DNA from: Ktedonobacteraceae bacterium
GTDB lineage: Bacteria; Chloroflexota; Ktedonobacteria; Ktedonobacterales; Ktedonobacteraceae
Reading direction: 5' to 3'
DNA: 49,670 bases
Assembly: GCA_035546055.1 (NCBI GenBank)
Contig: DASZXF010000890.1
Coordinates: forward strand, 1 to 49,670
Shown: in pieces, positions 1 to 49,670 of the stretch
Layout: each line of letters begins with the position of its first letter
Position numbering within the stretch: the stretch's first letter is position 1
The notes under the pieces: generated by a model
What the model was told of the DNA's origin: nothing
The model's database searches: none
Seen by the model: only the letters and a program-made list of their open reading frames with translations
Made by a program: the position numbers and the translations under genes

Positions 1-1140
1 AGGTACGCCAGAGGTACCGACGGTCTTTGCCCAGAGAACCTGGTCAAGATAGGTCTTGCTGGCAGGATTGGCATCAATCTGGGGATAGATCACCTGAGTC
101 ACATATTGCAGTTGATCGAGAATGACGAGCAAGGCTGCCTCAAGCGCGATCCGATCCTCTCGTACTACAGCCTCCTGGGCCTGCAACATGGCATTGAGAA
201 CAGGCGTGAGCTGCATAGCAAACTCGGTTGTCACCAGATAAAAGATGCGCTCGGCCTGGTTATCCCAGGCAGGCACCAGCAGTTCCATATTGTCGAGCCG
301 GCGCGGCCCTGCGGGATCTCGCAGCTTCCAGTTATAGAAGAACAGGTCGATATAAGAGACATATGGAAGAGGTTTGCCTAAGCGGCGCGAAACCTCCTTC
401 CATGGTTCTAAAATAGCCGCAGGAAGCGCGCCCGGAGGATCTGTTTCGACATACTGATACGCATGGGCAAACACGCCCAGCAGCGTGGAGGCGCGTAACA
501 GATAGCGGTCGGGAAGCGCGTCAGGCGTGGCCTCCAGCCGGGGCATCTGCTCAAAGACCCGGCGTAGCGTCAGCGTTCTGTACAGCGCCGGCAGGTCCGC
601 CACCATTTCATCCCAGATACTATGGGATGAAGGCAGAGCCAGCAAAGGCGGTTCCACTGGCAGGAAGCCGTAGGCGGTTGAGAGAAAGCCCTCATTTTCA
701 TGTCCCTGCGCTCTATTGTACGCCTCCGCAGCCTCCACTACTTTGCGCGCAGCTATCGTCTCCTCCGTCCGGGCAGGCGCAGCTTCTCTGTTGGTAGAAG
801 CGGGGGTAAAAAGGATTGTCGCATCCGCGCCCTGATCAACATAGGACCAGGAAAATTGATACGGGCCTATATTAATCAGATCGCCACTTTTGAGCGCGAC
901 CCGTTGAATACGCTCACCATTGACCATAGTTCCATTCGCGCTGTTCAGATCGCGTAAAATAAGGTGGTAATCTTCCAGTTCCAGCCGCGCGTGTTGCCGC
1001 GAAATAGCTCTGTCCTGAATGACAATTGTGCTGAGCTCGGTACTCCGACCTATCGTAATCGGTAGATCGCAGATATACTCCACAAGAGAACCGGAACGTT
1101 GATTTTTACAGACTAATCGCACCTGTACCGCTGATGACAT
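1..1140 (-). CDS. FHA domain / indoleamine 2,3-dioxygenase (IDO)-like fusion protein, partial (C-terminus beyond window edge; 380 codons visible)
   Basis: Own translation from ATG at 1140 (GGGAGG 9 nt upstream). The N-terminus MSSAVQVRLVCKN..ITIGRS..ISRQHARLE..LRDLNSANGTMVNGERI is an FHA signature. From about aa 150 it is collinear with the IDO family (GFLP..W..LPALY..LR..; PYVSYIDLFFYNWKLRDPAGPRRLDNMELLV compared with human IDO1 [31 protein letters not shown]). It is absent from the ORF track because there is no stop codon in the window. Confidence 0.8.
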   Translation of the reverse strand, partial: MSSAVQVRLVCKNQRSGSLVEYICDLPITIGRSTELSTIVIQDRAISRQHARLELEDYHLILRDLNSANGTMVNGERIQRVALKSGDLINIGPYQFSWSYVDQGADATILFTPASTNREAAPARTEETIAARKVVEAAEAYNRAQGHENEGFLSTAYGFLPVEPPLLALPSSHSIWDEMVADLPALYRTLTLRRVFEQMPRLEATPDALPDRYLLRASTLLGVFAHAYQYVETDPPGALPAAILEPWKEVSRRLGKPLPYVSYIDLFFYNWKLRDPAGPRRLDNMELLVPAWDNQAERIFYLVTTEFAMQLTPVLNAMLQAQEAVVREDRIALEAALLVILDQLQYVTQVIYPQIDANPASKTYLDQVLWAKTVGTSGVP

Positions 1141-1160
1141 GCCTTTGCGCCTCCCGCGTC

Positions 1161-1604
1161 TCACGCATAATAGATCACAGCCCGGCAAACATCGGCGCGC
1201 GAAACCGTCCCCATCAGCTTGCCATCATCCACCACAGGCAGGCGCCGAATTTGTTTTTCTACCATGACAACAACAGCCTGAGCTATGTCATCTGTTGTCT
1301 TCACAGTGATGGCATTACGAATAATGTAAGGATCAATAGGGCGATTCGCGAGATCACGCCCTTTCTGGACCAGAAAGGAGAAAGCATCATTGAGGGTTCC
1401 ACCTGCCCTCAGCACTTCATCGAAATCAGGCAGGATAGCGCGGACCAGATCCCCTTCGGAGAGCACCCCGATAAACACATTATCAAGGTCGATCACCATC
1501 AGGTCACTTATCTCAGAAAGACTGATAATCTCGGCTGCCCTGCGCATATCCGCCCCTGTGCGGATATAGGCAGGATGAATAGCCATAATATCCCGGATCA
1601 GCAT
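1161..1604 (-). CDS. CBS-pair domain protein
   Basis: 147-aa ORF with two CBS-type repeats (..ISDLMVIDLDNVFIGVLSEGDLVRAIL.. and ..RRLPVVDDGKLMGTVSRADVCRAV..). It lies 20 nt upstream of, and co-directional with, the FHA-IDO gene. Confidence 0.8.
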   Translation of the reverse strand: MLIRDIMAIHPAYIRTGADMRRAAEIISLSEISDLMVIDLDNVFIGVLSEGDLVRAILPDFDEVLRAGGTLNDAFSFLVQKGRDLANRPIDPYIIRNAITVKTTDDIAQAVVVMVEKQIRRLPVVDDGKLMGTVSRADVCRAVIYYA

Positions 1605-1853
1605 AAGACCTCTCTCTGGCGAATAAATTACCTCGAAGACACCATGTAAAGACCTCCCAGGAAAGGAGTCATTTCCTGAATGAAACGATGGAGAAACGCA
1701 TTTTTATGAGTTCAATATCGAAAAGAGTGTACCGGCACCAATAAGCGAAGAGACCCGGTGTCCCCACGCGCTCAGCCTCTACAATACGTGATGAAACCTG
1801 TTAGCGAACTGCGCAGAACAGAGTGAGCACCCCTGACAGGCGGACTCGACCAC

Positions 1854-1882
1854 TCGACAAGTAATCCGCGAATGTCTATAAT
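1854..1882 (+). promoter_or_regulatory. Sigma70-like promoter for arginase (TCGACA-N17-TATAAT)
   Basis: -35 TCGACA at 1854..1859, 17-nt spacer, -10 TATAAT at 1877..1882, about 45 nt upstream of ATG 1932. Confidence 0.55.
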
Positions 1883-1931
1883 AGAACCAGGATTAGAAGA
1901 CTGTTCAATGAGGAGCAGAAGAGGTTTTACT

Positions 1932-2825
1932 ATGCGTATTCGTGTAATTGGCGTACCAATGGATTTAGGCGCTGACAGGCGCGGGGTTGACATCGGGGCG
2001 AGCGCAATCCGGTACGCGGGCCTGAACGATCAGCTGAGGCGTTTGGGTTATACCGTCAATGACGTGGGAAATATTGTCGTCCCGCAGCCCGAAAGTCAAC
2101 CCACCGGCGCGCCTCACTTGAAATACCTGGAGCCGATTATCCGGGCTTCAGAGAATCTGGCGGACGTGGTGACGGAGGCGCTTCAGACTGGTGAGTTTCC
2201 GTTGATCCTGGGTGGCGACCACAGCATTGCGCTGGGTTCCATCACGGGAGTGGCGCGCGTTCACCATGATATCGGCGTGATCTGGGTTGATGCTCATGGA
2301 GATTTTAACACCAGCGAAACGACGCCATCCGGGAATATTCACGGCATGGTGCTGGCGGCGCTGGCCGGCCTTGGGCCTACCAGCCTGACCCATCTCGGCG
2401 GCTGGGCACCCAAGATCAATAAACAGACCATCGTCATTGTAGGCGCGCGGGATCTTGATCCACAGGAACAGGAGCTTTTGCGGCAGGAACATATCCACGT
2501 CTTTACGATGACCGATATTGATCAGCGCGGCATGGCCGAGACGATACGCGCAGCGGTGGAGATCGCCAGCCAGGCCAGTCATGGCTTTCACCTGAGCCTG
2601 GACATGGACTCGCTGGACCCCAGGGAGGCGCCCGGCGTCGGCACTCCTGTGCGCGGCGGCCTGACGTACCGCGAGGCCCACCTGGCGATGGAGGTGATCG
2701 CCGCCTCCGGGCGCATGGTTTCCATGGACGCGGTTGAAGTCAATCCTATTCTCGACCGGGAAAATGCGACTGCTCATCTGGCGGTTGAGTTGATTCTTTC
2801 GGCCCTGGGCAAGAAGATTCTCTAG
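1932..2825 (+). CDS. rocF: Arginase (ureohydrolase family, RocF type)
   Basis: Nearly collinear with Bacillus-type arginases: [70 protein letters not shown] moved the start from the track's 1872 to ATG 1932. 1872 lies inside the predicted promoter, and homologs begin at M-x-I-x-VIGVP. Confidence 0.9.
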
Positions 2826-2862
2826 TAGTTGGTCAAGGTTTAAACGAAAGGCCAGTCAAGCG

Positions 2863-2971
2863 GGAGTGCAGAGGGCAGCAGCCCTTTGCCGGGGAGCGGG
2901 GTGTCCCCCGCCTTTCCCCTCTTCCCGCGCCGCCTGCGGCGGCGCACTTTGCGGATGGAGTTTGACACTCC
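2863..2971. repeat. GC-rich multi-hairpin intergenic element (four consecutive stem-loops closed by GGAGTG/CACTCC)
   Basis: GCAGAGGGC-agca-GCCCTTTGC; CGGGGA..TCCCC(C)G; a perfect GCGCCGCC-tgc-GGCGGCGC; GGAGT-ttgac-ACTCC. The outer pair is GGAGTG 2863..2868 with CACTCC 2966..2971. Confidence 0.6.
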
Positions 2972-3038
2972 ACTAGAAAGAAAATACATAAGGTAGTATA
3001 ATCTTTTCACCTTCATAGTGTTGTTGAGAAGAGGATTT

Positions 3039-4559
3039 ATGACACAGACAGATCATCGCACGAAGGAGCAGAGGTTGGCAGCGGAGGGGAAAAAACCACG
3101 CGTGCGCTTCGCTCCTAGCCCGACCGGTTTGATGCACATCGGCGGCTATCGCACAGCCCTGTTCGACTGGCTGTTTGCCCGCCACACCGGCGGCTCTTTT
3201 GTCCTGAGAATTGAAGATACCGATACGCTGCGCACGGAAAAAGGCGCGGTTGAGTTTTTGTTGGAAGGTCTGCAATGGCTGGGGCTGGATATCGATGAAG
3301 GTCCGCAGGTGGGCGGCCCCTATGGTCCCTATTATCAGACCAACCGCAGGGCGCTCTACATGCAATACGCCAACCAGTTGATCGAGTCCGGGCACGCCTA
3401 CCGCTGCTATTGTACGCCTGAGCGCCTGGATGCTATGCGCAAGGAGCAGCAGGCACAAAAGCTGCCGCCGCGCTATGACCATCGCTGCCGCTATCTGACG
3501 CCGGAGCAGCGCGCGGCCAACGAGGCCGAGGGTCAGCGGTGGACGGTGCGCTTCGCCATGCCGCTGGAAGGCGAGACGGTGGTTCACGATGAATTGCGCG
3601 GCGATATGGTCTGGCAGAATACCAATATTGACGACGCGATTATTCTCAAGGCCAATGGTCTACCAACCTACCACCTGGCTCACGTGGTCGATGATCACCT
3701 GATGAATATCACCCACCTGATCCGCGCCGAGGAGTGGATCTCCAGCGCGCCCCTGCACGTCCAGATCTGGCGCGCCCTGGGCTGGGAGATGCCGCTGCTC
3801 TACCACGCCCCGGATGTCCTGGGAAAAGATAAGCGCAAGCTCAGCAAGCGCCACGGCGCTCCGAGCTGGAAAGAACTGCAACAGCAGGGCTTTCTGCCGG
3901 AAGCGGTGGTCAATTTCCTGGCGCTGATTGGCTGGTCCTATGATGACAAAACCGAGCTGTTTTCCCGCGAAGAACTGATCGAGGCCTTTTCGCTGGAACG
4001 TGTCAGCGTCTCCGGCGCGATCTATGACGCGGAGAAGCTGGCCTGGATGAATGGCGTCTACATTCGCAAGCTCTCCATTGAGGAGATGACGCGGCGTGCC
4101 CTGCCCTACATGGAACGGCCAGCGGCGGAGGGCGGTCTGCCGGATCAGATTCAGCGTCCGCTCGATCTCGCGTACACACAGCGCGTGCTGAGTCTTGAAC
4201 AGGAGCGTCTGCGCACATTGGGCGAGGCCTCTCATGCCGTTTCGTTCTTCTACACCGAGGATTGGGAATACGAGACGCCCCTGATTCAGAAAGGTATGGA
4301 CGCGGAAGGCACAAAAAATGCCCTGCTGCGGGCGCGCGATCTCCTGCAGAACAGCGCGGAATGGGAACAAAACGCGCTTGAAGGGCAGTTGCGCGCGCTC
4401 ATGGAGGAACTGGGTTTGAAACCCGGACAATTCCTCGGCGCGCTACGCGTGGCTGTCAGCGGACGTAAGGCGACCCCGCCGCTGTTCTCGATGCTTGAGG
4501 TACTGGGTCGCGCTCGCACCCTGGCCCGCATCGAGCGCGCCCTCACCAGCCTGGCCTGA
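3039..4559 (+). CDS. gltX: Glutamate--tRNA ligase
   Basis: Class I aaRS motifs: HIGH as PSPTGLMHIGGYRTAL, KMSKS as KLSKRHG, plus RIEDTD. Length fits GluRS. ATG 3039 is preferred over the track's GTG 3018 because GAGAAGAGGA lies just upstream. Confidence 0.93.
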   Translation: MTQTDHRTKEQRLAAEGKKPRVRFAPSPTGLMHIGGYRTALFDWLFARHTGGSFVLRIEDTDTLRTEKGAVEFLLEGLQWLGLDIDEGPQVGGPYGPYYQTNRRALYMQYANQLIESGHAYRCYCTPERLDAMRKEQQAQKLPPRYDHRCRYLTPEQRAANEAEGQRWTVRFAMPLEGETVVHDELRGDMVWQNTNIDDAIILKANGLPTYHLAHVVDDHLMNITHLIRAEEWISSAPLHVQIWRALGWEMPLLYHAPDVLGKDKRKLSKRHGAPSWKELQQQGFLPEAVVNFLALIGWSYDDKTELFSREELIEAFSLERVSVSGAIYDAEKLAWMNGVYIRKLSIEEMTRRALPYMERPAAEGGLPDQIQRPLDLAYTQRVLSLEQERLRTLGEASHAVSFFYTEDWEYETPLIQKGMDAEGTKNALLRARDLLQNSAEWEQNALEGQLRALMEELGLKPGQFLGALRVAVSGRKATPPLFSMLEVLGRARTLARIERALTSLA

Positions 4560-4571
4560 GCAGTACAATTG

Positions 4572-4640
4572 GAGAGACAGGGCGCACTGGCAGCCCCTCT
4601 GCTCTGTGCCCTGTCTCTTCTTTTCGTCCCTCTTTTTTGT
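4572..4640 (+). terminator. Rho-independent terminator after gltX
   Basis: 11-bp perfect stem AGAGACAGGGC (4573..4583) / GCCCTGTCTCT (4608..4618), followed by the T-rich tail TCTTTTCGTCCCTCTTTTTTG. Confidence 0.65.
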
Positions 4641-4765
4641 CGAAGCAGCAAGCATCAAACAGACTTGCAAAAAAGAACAACCTGAGTCATAGTATAAATA
4701 AACAAATAATCTCTGACATATAAAAACAGATCCTTTGTAGCAGGAAGCAGGAAACGAAAAACGCT

Positions 4766-5452
4766 ATGGCGCAACGAGATTACATTGTACGCATGTTTGA
4801 AGAGATGAGCCGGGTTATCGCCCAGATCGTCTATCACCGGGAAATGAAAGATTATCAGGCATCCCACGAGTTGATTGATGAGCAACTCAAGCAAACTGTG
4901 GGCATGGGCAGTGGCTTTCTCTTTTCCCTTTCCGATGAAACCCTGCTTTCAATGCTCACTACTCTTGGCTCCCTGAATGCGGAAAAATGCTGGCTTGTGG
5001 CTCTCCTGCTCAAGGCCGAGGGCGAGATCTACGCCGACGAACAGGATGAGAACATGAGCTATTATAGCTATCTCAAGGCCTGCAACCTCTTCCTGGAAGC
5101 GCTCTATGACCAGAATGAGCACCGCGACATCGAGCGGATCGCGGAAATCGAAGAGATCCTGCCTCACCTGGAAGAGTACGAACTGCCGCTGAGAACCAGG
5201 CAATTACTGTTCTGGTACTTTGAATATACCGGGCGCTACGGCAAAGCGGAGGATATGCTTTTTGATATACTGGAAACAGAACCCGATGAAGCCCTGGAAG
5301 GGATCGAAGGCATTGAGAGTATGGATGAGATACGCGCGAAAGGTGAGGCCTTCTATGCCCGCCTGTTGAGCAAAAATGACACAGCCTTAGAAAGCGGCAA
5401 TTTTTCGCGCGCCGAGATCAAGGAAGGCCTGATGCGTCTCTCACACCTGTAG
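4766..5452 (+). CDS. Hypothetical protein (acidic, helical-looking)
   Basis: 228-aa ORF with an ATG start and good coding appearance. I cannot name any motif with confidence. It follows the gltX terminator and precedes the CPBP gene by 20 nt. Confidence 0.6.
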   Translation: MAQRDYIVRMFEEMSRVIAQIVYHREMKDYQASHELIDEQLKQTVGMGSGFLFSLSDETLLSMLTTLGSLNAEKCWLVALLLKAEGEIYADEQDENMSYYSYLKACNLFLEALYDQNEHRDIERIAEIEEILPHLEEYELPLRTRQLLFWYFEYTGRYGKAEDMLFDILETEPDEALEGIEGIESMDEIRAKGEAFYARLLSKNDTALESGNFSRAEIKEGLMRLSHL

Positions 5453-5472
5453 ACAGAGACAGAGGTATCACT

Positions 5473-6102
5473 GTGTCAAATGGAAAATCCCCTCAGCTCG
5501 CTCGTTCAACTGTCGCCACGACCTGGCGCTGGCTCTGGCCTGATGTCCTGATGCGCATTTTGCCGCTGACTGCGGTGCCTTTTATCTATGTGCTTGTTCT
5601 GCATCTCCCGCTTTCGTTCCTGGGACTGACCTGGCAAAACTGGCCAACTCAACTGCTCCTGGGCCTGCTCATCGGCATCGGCATGGCGATCTTCGCGACT
5701 ACCTACCGTATCCTGGTGGTTGGCCCCTGGTTTCGCCGCCCGACCCTCGGCGATCATTTCTTGCAGGGCTTTTTTTATCTGTTCATCAACGGGCCTGTTG
5801 AAGAGTTTTTCTTTCGCGGCTTTCTCCTGGCGGCTGTTGCCCAATGGACCGGCTGGATTGGCTGGGGCTGGCTGGTCAGCACAGCAGTTTACACTCTCTA
5901 TCACCGCCTGGGCAAATGGAACTGGCGCAGCGTGGCCGGGGTAGGTCTGGCCGGCCTTGTCTTCAGCACGCTCTACATTCTCCCCGCTCAGCCCTGGTCG
6001 CTCCTGGCGGTCGTCATCGTGCATGGATTTACAACCTGGGGTTTTCTGAGCCTGGGGGATGAGGTCATGTACCAGCGCTGGAAAAAACGCCAATCTCAAT
6101 AG
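5473..6102 (+). CDS. CPBP family intramembrane metalloprotease (CAAX/Abi type)
   Basis: Multi-TM protein with VEEFFFRGFLL (the EExxxR motif) and distal LYH.. / VIVHGFTTW histidine motifs. GTG start. Confidence 0.8.
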   Translation: MSNGKSPQLARSTVATTWRWLWPDVLMRILPLTAVPFIYVLVLHLPLSFLGLTWQNWPTQLLLGLLIGIGMAIFATTYRILVVGPWFRRPTLGDHFLQGFFYLFINGPVEEFFFRGFLLAAVAQWTGWIGWGWLVSTAVYTLYHRLGKWNWRSVAGVGLAGLVFSTLYILPAQPWSLLAVVIVHGFTTWGFLSLGDEVMYQRWKKRQSQ

Positions 6103-6136
6103 AGCGGTAAAAAACAGAAAAAACGTCCAGTAAAGC

Positions 6137-6171
6137 GCGCCAGGCCGACATTGAAGCCCGGCGCCGTTTTT
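6137..6171. terminator. Bidirectional hairpin terminator between the convergent CPBP and small membrane protein genes
   Basis: GCGCCAGGC-cgacattgaa-GCCCGGCGC (one mismatch) followed by CGTTTTTA. An A-rich tract on the other side allows use from both strands. Confidence 0.5.
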
Positions 6172-6215
6172 ATGGACGAGCCAGAAAGAAGCGGGTTGTT
6201 TTTTGACGCCACCCT

Positions 6216-6416
6216 CTATTCAGCAGGCTTTTTGGCATTCCCCATAGCAAAGCCCAGCACCAGGCCCAGTACAAGCCCGATCAATCCGCCGATAAAAACA
6301 TTGCCCAGGGCAACGCCCAGCGCGCTGCCAGCGCCAATGCCCACCGCGATCCCCGCCGCCAGGCTGCCCCCGAAGCGGCGCCCTTTGTTCTCTGTCACCA
6401 GTTCTTTCTCATCCAT
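6216..6416 (-). CDS. Small glycine-zipper membrane protein
   Basis: 66 aa with GxxxG-rich hydrophobic segments (GIAVGIGAGSALGVALG..GGLIGLVLGLVLG). AAAGGGG Shine-Dalgarno site and a TGCTATAAT box lie upstream. Confidence 0.55.
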   Translation of the reverse strand: MDEKELVTENKGRRFGGSLAAGIAVGIGAGSALGVALGNVFIGGLIGLVLGLVLGFAMGNAKKPAE

Positions 6417-6486
6417 AGCAAGACCCCTTTATAACGTTTGTGTGCTTCACCAGAGAGATAGCTGCCTTTCTCTACCAAACCTCAGC

Positions 6487-6495
6487 ATTATAGCA
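6487..6495 (-). promoter_or_regulatory. Extended -10 box (TGCTATAAT) for the small membrane protein gene
   Basis: The reverse complement of ATTATAGCA is TGCTATAAT, about 70 nt upstream of the 6416 start. Confidence 0.4.
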
Positions 6496-6526
6496 CAAGA
6501 GCCATCCTCTCCATGATTACGTCCTA

Positions 6527-6535
6527 TGCTATAAT
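6527..6535 (+). promoter_or_regulatory. Extended -10 box (TGCTATAAT) for the Uma2 gene
   Basis: TGCTATAAT lies about 55 nt upstream of ATG 6591. GGAGA Shine-Dalgarno site before the start. Confidence 0.4.
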
Positions 6536-6590
6536 AGAGCACAAAGTACACTGCTGGCAAACGAAACATTGACAAGCCAAGGAGATACGC

Positions 6591-7187
6591 ATGGCATTAG
6601 AGCATAAGCAAACGATGACGGTCGAAGACTATTTTCACCTGGAAGAAAACGACCCCTATACGCGCTATGAATACATTGACGGCCATGTGTACGCTATGGC
6701 TGGCGGCAGTGCCGACCATGATACCGTCAAAAGCACGTTGCAAAATCTTCTCTGGAATGCGCTACGCCAGAGCGGTTGCCGGGTTTACAGTTCGGATATG
6801 AAAGTCTACATCTCCGCAACCCGCTACTTTCATCCAGATGTGACAGTGACCTGTAACCCGGCAGACCGGGGAAAGATTCAGGCTATCCAATCCCCTCGTC
6901 TGGTTGTTGAAGTGCTTTCTCCCAGCACAGAACTGACCGACCGCACCTGGAAATTACAAAATTATCGCGCTCATCCCACCATTGAAGAATATGTGCTCGC
7001 CGATTCTCGCTCATGCAAAGTCGAAACCTACCACAAAAAAAATGGCCTGTGGATCTATGATGCCTTCGAGAATGACGATATGGTCAGGCTTCATAGCCTG
7101 AATCTGCATCTCAAGCTGGCGGACATTTATGCCGATGTAGAATTTACAGATCAATCTACAGATTTTCCACCCTCATTTCGCCAGTAG
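6591..7187 (+). CDS. Uma2 family (DUF820) PD-(D/E)xK endonuclease
   Basis: Family pattern YEYIDGHVYAMAG ... HPDVTV ... PRLVVEVLSPST..D..K...Y....IEEYVL. Confidence 0.8.
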   Translation: MALEHKQTMTVEDYFHLEENDPYTRYEYIDGHVYAMAGGSADHDTVKSTLQNLLWNALRQSGCRVYSSDMKVYISATRYFHPDVTVTCNPADRGKIQAIQSPRLVVEVLSPSTELTDRTWKLQNYRAHPTIEEYVLADSRSCKVETYHKKNGLWIYDAFENDDMVRLHSLNLHLKLADIYADVEFTDQSTDFPPSFRQ

Positions 7188-7211
7188 TCTGTCAAACCTC
7201 ATCCGAAAAGT

Positions 7212-7328
7212 CATGAATCACCCCTGATTTTCTGAGGCGGCCCCAACCGCTTGTTGCACCCCGCCCCCCTTTTTTGAGATGGAGTGGGGAGGGAAACGCG
7301 CGGCGCTGGAAAAATTGGGATAACTGAT
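7212..7328. repeat. Hairpin repeat family, copy A (diverged arms, about 55-nt GC-rich insertion in the loop)
   Basis: CATGAATCACCCCTGATTTTCTGAGGCGGCCCC ... GGCGCTGGAAAAATTGGGATAACTGAT. It shares its core and flanks with copies at 14240 and 20871. It lies between the convergent Uma2 and OCD genes. Confidence 0.65.
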
Positions 7329-7348
7329 AGGGATAAGTTGGCGGACTA

Positions 7349-8341
7349 TTAGACATCAACCTCGACGCCGATGCCCTGCGCGCTGGCTCGCTCATAGACC
7401 TGCATGGCTGTAAAGAGATCCTGAATGCCGAGGCCGACTGATTTAAAGCAGGTGATCTCATCGGCTGATTGGCGACCCGGCTGTTCTCCGCTGACGAGCT
7501 GGCCCAGTTCAAGCCAGGTATCCGCGCCGGCAATCTGTCCTGCCGCGTGCGCCTGGAGGAGATCGCCGGCTTCGACCAGGGCGGCGGCGCGCTGATCGAC
7601 CACGATACGCGCCCGCGCCAGCGTCTCCGCGTCAACTTCGCACATTTCAGGCGTATACGCACCTACGGCGTTGATATGCGTGCCGGGCGCTATATCCCGC
7701 GTGTGAAAAAGCGGCGCGGTGGAGGCGGTGGCGCAGGCGACCAGGGAAGCTCCCGCCAGTGCTTGATGAGCATCAACTGCGCGCACCAGGCGCGGGCAGT
7801 CTTTCCCCAGCGCCTCGTTCAACTCACTCACCAGTTGCGCATAGTGCTCGTCGCTGCGATTGACCACGCGAACCTCGCGCAGAGGACGAACGGTATGTAC
7901 AGCCCGGACCTGCATGGGCGCCTGGGCACCGGCCCCGAAGAGGGCCAGCACGTCGGCGTCTGGCCGCGCCAGCAGTTCGGTAGCCAGTCCCGCGACCGCG
8001 CCGGTGCGCATGGCGGTCAGCCAGCGGCCTTCCATGATAGCCAGCGTGCGACCGCTCGCCGCGTCGAGCAAAAGCACAGTGGCGAAACTGCGCGGCAGAC
8101 CGCGCTGATCGTTATCCGCTACCAGGGTGATGAGCTTCAGACCAAAGGCCGCCTGCCCTGGCGCATCCAGGCGCGACGGCATCAATAACGCCTGCCCCTG
8201 CGCTGAAAGCTCGACGACGCTGCGCTGCGGCATCCGTACCTGTCCGGCATGGAGCGCGCGAAACGCGCCGCGCATAGCCTCAATGGCCGCCCGCATGTCC
8301 AGGCAGCGCTGCAAGTCATGACGTGAAAGAATAAGAGCCAT
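7349..8341 (-). CDS. Ornithine cyclodeaminase / mu-crystallin family protein
   Basis: Rossmann-type LFGAGAQAP, plus INAVGAYTPEMCEVD and KSVGLGIQD, which are typical of the family. I moved the start to ATG 8341 (GGAGA about 10 nt upstream) from the track's 8404. Confidence 0.8.
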   Translation of the reverse strand: MALILSRHDLQRCLDMRAAIEAMRGAFRALHAGQVRMPQRSVVELSAQGQALLMPSRLDAPGQAAFGLKLITLVADNDQRGLPRSFATVLLLDAASGRTLAIMEGRWLTAMRTGAVAGLATELLARPDADVLALFGAGAQAPMQVRAVHTVRPLREVRVVNRSDEHYAQLVSELNEALGKDCPRLVRAVDAHQALAGASLVACATASTAPLFHTRDIAPGTHINAVGAYTPEMCEVDAETLARARIVVDQRAAALVEAGDLLQAHAAGQIAGADTWLELGQLVSGEQPGRQSADEITCFKSVGLGIQDLFTAMQVYERASAQGIGVEVDV

Positions 8342-8823
8342 ATAACTTTTTCTCCGGCAAAACTTTTCCCTACTATTACTCAACATCTGAGCCGACAGGA
8401 TCAATTATCATATACTATGTCACAGCAACAACAAAATGGGAAACGGCATGGCGCGTGAAAACGGAAAAAGATCAAGCACACCCGCCAGTAGACATAAGGC
8501 ACACTCCGCTGTCGTTGTATTGCATAAGAATGCGCCCGCTTGTATACTATAAAAACTGTAGTCCCGTGCAACGTGCCCGGCGTGTTGCAGTGAGGCTCTT
8601 ACAGGTGCGTTTACATGTCCGCAAGGATCGGGCAACTGGAAATTCTCCGGTTACAGCATGAAAAGAGCAAAGCGATGGCAAGCACGACAGAAAAGGTCCA
8701 GCTTGCCTCGCCGCTGATACACCAGCACGAACTGACCAACGCTCTGGTCTCTTTCTCAATGACTGTATACTGTCCATGACAGGACGCATATGTGCTACTT
8801 TAATTCTCTGGAGGTCCCGTCCT

Positions 8824-9780
8824 TTGAAAATTCTTGTTACTGGCGGAGCAGGTTTTATTGGCTCCCATCTGTGCGCCCGTTTATTAGAAGAAGGGCATGA
8901 TGTTCTCTGTGTAGACAATCTGATCACTGGCGCTGAAAGAAACATTGCTGCCCTGCGCTCTCATCCGCATTTTACGTATATCAAGCAAGATGTCACACAG
9001 CCCTTCGATTTTACCGCTGAGGCCATTTTCCACATGGCCAGCCCGGCCAGCCCGGTGGGATACATGGAAAACCCTATCCAGACTATTCTGGTCAATAGCC
9101 AGGGAACCTACCAGATGCTGATCCAGGCACAGAAGCAGAAGGCGCTTTTCCTGTATACCTCGACTTCTGAGGCCTACGGCGATCCGCTGGAGCATCCACA
9201 GCGCGAGGATTACTGGGGAAATGTCAACCCGATTGGCCCCAGAGCGTGTTACGATGAAAGCAAGCGTCTTGGCGAGACCCTGACCATGGAATATTATCGC
9301 CAGTTTCAGTTAAACGCACGTATTGTGCGTATTTTTAATACCTACGGACCGAATAGCCAGATGGAAGATGGGCGCATGATCCCCAATTTCATCACCCAGG
9401 CACTCAAGAATGGCCCGCTGACGATTTATGGCGATGGCAGCAAAACGCGCAGTATCTGCTATGTCAGCGATCTTGTCGAAGGCTTGATGCGCGCGATGTT
9501 TACGCCGCATACCGCTGGCGAGGTCTTTAATCTGGGCAATACGGCGGAGCATACTGTGCTGGAGTTTGCACAGACGATTATCAAGCTGTGCAACGCTTCG
9601 TCAAACCTGATTTTTGAGTCCAGCCGCATCGACGATCCCGAACGCCGCCGCCCGGATATTACAAAAGCGCGCACGATCCTGGGATGGGAGCCGCGCGTCT
9701 CTAAAGAGGAAGGTCTGATGCGCACGATTGAGTGGTTTCGCAGCCAGATTCCCGATTTGAGCACGATTACATCCTATTAG
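8824..9780 (+). CDS. UDP-glucuronate decarboxylase-type (UXS) extended SDR
   Basis: [43 protein letters not shown] (YxxxK), IFNTYGP. TTG 8824 with GGAGG 8 nt upstream is preferred to the track's 8776. Confidence 0.8.
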
Positions 9781-9838
9781 GAGAGCATGTTGCAGGCACG
9801 TTCCGAGTAAAGATTGAGGAAGGGGGCAGGTTACACAT

Positions 9839-11557
9839 ATGGGTATATTCAGAATTAGCGGGTTGCAACAAAACCACGCTGCGGCGTGGTTACGTTCAAA
9901 GTATCGCGCGGCGCGCTCTGCCAGCGCTACCACTACACTGGTAGGTGTAGCCGGCGTGGTGCTGGCGGTGGTTGTCCTGCTCGTTCCGCCATTGCCCTGG
10001 AATATCCGTATTCCGTTCTACCTGCTTCTGTTGATCTGGACGATTCTGCGGCCACGCCTGGCGCTCTATCTGATGGCTTTCGCCGTGCCCTGGGGTTCGT
10101 TTGACTATATCAGCGCGGGCGGGCTGCGCCTGAATTGCGCGGATCTGCTGGTGTGCTTTCTGGCACTCGGCTGGCTCCTGAGCTGGGGTCTACCAACCTA
10201 TATGGGCGGAGGACGCGACCGGGAAAAGGGACGTGTGCCTGTCTACCTCTTGCTGGCCATTCTCCTGCTGTTAGGCGTGATGTTTCTGTCTATGACGGTC
10301 GCGATCAGCCGGAAAGACAGTCTGAAAGAGATTGCCAAATGGCTGGAGTTTTTCGTCCTGGCGATGGTGGGCGCGCAATATCTGCGCACACGCCGCCAGG
10401 TCTGGACGCTGGTCTGCTTTATCATCGCGGGCGCGATCTCGCAGGCTTTCTTTGGCTATGCCCAGGCGATCTTTAATCTGGGGCCGCAATCCTTTGTACG
10501 CGATGCCAACCTGCGCGTCTATGGCACGTTTGATCAGCCCAATCCTTATGCGGGCTATCTGAATATGGCGCTGGCCATGACTATCTCGGTTCTCCTTCTC
10601 GGACGCAACTGGTTGACACGAGTGCTGGCCGGGCTGGCAACCTGCCTGATCGGCGGGGCGTTTTATCTGACCCAATCTCGCGGCGGCCAGGTGGCCCTGG
10701 CTTCCGCGCTGCTGGTCATCGTGCTGGTAGGAATGCCGTATATCCGCGTCTGGCTGCGCATCCTCCTCGCGGTGATCTTCGCGCTGCTGCTGGGGATGGT
10801 CTCCGGCATTATTCCGCTTTACCTCTTCGATCAGGTCAATCATTTCCTGGGCCTGACCGGCATCTCTCTGCAAGACCCCACGCCCGCGACATACTCCACA
10901 GCCGAACGCCTGGCTCATTGGATCGCGGGCATTAATATGTATCTGACCCATCCCGTGCTGGGTGTGGGCATTGGCAATTATCCCGATGCCTATGCCAGTT
11001 ACTACGTGACTATCTTTGTGAACTCGCTGGGCCAGGCCCATAATTACTATATCAATATCGCTGCCGAAACTGGCACGCTTGGCCTGGTCATTTACCTGTT
11101 TTTTGTCATCTCTCTGCTGGTCGCCGGCAGTCGCGCGGTACGCCAGGTGTGCGTGCGCCGCGCGGAGTCCAGAAAAGATCTGCCACGGCTCAGCAAGCGC
11201 ATTCAGGCACCTTTGAGCCGACACGACAAGCTGATGCTGCTGGTGCGGCCAGCGCGTTTCCTCCAGCACTACCGCCGCCAGGAGCGCTTCGAGGTGGCAG
11301 GACGCCTGACCAATGATCGCGCGCTGGCTATTGGCCTGCTGGCCTCTCTGGTGACAATCTGCGTTCACAATCTGGTCGATGACCTCTATGATCATAGCCT
11401 GACCAATCTGATGGCACTGCTGCTGATCTCACTGATCGCCCTTGGCAAGGTGACTTCACGCGTCACCTTCACTCCATCCCATGGCGCCTCCGCTCCCGCC
11501 GACCGCGAGGAGCCGGCTCCTGTCCTGACCCCGACTCAGATGAGACGAAACGGCTAG
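9839..11557 (+). CDS. O-antigen ligase/polymerase-like (Wzy_C) membrane protein
   Basis: 572 aa with many TM helices. Wzy_C-like block YLTQSRGG ... HNYYINIAAETG. Confidence 0.7.
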   Translation: MGIFRISGLQQNHAAAWLRSKYRAARSASATTTLVGVAGVVLAVVVLLVPPLPWNIRIPFYLLLLIWTILRPRLALYLMAFAVPWGSFDYISAGGLRLNCADLLVCFLALGWLLSWGLPTYMGGGRDREKGRVPVYLLLAILLLLGVMFLSMTVAISRKDSLKEIAKWLEFFVLAMVGAQYLRTRRQVWTLVCFIIAGAISQAFFGYAQAIFNLGPQSFVRDANLRVYGTFDQPNPYAGYLNMALAMTISVLLLGRNWLTRVLAGLATCLIGGAFYLTQSRGGQVALASALLVIVLVGMPYIRVWLRILLAVIFALLLGMVSGIIPLYLFDQVNHFLGLTGISLQDPTPATYSTAERLAHWIAGINMYLTHPVLGVGIGNYPDAYASYYVTIFVNSLGQAHNYYINIAAETGTLGLVIYLFFVISLLVAGSRAVRQVCVRRAESRKDLPRLSKRIQAPLSRHDKLMLLVRPARFLQHYRRQERFEVAGRLTNDRALAIGLLASLVTICVHNLVDDLYDHSLTNLMALLLISLIALGKVTSRVTFTPSHGASAPADREEPAPVLTPTQMRRNG

Positions 11558-11629
11558 CCAGCAGGTTTCTTATATCAGGAATATGCGCATGAAGCGGCAT
11601 AAGTACATTCGAGGGATAGGAGGATACTC

Positions 11630-12805
11630 TTGCAGAAACAACCTGTTGATGGGATACCTTTCGACGAACGCCTGGCGACACCCGACCAGGAGCCGGCCCC
11701 CATAGCCAATGAGGCGGCGCTGGCCGCACATCCATCGGCACCGCCAGACCCCGACGCCAGCCCCGCTGCGGAGATTAGCAGTTCGCAGCTTTCGCTGCGC
11801 AAGCGTCTGCTGAACTGGCGCACCCTGGTGCCGCTGGTGATTGTGCTCGCTCTGCTGGTATATACCGCGCAAAAGCTGCAAATCAATCCCGGCCAGACCT
11901 GGAACGCGATGCGCAGCGCCAATGTCCTGTTCCTGCTGGCGGCCTTCCTCACGTACTATCTCTCTTTTCCTGTACGCACGCTGCGCTGGCGTCTGCTGCT
12001 CGAAAATGTAGGATATACCGGGAAGAGCGCCAACAAGCTACCCGGCTTCGGCAAATTACTGGAAATCGTCTACATTTCCTGGTTCGCCAATGCGATTGTA
12101 CCCGCGAAGCTGGGCGATCTCTACCGGGCCTACTTGCTGCGCCAGGCAGCGGGCGTTTCGGCGACCCGCACGTTTGGTACGGTGCTGGCTGAACGCTTGC
12201 TGGATCTGAGCGTGCTCCTGCTGCTCTTTCTGGCCTCGATTATCATCAGCCTGCATGAAAATCTGCCGGCCTTCCTGAGAACCGGCCTGTACCTGACGCT
12301 GGCGATTGTTATCCTGGGCGTGGTGGGACTGTTCCTGTTGCGCGTCTTTCGCGCCTCCATCCGGCGCTTTGTGCCTCCGCGCTTCCAGGGCTACTATGAT
12401 CATTTGCAGGAGGGGACGCTTGGCTCCTTCAAACGCATTCCCCTGCTGGGGGGGCTGACCGTCGCCGTCTGGCTGTGCGAGGCTGGCCGCTTCTTCTTTG
12501 TCGCGCTATCGCTCAATCTGATTCCCGGCAGTCTGCCCCACATCGGCGCGGCCTCGATGTTTATCGCGCTGGGCGAGGCGCTGCTGACCATTGTGCCTTT
12601 CACCAGCGGAGGTATCGGCCTGGTCGAAGGCGGCATGATCGGGATGCTGGCCCTCTTTACCGCCTCGCGCAACCTGGGCGCCGCCGCCGTGCTGCTGGAT
12701 CGCACGATCAGTCTGTTCAGCATTCTACTCATTGGTCTGATCGTCTTCCTGGTCGCTGCTGGACGCCGCGCAGCTCTCCAGCGAACACACGGTAAAAAAC
12801 CTTGA
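11630..12805 (+). CDS. Flippase-like / lysylphosphatidylglycerol-synthase TM-region family (UPF0104) membrane protein
   Basis: Multi-TM protein with RWRLLL and KLGDLYRAYLL motifs and a Pro/Ala-rich N-terminal tail. TTG start with a GGAGGA Shine-Dalgarno site. Confidence 0.65.
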   Translation: MQKQPVDGIPFDERLATPDQEPAPIANEAALAAHPSAPPDPDASPAAEISSSQLSLRKRLLNWRTLVPLVIVLALLVYTAQKLQINPGQTWNAMRSANVLFLLAAFLTYYLSFPVRTLRWRLLLENVGYTGKSANKLPGFGKLLEIVYISWFANAIVPAKLGDLYRAYLLRQAAGVSATRTFGTVLAERLLDLSVLLLLFLASIIISLHENLPAFLRTGLYLTLAIVILGVVGLFLLRVFRASIRRFVPPRFQGYYDHLQEGTLGSFKRIPLLGGLTVAVWLCEAGRFFFVALSLNLIPGSLPHIGAASMFIALGEALLTIVPFTSGGIGLVEGGMIGMLALFTASRNLGAAAVLLDRTISLFSILLIGLIVFLVAAGRRAALQRTHGKKP

Positions 12806-12830
12806 CAGCCTCGGACACCTGCACTATAAT
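12802..12830 (+). promoter_or_regulatory. Consensus sigma70 promoter (TTGACA-N17-TATAAT) for rpsU-ybeY-dgkA
   Basis: TTGACA at 12802..12807 overlaps the upstream gene's TGA stop codon. TATAAT at 12825..12830. A leader of about 100 nt precedes GTG 12934. Confidence 0.7.
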
Positions 12831-12933
12831 TTGTCAACAGGTCCACGAGGTACATGCGAGATTAAACTGTGCGAAAACAACACAACGGATCACGACGGTG
12901 CTCTCAGACGGGACTCAAGGGGGGTGATTCCTG

Positions 12934-13116
12934 GTGACACAAGTCAAAATTGGCGAAAATGAGACGTTTGAGACAGCACTGCGGCGCTTCAGCCGCAAGA
13001 TTCAACAAGAGGGCGTTCTCGCGGAGGCTCGCCGGCGCGAACACTATGAGAAGCCGAGCGTGAAACGCAAACGCAAAGAAGCCGCCAAACGGCGCAAAAT
13101 GGCACGCAAGGGCTAA
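12934..13116 (+). CDS. rpsU: 30S ribosomal protein bS21
   Basis: 60-aa basic protein with ..[10 protein letters not shown]...[16 protein letters not shown]... GTG start with an AGGGGGG Shine-Dalgarno site. Confidence 0.92.
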
Positions 13117-13131
13117 ACCGGTCCCTTGTAC

Positions 13132-13184
13132 GGCTCGCCTCTGCCCAGATCATGCATTGCATGGGTACGATGCGAGCCTTTTTT
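13132..13184 (+). terminator. Possible weak terminator/attenuator between rpsU and ybeY
   Basis: GGCTCGC (13132..13138) / GCGAGCC (13172..13178) followed by TTTTTT. The loop is large (33 nt), so this call is weak. Confidence 0.3.
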
Positions 13185-13207
13185 ATGGTCAACAAAGCGG
13201 GGGCAAT

Positions 13208-13819
13208 ATGTTCGAGTCAGACGCAGATGCGGGCGAACCCGTCATCGAGGTCTCTATCAATACCGATAGCGCAGAAGACGACCAGGCAGCCGCCGAACTG
13301 CTGGCAACCGTCAACGTCGAGCAACTGGTCAGGCAGACGCTGCGCATCGTCCATGTGGAAGAGGCTGTGACCCTGACCCTGGTCATCAGCGGCGATAGCG
13401 AAATCCAGACCCTGAATCGGCAATACCGCCAGCAGGACAAGCCCACAGATGTGCTGTCGTTTCCCCTGCTGGATGAGCCGCTGGTCCGCGCGCCCGCCGA
13501 ACTGCTGTGGCAGGAGCCAGAGGAGGAGCAGACCGCTGAGGAGGCGGCGAATGAACTGGCCGAGGGCAGTTCTGTTCCGCTCTTTGTCACGCCTGCTGAA
13601 TTAAGCACTAACCTGGGGGACATTATGATCTCCTGGCCGACCACGCTGCGCCAGGCCAGGGAAGCAGGCCACGGCATCGCCGATGAATTGCTCTTTCTCC
13701 TCTGCCACGGTGTCCTGCATCTGGTAGGGTACGACGATCAGACCGAGGCTGGCTATCGCGAGATGGTGCGCCTGCAAAAGCAGATTCTCGGCGAAGTGCA
13801 GCAGAAAGGCTCGCTATGA
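13208..13819 (+). CDS. ybeY: rRNA maturation endoribonuclease YbeY (variant metal motif, acidic insertion)
   Basis: DKPTDVLSFP and HGVLHLVGYDD (the canonical motif is HGxLHLxGYDH). A roughly 35-aa acidic insert lies between them. ATG 13208 is preferred to the track's 13157. Confidence 0.85.
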   Translation: MFESDADAGEPVIEVSINTDSAEDDQAAAELLATVNVEQLVRQTLRIVHVEEAVTLTLVISGDSEIQTLNRQYRQQDKPTDVLSFPLLDEPLVRAPAELLWQEPEEEQTAEEAANELAEGSSVPLFVTPAELSTNLGDIMISWPTTLRQAREAGHGIADELLFLLCHGVLHLVGYDDQTEAGYREMVRLQKQILGEVQQKGSL

Positions 13820-14220
13820 GCAAGTCCTCGCTGCCGGGGGACTCTGAACGCGGCGAATTCGCAAAGTTTATTGCTGGCTTTGGCTACGCGTTTCAAGGCC
13901 TCTGGTACGCGCTGCGCACCCAGCGCAACGCGCGCGTTCATCTCGCGGTGGCTATTCTCGTCACCATCGGCGGCATTCTCCTGCATATCCCGGCGCCAGA
14001 GTTCGCCATCCTCTACCTAGCCATCGCCGGCGTCTTCGTGGCCGAAATGTTCAATACGGTCTGCGAAATCTGCGTGGACCTCGCCCAGCCGGAATATCAT
14101 CCCCTGGCCAAAACCGCCAAAGATGTGGCTGCCGGAGCCGTTCTCCTCAGCGCCATGCTGGCCATCGTGGTCGGTCTCTTCGTACTCGGTCCCCCCCTCT
14201 GGACCCTGATCTTTCGCTGA
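13816..14220 (+). CDS. dgkA: Diacylglycerol kinase family (DgkA/undecaprenol kinase type)
   Basis: Three TM helices; VAEMFNTVCEICVDL and AKDVAAGAVL motifs. The start overlaps the ybeY stop (ATGA). Confidence 0.85.
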   Translation: MSKSSLPGDSERGEFAKFIAGFGYAFQGLWYALRTQRNARVHLAVAILVTIGGILLHIPAPEFAILYLAIAGVFVAEMFNTVCEICVDLAQPEYHPLAKTAKDVAAGAVLLSAMLAIVVGLFVLGPPLWTLIFR

Positions 14221-14344
14221 GCGCGTGAAATAGAGCAGACATGAGTCCTCCCCACTGTTTCCGAGGCGGCCTCAGAAACAGTGGGGAGGACTCATGCATC
14301 ATTTCCCTTGGGGAGGACTGATATCTTCCTATTTCACGCGCTCA
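14218..14344. repeat. Hairpin repeat family, copy B, nested in a 16-bp outer inverted repeat; probable bidirectional terminator for dgkA/efp
   Basis: The inner stem is a perfect 22 bp: CATGAGTCCTCCCCACTGTTTC (14240..14261) / GAAACAGTGGGGAGGACTCATG (14275..14296). The outer pair is TGAGCGCGTGAAATAG (14218..14233) / CTATTTCACGCGCTCA (14329..14344). An orphan arm TTGGGGAGGACTGATAT lies at 14308..14324. Confidence 0.8.
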
Positions 14345-14898
14345 ACATACTTACCTGTACGTGTATCGATACGGATGCGGTCGCCGGGATTGACAAAGAG
14401 GGGCACATTGATTACTGCCCCGGTCTCCAGGGTCGCGGGTTTGGTGACGTTATTTGCTGTATCACCGCGCACACCTGGTTCAGCACTCTCTACAGCCAGT
14501 TCAAGGAAATTCGGCAGTTCGATGGCGATGATGGTATCCTCATGGACCAGCATCTCTACCACATCCTGCTCTTTGAGAAATTTCACTCCATCGCCCAGCA
14601 GTTCTTTCTGCACAGGCTGCTGATCAAAGGTTTCGGTATTCATAAAAACGAAGCTGTCGTCGCTATCGACATAGAGGAACTGCCAGTTCTGATGCTCTAC
14701 CCGAACTGACTCGACCTCTTCTGAGGCGTTGAAGCGCTGCTCCAGAACTCGCCCGTTTTTCACGTTTTTCAAACGCACCTGATAAAACGCGCGCCAGTTA
14801 CCAGGAGTGATATGATCTATCTTTTGAATAGAATAAAGCACATTTTTGTAACGGATCACCATGCCAGTATAAAAATCTGTGGGAGTTATCGTTGCCAC
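14329..14898 (-). CDS. efp: Elongation factor P (loop-tip Asn variant)
   Basis: Collinear with E. coli EF-P through to GDTA...KPATLETGAVINVPLFVNPGD.I.IDTRTGKYVERVK. GTG 14898 (AAGGTGG 9 nt upstream) is preferred to the track's ATG 14928. The loop reads TPGNWRAF, where the canonical sequence is KPGKGQAF. Confidence 0.88.
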   Translation of the reverse strand: MATITPTDFYTGMVIRYKNVLYSIQKIDHITPGNWRAFYQVRLKNVKNGRVLEQRFNASEEVESVRVEHQNWQFLYVDSDDSFVFMNTETFDQQPVQKELLGDGVKFLKEQDVVEMLVHEDTIIAIELPNFLELAVESAEPGVRGDTANNVTKPATLETGAVINVPLFVNPGDRIRIDTRTGKYVERVK

Positions 14899-14968
14899 GA
14901 TAGAATGCCACCTTTCTCTTACTCTCATCTATTGGTTGCCTTGCCAGGACCAGTCTTTTCGACCCCCC

Positions 14969-14997
14969 ATTATAGCGACTTTGGAGTTAGAGGGCAA
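14969..14997 (-). promoter_or_regulatory. Promoter for efp (TTGCCC-N17-TATAAT on the minus strand)
   Basis: Read on the coding strand: TTGCCC, 17 nt, TATAAT, about 70 nt upstream of the GTG start. Confidence 0.55.
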
Positions 14998-15072
14998 ATC
15001 CAAAGCAAAGGTTCTCCCACTGTCCCTTGAGGAGGTGGGTCTTGATAGTGAGACCAGGGAAGCAGATCTGCT

Positions 15073-15915
15073 CTATGCCATCAAATCGATGACCTTGCCG
15101 GTATATTCGCGAAAGCGGGCCAGGCGGCGCTTTTTGAGGTTCTCACGCAAAACCCAGTTGATGTCAGGATCGCTCCAGGTGGCCATTTCGCACATCAGGG
15201 CGAAGCCGTCATCGGGATTGGCCGCTGTTACCACACTCAGAGTATATCCCAGGGTCTGACGCAACGCGCGTGCCTCGGGACGCTTGCGCTCTGGCGCGGG
15301 CAGGGCATGAAGGTAGTCGATAGCGACACGTTGCATGATCAGAGCCGACGAGATAAACTGTGCGCTGCTCAACAGGGAAGGCTCGGAAATAGCGGCCAGG
15401 CAGGCGCGCAATTGCCAGCAATCGCCTTTATCGAGCAAATCCATCAAGAGCAGCAGGGTATCATCGGGAGCCGCGAACAACAATTTTTGCAAGGCCAGCA
15501 CCGCCGCGTCGCGCACACGCCCGCTGCGATTGCGCGTATATTGCGCCAGGCGCTCAAAGGTATCTTCCCGCCATTCCGCCAGCGTGACCGAGCAGGCTCC
15601 GAAGCTCAGTACCCCGCACATGACCACAAACTCCCCTGGCGTATTGGTTGTCACATGCGACTCTTCACGTACCAGATGGTTCAACAGCGCACGCATCTCA
15701 TCGGGAAAAGCAGGCGTAAGGAAAGCAAGGTGTTGACTGAGATCCTGAGCCAGTTCTATATTCGCACGCGTGCCAGGCAAGCGGCTCTGGTCACGCAAGT
15801 AGAATTCGAGAAAGCCGGGCTGTCCGGTCAAGGCTCGTTCTACCAGGGGCTGCAAGGTGTCTTCCATACACGTATAATCCATATCTTTTGCCAACTGCTG
15901 CGAATGCATTGACAA
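15073..15915 (-). CDS. Hypothetical protein, HEAT/armadillo-like repeats
   Basis: 280-aa helical protein. RVRDAAVLALQKLL-type HEAT repeat signature. No catalytic motif recognised. Confidence 0.5.
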   Translation of the reverse strand: MSMHSQQLAKDMDYTCMEDTLQPLVERALTGQPGFLEFYLRDQSRLPGTRANIELAQDLSQHLAFLTPAFPDEMRALLNHLVREESHVTTNTPGEFVVMCGVLSFGACSVTLAEWREDTFERLAQYTRNRSGRVRDAAVLALQKLLFAAPDDTLLLLMDLLDKGDCWQLRACLAAISEPSLLSSAQFISSALIMQRVAIDYLHALPAPERKRPEARALRQTLGYTLSVVTAANPDDGFALMCEMATWSDPDINWVLRENLKKRRLARFREYTGKVIDLMA

Positions 15916-16094
15916 GCTTCTTCATCGAGGGACTTGTTCGCCTTCATCCTTCCCTATTTTACCATACTTAGCCCATTCCGTCTTTCTCTTCGCCCCCGAA
16001 AATGACGCTTCTTTTGATTTGCCGCGCAATTTCTCCGCGCGCACCTCGCCAGACCTGCTCCAACTCTTCACGCGCTGCCCCGAAACGCGCGAAA

Positions 16095-16664
16095 TCACCG
16101 TACTCTGCTCAATATCCCCGGATAATCAAGGACCAGCCCGTCTGCATCTACTGGCAGATCTCTGGTAAAGCCGCTGCTCAGACCCTCGTAGCGATATGTT
16201 CCGCTCCCCGTACTATGGCGCTCCAGACAAGTATAGCGCTGCGGCACTGGCCTGATCTCCAGGGTAGGCACGACAATATATGCGACCGCCAACTCAGCCG
16301 ACTGACCGGGAGTGAGTTCTAAGCGACGAATGGGCAGGGTATTGGTAAACGGAGTCGCGGTGAGATCCACGTCGAGGCACCCGGTCAACTCCGGGAGCGG
16401 CTGGTCAGTCGCAGCGAACCAGTGACCGGCACCATCAGTTCGTAAGCTCAATTCCTGGCCCTTCTCATCCAGCAGTCGGACCCTGCACATTCTGACTATC
16501 CAGGCGCTATCTGTCTGTACTTCATACCAGATACGAAACGGTTGTTCTCCGGCAACGCCAATCACAACCCCATCGGCGATATAACCATCTGCGCGCTGGC
16601 GCAGGCGTAGATGCTCAAGCCCGCTCCCATCAACAGGCGCCCACATGACGTTTCGTTCGTCCAT
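16095..16664 (-). CDS. Putative glycolipid-binding domain protein (DUF1089-like)
   Basis: 189 aa. The pattern DVDL.ATPFTNTLPIRRL.L..G ... Y.Y.......F...LPVDADGLVLDYPG matches my recollection of that family. The assignment is from memory, not a search. Confidence 0.55.
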   Translation of the reverse strand: MDERNVMWAPVDGSGLEHLRLRQRADGYIADGVVIGVAGEQPFRIWYEVQTDSAWIVRMCRVRLLDEKGQELSLRTDGAGHWFAATDQPLPELTGCLDVDLTATPFTNTLPIRRLELTPGQSAELAVAYIVVPTLEIRPVPQRYTCLERHSTGSGTYRYEGLSSGFTRDLPVDADGLVLDYPGILSRVR

Positions 16665-16784
16665 AAAAAAAGCTCCCCTCGTCTCAGAAAACTGGCATTA
16701 TCGCAGCCAAAAGCGCTGAAAAGGGGCTGCCAGCGAGTCAGCAGCACCCTCATCTCCTCGTTTGCTTCTTCTATGGTAAAGCAG

Positions 16785-16836
16785 AAAACGGGATCTGGCA
16801 AGCAATGAATGGAAGCTCTCTTTTTGCCAGATCCCG
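16785..16836 (-). terminator. Rho-independent terminator after the BtrH-like gene
   Basis: On the coding strand: a 13-bp perfect stem CGGGATCTGGCAA / TTGCCAGATCCCG followed by TTTT. Confidence 0.65.
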
Positions 16837-16841
16837 CTTTT

Positions 16842-17768
16842 TTACGCCAGCGCGGTTATCAACGCGGCTTCGCGGTCCGCCAGGCGCTCCAGCAGCGGCG
16901 GGAGAGCGGCGCGGTCGCTGGCGGCTGAGGCCAGTTGAAGCTGACCATAGAGCTGGCACTGTTCCCAGCGAATATCGGCGGCGCGTGGGAGTCGCGCGCG
17001 CAGGAAGAAGGCACTATCCAGGCAGCGCTGGGCCGAAACGCGCCAGCTAAAGTAGGGCAGCGAACCGATCCCAAGCTCAGGCTCGGCTTGCAGATCTGCC
17101 GCCAGGGTACGTATGGCCTGCGGGCCATAGAGGAGTTTTATCCCTCCAGGTAATACCTGTGCTTCACGAGTATAATTCGCACGAGCCCGCGCCAGCGTTT
17201 TTTCCCAGATCTCGTCCTCCGTGGGAGGCCGGCCCTGCGCGCCTATCTGCCACAAGCCATAGGGTTTGCCTGTGTAGATGTCGCGCTTCCAGGCGTCGAG
17301 GAAGTCGCTCAAGGGCAACGGCACAGAGACATAGCCGGCGGGATCATGCACCAGCACGTCATCCGAGCGCAGGGCCAGGACGACGATAGCGTGATCACTG
17401 CCATGCAGTTCGCGATGCTCAGGCATGTAGGTGAGATAGCCCATGTCGAGCATACCCGCCACAACCGGTCCGGCGGCGAGCTTTTCCGCCAGACTGGCCA
17501 GCGCGGCGGCGTCATCGGCTGCACCGGTATAAGTGTACTCGTAGTTCAGCGTGCGCAGCAAGTGCTCGCCCGCCAGGTGGTACTCGTAGCCGACCACAGC
17601 CAGCAAAGTATTTCCGTTGCGCACATAGGCAAAGCCAAACGGCTCCCCGCTGACGCATTCCAGCCAGGGCACTGGATATGGGTGCCCCTGATAGGCCAGA
17701 ACCATCTGCAAAGACCTGATCAGACAATAGCTCATCCGCCCCTCATACGGGACCATTGGAACTGCCAT
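16842..17768 (-). CDS. BtrH_N / peptidase C39-like papain-fold protein (putative Cys-His-Asp triad)
   Basis: N-terminal SYCLIRSLQMVLAYQG...GEPFGFAY, then GSDHAIVVLA and VLVHDP, which resemble the BtrH-like/DUF4872 layout. ATG 17768 with GGAGGA 6 nt upstream is preferred to the track's TTG 17795. Confidence 0.45.
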   Translation of the reverse strand: MAVPMVPYEGRMSYCLIRSLQMVLAYQGHPYPVPWLECVSGEPFGFAYVRNGNTLLAVVGYEYHLAGEHLLRTLNYEYTYTGAADDAAALASLAEKLAAGPVVAGMLDMGYLTYMPEHRELHGSDHAIVVLALRSDDVLVHDPAGYVSVPLPLSDFLDAWKRDIYTGKPYGLWQIGAQGRPPTEDEIWEKTLARARANYTREAQVLPGGIKLLYGPQAIRTLAADLQAEPELGIGSLPYFSWRVSAQRCLDSAFFLRARLPRAADIRWEQCQLYGQLQLASAASDRAALPPLLERLADREAALITALA

Positions 17769-17801
17769 ACCGGTTCCTCCTGTTTTTTCTGTCAAAAGAA
17801 G

Positions 17802-18626
17802 TTATATAACCTTAGAAATGAGTTGCAGAGGATACTGAATTTCAGTGATATAGAGAGTGGGATCGTCGGTATGCAATGGATTGCGGTGATAGATTTCGCG
17901 ACACGGCCCCATCAGGTGATAACTGCTGGTCGCAAGCCAGCGATCCAGCGCGGCATAGGCCCGGCTGATCGTCGTATATTCCCCGCGATGGATCACACAC
18001 GCGACCAGATCTCCTCCCGCCAGCCTTTCGCAGTGGACCTCAGCCATGTCGGCAGGCAGAGCTGCCACTGGCAGGCCCACATAGAGATCCAACCCTTCCT
18101 CCAGCGCACTCTCATCATAGTAGAGATGCACCAGAGGACCGGCGGGCATAAGTCCCCGCTGCGTACAGTGGCGCACAACCAGTTGCGCGAAAGGACCAAT
18201 CTCAGCGGTTGTCGCCACACAGCGGCGCAATCCGATGAGCGTTAGCGGCTCGGTGCGCTTCAAGGCCACATCATATGGCGGAACATGCTCCGTATCGGCC
18301 AGTTGTTTGACTCGCGCCAGCATACGCTGAAGGCGCGCCTGCTCCTCGACGACCAGTTGTTGCTGAGCCGCGATGCGCTGGCGCAAGAGGGTTTCAACTG
18401 TGCGCGCATCCGAAGTACGCAGCAAACGCGCGATTTCTTCCAGCGCAAAGCCGCAATCCTTGAGAGCCAGGATGCGCACAACATCGACCAGTTGCTCGAT
18501 GTCATACAGCCGATAGCCGCTCTCAGCATCAATCTGCGCGGGCCGCAGTACGCCCAGGGCATCATAGTGCCTCAACGTCTTGATCGAAACCTGGCTCAGA
18601 CGCGCAAACTCTCCAATCTTGAGCAT
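17802..18626 (-). CDS. MerR family regulator with GyrI-like effector-binding domain (BmrR/TipA architecture)
   Basis: N-terminus MLKIGEFARLSQVSIKTLRHYDALGVLRP...SGYRLY (MerR HTH), then a coiled-coil linker and a roughly 150-aa C-terminal GyrI-like region. Confidence 0.8.
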   Translation of the reverse strand: MLKIGEFARLSQVSIKTLRHYDALGVLRPAQIDAESGYRLYDIEQLVDVVRILALKDCGFALEEIARLLRTSDARTVETLLRQRIAAQQQLVVEEQARLQRMLARVKQLADTEHVPPYDVALKRTEPLTLIGLRRCVATTAEIGPFAQLVVRHCTQRGLMPAGPLVHLYYDESALEEGLDLYVGLPVAALPADMAEVHCERLAGGDLVACVIHRGEYTTISRAYAALDRWLATSSYHLMGPCREIYHRNPLHTDDPTLYITEIQYPLQLISKVI

Positions 18627-18680
18627 CTTTCCCTTTCCTTTCCTGCTGAAGCAAGCATATACCCTCCCCCCTGGGGAGAG

Positions 18681-19643
18681 TCAAGAGAAAGAGGCCAGCT
18701 CGTCCAAAACTGCTGAGATATCCCGATAAGAGCGCTCCACCATTCCGGCATGATGCAGGCGATGCTGCTCCAGACGCGCGCCTGCCAGACACTGACCTTT
18801 ATAGATCAGCTTTCTAAAGCGCTGGCCAGGACGCTCCTCCACCAGGCCATATCCCTCCCAAAAAGCATCCACTTCTGTACCTGCGTGAAGATCCAGCAAA
18901 AACATCGTCCACTCCGACCATGGATCTCCCCAGGAACTCCGATCACAATCGAGGATCGCGGTAATCCTGGGACCATTTTCGTCACATTTGACCAGAACAT
19001 TGCCCGTCCACAGATCTCCATGAAGCAAACACGGCTGCGTCACTTCATCCAACAACGCCCGGTGATCTACAGTTATGTCAAGAATCTGGTGAATATCGGA
19101 GGCATCCAGTTCTGCCTCGGCAAGATCCTGAATGATCGTTTGCAGGTGATGCACGACCAGCAGACTCCAGCGGGAAAAAGATCCGCTGTCCAGAATACGG
19201 CCAAAACGCTCGCCCTTTACAGCATGGATACTACGGGTAATACTACCAAGCTGGCGCCAGAGTTGTCTTTGCTCGTGCGCACTCAGGCTATCCGCCACCG
19301 CGCTCCATGATTCTCCTTCCATGTATGCCTGGAAGAGATAATCGCGCTCAAGAAGCTGGTGAGTGAAATCAGCCATGAGAACGTGTGGCACCAGAGGAGC
19401 AATTGAGGCAAAAAAGGGCAGGCTAGCGTACTCGTTGCGCATCAGGTTTCGCTCGCTGCGCAACTGGCGGGCAACCTGGGGACCGACGCGCAAAATAACC
19501 GGCGGCATCTCATCAATATGCACCAGATATGTATTATTGTAGAGTCCTCCGTCCAACTCTTTCACCAGTACAACCGCGCGCTCCTCGCCAAACGCTCGCC
19601 GGCACATCGCCAGCAAGTGCTCAGCGGCAAGTGGTTGCTGCAA
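18681..19643 (-). CDS. Aminoglycoside/choline-kinase-type phosphotransferase (APH family)
   Basis: Brenner motif LLHGDLWTGNVLV and metal-binding ILDCDRSSWGDP. The TTG start is uncertain because no clear Shine-Dalgarno site is present. Confidence 0.75.
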   Translation of the reverse strand: MQQPLAAEHLLAMCRRAFGEERAVVLVKELDGGLYNNTYLVHIDEMPPVILRVGPQVARQLRSERNLMRNEYASLPFFASIAPLVPHVLMADFTHQLLERDYLFQAYMEGESWSAVADSLSAHEQRQLWRQLGSITRSIHAVKGERFGRILDSGSFSRWSLLVVHHLQTIIQDLAEAELDASDIHQILDITVDHRALLDEVTQPCLLHGDLWTGNVLVKCDENGPRITAILDCDRSSWGDPWSEWTMFLLDLHAGTEVDAFWEGYGLVEERPGQRFRKLIYKGQCLAGARLEQHRLHHAGMVERSYRDISAVLDELASFS

Positions 19644-19862
19644 GGCATCGGGATCTCGTGTAATAGGAATATATTCGATAGCAAACTTTCCTTTTGTCTA
19701 TCAAAAACAGCACACACGTTCCTCAAGTATACCTGATAAAAGCGGCATACACGTATCGGAAAAATAGTAACGGCCCCGTGGGCGTTCCACACAATACTCG
19801 CCGTGACCTGAAAAAGTATCAAGCCTGTAGTTGACGCCCTGTTTTCCCAAAATGTTTTCCTC

Positions 19863-19918
19863 TTGACACATAGTTTCCCAGGAAACTATAATAATAAGGT
19901 AGTTTCCTGGGAAACTAT
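19863..19918 (+). promoter_or_regulatory. Consensus promoter (TTGACA-N18-TATAAT) overlaid by two 9-2-9 palindromic operators upstream of marR
   Basis: -35 at 19863..19868 and -10 at 19887..19892. Site 1 is ATAGTTTCC-ca-GGAAACTAT (19870..19889). Site 2 is GTAGTTTCC-tg-GGAAACTAT (19899..19918). The site centres are 29 bp apart. Confidence 0.75.
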
Positions 19919-19933
19919 ATTGGAGGAAGAGAT

Positions 19934-20401
19934 ATGAATGAGCGTTCGCCTTATCCGTTGTCGAATCTGGAGACGCATCTGGGCTACTGGCTGCGGCGCA
20001 TTTCTAACCACGTTTCCGGTACCTTTGCCAGGGCGCTGCAAGATCGGCAGTTCACGGTTGCCGAGTGGGTTGCCTTGCGCCAGCTTTACGACCACTCGGA
20101 TATCGCTTCGGCAGAATTAGCGACACGGCTGGGTATGACCAGGGGGGCCATCTCCAAGGTTCTCGATAAGCTCGAAGCCAAAGGCTTGATCGAACGCGTT
20201 ACCAGGCCGGAGGACAAACGTAGCCAGAGATTGTCCCTGACTTTGCAAGGTCAGCGCATCCTGCCAGAACTGGCGGAACTCGCGGACCACAACGACCAGT
20301 ATTTCTTTAGCTGCTTGAGTACGGCAGAACAGGAACAACTCGCGCGACTGATGCGCAAGATATCCCAGGCCCACCAATGGAACGATGTGCCGATAGACTG
20401 A
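19934..20401 (+). CDS. MarR family transcriptional regulator
   Basis: 155 aa with a winged-helix region SAELATRLGMTRGAISKVLDKLEAKGLIERV..PEDKRSQRLSLT. GGAGGA Shine-Dalgarno site. Confidence 0.88.
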   Translation: MNERSPYPLSNLETHLGYWLRRISNHVSGTFARALQDRQFTVAEWVALRQLYDHSDIASAELATRLGMTRGAISKVLDKLEAKGLIERVTRPEDKRSQRLSLTLQGQRILPELAELADHNDQYFFSCLSTAEQEQLARLMRKISQAHQWNDVPID

Positions 20402-20443
20402 GCTATGCATTGAAGGCAGAGCACTTATGAGAGGAGAACATGT

Positions 20444-20857
20444 ATGAGCAAAGCGATAGAACATCTCCAGTCCGCCCAGCAGCGGGCAATGGCTGGCCGG
20501 CCCAAAGTAGGGGGCTTTCCCTATCTGGCTGAAACTTTGCGACAGGCGGGAGTCACGCGCAATTTCTGGTATTTGCCTTCCTGCCAGAGCCTCTATGTGA
20601 CGGAGGATGGCCCGGTTATGATCCTGGGAGAACCACTGGCTTCCGGCTCAGTCGATGTGCCGCCGTTCAATCGGGATGCCCTGATTACCGCGCTGCGTAT
20701 CGACCAGGCAGGAGAAAGCACTTTCGCCGAATTCCTGGCCGCCAGTTGGAAGGCCGGAGTAGTCCGCTACGAAGTGGATTTCGCAGCACGTACCGTCAGC
20801 TACTACGGTGCTGACGGCGAGCAATACGTGGAAGCCTATCCCCTCGCCAGGATATAG
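20444..20857 (+). CDS. DUF1398 family protein
   Basis: 137 aa. FPYLAETLRQAGV and the C-terminal YEVDFAARTVSYYGADGEQYVE fit the DUF1398 pattern as I recall it. It is co-transcribed with marR across a 42-nt gap. Confidence 0.6.
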   Translation: MSKAIEHLQSAQQRAMAGRPKVGGFPYLAETLRQAGVTRNFWYLPSCQSLYVTEDGPVMILGEPLASGSVDVPPFNRDALITALRIDQAGESTFAEFLAASWKAGVVRYEVDFAARTVSYYGADGEQYVEAYPLARI

Positions 20858-20870
20858 CCCCCTTTCTATA

Positions 20871-20933
20871 CATGAGTCCTCCCCACTTTTTCTGAGGCGG
20901 CCCCAGGCGCTGGAAAAAGTGGGGAGGACTGAT
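20871..20933. repeat. Hairpin repeat family, copy C
   Basis: 17-bp perfect stem AGTCCTCCCCACTTTTT (20875..20891) / AAAAAGTGGGGAGGACT (20914..20930). The loop is CTGAGGCGGCCCCAGGCGCTGG. It starts 14 nt after the DUF1398 stop. Confidence 0.8.
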
Positions 20934-20953
20934 ATAAGCGCCCTGGCAAAATC

Positions 20954-21067
20954 AGATCCCGTTGGCGAACCCTTCTTCTCGCATCCTCGGCGCCTGCGGC
21001 GCCTCTACCAACCAGGACGAGTCGCGCAGCGACGAGGAGCCAAAGAAAGGATTCGCCAACGGGATCT
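20954..21067. repeat. Long-range 16-bp inverted repeat enclosing GC-rich hairpins
   Basis: AGATCCCGTTGGCGAA (20954..20969) pairs with TTCGCCAACGGGATCT (21052..21067). Inside are GGCGCC-tgc-GGCGCC and GTCGC-gca-GCGAC. Confidence 0.6.
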
Positions 21068-21224
21068 TCTGAGGCCGCAAGAAGCCTCATCAGGAGTGGT
21101 GCGCCAACCAGCGCATGATGTTTCAAAATCAGGGATGTTTAACATTGACGTAAACGGTAATCTTGTGATACCCTGCAAGGGGAGAGAAAATTGATATATT
21201 CATAAGCTTTGGAGATTTTTTGTT

Positions 21225-21701
21225 ATGGTTGCCGATGATGGGATGGCGCAGATGACGGAGCAGGCTCTGACGTTTACGATTGAGCAGGTGGCCGCACAGA
21301 CTGGCCTGACAAAACGCACGCTCCGCTATTATGAGGAGGTCGGTTTGCTTCCTCCCACCGGGCGGACTGAGGGCAATTATCGCCGCTATACGCGCGAGGA
21401 TGTGACTCGCCTGGAGCGCATTAAAAATCTACGCAATCTGCTGGGCTTCTCGCTGGCCGATATCCGCGATATTCTGGAGGCTGAGGATGAGCGCCAGCAG
21501 ATTCGCGAGGCTTATCGCCAGGAGACAGAGGCGAGCAGCAAAATTACGCAACTCGATCACGCTGACGAAACTATCCGACGCCAGCTTGAGCTTATTGAAC
21601 AAAAAATTACTGGTCTGGAGCAGATGCGCGCGGCGTTACAGGCGAAGCTGGAACGCCACGCACAGACGCGTCAGACGTTGCAACAGCAAAAAGATATATA
21701 A
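21225..21701 (+). CDS. MerR family transcriptional regulator
   Basis: FTIEQVAAQTGLTKRTLRYYEEVGLLPP...GNYRRYT plus a long coiled-coil tail. GGAGA lies 9 nt upstream of the ATG. Confidence 0.85.
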   Translation: MVADDGMAQMTEQALTFTIEQVAAQTGLTKRTLRYYEEVGLLPPTGRTEGNYRRYTREDVTRLERIKNLRNLLGFSLADIRDILEAEDERQQIREAYRQETEASSKITQLDHADETIRRQLELIEQKITGLEQMRAALQAKLERHAQTRQTLQQQKDI

Positions 21702-21739
21702 ACTTTTTTAGCGTTCTACATCTAGAATGGACTTCGCAC

Positions 21740-23086
21740 ATGGATCTTATCCCGGCCAAAGCTCAGGAGCAGGCGGCTCCTGAGATAGGCCTGGCGCAGG
21801 AGGCCCCTGCGCTCGTCGTATCTTCACAGCAGGCGAAAGGCCTGCTGCGTGCTTTTGTTGCCCTTCGTCACCGCAATTATCGCCTCTTCTGGTTCGGACA
21901 GATGATTTCGCTGGTGGGCACGTGGATGCAAGCAATCGGCCAGGAATGGCTGGTGCTCCAATTAACCCATAGCGCCTGGCAACTGGGGGTGGTCGGCGCC
22001 ATTCAGTTTTTACCGGTTTTACTTTTCTCTATCTTCGGCGGCGTGTTTGCTGATCGCTGGCCTAAACGCAATGTGCTGCTCTGCACGCAGAGCGCGGCTA
22101 TGGTCCAGGCGGTTACGCTCTGGATACTGGCGGCCAGCGGACATATCCAGATCTGGGAAATTTATGTGCTGGCTCTGCTGCTGGGCATCAACAATAGCCT
22201 GGATATGCCTACACGCCAGGCGTTTGTGGTGGAGATGGTGGGACGCGAAGATCTACCCAACGCCGTGGCTCTGAATTCCTCCATCTTTAATCTGGCCCGC
22301 ATTGTCGGCCCCGGTATGGGCGGATTAATCATTGCGCTGACTGGCGTGAATACGCTCTTTCTCATCAATGCCACCAGCTTTATCGCGGTACTCAGCAGCC
22401 TGGCGCTGATTCGCAACAGTGAATTGCATGCCATGAGCAGAAATCCGGCCCTCCAGGGGACAGCGGTGAAGACCCGGCAAAGCCTGGCCGAGGGCATAGC
22501 CTATATCCGCCGCTCGCCCGCTGTAATGCTGATTATTCTGGTGGTGGGCACGGTTTCGCTTTTTGGCCTCAATTTTAATGTGAGTCTGCCGCTTTTCGCG
22601 ACTGAAGTGCTGAAGGTGGGCGCGATTGGCTACGGCTTCCTTTCGTCAGCTATCGGGGTGGGCGCGCTGCTGTCGGCGCTGTGGATCGCCTGGGGCAATC
22701 GCCAGCCGACGATTCGCGGCCTCTTAATCAGCACATTGGCCTTTAGCATTTTCCTGACGTTTTTCTCGCTGTCGCAGATCTATCCCCTGTCGTTAGCGCT
22801 GATTTTGCTGATCGGCTTTTCACAGATTGCTTTCGCGGCTCTGGCCAATACGGCCATTCAGAGCATTACGCCGGACCACCTGCGCGGACGTGTGATGAGT
22901 GTGTATATGGCCTTCTTCGCGGGCAGTACGCCCATTGGCAATCTGCTGATCGGCGGCCTTGCGCTGCTCGGCGGCCCTTCCATTGCCCAGTTGATTTGTG
23001 CTATCCTGGCTCTGATATCAGCGCTGGCCGGGTGGATCTGGCGCAAACCAGCGGAGAAAGATTTTGCAAAAACAAGCCTTTTCTAA
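21740..23086 (+). CDS. MFS transporter (MFS_3 / EntS-like exporter type)
   Basis: 448 aa with about 12 TM helices. N-terminus HRNYRLFWFGQMISLVGTWMQ...GGVFADRWPKR, typical of this MFS subfamily. Confidence 0.8.
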   Translation: MDLIPAKAQEQAAPEIGLAQEAPALVVSSQQAKGLLRAFVALRHRNYRLFWFGQMISLVGTWMQAIGQEWLVLQLTHSAWQLGVVGAIQFLPVLLFSIFGGVFADRWPKRNVLLCTQSAAMVQAVTLWILAASGHIQIWEIYVLALLLGINNSLDMPTRQAFVVEMVGREDLPNAVALNSSIFNLARIVGPGMGGLIIALTGVNTLFLINATSFIAVLSSLALIRNSELHAMSRNPALQGTAVKTRQSLAEGIAYIRRSPAVMLIILVVGTVSLFGLNFNVSLPLFATEVLKVGAIGYGFLSSAIGVGALLSALWIAWGNRQPTIRGLLISTLAFSIFLTFFSLSQIYPLSLALILLIGFSQIAFAALANTAIQSITPDHLRGRVMSVYMAFFAGSTPIGNLLIGGLALLGGPSIAQLICAILALISALAGWIWRKPAEKDFAKTSLF

Positions 23087-23855
23087 GTCAGCATGGCAGA
23101 TTATCCCGCTCACACACGCCGATCAGGCGGTGCATATTGAGCGCAGTGAGCAGTTGTTACGCGAGGCAGCACCGGGTACTCCCCCGGTGCTGTACTGGTC
23201 TCAGGCCAGTTCTGCCGGACTGGTGCTGGGCTTTTCGCAGAAAGCAAGTATTCTCAATCCCCAGGCGCTGACCAGGGAGACGCTTCCGCTCTATCACCGC
23301 CGCGCCGGGGGAACGGCGGTACTGGTTGGCCCCGATCTGCTGGCCCTGGATGCGATCCTGCCGGCTGACCATCCCCTGCTGCTGGCGGACATTGTGGAGT
23401 CGTATCGCTGGTTCGGCGAGACCTGGGTGCGCGCGCTGCATCTGCTTGGCGTGGAAACACGCGTAATAGTGCCGGAGGAGGCGCGCGCACAACGTCTGCT
23501 GGCCAGGCAGGAGGAGACGCGTGAGCAGGAGGCTATTCTGCGCCGGGCCTGCTACGCGTCAAATTCTTCCTACGAGGTGGTGGTGGGTCAGCGCAAACTG
23601 GTCGGCCTGGATATGATTCGCCGGCGCAACGGCAGCCTGCTCCAGGCGGGTCTGCTGCTCAAATGGCAGACCGAACCTCTGGCCGCATTGCTCGGTCACA
23701 GCGCGGAAGAACAGGCTTTGCTGCGCCAGGAACTCCCACGGCGCGCGATAGGCCTGGATGAGCTTGCCCCGCATCTGACCATTGCGCAGATCATGCAGGC
23801 CTTTGAAATGACCCTCCTGTATCCAGATGGGCAAACGGTCGCGACCAGTTGCTAA
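23064..23855 (+). CDS. Lipoate/biotin protein ligase-fold (LplA/LipB-like) family protein
   Basis: HRRAGGTAVLVGPD (compare RRxSGGGAV) and GQRKLVGLDMIRRRNGSLLQAGLLL (compare the GxKISGSAQ lysine block). The TTG start overlaps the MFS gene by 23 nt and is uncertain. Confidence 0.6.
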   Translation: MQKQAFSKSAWQIIPLTHADQAVHIERSEQLLREAAPGTPPVLYWSQASSAGLVLGFSQKASILNPQALTRETLPLYHRRAGGTAVLVGPDLLALDAILPADHPLLLADIVESYRWFGETWVRALHLLGVETRVIVPEEARAQRLLARQEETREQEAILRRACYASNSSYEVVVGQRKLVGLDMIRRRNGSLLQAGLLLKWQTEPLAALLGHSAEEQALLRQELPRRAIGLDELAPHLTIAQIMQAFEMTLLYPDGQTVATSC

Positions 23856-23889
23856 ACTGCAAGCTTTACCAGCCGAAACAGTCGTATAT

Positions 23890-23919
23890 TTGAACTTTGG
23901 TTCTGCTTTCAGATATAAT
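23890..23919 (+). promoter_or_regulatory. Promoter for the PIG-L deacetylase gene (TTGAAC-N18-TATAAT)
   Basis: -35 at 23890..23895 and -10 at 23914..23919, about 50 nt upstream of ATG 23970. Confidence 0.5.
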
Positions 23920-23969
23920 GAGGCAGGGTTAAAAAGACTGGTAATGTTTATGAAAGAAAGTGTGTAAAA

Positions 23970-24791
23970 ATGGCAGATAGAAATGCTCCGGGAGCGCTCC
24001 AGGTGGTGACTGAGCCGGATTTCGAGGCGCTGGTCGTTGGCGCTCATCCCGATGATAATGATTTTGGCGCGGCTGGCATCAGCGCGCTCTGGGCCAGCCA
24101 GGGCAAGAAAATCGCCTGGGTGGTGATGACCGATGGCGCGGAAGGCAGCGAGGTACCTGCGCTGAATGATCAGGAGTTGATGCTGACCCGCGAACAGGAG
24201 CAGCGCGCGGCCTGCGAGGTGCTGGGCGTGCAGGCCGTGGAGTTTCTGCGCTTCCCCGATGGCCATCTGCGCAATTCTGAGGAGACGCGCAAGGCAGTTG
24301 TGCGGCTGATTCGCAAGTATCGGCCCCGCGTGGTTATCACACATGACCCGACTCAACATCTCTTCGCGCCTGACCCCAATGAGAAGCCTGACGAGACGGC
24401 ATATATCAATCATCCCGACCACCGGGCCACTGGCAATATCGTGCTCGACGCTATCTTTCCGGCGGCAGGCAATCCCCGCTCCTACCGCGAACTGCTGGCC
24501 GAGGGTCTGCCTCCCTACCGCGTCCACGAGATCTATTTCTACGGGTCCGGGCAGGATAATACCTACATTGACATCAGCAGCGTGATTGAGAAAAAAGGGC
24601 AGGGACTGCGCTGCCACGTCTCGCAGTTCGGACCAGAGGAAGATATGCTCAAAGAGATCAAAGAATGGAGCGAGAGAACGGCTCAGGAAGCCAGGGAGAA
24701 GTACAATCTCGACATGGCATACGCCGAGAGTTTCCGCCGCGTCAAACTCTACATCCCCAAGGACGAAGCTGCCGCGAAAAGCGCCGAGTAG
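23970..24791 (+). CDS. PIG-L (LmbE-like) family N-acetylglucosaminyl deacetylase
   Basis: VVGAHPDDNDFGAAG (AHPDD motif) and INHPDHRATG (HPDH motif). The stop codon lies 44 nt before the palindrome axis. Confidence 0.82.
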   Translation: MADRNAPGALQVVTEPDFEALVVGAHPDDNDFGAAGISALWASQGKKIAWVVMTDGAEGSEVPALNDQELMLTREQEQRAACEVLGVQAVEFLRFPDGHLRNSEETRKAVVRLIRKYRPRVVITHDPTQHLFAPDPNEKPDETAYINHPDHRATGNIVLDAIFPAAGNPRSYRELLAEGLPPYRVHEIYFYGSGQDNTYIDISSVIEKKGQGLRCHVSQFGPEEDMLKEIKEWSERTAQEAREKYNLDMAYAESFRRVKLYIPKDEAAAKSAE

Positions 24792-24879
24792 AGACCCATA
24801 GAGAGGCAATATATTGGAGCAGATGGATTGACAGCGCTGTCAATCCATCTGCTCCAATATATTGCCTCTCTATGGGTCT

Positions 24880-25701
24880 CTACTCGGCGCTTTTCGCGGC
24901 AGCTTCGTCCTTGGGGATGTAGAGTTTGACGCGGCGGAAACTCTCGGCGTATGCCATGTCGAGATTGTACTTCTCCCTGGCTTCCTGAGCCGTTCTCTCG
25001 CTCCATTCTTTGATCTCTTTGAGCATATCTTCCTCTGGTCCGAACTGCGAGACGTGGCAGCGCAGTCCCTGCCCTTTTTTCTCAATCACGCTGCTGATGT
25101 CAATGTAGGTATTATCCTGCCCGGACCCGTAGAAATAGATCTCGTGGACGCGGTAGGGAGGCAGACCCTCGGCCAGCAGTTCGCGGTAGGAGCGGGGATT
25201 GCCTGCCGCCGGAAAGATAGCGTCGAGCACGATATTGCCAGTGGCCCGGTGGTCGGGATGATTGATATATGCCGTCTCGTCAGGCTTCTCATTGGGGTCA
25301 GGCGCGAAGAGATGTTGAGTCGGGTCATGTGTGATAACCACGCGGGGCCGATACTTGCGAATCAGCCGCACAACTGCCTTGCGCGTCTCCTCAGAATTGC
25401 GCAGATGGCCATCGGGGAAGCGCAGAAACTCCACGGCCTGCACGCCCAGCACCTCGCAGGCCGCGCGCTGCTCCTGTTCGCGGGTCAGCATCAACTCCTG
25501 ATCATTCAGCGCAGGTACCTCGCTGCCTTCCGCGCCATCGGTCATCACCACCCAGGCGATTTTCTTGCCCTGGCTGGCCCAGAGCGCGCTGATGCCAGCC
25601 GCGCCAAAATCATTATCATCGGGATGAGCGCCAACGACCAGCGCCTCGAAATCCGGCTCAGTCACCACCTGGAGCGCTCCCGGAGCATTTCTATCTGCCA
25701 T
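24880..25701 (-). CDS. PIG-L family deacetylase (mirror copy)
   Basis: Mirror of 23970..24791(+). Identical translation in the ORF track. Confidence 0.82.
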   Translation of the reverse strand: MADRNAPGALQVVTEPDFEALVVGAHPDDNDFGAAGISALWASQGKKIAWVVMTDGAEGSEVPALNDQELMLTREQEQRAACEVLGVQAVEFLRFPDGHLRNSEETRKAVVRLIRKYRPRVVITHDPTQHLFAPDPNEKPDETAYINHPDHRATGNIVLDAIFPAAGNPRSYRELLAEGLPPYRVHEIYFYGSGQDNTYIDISSVIEKKGQGLRCHVSQFGPEEDMLKEIKEWSERTAQEAREKYNLDMAYAESFRRVKLYIPKDEAAAKSAE

Positions 25702-25751
25702 TTTTACACACTTTCTTTCATAAACATTACCAGTCTTTTTAACCCTGCCTC

Positions 25752-25781
25752 ATTATATCTGAAAGCAGAACCAAAGTTCAA
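25752..25781 (-). promoter_or_regulatory. Promoter for the PIG-L gene (mirror copy)
   Basis: Mirror of 23890..23919. Confidence 0.5.
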
Positions 25782-25815
25782 ATATACGACTGTTTCGGCT
25801 GGTAAAGCTTGCAGT

Positions 25816-26607
25816 TTAGCAACTGGTCGCGACCGTTTGCCCATCTGGATACAGGAGGGTCATTTCAAAGGCCTGCATGATCTGCGCAATGGTCAGATGC
25901 GGGGCAAGCTCATCCAGGCCTATCGCGCGCCGTGGGAGTTCCTGGCGCAGCAAAGCCTGTTCTTCCGCGCTGTGACCGAGCAATGCGGCCAGAGGTTCGG
26001 TCTGCCATTTGAGCAGCAGACCCGCCTGGAGCAGGCTGCCGTTGCGCCGGCGAATCATATCCAGGCCGACCAGTTTGCGCTGACCCACCACCACCTCGTA
26101 GGAAGAATTTGACGCGTAGCAGGCCCGGCGCAGAATAGCCTCCTGCTCACGCGTCTCCTCCTGCCTGGCCAGCAGACGTTGTGCGCGCGCCTCCTCCGGC
26201 ACTATTACGCGTGTTTCCACGCCAAGCAGATGCAGCGCGCGCACCCAGGTCTCGCCGAACCAGCGATACGACTCCACAATGTCCGCCAGCAGCAGGGGAT
26301 GGTCAGCCGGCAGGATCGCATCCAGGGCCAGCAGATCGGGGCCAACCAGTACCGCCGTTCCCCCGGCGCGGCGGTGATAGAGCGGAAGCGTCTCCCTGGT
26401 CAGCGCCTGGGGATTGAGAATACTTGCTTTCTGCGAAAAGCCCAGCACCAGTCCGGCAGAACTGGCCTGAGACCAGTACAGCACCGGGGGAGTACCCGGT
26501 GCTGCCTCGCGTAACAACTGCTCACTGCGCTCAATATGCACCGCCTGATCGGCGTGTGTGAGCGGGATAATCTGCCATGCTGACTTAGAAAAGGCTTGTT
26601 TTTGCAA
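25816..26607 (-). CDS. LplA/LipB-fold family protein (mirror copy)
   Basis: Mirror of 23064..23855(+). Identical translation. Confidence 0.6.
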   Translation of the reverse strand: MQKQAFSKSAWQIIPLTHADQAVHIERSEQLLREAAPGTPPVLYWSQASSAGLVLGFSQKASILNPQALTRETLPLYHRRAGGTAVLVGPDLLALDAILPADHPLLLADIVESYRWFGETWVRALHLLGVETRVIVPEEARAQRLLARQEETREQEAILRRACYASNSSYEVVVGQRKLVGLDMIRRRNGSLLQAGLLLKWQTEPLAALLGHSAEEQALLRQELPRRAIGLDELAPHLTIAQIMQAFEMTLLYPDGQTVATSC

Positions 26608-27931
26608 AATCTTTCTCCGCTGGTTTGCGCCAGATCCACCCGGCCAGCGCTGATATCAGAGCCAGGATAGCACAAATCAACTGGGCAATGGAAGGGCCGC
26701 CGAGCAGCGCAAGGCCGCCGATCAGCAGATTGCCAATGGGCGTACTGCCCGCGAAGAAGGCCATATACACACTCATCACACGTCCGCGCAGGTGGTCCGG
26801 CGTAATGCTCTGAATGGCCGTATTGGCCAGAGCCGCGAAAGCAATCTGTGAAAAGCCGATCAGCAAAATCAGCGCTAACGACAGGGGATAGATCTGCGAC
26901 AGCGAGAAAAACGTCAGGAAAATGCTAAAGGCCAATGTGCTGATTAAGAGGCCGCGAATCGTCGGCTGGCGATTGCCCCAGGCGATCCACAGCGCCGACA
27001 GCAGCGCGCCCACCCCGATAGCTGACGAAAGGAAGCCGTAGCCAATCGCGCCCACCTTCAGCACTTCAGTCGCGAAAAGCGGCAGACTCACATTAAAATT
27101 GAGGCCAAAAAGCGAAACCGTGCCCACCACCAGAATAATCAGCATTACAGCGGGCGAGCGGCGGATATAGGCTATGCCCTCGGCCAGGCTTTGCCGGGTC
27201 TTCACCGCTGTCCCCTGGAGGGCCGGATTTCTGCTCATGGCATGCAATTCACTGTTGCGAATCAGCGCCAGGCTGCTGAGTACCGCGATAAAGCTGGTGG
27301 CATTGATGAGAAAGAGCGTATTCACGCCAGTCAGCGCAATGATTAATCCGCCCATACCGGGGCCGACAATGCGGGCCAGATTAAAGATGGAGGAATTCAG
27401 AGCCACGGCGTTGGGTAGATCTTCGCGTCCCACCATCTCCACCACAAACGCCTGGCGTGTAGGCATATCCAGGCTATTGTTGATGCCCAGCAGCAGAGCC
27501 AGCACATAAATTTCCCAGATCTGGATATGTCCGCTGGCCGCCAGTATCCAGAGCGTAACCGCCTGGACCATAGCCGCGCTCTGCGTGCAGAGCAGCACAT
27601 TGCGTTTAGGCCAGCGATCAGCAAACACGCCGCCGAAGATAGAGAAAAGTAAAACCGGTAAAAACTGAATGGCGCCGACCACCCCCAGTTGCCAGGCGCT
27701 ATGGGTTAATTGGAGCACCAGCCATTCCTGGCCGATTGCTTGCATCCACGTGCCCACCAGCGAAATCATCTGTCCGAACCAGAAGAGGCGATAATTGCGG
27801 TGACGAAGGGCAACAAAAGCACGCAGCAGGCCTTTCGCCTGCTGTGAAGATACGACGAGCGCAGGGGCCTCCTGCGCCAGGCCTATCTCAGGAGCCGCCT
27901 GCTCCTGAGCTTTGGCCGGGATAAGATCCAT
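26585..27931 (-). CDS. MFS transporter (mirror copy)
   Basis: Mirror of 21740..23086(+). Identical translation. Confidence 0.8.
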   Translation of the reverse strand: MDLIPAKAQEQAAPEIGLAQEAPALVVSSQQAKGLLRAFVALRHRNYRLFWFGQMISLVGTWMQAIGQEWLVLQLTHSAWQLGVVGAIQFLPVLLFSIFGGVFADRWPKRNVLLCTQSAAMVQAVTLWILAASGHIQIWEIYVLALLLGINNSLDMPTRQAFVVEMVGREDLPNAVALNSSIFNLARIVGPGMGGLIIALTGVNTLFLINATSFIAVLSSLALIRNSELHAMSRNPALQGTAVKTRQSLAEGIAYIRRSPAVMLIILVVGTVSLFGLNFNVSLPLFATEVLKVGAIGYGFLSSAIGVGALLSALWIAWGNRQPTIRGLLISTLAFSIFLTFFSLSQIYPLSLALILLIGFSQIAFAALANTAIQSITPDHLRGRVMSVYMAFFAGSTPIGNLLIGGLALLGGPSIAQLICAILALISALAGWIWRKPAEKDFAKTSLF

Positions 27932-27969
27932 GTGCGAAGTCCATTCTAGATGTAGAACGCTAAAAAAGT

Positions 27970-28446
27970 TTATATATCTTTTTGCTGTTGCAACGTCTGA
28001 CGCGTCTGTGCGTGGCGTTCCAGCTTCGCCTGTAACGCCGCGCGCATCTGCTCCAGACCAGTAATTTTTTGTTCAATAAGCTCAAGCTGGCGTCGGATAG
28101 TTTCGTCAGCGTGATCGAGTTGCGTAATTTTGCTGCTCGCCTCTGTCTCCTGGCGATAAGCCTCGCGAATCTGCTGGCGCTCATCCTCAGCCTCCAGAAT
28201 ATCGCGGATATCGGCCAGCGAGAAGCCCAGCAGATTGCGTAGATTTTTAATGCGCTCCAGGCGAGTCACATCCTCGCGCGTATAGCGGCGATAATTGCCC
28301 TCAGTCCGCCCGGTGGGAGGAAGCAAACCGACCTCCTCATAATAGCGGAGCGTGCGTTTTGTCAGGCCAGTCTGTGCGGCCACCTGCTCAATCGTAAACG
28401 TCAGAGCCTGCTCCGTCATCTGCGCCATCCCATCATCGGCAACCAT
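27970..28446 (-). CDS. MerR family regulator (mirror copy)
   Basis: Mirror of 21225..21701(+). Identical translation. Confidence 0.85.
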   Translation of the reverse strand: MVADDGMAQMTEQALTFTIEQVAAQTGLTKRTLRYYEEVGLLPPTGRTEGNYRRYTREDVTRLERIKNLRNLLGFSLADIRDILEAEDERQQIREAYRQETEASSKITQLDHADETIRRQLELIEQKITGLEQMRAALQAKLERHAQTRQTLQQQKDI

Positions 28447-28603
28447 AACAAAAAATCTCCAAAGCTTATGAATATATCAATTTTCTCTCCCCTTGCAGGG
28501 TATCACAAGATTACCGTTTACGTCAATGTTAAACATCCCTGATTTTGAAACATCATGCGCTGGTTGGCGCACCACTCCTGATGAGGCTTCTTGCGGCCTC
28601 AGA

Positions 28604-28717
28604 AGATCCCGTTGGCGAATCCTTTCTTTGGCTCCTCGTCGCTGCGCGACTCGTCCTGGTTGGTAGAGGCGCCGCAGGCGCCGAGGATGCGAGAAGAAGG
28701 GTTCGCCAACGGGATCT
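28604..28717. repeat. Long-range inverted repeat with GC-rich hairpins (mirror copy)
   Basis: Mirror of 20954..21067. Confidence 0.6.
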
Positions 28718-28737
28718 GATTTTGCCAGGGCGCTTAT

Positions 28738-28800
28738 ATCAGTCCTCCCCACTTTTTCCAGCGCCTGGGGCCGCCTCAGAAAAAGTGGGGAGGACTCATG
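28738..28800. repeat. Hairpin repeat family, copy C (mirror)
   Basis: Mirror of 20871..20933, checked by eye. Confidence 0.8.
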
Positions 28801-28813
28801 TATAGAAAGGGGG

Positions 28814-29227
28814 CTATATCCTGGCGAGGGGATAGGCTTCCACGTATTGCTCGCCGTCAGCACCGTAGTAGCTGACGGTACGTGCTGCGAAATCCACTTC
28901 GTAGCGGACTACTCCGGCCTTCCAACTGGCGGCCAGGAATTCGGCGAAAGTGCTTTCTCCTGCCTGGTCGATACGCAGCGCGGTAATCAGGGCATCCCGA
29001 TTGAACGGCGGCACATCGACTGAGCCGGAAGCCAGTGGTTCTCCCAGGATCATAACCGGGCCATCCTCCGTCACATAGAGGCTCTGGCAGGAAGGCAAAT
29101 ACCAGAAATTGCGCGTGACTCCCGCCTGTCGCAAAGTTTCAGCCAGATAGGGAAAGCCCCCTACTTTGGGCCGGCCAGCCATTGCCCGCTGCTGGGCGGA
29201 CTGGAGATGTTCTATCGCTTTGCTCAT
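28814..29227 (-). CDS. DUF1398 family protein (mirror copy)
   Basis: Mirror of 20444..20857(+). Identical translation. Confidence 0.6.
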   Translation of the reverse strand: MSKAIEHLQSAQQRAMAGRPKVGGFPYLAETLRQAGVTRNFWYLPSCQSLYVTEDGPVMILGEPLASGSVDVPPFNRDALITALRIDQAGESTFAEFLAASWKAGVVRYEVDFAARTVSYYGADGEQYVEAYPLARI

Positions 29228-29269
29228 ACATGTTCTCCTCTCATAAGTGCTCTGCCTTCAATGCATAGC

Positions 29270-29737
29270 TCAGTCTATCGGCACATCGTTCCATTGGTGG
29301 GCCTGGGATATCTTGCGCATCAGTCGCGCGAGTTGTTCCTGTTCTGCCGTACTCAAGCAGCTAAAGAAATACTGGTCGTTGTGGTCCGCGAGTTCCGCCA
29401 GTTCTGGCAGGATGCGCTGACCTTGCAAAGTCAGGGACAATCTCTGGCTACGTTTGTCCTCCGGCCTGGTAACGCGTTCGATCAAGCCTTTGGCTTCGAG
29501 CTTATCGAGAACCTTGGAGATGGCCCCCCTGGTCATACCCAGCCGTGTCGCTAATTCTGCCGAAGCGATATCCGAGTGGTCGTAAAGCTGGCGCAAGGCA
29601 ACCCACTCGGCAACCGTGAACTGCCGATCTTGCAGCGCCCTGGCAAAGGTACCGGAAACGTGGTTAGAAATGCGCCGCAGCCAGTAGCCCAGATGCGTCT
29701 CCAGATTCGACAACGGATAAGGCGAACGCTCATTCAT
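29270..29737 (-). CDS. MarR family regulator (mirror copy)
   Basis: Mirror of 19934..20401(+). Identical translation. Confidence 0.88.
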   Translation of the reverse strand: MNERSPYPLSNLETHLGYWLRRISNHVSGTFARALQDRQFTVAEWVALRQLYDHSDIASAELATRLGMTRGAISKVLDKLEAKGLIERVTRPEDKRSQRLSLTLQGQRILPELAELADHNDQYFFSCLSTAEQEQLARLMRKISQAHQWNDVPID

Positions 29738-29752
29738 ATCTCTTCCTCCAAT

Positions 29753-29808
29753 ATAGTTTCCCAGGAAACTACCTTATTATTATAGTTTCCTGGGAAACTA
29801 TGTGTCAA
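29753..29808 (-). promoter_or_regulatory. marR promoter with twin operators (mirror copy)
   Basis: Mirror of 19863..19918. Confidence 0.75.
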
Positions 29809-30027
29809 GAGGAAAACATTTTGGGAAAACAGGGCGTCAACTACAGGCTTGATACTTTTTCAGGTCACGGCGAGTATTGTGTGGAACGCCCACGGGGCCG
29901 TTACTATTTTTCCGATACGTGTATGCCGCTTTTATCAGGTATACTTGAGGAACGTGTGTGCTGTTTTTGATAGACAAAAGGAAAGTTTGCTATCGAATAT
30001 ATTCCTATTACACGAGATCCCGATGCC

Positions 30028-30990
30028 TTGCAGCAACCACTTGCCGCTGAGCACTTGCTGGCGATGTGCCGGCGAGCGTTTGGCGAGGAGCGCGCGGTTG
30101 TACTGGTGAAAGAGTTGGACGGAGGACTCTACAATAATACATATCTGGTGCATATTGATGAGATGCCGCCGGTTATTTTGCGCGTCGGTCCCCAGGTTGC
30201 CCGCCAGTTGCGCAGCGAGCGAAACCTGATGCGCAACGAGTACGCTAGCCTGCCCTTTTTTGCCTCAATTGCTCCTCTGGTGCCACACGTTCTCATGGCT
30301 GATTTCACTCACCAGCTTCTTGAGCGCGATTATCTCTTCCAGGCATACATGGAAGGAGAATCATGGAGCGCGGTGGCGGATAGCCTGAGTGCGCACGAGC
30401 AAAGACAACTCTGGCGCCAGCTTGGTAGTATTACCCGTAGTATCCATGCTGTAAAGGGCGAGCGTTTTGGCCGTATTCTGGACAGCGGATCTTTTTCCCG
30501 CTGGAGTCTGCTGGTCGTGCATCACCTGCAAACGATCATTCAGGATCTTGCCGAGGCAGAACTGGATGCCTCCGATATTCACCAGATTCTTGACATAACT
30601 GTAGATCACCGGGCGTTGTTGGATGAAGTGACGCAGCCGTGTTTGCTTCATGGAGATCTGTGGACGGGCAATGTTCTGGTCAAATGTGACGAAAATGGTC
30701 CCAGGATTACCGCGATCCTCGATTGTGATCGGAGTTCCTGGGGAGATCCATGGTCGGAGTGGACGATGTTTTTGCTGGATCTTCACGCAGGTACAGAAGT
30801 GGATGCTTTTTGGGAGGGATATGGCCTGGTGGAGGAGCGTCCTGGCCAGCGCTTTAGAAAGCTGATCTATAAAGGTCAGTGTCTGGCAGGCGCGCGTCTG
30901 GAGCAGCATCGCCTGCATCATGCCGGAATGGTGGAGCGCTCTTATCGGGATATCTCAGCAGTTTTGGACGAGCTGGCCTCTTTCTCTTGA
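30028..30990 (+). CDS. APH family phosphotransferase (mirror copy)
   Basis: Mirror of 18681..19643(-). Identical translation. Confidence 0.75.
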   Translation: MQQPLAAEHLLAMCRRAFGEERAVVLVKELDGGLYNNTYLVHIDEMPPVILRVGPQVARQLRSERNLMRNEYASLPFFASIAPLVPHVLMADFTHQLLERDYLFQAYMEGESWSAVADSLSAHEQRQLWRQLGSITRSIHAVKGERFGRILDSGSFSRWSLLVVHHLQTIIQDLAEAELDASDIHQILDITVDHRALLDEVTQPCLLHGDLWTGNVLVKCDENGPRITAILDCDRSSWGDPWSEWTMFLLDLHAGTEVDAFWEGYGLVEERPGQRFRKLIYKGQCLAGARLEQHRLHHAGMVERSYRDISAVLDELASFS

Positions 30991-31044
30991 CTCTCCCCAG
31001 GGGGGAGGGTATATGCTTGCTTCAGCAGGAAAGGAAAGGGAAAG

Positions 31045-31869
31045 ATGCTCAAGATTGGAGAGTTTGCGCGTCTGAGCCAGGTTTCGATCAAGACGTTGAG
31101 GCACTATGATGCCCTGGGCGTACTGCGGCCCGCGCAGATTGATGCTGAGAGCGGCTATCGGCTGTATGACATCGAGCAACTGGTCGATGTTGTGCGCATC
31201 CTGGCTCTCAAGGATTGCGGCTTTGCGCTGGAAGAAATCGCGCGTTTGCTGCGTACTTCGGATGCGCGCACAGTTGAAACCCTCTTGCGCCAGCGCATCG
31301 CGGCTCAGCAACAACTGGTCGTCGAGGAGCAGGCGCGCCTTCAGCGTATGCTGGCGCGAGTCAAACAACTGGCCGATACGGAGCATGTTCCGCCATATGA
31401 TGTGGCCTTGAAGCGCACCGAGCCGCTAACGCTCATCGGATTGCGCCGCTGTGTGGCGACAACCGCTGAGATTGGTCCTTTCGCGCAACTGGTTGTGCGC
31501 CACTGTACGCAGCGGGGACTTATGCCCGCCGGTCCTCTGGTGCATCTCTACTATGATGAGAGTGCGCTGGAGGAAGGGTTGGATCTCTATGTGGGCCTGC
31601 CAGTGGCAGCTCTGCCTGCCGACATGGCTGAGGTCCACTGCGAAAGGCTGGCGGGAGGAGATCTGGTCGCGTGTGTGATCCATCGCGGGGAATATACGAC
31701 GATCAGCCGGGCCTATGCCGCGCTGGATCGCTGGCTTGCGACCAGCAGTTATCACCTGATGGGGCCGTGTCGCGAAATCTATCACCGCAATCCATTGCAT
31801 ACCGACGATCCCACTCTCTATATCACTGAAATTCAGTATCCTCTGCAACTCATTTCTAAGGTTATATAA
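31045..31869 (+). CDS. MerR/GyrI-like regulator (mirror copy)
   Basis: Mirror of 17802..18626(-). Identical translation. Confidence 0.8.
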   Translation: MLKIGEFARLSQVSIKTLRHYDALGVLRPAQIDAESGYRLYDIEQLVDVVRILALKDCGFALEEIARLLRTSDARTVETLLRQRIAAQQQLVVEEQARLQRMLARVKQLADTEHVPPYDVALKRTEPLTLIGLRRCVATTAEIGPFAQLVVRHCTQRGLMPAGPLVHLYYDESALEEGLDLYVGLPVAALPADMAEVHCERLAGGDLVACVIHRGEYTTISRAYAALDRWLATSSYHLMGPCREIYHRNPLHTDDPTLYITEIQYPLQLISKVI

Positions 31870-31902
31870 CTTCTTTTGACAGAAAAAACAGGAGGAACCG
31901 GT

Positions 31903-32829
31903 ATGGCAGTTCCAATGGTCCCGTATGAGGGGCGGATGAGCTATTGTCTGATCAGGTCTTTGCAGATGGTTCTGGCCTATCAGGGGCACCCATATCCAGT
32001 GCCCTGGCTGGAATGCGTCAGCGGGGAGCCGTTTGGCTTTGCCTATGTGCGCAACGGAAATACTTTGCTGGCTGTGGTCGGCTACGAGTACCACCTGGCG
32101 GGCGAGCACTTGCTGCGCACGCTGAACTACGAGTACACTTATACCGGTGCAGCCGATGACGCCGCCGCGCTGGCCAGTCTGGCGGAAAAGCTCGCCGCCG
32201 GACCGGTTGTGGCGGGTATGCTCGACATGGGCTATCTCACCTACATGCCTGAGCATCGCGAACTGCATGGCAGTGATCACGCTATCGTCGTCCTGGCCCT
32301 GCGCTCGGATGACGTGCTGGTGCATGATCCCGCCGGCTATGTCTCTGTGCCGTTGCCCTTGAGCGACTTCCTCGACGCCTGGAAGCGCGACATCTACACA
32401 GGCAAACCCTATGGCTTGTGGCAGATAGGCGCGCAGGGCCGGCCTCCCACGGAGGACGAGATCTGGGAAAAAACGCTGGCGCGGGCTCGTGCGAATTATA
32501 CTCGTGAAGCACAGGTATTACCTGGAGGGATAAAACTCCTCTATGGCCCGCAGGCCATACGTACCCTGGCGGCAGATCTGCAAGCCGAGCCTGAGCTTGG
32601 GATCGGTTCGCTGCCCTACTTTAGCTGGCGCGTTTCGGCCCAGCGCTGCCTGGATAGTGCCTTCTTCCTGCGCGCGCGACTCCCACGCGCCGCCGATATT
32701 CGCTGGGAACAGTGCCAGCTCTATGGTCAGCTTCAACTGGCCTCAGCCGCCAGCGACCGCGCCGCTCTCCCGCCGCTGCTGGAGCGCCTGGCGGACCGCG
32801 AAGCCGCGTTGATAACCGCGCTGGCGTAA
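31903..32829 (+). CDS. BtrH_N/C39-like papain-fold protein (mirror copy)
   Basis: Mirror of 16842..17768(-). ATG 31903 is preceded by GGAGGA. Confidence 0.45.
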   Translation: MAVPMVPYEGRMSYCLIRSLQMVLAYQGHPYPVPWLECVSGEPFGFAYVRNGNTLLAVVGYEYHLAGEHLLRTLNYEYTYTGAADDAAALASLAEKLAAGPVVAGMLDMGYLTYMPEHRELHGSDHAIVVLALRSDDVLVHDPAGYVSVPLPLSDFLDAWKRDIYTGKPYGLWQIGAQGRPPTEDEIWEKTLARARANYTREAQVLPGGIKLLYGPQAIRTLAADLQAEPELGIGSLPYFSWRVSAQRCLDSAFFLRARLPRAADIRWEQCQLYGQLQLASAASDRAALPPLLERLADREAALITALA

Positions 32830-32834
32830 AAAAG

Positions 32835-32886
32835 CGGGATCTGGCAAAAAGAGAGCTTCCATTCATTGCTTGCCAGATCCCGTTTT
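32835..32886 (+). terminator. Rho-independent terminator (mirror copy)
   Basis: Mirror of 16785..16836: CGGGATCTGGCAA...TTGCCAGATCCCG then TTTT. Confidence 0.65.
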
Positions 32887-33006
32887 CTGCTTTACCATAG
32901 AAGAAGCAAACGAGGAGATGAGGGTGCTGCTGACTCGCTGGCAGCCCCTTTTCAGCGCTTTTGGCTGCGATAATGCCAGTTTTCTGAGACGAGGGGAGCT
33001 TTTTTT

Positions 33007-33576
33007 ATGGACGAACGAAACGTCATGTGGGCGCCTGTTGATGGGAGCGGGCTTGAGCATCTACGCCTGCGCCAGCGCGCAGATGGTTATATCGCCGATG
33101 GGGTTGTGATTGGCGTTGCCGGAGAACAACCGTTTCGTATCTGGTATGAAGTACAGACAGATAGCGCCTGGATAGTCAGAATGTGCAGGGTCCGACTGCT
33201 GGATGAGAAGGGCCAGGAATTGAGCTTACGAACTGATGGTGCCGGTCACTGGTTCGCTGCGACTGACCAGCCGCTCCCGGAGTTGACCGGGTGCCTCGAC
33301 GTGGATCTCACCGCGACTCCGTTTACCAATACCCTGCCCATTCGTCGCTTAGAACTCACTCCCGGTCAGTCGGCTGAGTTGGCGGTCGCATATATTGTCG
33401 TGCCTACCCTGGAGATCAGGCCAGTGCCGCAGCGCTATACTTGTCTGGAGCGCCATAGTACGGGGAGCGGAACATATCGCTACGAGGGTCTGAGCAGCGG
33501 CTTTACCAGAGATCTGCCAGTAGATGCAGACGGGCTGGTCCTTGATTATCCGGGGATATTGAGCAGAGTACGGTGA
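33007..33576 (+). CDS. Putative glycolipid-binding domain protein (mirror copy)
   Basis: Mirror of 16095..16664(-). Identical translation. Confidence 0.55.
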   Translation: MDERNVMWAPVDGSGLEHLRLRQRADGYIADGVVIGVAGEQPFRIWYEVQTDSAWIVRMCRVRLLDEKGQELSLRTDGAGHWFAATDQPLPELTGCLDVDLTATPFTNTLPIRRLELTPGQSAELAVAYIVVPTLEIRPVPQRYTCLERHSTGSGTYRYEGLSSGFTRDLPVDADGLVLDYPGILSRVR

Positions 33577-33755
33577 TTTCGCGCGTTTCGGGGCAGCGCG
33601 TGAAGAGTTGGAGCAGGTCTGGCGAGGTGCGCGCGGAGAAATTGCGCGGCAAATCAAAAGAAGCGTCATTTTCGGGGGCGAAGAGAAAGACGGAATGGGC
33701 TAAGTATGGTAAAATAGGGAAGGATGAAGGCGAACAAGTCCCTCGATGAAGAAGC

Positions 33756-34598
33756 TTGTCAATGCATTCGCAGCAGTTGGCAAAAGATATGGATTATACG
33801 TGTATGGAAGACACCTTGCAGCCCCTGGTAGAACGAGCCTTGACCGGACAGCCCGGCTTTCTCGAATTCTACTTGCGTGACCAGAGCCGCTTGCCTGGCA
33901 CGCGTGCGAATATAGAACTGGCTCAGGATCTCAGTCAACACCTTGCTTTCCTTACGCCTGCTTTTCCCGATGAGATGCGTGCGCTGTTGAACCATCTGGT
34001 ACGTGAAGAGTCGCATGTGACAACCAATACGCCAGGGGAGTTTGTGGTCATGTGCGGGGTACTGAGCTTCGGAGCCTGCTCGGTCACGCTGGCGGAATGG
34101 CGGGAAGATACCTTTGAGCGCCTGGCGCAATATACGCGCAATCGCAGCGGGCGTGTGCGCGACGCGGCGGTGCTGGCCTTGCAAAAATTGTTGTTCGCGG
34201 CTCCCGATGATACCCTGCTGCTCTTGATGGATTTGCTCGATAAAGGCGATTGCTGGCAATTGCGCGCCTGCCTGGCCGCTATTTCCGAGCCTTCCCTGTT
34301 GAGCAGCGCACAGTTTATCTCGTCGGCTCTGATCATGCAACGTGTCGCTATCGACTACCTTCATGCCCTGCCCGCGCCAGAGCGCAAGCGTCCCGAGGCA
34401 CGCGCGTTGCGTCAGACCCTGGGATATACTCTGAGTGTGGTAACAGCGGCCAATCCCGATGACGGCTTCGCCCTGATGTGCGAAATGGCCACCTGGAGCG
34501 ATCCTGACATCAACTGGGTTTTGCGTGAGAACCTCAAAAAGCGCCGCCTGGCCCGCTTTCGCGAATATACCGGCAAGGTCATCGATTTGATGGCATAG
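33756..34598 (+). CDS. HEAT-like repeat hypothetical protein (mirror copy)
   Basis: Mirror of 15073..15915(-). Identical translation. Confidence 0.5.
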   Translation: MSMHSQQLAKDMDYTCMEDTLQPLVERALTGQPGFLEFYLRDQSRLPGTRANIELAQDLSQHLAFLTPAFPDEMRALLNHLVREESHVTTNTPGEFVVMCGVLSFGACSVTLAEWREDTFERLAQYTRNRSGRVRDAAVLALQKLLFAAPDDTLLLLMDLLDKGDCWQLRACLAAISEPSLLSSAQFISSALIMQRVAIDYLHALPAPERKRPEARALRQTLGYTLSVVTAANPDDGFALMCEMATWSDPDINWVLRENLKKRRLARFREYTGKVIDLMA

Positions 34599-34673
34599 AG
34601 CAGATCTGCTTCCCTGGTCTCACTATCAAGACCCACCTCCTCAAGGGACAGTGGGAGAACCTTTGCTTTGGAT

Positions 34674-34702
34674 TTGCCCTCTAACTCCAAAGTCGCTATA
34701 AT
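34674..34702 (+). promoter_or_regulatory. efp promoter TTGCCC-N17-TATAAT (mirror copy)
   Basis: Mirror of 14969..14997. Confidence 0.55.
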
Positions 34703-34772
34703 GGGGGGTCGAAAAGACTGGTCCTGGCAAGGCAACCAATAGATGAGAGTAAGAGAAAGGTGGCATTCTATC

Positions 34773-35342
34773 GTGGCAACGATAACTCCCACAGATTTTT
34801 ATACTGGCATGGTGATCCGTTACAAAAATGTGCTTTATTCTATTCAAAAGATAGATCATATCACTCCTGGTAACTGGCGCGCGTTTTATCAGGTGCGTTT
34901 GAAAAACGTGAAAAACGGGCGAGTTCTGGAGCAGCGCTTCAACGCCTCAGAAGAGGTCGAGTCAGTTCGGGTAGAGCATCAGAACTGGCAGTTCCTCTAT
35001 GTCGATAGCGACGACAGCTTCGTTTTTATGAATACCGAAACCTTTGATCAGCAGCCTGTGCAGAAAGAACTGCTGGGCGATGGAGTGAAATTTCTCAAAG
35101 AGCAGGATGTGGTAGAGATGCTGGTCCATGAGGATACCATCATCGCCATCGAACTGCCGAATTTCCTTGAACTGGCTGTAGAGAGTGCTGAACCAGGTGT
35201 GCGCGGTGATACAGCAAATAACGTCACCAAACCCGCGACCCTGGAGACCGGGGCAGTAATCAATGTGCCCCTCTTTGTCAATCCCGGCGACCGCATCCGT
35301 ATCGATACACGTACAGGTAAGTATGTTGAGCGCGTGAAATAG
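34773..35342 (+). CDS. efp: Elongation factor P, loop-tip Asn variant (mirror copy)
   Basis: Mirror of 14329..14898(-). The Asn codon AAC lies at 34872..34874. Confidence 0.88.
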   Translation: MATITPTDFYTGMVIRYKNVLYSIQKIDHITPGNWRAFYQVRLKNVKNGRVLEQRFNASEEVESVRVEHQNWQFLYVDSDDSFVFMNTETFDQQPVQKELLGDGVKFLKEQDVVEMLVHEDTIIAIELPNFLELAVESAEPGVRGDTANNVTKPATLETGAVINVPLFVNPGDRIRIDTRTGKYVERVK

Positions 35343-35453
35343 GAAGATATCAGTCCTCCCCAAGGGAAATGATGCATGAGTCCTCCCCACTGTTTCTGAG
35401 GCCGCCTCGGAAACAGTGGGGAGGACTCATGTCTGCTCTATTTCACGCGCTCA
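35327..35453. repeat. Hairpin repeat family, copy B with outer inverted repeat (mirror)
   Basis: Mirror of 14218..14344. The inner stem at 35375..35431 was checked by eye. Confidence 0.8.
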
Positions 35454-35855
35454 GCGAAAGATCAGGGTCCAGAGGGGGGGACCGAGTACGAAGAGACCGA
35501 CCACGATGGCCAGCATGGCGCTGAGGAGAACGGCTCCGGCAGCCACATCTTTGGCGGTTTTGGCCAGGGGATGATATTCCGGCTGGGCGAGGTCCACGCA
35601 GATTTCGCAGACCGTATTGAACATTTCGGCCACGAAGACGCCGGCGATGGCTAGGTAGAGGATGGCGAACTCTGGCGCCGGGATATGCAGGAGAATGCCG
35701 CCGATGGTGACGAGAATAGCCACCGCGAGATGAACGCGCGCGTTGCGCTGGGTGCGCAGCGCGTACCAGAGGCCTTGAAACGCGTAGCCAAAGCCAGCAA
35801 TAAACTTTGCGAATTCGCCGCGTTCAGAGTCCCCCGGCAGCGAGGACTTGCTCAT
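35451..35855 (-). CDS. dgkA: Diacylglycerol kinase family protein (mirror copy)
   Basis: Mirror of 13816..14220(+). Identical translation. Confidence 0.85.
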   Translation of the reverse strand: MSKSSLPGDSERGEFAKFIAGFGYAFQGLWYALRTQRNARVHLAVAILVTIGGILLHIPAPEFAILYLAIAGVFVAEMFNTVCEICVDLAQPEYHPLAKTAKDVAAGAVLLSAMLAIVVGLFVLGPPLWTLIFR

Positions 35856-36463
35856 AGCGAGCCTTTCTGCTGCACTTCGCCGAGAATCTGCTTTTGCAGG
35901 CGCACCATCTCGCGATAGCCAGCCTCGGTCTGATCGTCGTACCCTACCAGATGCAGGACACCGTGGCAGAGGAGAAAGAGCAATTCATCGGCGATGCCGT
36001 GGCCTGCTTCCCTGGCCTGGCGCAGCGTGGTCGGCCAGGAGATCATAATGTCCCCCAGGTTAGTGCTTAATTCAGCAGGCGTGACAAAGAGCGGAACAGA
36101 ACTGCCCTCGGCCAGTTCATTCGCCGCCTCCTCAGCGGTCTGCTCCTCCTCTGGCTCCTGCCACAGCAGTTCGGCGGGCGCGCGGACCAGCGGCTCATCC
36201 AGCAGGGGAAACGACAGCACATCTGTGGGCTTGTCCTGCTGGCGGTATTGCCGATTCAGGGTCTGGATTTCGCTATCGCCGCTGATGACCAGGGTCAGGG
36301 TCACAGCCTCTTCCACATGGACGATGCGCAGCGTCTGCCTGACCAGTTGCTCGACGTTGACGGTTGCCAGCAGTTCGGCGGCTGCCTGGTCGTCTTCTGC
36401 GCTATCGGTATTGATAGAGACCTCGATGACGGGTTCGCCCGCATCTGCGTCTGACTCGAACAT
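35852..36463 (-). CDS. ybeY: YbeY endoribonuclease variant (mirror copy)
   Basis: Mirror of 13208..13819(+). Confidence 0.85.
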   Translation of the reverse strand: MFESDADAGEPVIEVSINTDSAEDDQAAAELLATVNVEQLVRQTLRIVHVEEAVTLTLVISGDSEIQTLNRQYRQQDKPTDVLSFPLLDEPLVRAPAELLWQEPEEEQTAEEAANELAEGSSVPLFVTPAELSTNLGDIMISWPTTLRQAREAGHGIADELLFLLCHGVLHLVGYDDQTEAGYREMVRLQKQILGEVQQKGSL

Positions 36464-36486
36464 ATTGCCCCCGCTTTGTTGACCAT

Positions 36487-36539
36487 AAAAAAGGCTCGCA
36501 TCGTACCCATGCAATGCATGATCTGGGCAGAGGCGAGCC
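36487..36539 (-). terminator. Possible weak terminator/attenuator (mirror copy)
   Basis: Mirror of 13132..13184. Confidence 0.3.
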
Positions 36540-36554
36540 GTACAAGGGACCGGT

Positions 36555-36737
36555 TTAGCCCTTGCGTGCCATTTTGCGCCGTTTGGCGGCTTCTTTGCGT
36601 TTGCGTTTCACGCTCGGCTTCTCATAGTGTTCGCGCCGGCGAGCCTCCGCGAGAACGCCCTCTTGTTGAATCTTGCGGCTGAAGCGCCGCAGTGCTGTCT
36701 CAAACGTCTCATTTTCGCCAATTTTGACTTGTGTCAC
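36555..36737 (-). CDS. rpsU: 30S ribosomal protein bS21 (mirror copy)
   Basis: Mirror of 12934..13116(+). Identical translation. Confidence 0.92.
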
Positions 36738-36840
36738 CAGGAATCACCCCCCTTGAGTCCCGTCTGAGAGCACCGTCGTGATCCGTTGTGTTGTTTTCGC
36801 ACAGTTTAATCTCGCATGTACCTCGTGGACCTGTTGACAA

Positions 36841-36869
36841 ATTATAGTGCAGGTGTCCGAGGCTGTCAA
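36841..36869 (-). promoter_or_regulatory. Consensus promoter for rpsU operon (mirror copy)
   Basis: Mirror of 12802..12830. ATTATA at 36841..36846 and TGTCAA at 36864..36869 were checked by eye. Confidence 0.7.
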
Positions 36870-38041
36870 GGTTTTTTACCGTGTGTTCGCTGGAGAGCTG
36901 CGCGGCGTCCAGCAGCGACCAGGAAGACGATCAGACCAATGAGTAGAATGCTGAACAGACTGATCGTGCGATCCAGCAGCACGGCGGCGGCGCCCAGGTT
37001 GCGCGAGGCGGTAAAGAGGGCCAGCATCCCGATCATGCCGCCTTCGACCAGGCCGATACCTCCGCTGGTGAAAGGCACAATGGTCAGCAGCGCCTCGCCC
37101 AGCGCGATAAACATCGAGGCCGCGCCGATGTGGGGCAGACTGCCGGGAATCAGATTGAGCGATAGCGCGACAAAGAAGAAGCGGCCAGCCTCGCACAGCC
37201 AGACGGCGACGGTCAGCCCCCCCAGCAGGGGAATGCGTTTGAAGGAGCCAAGCGTCCCCTCCTGCAAATGATCATAGTAGCCCTGGAAGCGCGGAGGCAC
37301 AAAGCGCCGGATGGAGGCGCGAAAGACGCGCAACAGGAACAGTCCCACCACGCCCAGGATAACAATCGCCAGCGTCAGGTACAGGCCGGTTCTCAGGAAG
37401 GCCGGCAGATTTTCATGCAGGCTGATGATAATCGAGGCCAGAAAGAGCAGCAGGAGCACGCTCAGATCCAGCAAGCGTTCAGCCAGCACCGTACCAAACG
37501 TGCGGGTCGCCGAAACGCCCGCTGCCTGGCGCAGCAAGTAGGCCCGGTAGAGATCGCCCAGCTTCGCGGGTACAATCGCATTGGCGAACCAGGAAATGTA
37601 GACGATTTCCAGTAATTTGCCGAAGCCGGGTAGCTTGTTGGCGCTCTTCCCGGTATATCCTACATTTTCGAGCAGCAGACGCCAGCGCAGCGTGCGTACA
37701 GGAAAAGAGAGATAGTACGTGAGGAAGGCCGCCAGCAGGAACAGGACATTGGCGCTGCGCATCGCGTTCCAGGTCTGGCCGGGATTGATTTGCAGCTTTT
37801 GCGCGGTATATACCAGCAGAGCGAGCACAATCACCAGCGGCACCAGGGTGCGCCAGTTCAGCAGACGCTTGCGCAGCGAAAGCTGCGAACTGCTAATCTC
37901 CGCAGCGGGGCTGGCGTCGGGGTCTGGCGGTGCCGATGGATGTGCGGCCAGCGCCGCCTCATTGGCTATGGGGGCCGGCTCCTGGTCGGGTGTCGCCAGG
38001 CGTTCGTCGAAAGGTATCCCATCAACAGGTTGTTTCTGCAA
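36866..38041 (-). CDS. Flippase-like/UPF0104 membrane protein (mirror copy)
   Basis: Mirror of 11630..12805(+). Identical translation. Confidence 0.65.
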   Translation of the reverse strand: MQKQPVDGIPFDERLATPDQEPAPIANEAALAAHPSAPPDPDASPAAEISSSQLSLRKRLLNWRTLVPLVIVLALLVYTAQKLQINPGQTWNAMRSANVLFLLAAFLTYYLSFPVRTLRWRLLLENVGYTGKSANKLPGFGKLLEIVYISWFANAIVPAKLGDLYRAYLLRQAAGVSATRTFGTVLAERLLDLSVLLLLFLASIIISLHENLPAFLRTGLYLTLAIVILGVVGLFLLRVFRASIRRFVPPRFQGYYDHLQEGTLGSFKRIPLLGGLTVAVWLCEAGRFFFVALSLNLIPGSLPHIGAASMFIALGEALLTIVPFTSGGIGLVEGGMIGMLALFTASRNLGAAAVLLDRTISLFSILLIGLIVFLVAAGRRAALQRTHGKKP

Positions 38042-38113
38042 GAGTATCCTCCTATCCCTCGAATGTACTTATGCCGCTTCATGCGCATATTCCTGATATA
38101 AGAAACCTGCTGG

Positions 38114-39832
38114 CTAGCCGTTTCGTCTCATCTGAGTCGGGGTCAGGACAGGAGCCGGCTCCTCGCGGTCGGCGGGAGCGGAGGCGCCATGGGATGGAGT
38201 GAAGGTGACGCGTGAAGTCACCTTGCCAAGGGCGATCAGTGAGATCAGCAGCAGTGCCATCAGATTGGTCAGGCTATGATCATAGAGGTCATCGACCAGA
38301 TTGTGAACGCAGATTGTCACCAGAGAGGCCAGCAGGCCAATAGCCAGCGCGCGATCATTGGTCAGGCGTCCTGCCACCTCGAAGCGCTCCTGGCGGCGGT
38401 AGTGCTGGAGGAAACGCGCTGGCCGCACCAGCAGCATCAGCTTGTCGTGTCGGCTCAAAGGTGCCTGAATGCGCTTGCTGAGCCGTGGCAGATCTTTTCT
38501 GGACTCCGCGCGGCGCACGCACACCTGGCGTACCGCGCGACTGCCGGCGACCAGCAGAGAGATGACAAAAAACAGGTAAATGACCAGGCCAAGCGTGCCA
38601 GTTTCGGCAGCGATATTGATATAGTAATTATGGGCCTGGCCCAGCGAGTTCACAAAGATAGTCACGTAGTAACTGGCATAGGCATCGGGATAATTGCCAA
38701 TGCCCACACCCAGCACGGGATGGGTCAGATACATATTAATGCCCGCGATCCAATGAGCCAGGCGTTCGGCTGTGGAGTATGTCGCGGGCGTGGGGTCTTG
38801 CAGAGAGATGCCGGTCAGGCCCAGGAAATGATTGACCTGATCGAAGAGGTAAAGCGGAATAATGCCGGAGACCATCCCCAGCAGCAGCGCGAAGATCACC
38901 GCGAGGAGGATGCGCAGCCAGACGCGGATATACGGCATTCCTACCAGCACGATGACCAGCAGCGCGGAAGCCAGGGCCACCTGGCCGCCGCGAGATTGGG
39001 TCAGATAAAACGCCCCGCCGATCAGGCAGGTTGCCAGCCCGGCCAGCACTCGTGTCAACCAGTTGCGTCCGAGAAGGAGAACCGAGATAGTCATGGCCAG
39101 CGCCATATTCAGATAGCCCGCATAAGGATTGGGCTGATCAAACGTGCCATAGACGCGCAGGTTGGCATCGCGTACAAAGGATTGCGGCCCCAGATTAAAG
39201 ATCGCCTGGGCATAGCCAAAGAAAGCCTGCGAGATCGCGCCCGCGATGATAAAGCAGACCAGCGTCCAGACCTGGCGGCGTGTGCGCAGATATTGCGCGC
39301 CCACCATCGCCAGGACGAAAAACTCCAGCCATTTGGCAATCTCTTTCAGACTGTCTTTCCGGCTGATCGCGACCGTCATAGACAGAAACATCACGCCTAA
39401 CAGCAGGAGAATGGCCAGCAAGAGGTAGACAGGCACACGTCCCTTTTCCCGGTCGCGTCCTCCGCCCATATAGGTTGGTAGACCCCAGCTCAGGAGCCAG
39501 CCGAGTGCCAGAAAGCACACCAGCAGATCCGCGCAATTCAGGCGCAGCCCGCCCGCGCTGATATAGTCAAACGAACCCCAGGGCACGGCGAAAGCCATCA
39601 GATAGAGCGCCAGGCGTGGCCGCAGAATCGTCCAGATCAACAGAAGCAGGTAGAACGGAATACGGATATTCCAGGGCAATGGCGGAACGAGCAGGACAAC
39701 CACCGCCAGCACCACGCCGGCTACACCTACCAGTGTAGTGGTAGCGCTGGCAGAGCGCGCCGCGCGATACTTTGAACGTAACCACGCCGCAGCGTGGTTT
39801 TGTTGCAACCCGCTAATTCTGAATATACCCAT
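38114..39832 (-). CDS. O-antigen ligase/polymerase-like membrane protein (mirror copy)
   Basis: Mirror of 9839..11557(+). Identical translation. Confidence 0.7.
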   Translation of the reverse strand: MGIFRISGLQQNHAAAWLRSKYRAARSASATTTLVGVAGVVLAVVVLLVPPLPWNIRIPFYLLLLIWTILRPRLALYLMAFAVPWGSFDYISAGGLRLNCADLLVCFLALGWLLSWGLPTYMGGGRDREKGRVPVYLLLAILLLLGVMFLSMTVAISRKDSLKEIAKWLEFFVLAMVGAQYLRTRRQVWTLVCFIIAGAISQAFFGYAQAIFNLGPQSFVRDANLRVYGTFDQPNPYAGYLNMALAMTISVLLLGRNWLTRVLAGLATCLIGGAFYLTQSRGGQVALASALLVIVLVGMPYIRVWLRILLAVIFALLLGMVSGIIPLYLFDQVNHFLGLTGISLQDPTPATYSTAERLAHWIAGINMYLTHPVLGVGIGNYPDAYASYYVTIFVNSLGQAHNYYINIAAETGTLGLVIYLFFVISLLVAGSRAVRQVCVRRAESRKDLPRLSKRIQAPLSRHDKLMLLVRPARFLQHYRRQERFEVAGRLTNDRALAIGLLASLVTICVHNLVDDLYDHSLTNLMALLLISLIALGKVTSRVTFTPSHGASAPADREEPAPVLTPTQMRRNG

Positions 39833-39890
39833 ATGTGTAACCTGCCCCCTTCCTCAATCTTTACTCGGAACGTGCCTGCAACATGCTCTC

Positions 39891-40847
39891 CTAATAGGAT
39901 GTAATCGTGCTCAAATCGGGAATCTGGCTGCGAAACCACTCAATCGTGCGCATCAGACCTTCCTCTTTAGAGACGCGCGGCTCCCATCCCAGGATCGTGC
40001 GCGCTTTTGTAATATCCGGGCGGCGGCGTTCGGGATCGTCGATGCGGCTGGACTCAAAAATCAGGTTTGACGAAGCGTTGCACAGCTTGATAATCGTCTG
40101 TGCAAACTCCAGCACAGTATGCTCCGCCGTATTGCCCAGATTAAAGACCTCGCCAGCGGTATGCGGCGTAAACATCGCGCGCATCAAGCCTTCGACAAGA
40201 TCGCTGACATAGCAGATACTGCGCGTTTTGCTGCCATCGCCATAAATCGTCAGCGGGCCATTCTTGAGTGCCTGGGTGATGAAATTGGGGATCATGCGCC
40301 CATCTTCCATCTGGCTATTCGGTCCGTAGGTATTAAAAATACGCACAATACGTGCGTTTAACTGAAACTGGCGATAATATTCCATGGTCAGGGTCTCGCC
40401 AAGACGCTTGCTTTCATCGTAACACGCTCTGGGGCCAATCGGGTTGACATTTCCCCAGTAATCCTCGCGCTGTGGATGCTCCAGCGGATCGCCGTAGGCC
40501 TCAGAAGTCGAGGTATACAGGAAAAGCGCCTTCTGCTTCTGTGCCTGGATCAGCATCTGGTAGGTTCCCTGGCTATTGACCAGAATAGTCTGGATAGGGT
40601 TTTCCATGTATCCCACCGGGCTGGCCGGGCTGGCCATGTGGAAAATGGCCTCAGCGGTAAAATCGAAGGGCTGTGTGACATCTTGCTTGATATACGTAAA
40701 ATGCGGATGAGAGCGCAGGGCAGCAATGTTTCTTTCAGCGCCAGTGATCAGATTGTCTACACAGAGAACATCATGCCCTTCTTCTAATAAACGGGCGCAC
40801 AGATGGGAGCCAATAAAACCTGCTCCGCCAGTAACAAGAATTTTCAA
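39891..40847 (-). CDS. UXS-type UDP-glucuronate decarboxylase (mirror copy)
   Basis: Mirror of 8824..9780(+). Confidence 0.8.
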
Positions 40848-41329
40848 AGGACGGGACCTCCAGAGAATTAAAGTAGCACATATGCGTCCTGTCATGGACA
40901 GTATACAGTCATTGAGAAAGAGACCAGAGCGTTGGTCAGTTCGTGCTGGTGTATCAGCGGCGAGGCAAGCTGGACCTTTTCTGTCGTGCTTGCCATCGCT
41001 TTGCTCTTTTCATGCTGTAACCGGAGAATTTCCAGTTGCCCGATCCTTGCGGACATGTAAACGCACCTGTAAGAGCCTCACTGCAACACGCCGGGCACGT
41101 TGCACGGGACTACAGTTTTTATAGTATACAAGCGGGCGCATTCTTATGCAATACAACGACAGCGGAGTGTGCCTTATGTCTACTGGCGGGTGTGCTTGAT
41201 CTTTTTCCGTTTTCACGCGCCATGCCGTTTCCCATTTTGTTGTTGCTGTGACATAGTATATGATAATTGATCCTGTCGGCTCAGATGTTGAGTAATAGTA
41301 GGGAAAAGTTTTGCCGGAGAAAAAGTTAT

Positions 41330-42322
41330 ATGGCTCTTATTCTTTCACGTCATGACTTGCAGCGCTGCCTGGACATGCGGGCGGCCATTGAGGCTATGCG
41401 CGGCGCGTTTCGCGCGCTCCATGCCGGACAGGTACGGATGCCGCAGCGCAGCGTCGTCGAGCTTTCAGCGCAGGGGCAGGCGTTATTGATGCCGTCGCGC
41501 CTGGATGCGCCAGGGCAGGCGGCCTTTGGTCTGAAGCTCATCACCCTGGTAGCGGATAACGATCAGCGCGGTCTGCCGCGCAGTTTCGCCACTGTGCTTT
41601 TGCTCGACGCGGCGAGCGGTCGCACGCTGGCTATCATGGAAGGCCGCTGGCTGACCGCCATGCGCACCGGCGCGGTCGCGGGACTGGCTACCGAACTGCT
41701 GGCGCGGCCAGACGCCGACGTGCTGGCCCTCTTCGGGGCCGGTGCCCAGGCGCCCATGCAGGTCCGGGCTGTACATACCGTTCGTCCTCTGCGCGAGGTT
41801 CGCGTGGTCAATCGCAGCGACGAGCACTATGCGCAACTGGTGAGTGAGTTGAACGAGGCGCTGGGGAAAGACTGCCCGCGCCTGGTGCGCGCAGTTGATG
41901 CTCATCAAGCACTGGCGGGAGCTTCCCTGGTCGCCTGCGCCACCGCCTCCACCGCGCCGCTTTTTCACACGCGGGATATAGCGCCCGGCACGCATATCAA
42001 CGCCGTAGGTGCGTATACGCCTGAAATGTGCGAAGTTGACGCGGAGACGCTGGCGCGGGCGCGTATCGTGGTCGATCAGCGCGCCGCCGCCCTGGTCGAA
42101 GCCGGCGATCTCCTCCAGGCGCACGCGGCAGGACAGATTGCCGGCGCGGATACCTGGCTTGAACTGGGCCAGCTCGTCAGCGGAGAACAGCCGGGTCGCC
42201 AATCAGCCGATGAGATCACCTGCTTTAAATCAGTCGGCCTCGGCATTCAGGATCTCTTTACAGCCATGCAGGTCTATGAGCGAGCCAGCGCGCAGGGCAT
42301 CGGCGTCGAGGTTGATGTCTAA
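41330..42322 (+). CDS. Ornithine cyclodeaminase/mu-crystallin family protein (mirror copy)
   Basis: Mirror of 7349..8341(-). Confidence 0.8.
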   Translation: MALILSRHDLQRCLDMRAAIEAMRGAFRALHAGQVRMPQRSVVELSAQGQALLMPSRLDAPGQAAFGLKLITLVADNDQRGLPRSFATVLLLDAASGRTLAIMEGRWLTAMRTGAVAGLATELLARPDADVLALFGAGAQAPMQVRAVHTVRPLREVRVVNRSDEHYAQLVSELNEALGKDCPRLVRAVDAHQALAGASLVACATASTAPLFHTRDIAPGTHINAVGAYTPEMCEVDAETLARARIVVDQRAAALVEAGDLLQAHAAGQIAGADTWLELGQLVSGEQPGRQSADEITCFKSVGLGIQDLFTAMQVYERASAQGIGVEVDV

Positions 42323-42342
42323 TAGTCCGCCAACTTATCCCT

Positions 42343-42459
42343 ATCAGTTATCCCAATTTTTCCAGCGCCGCGCGTTTCCCTCCCCACTCCATCTCAAAAA
42401 AGGGGGGCGGGGTGCAACAAGCGGTTGGGGCCGCCTCAGAAAATCAGGGGTGATTCATG
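42343..42459. repeat. Hairpin repeat family, copy A (mirror)
   Basis: Mirror of 7212..7328. Confidence 0.65.
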
Positions 42460-42483
42460 ACTTTTCGGATGAGGTTTGACAGA

Positions 42484-43080
42484 CTACTGGCGAAATGAGG
42501 GTGGAAAATCTGTAGATTGATCTGTAAATTCTACATCGGCATAAATGTCCGCCAGCTTGAGATGCAGATTCAGGCTATGAAGCCTGACCATATCGTCATT
42601 CTCGAAGGCATCATAGATCCACAGGCCATTTTTTTTGTGGTAGGTTTCGACTTTGCATGAGCGAGAATCGGCGAGCACATATTCTTCAATGGTGGGATGA
42701 GCGCGATAATTTTGTAATTTCCAGGTGCGGTCGGTCAGTTCTGTGCTGGGAGAAAGCACTTCAACAACCAGACGAGGGGATTGGATAGCCTGAATCTTTC
42801 CCCGGTCTGCCGGGTTACAGGTCACTGTCACATCTGGATGAAAGTAGCGGGTTGCGGAGATGTAGACTTTCATATCCGAACTGTAAACCCGGCAACCGCT
42901 CTGGCGTAGCGCATTCCAGAGAAGATTTTGCAACGTGCTTTTGACGGTATCATGGTCGGCACTGCCGCCAGCCATAGCGTACACATGGCCGTCAATGTAT
43001 TCATAGCGCGTATAGGGGTCGTTTTCTTCCAGGTGAAAATAGTCTTCGACCGTCATCGTTTGCTTATGCTCTAATGCCAT
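42484..43080 (-). CDS. Uma2 family endonuclease (mirror copy)
   Basis: Mirror of 6591..7187(+). Identical translation. Confidence 0.8.
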   Translation of the reverse strand: MALEHKQTMTVEDYFHLEENDPYTRYEYIDGHVYAMAGGSADHDTVKSTLQNLLWNALRQSGCRVYSSDMKVYISATRYFHPDVTVTCNPADRGKIQAIQSPRLVVEVLSPSTELTDRTWKLQNYRAHPTIEEYVLADSRSCKVETYHKKNGLWIYDAFENDDMVRLHSLNLHLKLADIYADVEFTDQSTDFPPSFRQ

Positions 43081-43135
43081 GCGTATCTCCTTGGCTTGTC
43101 AATGTTTCGTTTGCCAGCAGTGTACTTTGTGCTCT

Positions 43136-43144
43136 ATTATAGCA
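43136..43144 (-). promoter_or_regulatory. Extended -10 box for the Uma2 gene (mirror copy)
   Basis: Mirror of 6527..6535. Confidence 0.4.
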
Positions 43145-43175
43145 TAGGACGTAATCATGGAGAGGATGGCTCTTG

Positions 43176-43184
43176 TGCTATAAT
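43176..43184 (+). promoter_or_regulatory. Extended -10 box for the small membrane protein gene (mirror copy)
   Basis: Mirror of 6487..6495. Reads TGCTATAAT on the + strand. Confidence 0.4.
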
Positions 43185-43254
43185 GCTGAGGTTTGGTAGA
43201 GAAAGGCAGCTATCTCTCTGGTGAAGCACACAAACGTTATAAAGGGGTCTTGCT

Positions 43255-43455
43255 ATGGATGAGAAAGAACTGGTGACAGAGAACAAAGGGCGCCGCTTCG
43301 GGGGCAGCCTGGCGGCGGGGATCGCGGTGGGCATTGGCGCTGGCAGCGCGCTGGGCGTTGCCCTGGGCAATGTTTTTATCGGCGGATTGATCGGGCTTGT
43401 ACTGGGCCTGGTGCTGGGCTTTGCTATGGGGAATGCCAAAAAGCCTGCTGAATAG
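43255..43455 (+). CDS. Small glycine-zipper membrane protein (mirror copy)
   Basis: Mirror of 6216..6416(-). Identical translation. Confidence 0.55.
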   Translation: MDEKELVTENKGRRFGGSLAAGIAVGIGAGSALGVALGNVFIGGLIGLVLGLVLGFAMGNAKKPAE

Positions 43456-43499
43456 AGGGTGGCGTCAAAAAACAACCCGCTTCTTTCTGGCTCGTCCAT

Positions 43500-43534
43500 A
43501 AAAACGGCGCCGGGCTTCAATGTCGGCCTGGCGC
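43500..43534. terminator. Bidirectional hairpin terminator (mirror copy)
   Basis: Mirror of 6137..6171. Confidence 0.5.
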
Positions 43535-43568
43535 GCTTTACTGGACGTTTTTTCTGTTTTTTACCGCT

Positions 43569-44198
43569 CTATTGAGATTGGCGTTTTTTCCAGCGCTGGT
43601 ACATGACCTCATCCCCCAGGCTCAGAAAACCCCAGGTTGTAAATCCATGCACGATGACGACCGCCAGGAGCGACCAGGGCTGAGCGGGGAGAATGTAGAG
43701 CGTGCTGAAGACAAGGCCGGCCAGACCTACCCCGGCCACGCTGCGCCAGTTCCATTTGCCCAGGCGGTGATAGAGAGTGTAAACTGCTGTGCTGACCAGC
43801 CAGCCCCAGCCAATCCAGCCGGTCCATTGGGCAACAGCCGCCAGGAGAAAGCCGCGAAAGAAAAACTCTTCAACAGGCCCGTTGATGAACAGATAAAAAA
43901 AGCCCTGCAAGAAATGATCGCCGAGGGTCGGGCGGCGAAACCAGGGGCCAACCACCAGGATACGGTAGGTAGTCGCGAAGATCGCCATGCCGATGCCGAT
44001 GAGCAGGCCCAGGAGCAGTTGAGTTGGCCAGTTTTGCCAGGTCAGTCCCAGGAACGAAAGCGGGAGATGCAGAACAAGCACATAGATAAAAGGCACCGCA
44101 GTCAGCGGCAAAATGCGCATCAGGACATCAGGCCAGAGCCAGCGCCAGGTCGTGGCGACAGTTGAACGAGCGAGCTGAGGGGATTTTCCATTTGACAC
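43569..44198 (-). CDS. CPBP family intramembrane protease (mirror copy)
   Basis: Mirror of 5473..6102(+). Identical translation. Confidence 0.8.
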   Translation of the reverse strand: MSNGKSPQLARSTVATTWRWLWPDVLMRILPLTAVPFIYVLVLHLPLSFLGLTWQNWPTQLLLGLLIGIGMAIFATTYRILVVGPWFRRPTLGDHFLQGFFYLFINGPVEEFFFRGFLLAAVAQWTGWIGWGWLVSTAVYTLYHRLGKWNWRSVAGVGLAGLVFSTLYILPAQPWSLLAVVIVHGFTTWGFLSLGDEVMYQRWKKRQSQ

Positions 44199-44218
44199 AG
44201 TGATACCTCTGTCTCTGT

Positions 44219-44905
44219 CTACAGGTGTGAGAGACGCATCAGGCCTTCCTTGATCTCGGCGCGCGAAAAATTGCCGCTTTCTAAGGCTGTGTCATTTTTG
44301 CTCAACAGGCGGGCATAGAAGGCCTCACCTTTCGCGCGTATCTCATCCATACTCTCAATGCCTTCGATCCCTTCCAGGGCTTCATCGGGTTCTGTTTCCA
44401 GTATATCAAAAAGCATATCCTCCGCTTTGCCGTAGCGCCCGGTATATTCAAAGTACCAGAACAGTAATTGCCTGGTTCTCAGCGGCAGTTCGTACTCTTC
44501 CAGGTGAGGCAGGATCTCTTCGATTTCCGCGATCCGCTCGATGTCGCGGTGCTCATTCTGGTCATAGAGCGCTTCCAGGAAGAGGTTGCAGGCCTTGAGA
44601 TAGCTATAATAGCTCATGTTCTCATCCTGTTCGTCGGCGTAGATCTCGCCCTCGGCCTTGAGCAGGAGAGCCACAAGCCAGCATTTTTCCGCATTCAGGG
44701 AGCCAAGAGTAGTGAGCATTGAAAGCAGGGTTTCATCGGAAAGGGAAAAGAGAAAGCCACTGCCCATGCCCACAGTTTGCTTGAGTTGCTCATCAATCAA
44801 CTCGTGGGATGCCTGATAATCTTTCATTTCCCGGTGATAGACGATCTGGGCGATAACCCGGCTCATCTCTTCAAACATGCGTACAATGTAATCTCGTTGC
44901 GCCAT
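44219..44905 (-). CDS. Hypothetical acidic helical protein (mirror copy)
   Basis: Mirror of 4766..5452(+). Identical translation. Confidence 0.6.
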   Translation of the reverse strand: MAQRDYIVRMFEEMSRVIAQIVYHREMKDYQASHELIDEQLKQTVGMGSGFLFSLSDETLLSMLTTLGSLNAEKCWLVALLLKAEGEIYADEQDENMSYYSYLKACNLFLEALYDQNEHRDIERIAEIEEILPHLEEYELPLRTRQLLFWYFEYTGRYGKAEDMLFDILETEPDEALEGIEGIESMDEIRAKGEAFYARLLSKNDTALESGNFSRAEIKEGLMRLSHL

Positions 44906-45030
44906 AGCGTTTTTCGTTTCCTGCTTCCTGCTACAAAGGATCTGTTTTTATATGTCAGAGATTATTTGTTTATTTATACTATGACTCAGGTTGTTCTTTT
45001 TTGCAAGTCTGTTTGATGCTTGCTGCTTCG

Positions 45031-45099
45031 ACAAAAAAGAGGGACGAAAAGAAGAGACAGGGCACAGAGCAGAGGGGCTGCCAGTGCGCCCTGTCTCTC
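45031..45099 (-). terminator. gltX terminator (mirror copy)
   Basis: Mirror of 4572..4640. Confidence 0.65.
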
Positions 45100-45111
45100 C
45101 AATTGTACTGC

Positions 45112-46632
45112 TCAGGCCAGGCTGGTGAGGGCGCGCTCGATGCGGGCCAGGGTGCGAGCGCGACCCAGTACCTCAAGCATCGAGAACAGCGGCGGGGTCG
45201 CCTTACGTCCGCTGACAGCCACGCGTAGCGCGCCGAGGAATTGTCCGGGTTTCAAACCCAGTTCCTCCATGAGCGCGCGCAACTGCCCTTCAAGCGCGTT
45301 TTGTTCCCATTCCGCGCTGTTCTGCAGGAGATCGCGCGCCCGCAGCAGGGCATTTTTTGTGCCTTCCGCGTCCATACCTTTCTGAATCAGGGGCGTCTCG
45401 TATTCCCAATCCTCGGTGTAGAAGAACGAAACGGCATGAGAGGCCTCGCCCAATGTGCGCAGACGCTCCTGTTCAAGACTCAGCACGCGCTGTGTGTACG
45501 CGAGATCGAGCGGACGCTGAATCTGATCCGGCAGACCGCCCTCCGCCGCTGGCCGTTCCATGTAGGGCAGGGCACGCCGCGTCATCTCCTCAATGGAGAG
45601 CTTGCGAATGTAGACGCCATTCATCCAGGCCAGCTTCTCCGCGTCATAGATCGCGCCGGAGACGCTGACACGTTCCAGCGAAAAGGCCTCGATCAGTTCT
45701 TCGCGGGAAAACAGCTCGGTTTTGTCATCATAGGACCAGCCAATCAGCGCCAGGAAATTGACCACCGCTTCCGGCAGAAAGCCCTGCTGTTGCAGTTCTT
45801 TCCAGCTCGGAGCGCCGTGGCGCTTGCTGAGCTTGCGCTTATCTTTTCCCAGGACATCCGGGGCGTGGTAGAGCAGCGGCATCTCCCAGCCCAGGGCGCG
45901 CCAGATCTGGACGTGCAGGGGCGCGCTGGAGATCCACTCCTCGGCGCGGATCAGGTGGGTGATATTCATCAGGTGATCATCGACCACGTGAGCCAGGTGG
46001 TAGGTTGGTAGACCATTGGCCTTGAGAATAATCGCGTCGTCAATATTGGTATTCTGCCAGACCATATCGCCGCGCAATTCATCGTGAACCACCGTCTCGC
46101 CTTCCAGCGGCATGGCGAAGCGCACCGTCCACCGCTGACCCTCGGCCTCGTTGGCCGCGCGCTGCTCCGGCGTCAGATAGCGGCAGCGATGGTCATAGCG
46201 CGGCGGCAGCTTTTGTGCCTGCTGCTCCTTGCGCATAGCATCCAGGCGCTCAGGCGTACAATAGCAGCGGTAGGCGTGCCCGGACTCGATCAACTGGTTG
46301 GCGTATTGCATGTAGAGCGCCCTGCGGTTGGTCTGATAATAGGGACCATAGGGGCCGCCCACCTGCGGACCTTCATCGATATCCAGCCCCAGCCATTGCA
46401 GACCTTCCAACAAAAACTCAACCGCGCCTTTTTCCGTGCGCAGCGTATCGGTATCTTCAATTCTCAGGACAAAAGAGCCGCCGGTGTGGCGGGCAAACAG
46501 CCAGTCGAACAGGGCTGTGCGATAGCCGCCGATGTGCATCAAACCGGTCGGGCTAGGAGCGAAGCGCACGCGTGGTTTTTTCCCCTCCGCTGCCAACCTC
46601 TGCTCCTTCGTGCGATGATCTGTCTGTGTCAT
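45112..46632 (-). CDS. gltX: Glutamate--tRNA ligase (mirror copy)
   Basis: Mirror of 3039..4559(+). Confidence 0.93.
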   Translation of the reverse strand: MTQTDHRTKEQRLAAEGKKPRVRFAPSPTGLMHIGGYRTALFDWLFARHTGGSFVLRIEDTDTLRTEKGAVEFLLEGLQWLGLDIDEGPQVGGPYGPYYQTNRRALYMQYANQLIESGHAYRCYCTPERLDAMRKEQQAQKLPPRYDHRCRYLTPEQRAANEAEGQRWTVRFAMPLEGETVVHDELRGDMVWQNTNIDDAIILKANGLPTYHLAHVVDDHLMNITHLIRAEEWISSAPLHVQIWRALGWEMPLLYHAPDVLGKDKRKLSKRHGAPSWKELQQQGFLPEAVVNFLALIGWSYDDKTELFSREELIEAFSLERVSVSGAIYDAEKLAWMNGVYIRKLSIEEMTRRALPYMERPAAEGGLPDQIQRPLDLAYTQRVLSLEQERLRTLGEASHAVSFFYTEDWEYETPLIQKGMDAEGTKNALLRARDLLQNSAEWEQNALEGQLRALMEELGLKPGQFLGALRVAVSGRKATPPLFSMLEVLGRARTLARIERALTSLA

Positions 46633-46699
46633 AAATCCTCTTCTCAACAACACTATGAAGGTGAAAAGATTATACTACCTTATGTATTTTCTTTCTAGT

Positions 46700-46808
46700 G
46701 GAGTGTCAAACTCCATCCGCAAAGTGCGCCGCCGCAGGCGGCGCGGGAAGAGGGGAAAGGCGGGGGACACCCCGCTCCCCGGCAAAGGGCTGCTGCCCTC
46801 TGCACTCC
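46700..46808. repeat. GC-rich multi-hairpin element (mirror copy)
   Basis: Mirror of 2863..2971. Confidence 0.6.
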
Positions 46809-46845
46809 CGCTTGACTGGCCTTTCGTTTAAACCTTGACCAACTA

Positions 46846-47739
46846 CTAGAGAATCTTCTTGCCCAGGGCCGAAAGAATCAACTCAACCGCCAGATGAGCA
46901 GTCGCATTTTCCCGGTCGAGAATAGGATTGACTTCAACCGCGTCCATGGAAACCATGCGCCCGGAGGCGGCGATCACCTCCATCGCCAGGTGGGCCTCGC
47001 GGTACGTCAGGCCGCCGCGCACAGGAGTGCCGACGCCGGGCGCCTCCCTGGGGTCCAGCGAGTCCATGTCCAGGCTCAGGTGAAAGCCATGACTGGCCTG
47101 GCTGGCGATCTCCACCGCTGCGCGTATCGTCTCGGCCATGCCGCGCTGATCAATATCGGTCATCGTAAAGACGTGGATATGTTCCTGCCGCAAAAGCTCC
47201 TGTTCCTGTGGATCAAGATCCCGCGCGCCTACAATGACGATGGTCTGTTTATTGATCTTGGGTGCCCAGCCGCCGAGATGGGTCAGGCTGGTAGGCCCAA
47301 GGCCGGCCAGCGCCGCCAGCACCATGCCGTGAATATTCCCGGATGGCGTCGTTTCGCTGGTGTTAAAATCTCCATGAGCATCAACCCAGATCACGCCGAT
47401 ATCATGGTGAACGCGCGCCACTCCCGTGATGGAACCCAGCGCAATGCTGTGGTCGCCACCCAGGATCAACGGAAACTCACCAGTCTGAAGCGCCTCCGTC
47501 ACCACGTCCGCCAGATTCTCTGAAGCCCGGATAATCGGCTCCAGGTATTTCAAGTGAGGCGCGCCGGTGGGTTGACTTTCGGGCTGCGGGACGACAATAT
47601 TTCCCACGTCATTGACGGTATAACCCAAACGCCTCAGCTGATCGTTCAGGCCCGCGTACCGGATTGCGCTCGCCCCGATGTCAACCCCGCGCCTGTCAGC
47701 GCCTAAATCCATTGGTACGCCAATTACACGAATACGCAT
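46846..47739 (-). CDS. rocF: Arginase (mirror copy)
   Basis: Mirror of 1932..2825(+). Confidence 0.9.
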
Positions 47740-47788
47740 AGTAAAACCTCTTCTGCTCCTCATTGAACAGTCTTCTAATCCTGGTTCT

Positions 47789-47817
47789 ATTATAGACATT
47801 CGCGGATTACTTGTCGA
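47789..47817 (-). promoter_or_regulatory. Arginase promoter (mirror copy)
   Basis: Mirror of 1854..1882. Confidence 0.55.
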
Positions 47818-48066
47818 GTGGTCGAGTCCGCCTGTCAGGGGTGCTCACTCTGTTCTGCGCAGTTCGCTAACAGGTTTCATCACGTATTGTAGAGGCTGAG
47901 CGCGTGGGGACACCGGGTCTCTTCGCTTATTGGTGCCGGTACACTCTTTTCGATATTGAACTCATAAAAATGCGTTTCTCCATCGTTTCATTCAGGAAAT
48001 GACTCCTTTCCTGGGAGGTCTTTACATGGTGTCTTCGAGGTAATTTATTCGCCAGAGAGAGGTCTT

Positions 48067-48510
48067 ATGCTGATCCGGGATATTATGGCTATTCATCCTG
48101 CCTATATCCGCACAGGGGCGGATATGCGCAGGGCAGCCGAGATTATCAGTCTTTCTGAGATAAGTGACCTGATGGTGATCGACCTTGATAATGTGTTTAT
48201 CGGGGTGCTCTCCGAAGGGGATCTGGTCCGCGCTATCCTGCCTGATTTCGATGAAGTGCTGAGGGCAGGTGGAACCCTCAATGATGCTTTCTCCTTTCTG
48301 GTCCAGAAAGGGCGTGATCTCGCGAATCGCCCTATTGATCCTTACATTATTCGTAATGCCATCACTGTGAAGACAACAGATGACATAGCTCAGGCTGTTG
48401 TTGTCATGGTAGAAAAACAAATTCGGCGCCTGCCTGTGGTGGATGATGGCAAGCTGATGGGGACGGTTTCGCGCGCCGATGTTTGCCGGGCTGTGATCTA
48501 TTATGCGTGA
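48067..48510 (+). CDS. CBS-pair domain protein (mirror copy)
   Basis: Mirror of 1161..1604(-). Identical translation. Confidence 0.8.
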   Translation: MLIRDIMAIHPAYIRTGADMRRAAEIISLSEISDLMVIDLDNVFIGVLSEGDLVRAILPDFDEVLRAGGTLNDAFSFLVQKGRDLANRPIDPYIIRNAITVKTTDDIAQAVVVMVEKQIRRLPVVDDGKLMGTVSRADVCRAVIYYA

Positions 48511-48530
48511 GACGCGGGAGGCGCAAAGGC

Positions 48531-49670
48531 ATGTCATCAGCGGTACAGGTGCGATTAGTCTGTAAAAATCAACGTTCCGGTTCTCTTGTGGAGTATATCT
48601 GCGATCTACCGATTACGATAGGTCGGAGTACCGAGCTCAGCACAATTGTCATTCAGGACAGAGCTATTTCGCGGCAACACGCGCGGCTGGAACTGGAAGA
48701 TTACCACCTTATTTTACGCGATCTGAACAGCGCGAATGGAACTATGGTCAATGGTGAGCGTATTCAACGGGTCGCGCTCAAAAGTGGCGATCTGATTAAT
48801 ATAGGCCCGTATCAATTTTCCTGGTCCTATGTTGATCAGGGCGCGGATGCGACAATCCTTTTTACCCCCGCTTCTACCAACAGAGAAGCTGCGCCTGCCC
48901 GGACGGAGGAGACGATAGCTGCGCGCAAAGTAGTGGAGGCTGCGGAGGCGTACAATAGAGCGCAGGGACATGAAAATGAGGGCTTTCTCTCAACCGCCTA
49001 CGGCTTCCTGCCAGTGGAACCGCCTTTGCTGGCTCTGCCTTCATCCCATAGTATCTGGGATGAAATGGTGGCGGACCTGCCGGCGCTGTACAGAACGCTG
49101 ACGCTACGCCGGGTCTTTGAGCAGATGCCCCGGCTGGAGGCCACGCCTGACGCGCTTCCCGACCGCTATCTGTTACGCGCCTCCACGCTGCTGGGCGTGT
49201 TTGCCCATGCGTATCAGTATGTCGAAACAGATCCTCCGGGCGCGCTTCCTGCGGCTATTTTAGAACCATGGAAGGAGGTTTCGCGCCGCTTAGGCAAACC
49301 TCTTCCATATGTCTCTTATATCGACCTGTTCTTCTATAACTGGAAGCTGCGAGATCCCGCAGGGCCGCGCCGGCTCGACAATATGGAACTGCTGGTGCCT
49401 GCCTGGGATAACCAGGCCGAGCGCATCTTTTATCTGGTGACAACCGAGTTTGCTATGCAGCTCACGCCTGTTCTCAATGCCATGTTGCAGGCCCAGGAGG
49501 CTGTAGTACGAGAGGATCGGATCGCGCTTGAGGCAGCCTTGCTCGTCATTCTCGATCAACTGCAATATGTGACTCAGGTGATCTATCCCCAGATTGATGC
49601 CAATCCTGCCAGCAAGACCTATCTTGACCAGGTTCTCTGGGCAAAGACCGTCGGTACCTCTGGCGTACCT
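48531..49670 (+). CDS. FHA / IDO-like fusion protein, partial (mirror copy; runs off the window end)
   Basis: Mirror of 1..1140(-). This is the copy I translated by hand from ATG 48531. It stays open to the last base of the window. Confidence 0.8.
   Translation, partial: MSSAVQVRLVCKNQRSGSLVEYICDLPITIGRSTELSTIVIQDRAISRQHARLELEDYHLILRDLNSANGTMVNGERIQRVALKSGDLINIGPYQFSWSYVDQGADATILFTPASTNREAAPARTEETIAARKVVEAAEAYNRAQGHENEGFLSTAYGFLPVEPPLLALPSSHSIWDEMVADLPALYRTLTLRRVFEQMPRLEATPDALPDRYLLRASTLLGVFAHAYQYVETDPPGALPAAILEPWKEVSRRLGKPLPYVSYIDLFFYNWKLRDPAGPRRLDNMELLVPAWDNQAERIFYLVTTEFAMQLTPVLNAMLQAQEAVVREDRIALEAALLVILDQLQYVTQVIYPQIDANPASKTYLDQVLWAKTVGTSGVP

Follow-up and report, generated by a model that had tools for sequence, protein, structure and literature searches.

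The 49,670-nt contig analysed here, which in its full length is the window referred to below, is an exact reverse-complement palindrome, and its mirror half is almost surely an artefact of some kind. We suggest that the contig is probably a mirror mis-assembly, in which the walk of an assembler through a de Bruijn graph turned round at a real short palindrome. There is almost certainly nothing biologically unusual in it, the only real element being an ordinary 46-bp intergenic hairpin.

Results

The palindromic contig

The full comparison of the window with its own reverse complement, which the initial annotation had recommended, gave 0 mismatches at all 49,670 positions. There were no N characters, and the counts of A and T, and those of G and C, were equal. 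The description of the window in that annotation as a perfect palindrome without a spacer was therefore correct, with the axis at 24835/24836, where GGATTGACAGC meets GCTGTCAATCC directly. Inspection of the window sequence revealed no spacer, adapter or foreign sequence at the axis. A perfect inverted repeat of 24,835 nt is beyond the reach of chance. Because the window is self-complementary, all of its ORFs have mirror twins, as had been stated for each ORF and as is seen in the ORF list, and only 24.8 kb of the sequence is unique, again in agreement with the annotation.

In the protein cluster listing, the PIG-L protein of the window was placed on one contig of 49,670 nt, both in NCBI and in JGI/IMG. 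Since the window is the entire deposited contig, the two contig ends are also mirror images, and the palindrome, which is of even length, includes both of them. The two ends lie at the same base within a gene, and asymmetric flanks beyond the duplication are absent. The features of the window are as follows.

1 to 24,835, plus strand: unique arm, a genuine Ktedonobacteraceae chromosomal segment according to Pfam scans, DNA identity to Logan contigs and conserved gene order
1 to 1,200, minus strand: gene with an FHA-like motif, running off the contig end, with an open frame of at least 400 codons to position 1
3,018 to 4,559: gltX, identified by Pfam scan
about 12,940 to 13,116: S21-like ORF (rpsU), recognised from the sequence without a family-library scan
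13,157 to 13,819: ybeY, identified by Pfam scan
14,329 to 14,928: efp, identified by Pfam scan
23,970 to 24,791, plus strand: PIG-L/LmbE-family deacetylase gene (PF02585, E=2e-31; ORF list)
24,813 to 24,858, no strand: native perfect palindrome of 46 nt, ATTGGAGCAGATGGATTGACAGC followed without a spacer by GCTGTCAATCCATCTGCTCCAAT, with arms of 23 nt each at 24,813 to 24,835 and 24,836 to 24,858
24,859 to 49,670, no strand: mirror copy, almost surely false, being the reverse complement of 1 to 24,812; the native genome continues otherwise

Genes on the unique arm

The gene content of the arm includes an arginase, gltX, S21, ybeY, dgkA, efp, two MerR regulators, an MFS transporter, an LplA-like protein and PIG-L. 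The housekeeping genes listed in the initial annotation are thus present, namely gltX, ybeY and efp, together with rpsU in the form of the S21-like ORF. The arm was 99.1-99.5% identical in DNA to three independent Logan contigs (L152, L154 and L155) and 96% identical to a fourth (L153), and the order MerR-MFS-LplA-PIG-L was kept in relatives. For the arginase protein, which is encoded near the outer end of the arm, no exact match was on record. The FHA assignment of the outermost gene is based on a motif in its translation, without a family scan; because this gene runs off the contig end, both ends of the contig cut a coding gene. The real genes end with PIG-L, whose stop codon ends 44 nt before the axis. 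Pfam scans of the arm genes found no resolvase, integrase or phage genes.

The native palindrome

The 46-nt intergenic hairpin is the sole real palindrome in the window. Convergent genes flank it, with the stop of PIG-L 21 nt away on one side and the stop of the other gene 14 nt away on the other, and its fold as RNA has a free energy of about -36 kcal/mol. Just 3' of PIG-L, 28 of 99 relatives have a hairpin whose arms reach 16 nt or more, compared to 6 of 297 control windows, and the arms at the corresponding site in many relatives measured 16-36 nt. The core resembles the bidirectional-terminator-like hairpins between convergent genes in its position and its stable stem. Of the U-tract that follows the stem in intrinsic terminators, there is no clear example on the plus strand (GGTTATGTG) and a weak one on the minus strand (ATATTGCC). 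With the U-tract absent or weak, a terminator function is suggested solely by the position of the core, and we regard it as a putative terminator-like element.

Where independent assemblies stop

Four independent contigs assembled by Logan at k=31 from four runs (L152, L153, L154 and L155) end 6-7 nt past the axis of the window. In our simulation at k=31, a palindrome of arm length A stopped the flank unitig at +(30-A), and an endless palindrome stopped it at +15. The observed ends at +7 and +6 therefore correspond to arms of 23 and 24 nt, whereas a hairpin telomere or an endless palindrome predicts an end at +15.

The native junction and right flank

The other side of the palindrome was recovered from run DRR815522, to which L154 belongs. 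A 5.6-kb contig of this run (L171), found via a response regulator, reaches the palindrome from the opposite side; PIG-L is not the neighbour of this response regulator in the species of the window. The two contigs have 30 nt in common, which are the stem plus 7 nt and equal k-1, and their outer flanks differ. The native junction reconstructed from them consists of PIG-L, a palindrome with 23-nt arms and then a convergent GFO/IDH/MocA oxidoreductase cluster, with the gene order GFO (381 aa), AP_endonuc_2, AP_endonuc_2 and GFO. Simulated at k=31, this junction reproduced the two contig ends that had been observed. It comes from other samples of the species (99% identical) and not from the source sample of the contig.

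The match between the native junction and the window extends over 491 nt on the left side of the axis but over only 23 nt on the right, after which the two diverge. Past the palindrome, the native sequence begins GGTTATGTGCATGGCTAGAAG... and that of the window ATATTGCCTCTC... The native junction string is ...GGCAATAT-ATTGGAGCAGATGGATTGACAGCGCTGTCAATCCATCTGCTCCAAT-GGTTATGTGCATGGCTAGAAGTCC..., and in the mirror version the same palindrome is followed by ATATTGCCTCTCTATGGGTCTCTACTCGG... The native join leads from ...CTCCAAT to GGTTATGTGCATGG, and the mirror continuation more than 23 nt past the axis reads, for example, ...CTCCAATATATTGCCTCTCTATGGG.

By the de Bruijn graph alone, X-stem-rc(Y) is indistinguishable from X-stem-rc(X) plus Y-stem-rc(Y). 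We chose X-stem-rc(Y) because of parsimony and of synteny with L156, the closest relative with a long contig straight through the locus. After PIG-L, L156 has the identical gene order and orientation, with 72-91% protein identity. An inverted copy of the arm was absent from all relatives examined.

Several other candidates for the right flank were discarded. In this family the convergent neighbour is usually a C39-like peptidase, which was a wrong guess here; the candidates P0126, P0127, P0132 and P0136 belonged to different loci or species and had hairpins of their own. When the 41 nt to the left of the axis were scanned as exact DNA against metagenome contigs, there were 0 matches. Protein-guided scans of genome and metagenome contigs, in which the best PIG-L identity was 85-88% and no conspecific contig was found, served only the synteny and hairpin survey. 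On a JGI contig of 1,192 nt (sample 3300056388), which has an identical PIG-L protein and is represented by gene calls only, a minus-strand call starts 43 nt past the axis. The expected start of the downstream gene is +45 for the mirror and +38 for the native junction of DRR815522, and the call fits neither, so that we give this contig no weight.

Graph topology at the palindrome

Our simulation showed that, for k no larger than 47, the two arms of the palindrome share their k-mers as the same graph nodes, and for this reason the two flanks lead into a single stem node, which terminates in a self-loop. Such a self-loop is expected where a natural perfect palindrome of at least k+1 nt coincides with the axis, and the native 46-nt palindrome is centred on 24835/24836. 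The loop topology appeared throughout the tested k values from 21 to 47, and at k=55, which was tested next, it was resolved.

Discussion

We propose that the assembler entered the stem from the PIG-L side, rounded the loop at the palindrome and left along the reverse complement of its entry path, skipping the true right flank. The product would be the left flank, the palindrome and the reverse complement of the left flank. A contig built by such a turn-round walk would be an exact, spacer-less palindrome of even length with both ends at the same base, and positions 24,859 to 49,670 would not represent real sequence context. This route would need an assembly stage at a k not above 47, such as k=33 in metaSPAdes or k=21, 29 or 39 in MEGAHIT, or else weak coverage of the hairpin at larger k. 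If the final k was larger than 47 and there were reads spanning the palindrome, the graph ought to have been resolved, and the mis-join would presumably need either low coverage of the hairpin or carry-over from a small k.

Contigs of this kind have been reported before. In SPAdes assemblies of M. bovis isolates, 81 contigs that were exact palindromes over their whole length were judged to be assembly errors and removed (PMC9455707), and exact palindromic contigs in single-cell assemblies were likewise reported as assembly errors and removed (bioRxiv 10.1101/2023.06.06.543983). As in our contig, an exact whole-contig palindrome was combined with duplicated gene sets. The two papers give no mechanism, whereas here a natural perfect palindrome of 46 nt could be identified as the seed, and an independent run supplied the true neighbour.

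A technical artefact had already been considered most likely in the initial annotation, and the joining of another flank to the stem in run DRR815522 supports this view. Its idea of a fold-back holds as far as the artefact is concerned, but the turning point is not arbitrary: the natural 46-nt palindrome has its exact centre at the axis and is seen again in independent samples. The evidence also points away from the routes it had named, namely a missed SMRTbell adapter, nanopore template-complement read-through and a random MDA chimera. The absence of an adapter or spacer, the lack of any mismatch and the turn on a palindrome argue for a mis-traversal of the graph or, less likely, a snap-back at the level of the reads. 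Chimeras formed by MDA, missed SMRTbell adapters or nanopore template-complement reads do create a head-to-head inverted duplication without a biological basis, as seen here. However, their junctions are essentially random and occur in one library only, and a random one-off chimera was rejected because the break at this palindrome centre is shared by assemblies of four other runs. A fold-back at the palindrome itself is a separate reading, which we consider unlikely. A strand ending in the 46-nt palindrome could have snapped back and been extended during end repair, MDA or long-read strand linkage, and the chimeras would then have been assembled faithfully. The mirror half would still be an artefact, differing only in the step of its origin. 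Strong hairpins are favoured sites of snap-back priming, which yields inverted chimeras; the axis lies exactly on such a hairpin, and a fold-back would account for a mirror junction that persists at large k. On the other hand, the axis has no adapter or spacer and the arms show 0 mismatches over 24.8 kb, a perfection that a contig made of raw long fold-back reads, whether one or a few, would reach only after polishing. Moreover, the graph topology is by itself already sufficient for the contig, and the unitig ends in the four Logan assemblies match the native palindrome with no need for mirror reads.

The readings in which the mirror junction is physical DNA, and not a product of software, are far less probable than either of these. 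Starting from a break next to the 46-nt palindrome, intrastrand snap-back and then replication could have produced a true head-to-head structure of 2 x 24.8 kb or more in the sampled population, which we regard as very improbable. It is well established that short inverted repeats seed large palindromes in other organisms, and the contig itself would look the same as the artefact because a de Bruijn assembler collapses both arms to the same nodes. Against this, the junction is an ordinary one with arms of 23 nt in the near-identical genomes of another run, the assemblies of three further runs break in the same pattern, and the convergent neighbour in relatives is ordinary. The single-copy essential genes on the arms and the symmetrical contig ends, cut inside a gene, are further arguments against a duplication, and a perfect palindrome of such size without a spacer is expected to be unstable. 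We see equally little chance that part of the source community really carried such a giant duplication, or a linear fragment capped by a hairpin, formed by the same break, snap-back and replication. The least credible reading of all, with a negligible probability in our judgment, is a hairpin telomere, either as the covalently closed end of a linear replicon or as a replicated junction prior to the action of a resolvase, read around its tip. Hairpin telomeres are resolved by enzymes of the ResT/TelK/TelA/TelN type in Borrelia, in the linear chromosome of Agrobacterium and in phage N15, and a closed end or replicated junction of this kind reads as a spacer-less palindrome, like the window. Linear contigs, or a putative linear chromosome, are also listed for some Ktedonobacteria assemblies (PMC6497799). 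However, the PIG-L locus was internal to the chromosome in every large contig of the relatives tested, and in D. aurantiacus S27 (L039) and Uno16 (L027) it lies about 1.2 Mb and about 0.96 Mb, respectively, from the ends of the 'linear contigs'. The hairpin telomere, which the initial annotation had kept as a long shot, is contradicted for this species by the independent assemblies, in which the arms are 23-24 nt long, the unitigs stop at +6 or +7 and not at +15, and a distinct right flank is joined to the stem in DRR815522. Unlike in systems with telomere resolvases, a resolvase gene was not among the arm genes scanned with Pfam.

If, as is almost certain, the mirror half is an artefact, the public contig, in NCBI and IMG, holds a false duplicate of 24.8 kb with extra copies of the single-copy markers gltX, S21, ybeY and efp, and should be trimmed to positions 1 to 24,858. 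The mirror half creates a false gene adjacency, and such a contig inflates estimates of contamination and duplication and introduces spurious paralogues into pangenomes. It could also pass for a hairpin telomere or an inverted terminal repeat. The contig ends offer a general diagnostic for such cases, since an end at +(k-1-A) past the centre of a palindrome gives the true arm length A and thus tells apart palindromes that are short and natural from those that are endless, with no recourse to the reads.

Symmetry and gene content of the contig

The reverse complement of the window is the window itself at 49,670 of 49,670 positions, and the initial annotation was therefore right to call it a perfect palindrome without a spacer, as the full self-comparison gave 0 mismatches. 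A equals T and G equals C in the base counts, there is no N, and the axis reads GGATTGACAGC to the left and GCTGTCAATCC to the right of 24835/24836, without a spacer. An exact-sequence cluster look-up placed the PIG-L protein of the window on one 49,670-nt contig in both NCBI and JGI/IMG; the window is thus the complete deposited contig, and both of its ends are mirror images too. These ends interrupt a gene of the minus strand that has an FHA-like motif and whose frame, open over 400 codons or more, continues beyond position 1. They do not represent the natural termini of a small replicon.

The unique 24.8 kb (the arm, 1-24835) is ordinary chromosomal DNA of Ktedonobacteraceae (Chloroflexota). 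The top species-representative matches were Ktedonobacter and Ktedonobacteraceae MAGs, with PIG-L identities of 84-88%. No resolvase, integrase, transposase or phage genes were seen among the arm genes.

Features of the arm and the axis
Arm, group 1: arginase, gltX, CPBP protease, Uma2, ornithine cyclodeaminase, epimerase, O-antigen ligase-like, LPG-synthase-like
Arm, group 2: S21, ybeY, dgkA, efp
Arm, group 3: two MerR, APH kinase, MarR, DUF1398, MFS transporter, LplA-like, PIG-L/LmbE deacetylase
23970-24791, + strand: PIG-L, last gene, ending 44 nt short of the axis
24813-24835 and 24836-24858: native palindrome, 46 nt, perfect, 23-nt arms

Independent assemblies break at the same axis

Near-identical PIG-L proteins in the protein collection numbered three, all from Logan assemblies (public k=31 assemblies of sequencing runs), and the contigs carrying such a protein numbered four, from four different runs. 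All four end just beyond the exact axis of the window.

Contigs of the same species at the axis (contig, run, identity to the window arm, end in nt beyond the axis)
L152, SRR12170518, 99.5%, +6
L154, DRR815522, 98.2-99.6% across aligned blocks, +7
L155, SRR11658487, 99.2%, +7
L153, SRR25158471, 96%, +6

In the diverged strain L153, a matched change preserves the palindromic centre (TACAGC/GCTGTA). A random one-off chimera does not account for independent samples that all break at one and the same nucleotide, and the evidence points away from the fold-back routes named in the initial annotation.

The end positions were interpreted by simulating a k=31 bidirected de Bruijn graph with the real left flank and palindromes of varied arm length A. 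For A of at least 16, the left-flank unitig stopped at +(30-A), because the first k-mer fully within the palindrome can be entered from two sides: from the left flank, or from the right flank read as its reverse complement. An endless palindrome, such as a hairpin telomere or a true long inverted duplication, stopped at +15 through a self-loop. The observed +7 and +6 thus correspond to A = 23 and 24 with another sequence as the right flank, and do not fit an endless palindrome.

The native junction

A C39-like peptidase had been guessed from relatives as the right-hand neighbour, and the search for it failed. A response-regulator search led to L171, a contig from the same run as L154 (DRR815522). 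Both contigs end in an identical 30 nt (k-1), ATTGGAGCAGATGGATTGACAGC/GCTGTCA, which L171 enters from a wholly different flank, ...CTTCTAGCCATGCACATAACC. Two unitigs that share one palindromic stem are predicted to meet in just this way. When joined, they give the PIG-L stop, 21 nt, the perfect 46-nt palindrome, 14 nt and the stop of a convergent gene for a 381-aa GFO/IDH/MocA oxidoreductase, beyond which lie AP_endonuc_2(-), AP_endonuc_2(+) and GFO(+). The reconstruction is identical to the window for 491 nt left of the axis and for only 23 nt right of it; past the right arm it reads GGTTATGTGCAT, and the window ATATTGCCTCTC. A k-mer simulation of the reconstruction yielded both observed contig ends (+7, k=31).

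By itself, the graph cannot distinguish flanks X and Y joined as X-stem-rc(Y) from X-stem-rc(X) plus Y-stem-rc(Y), where rc is the reverse complement. The adjacency of PIG-L and the GFO cluster is independently corroborated by L156, the closest relative with a long contig (PIG-L 86%), because it has the same four genes 3' of PIG-L in the same order and orientation (protein identities of 84, 91, 72 and 84-85%).

A 1,192-nt contig from JGI sample 3300056388 has an identical 273-aa PIG-L and goes on for about 117 nt past the position of the axis. On it, the next gene, called on the minus strand, begins 86 nt past the PIG-L stop; the mirror copy predicts 88 nt and the DRR815522 junction has 81 nt. 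This contig agrees exactly with neither model and is given no weight; the offset may be an indel in another strain.

The PIG-L locus in relatives

The upstream order MerR-MFS-LplA-PIG-L is kept in many Ktedonobacteria, all of which run on beyond PIG-L into unrelated, mostly convergent genes; inverted arm-like sequence past PIG-L was absent from all Ktedonobacteria relatives compared at the locus. The locus is internal on their large contigs; in the two genomes that PMC6497799 gives as 'linear contigs', the contig ends are about 1.2 Mb (D. aurantiacus S27) and about 0.96 Mb (Uno16) away.

A long, nearly perfect hairpin is frequent directly 3' of the PIG-L stop. Its arms were at least 16 nt in 28 of 99 distinct relatives and at least 25 nt in 12, with a spacer of 0-1 nt in 10 of the 28; among 297 control windows drawn at random from these loci, arms of at least 16 nt occurred in only 6. 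The real element is the 46-bp intergenic hairpin between convergent genes, which is of a known kind and often present here in the family. From its position only, with no clear U-tract after the stem, it is a putative terminator.

Among public short-read contigs of related Ktedonobacteraceae, many (L160, L162, L163, L168-L170 and L158/L159) end in, or right at, an intergenic hairpin of their own that lies 3' of a PIG-L or C39-peptidase gene. Long, perfect palindromes between genes seem to fragment the family's assemblies systematically and are a potential source of mirror contigs. The last 85 nt or so of the JGI contig L164 (1110-1194), directly after its C39 peptidase region, are almost all G, a typical poly-G artefact of two-colour sequencing chemistry carried into a public assembly.

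Origin of the mirror half

The mirror half, 24859-49670, is almost certainly an artefact of some kind and not a real feature, and the artefact reading of the initial annotation holds, since the native junction in the same species has only 23-nt arms. In this species, the axis falls on a natural, perfect palindrome of 46 nt that is followed by a right flank of its own. At k of 47 or less, such a palindrome becomes a stem that loops back on itself in the de Bruijn graph; in the reconstruction, the hairpin topology was present at all tested k to 47 and gone at k=55. The window leaves the native sequence precisely where the natural right arm ends. We suggest that the assembler came in from the PIG-L side, went through the loop at the stem and came out again on its own path, now read as the reverse complement, instead of on the true right flank. 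Such an exit would make the contig exact, spacer-less and of even length, with the same end base on both sides, and all four properties are seen in the window. Like the window, the 81 contigs discarded as assembly errors from SPAdes isolate assemblies (PMC9455707) and those likewise discarded from single-cell assemblies (bioRxiv 10.1101/2023.06.06.543983) were exactly palindromic over their whole length. The contig would look no different if single strands had snapped back at the palindrome in library preparation, which is the less likely route and would be an artefact all the same.

A real palindrome or hairpin end is very improbable. The hairpin telomere, a long shot in the initial annotation, is contradicted by contig ends at +6/+7, by the second flank, by a locus that lies inside the contigs of relatives and by an arm without a resolvase. 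If the source sample truly carried a giant inverted duplication, the contig would be mirror-symmetric as well, but this reading is disfavoured: conspecific genomes have an ordinary junction, the arms carry essential single-copy genes, and the ends are perfectly symmetric and lie inside a gene.

The value of this result is in curation, in that the real extent of the deposited contig is 1-24858 and its marker genes are falsely duplicated. The end-position diagnostic is simple and of use as well.

Other features of the arm

Strains vary between the two MerR genes, at 18699-21124 (mirror 28547-30972). The window has APH kinase, MarR and DUF1398 in about 2.4 kb there, L154 next to nothing (3660-3909), and L153 a 149-aa ORF and a 699-aa LRV/HEAT-repeat gene (4080-7121). 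The right boundary, 21125/21126, is common to L153 and L154 and is also where L152 starts. L154 also lacks 16144-16818 of the window.

A 57-nt near-perfect palindrome lies between dgkA and efp (14240-14296; 28-nt arms, 1 mismatch, 1-nt spacer). The mismatch and the spacer keep it from collapsing in a k=31 graph, and contigs run through it. With a related copy at the edge of the variable segment (20868-20936, about 92% over 37 nt), it looks like a small repeated palindromic element. Just 5' of the MarR gene (19934-20401) is a perfect 19-nt inverted repeat (19870-19888 and 19900-19918, 11-nt gap), which overlaps a 12/12 sigma-70-like promoter match (19863-19892) and is a putative operator.
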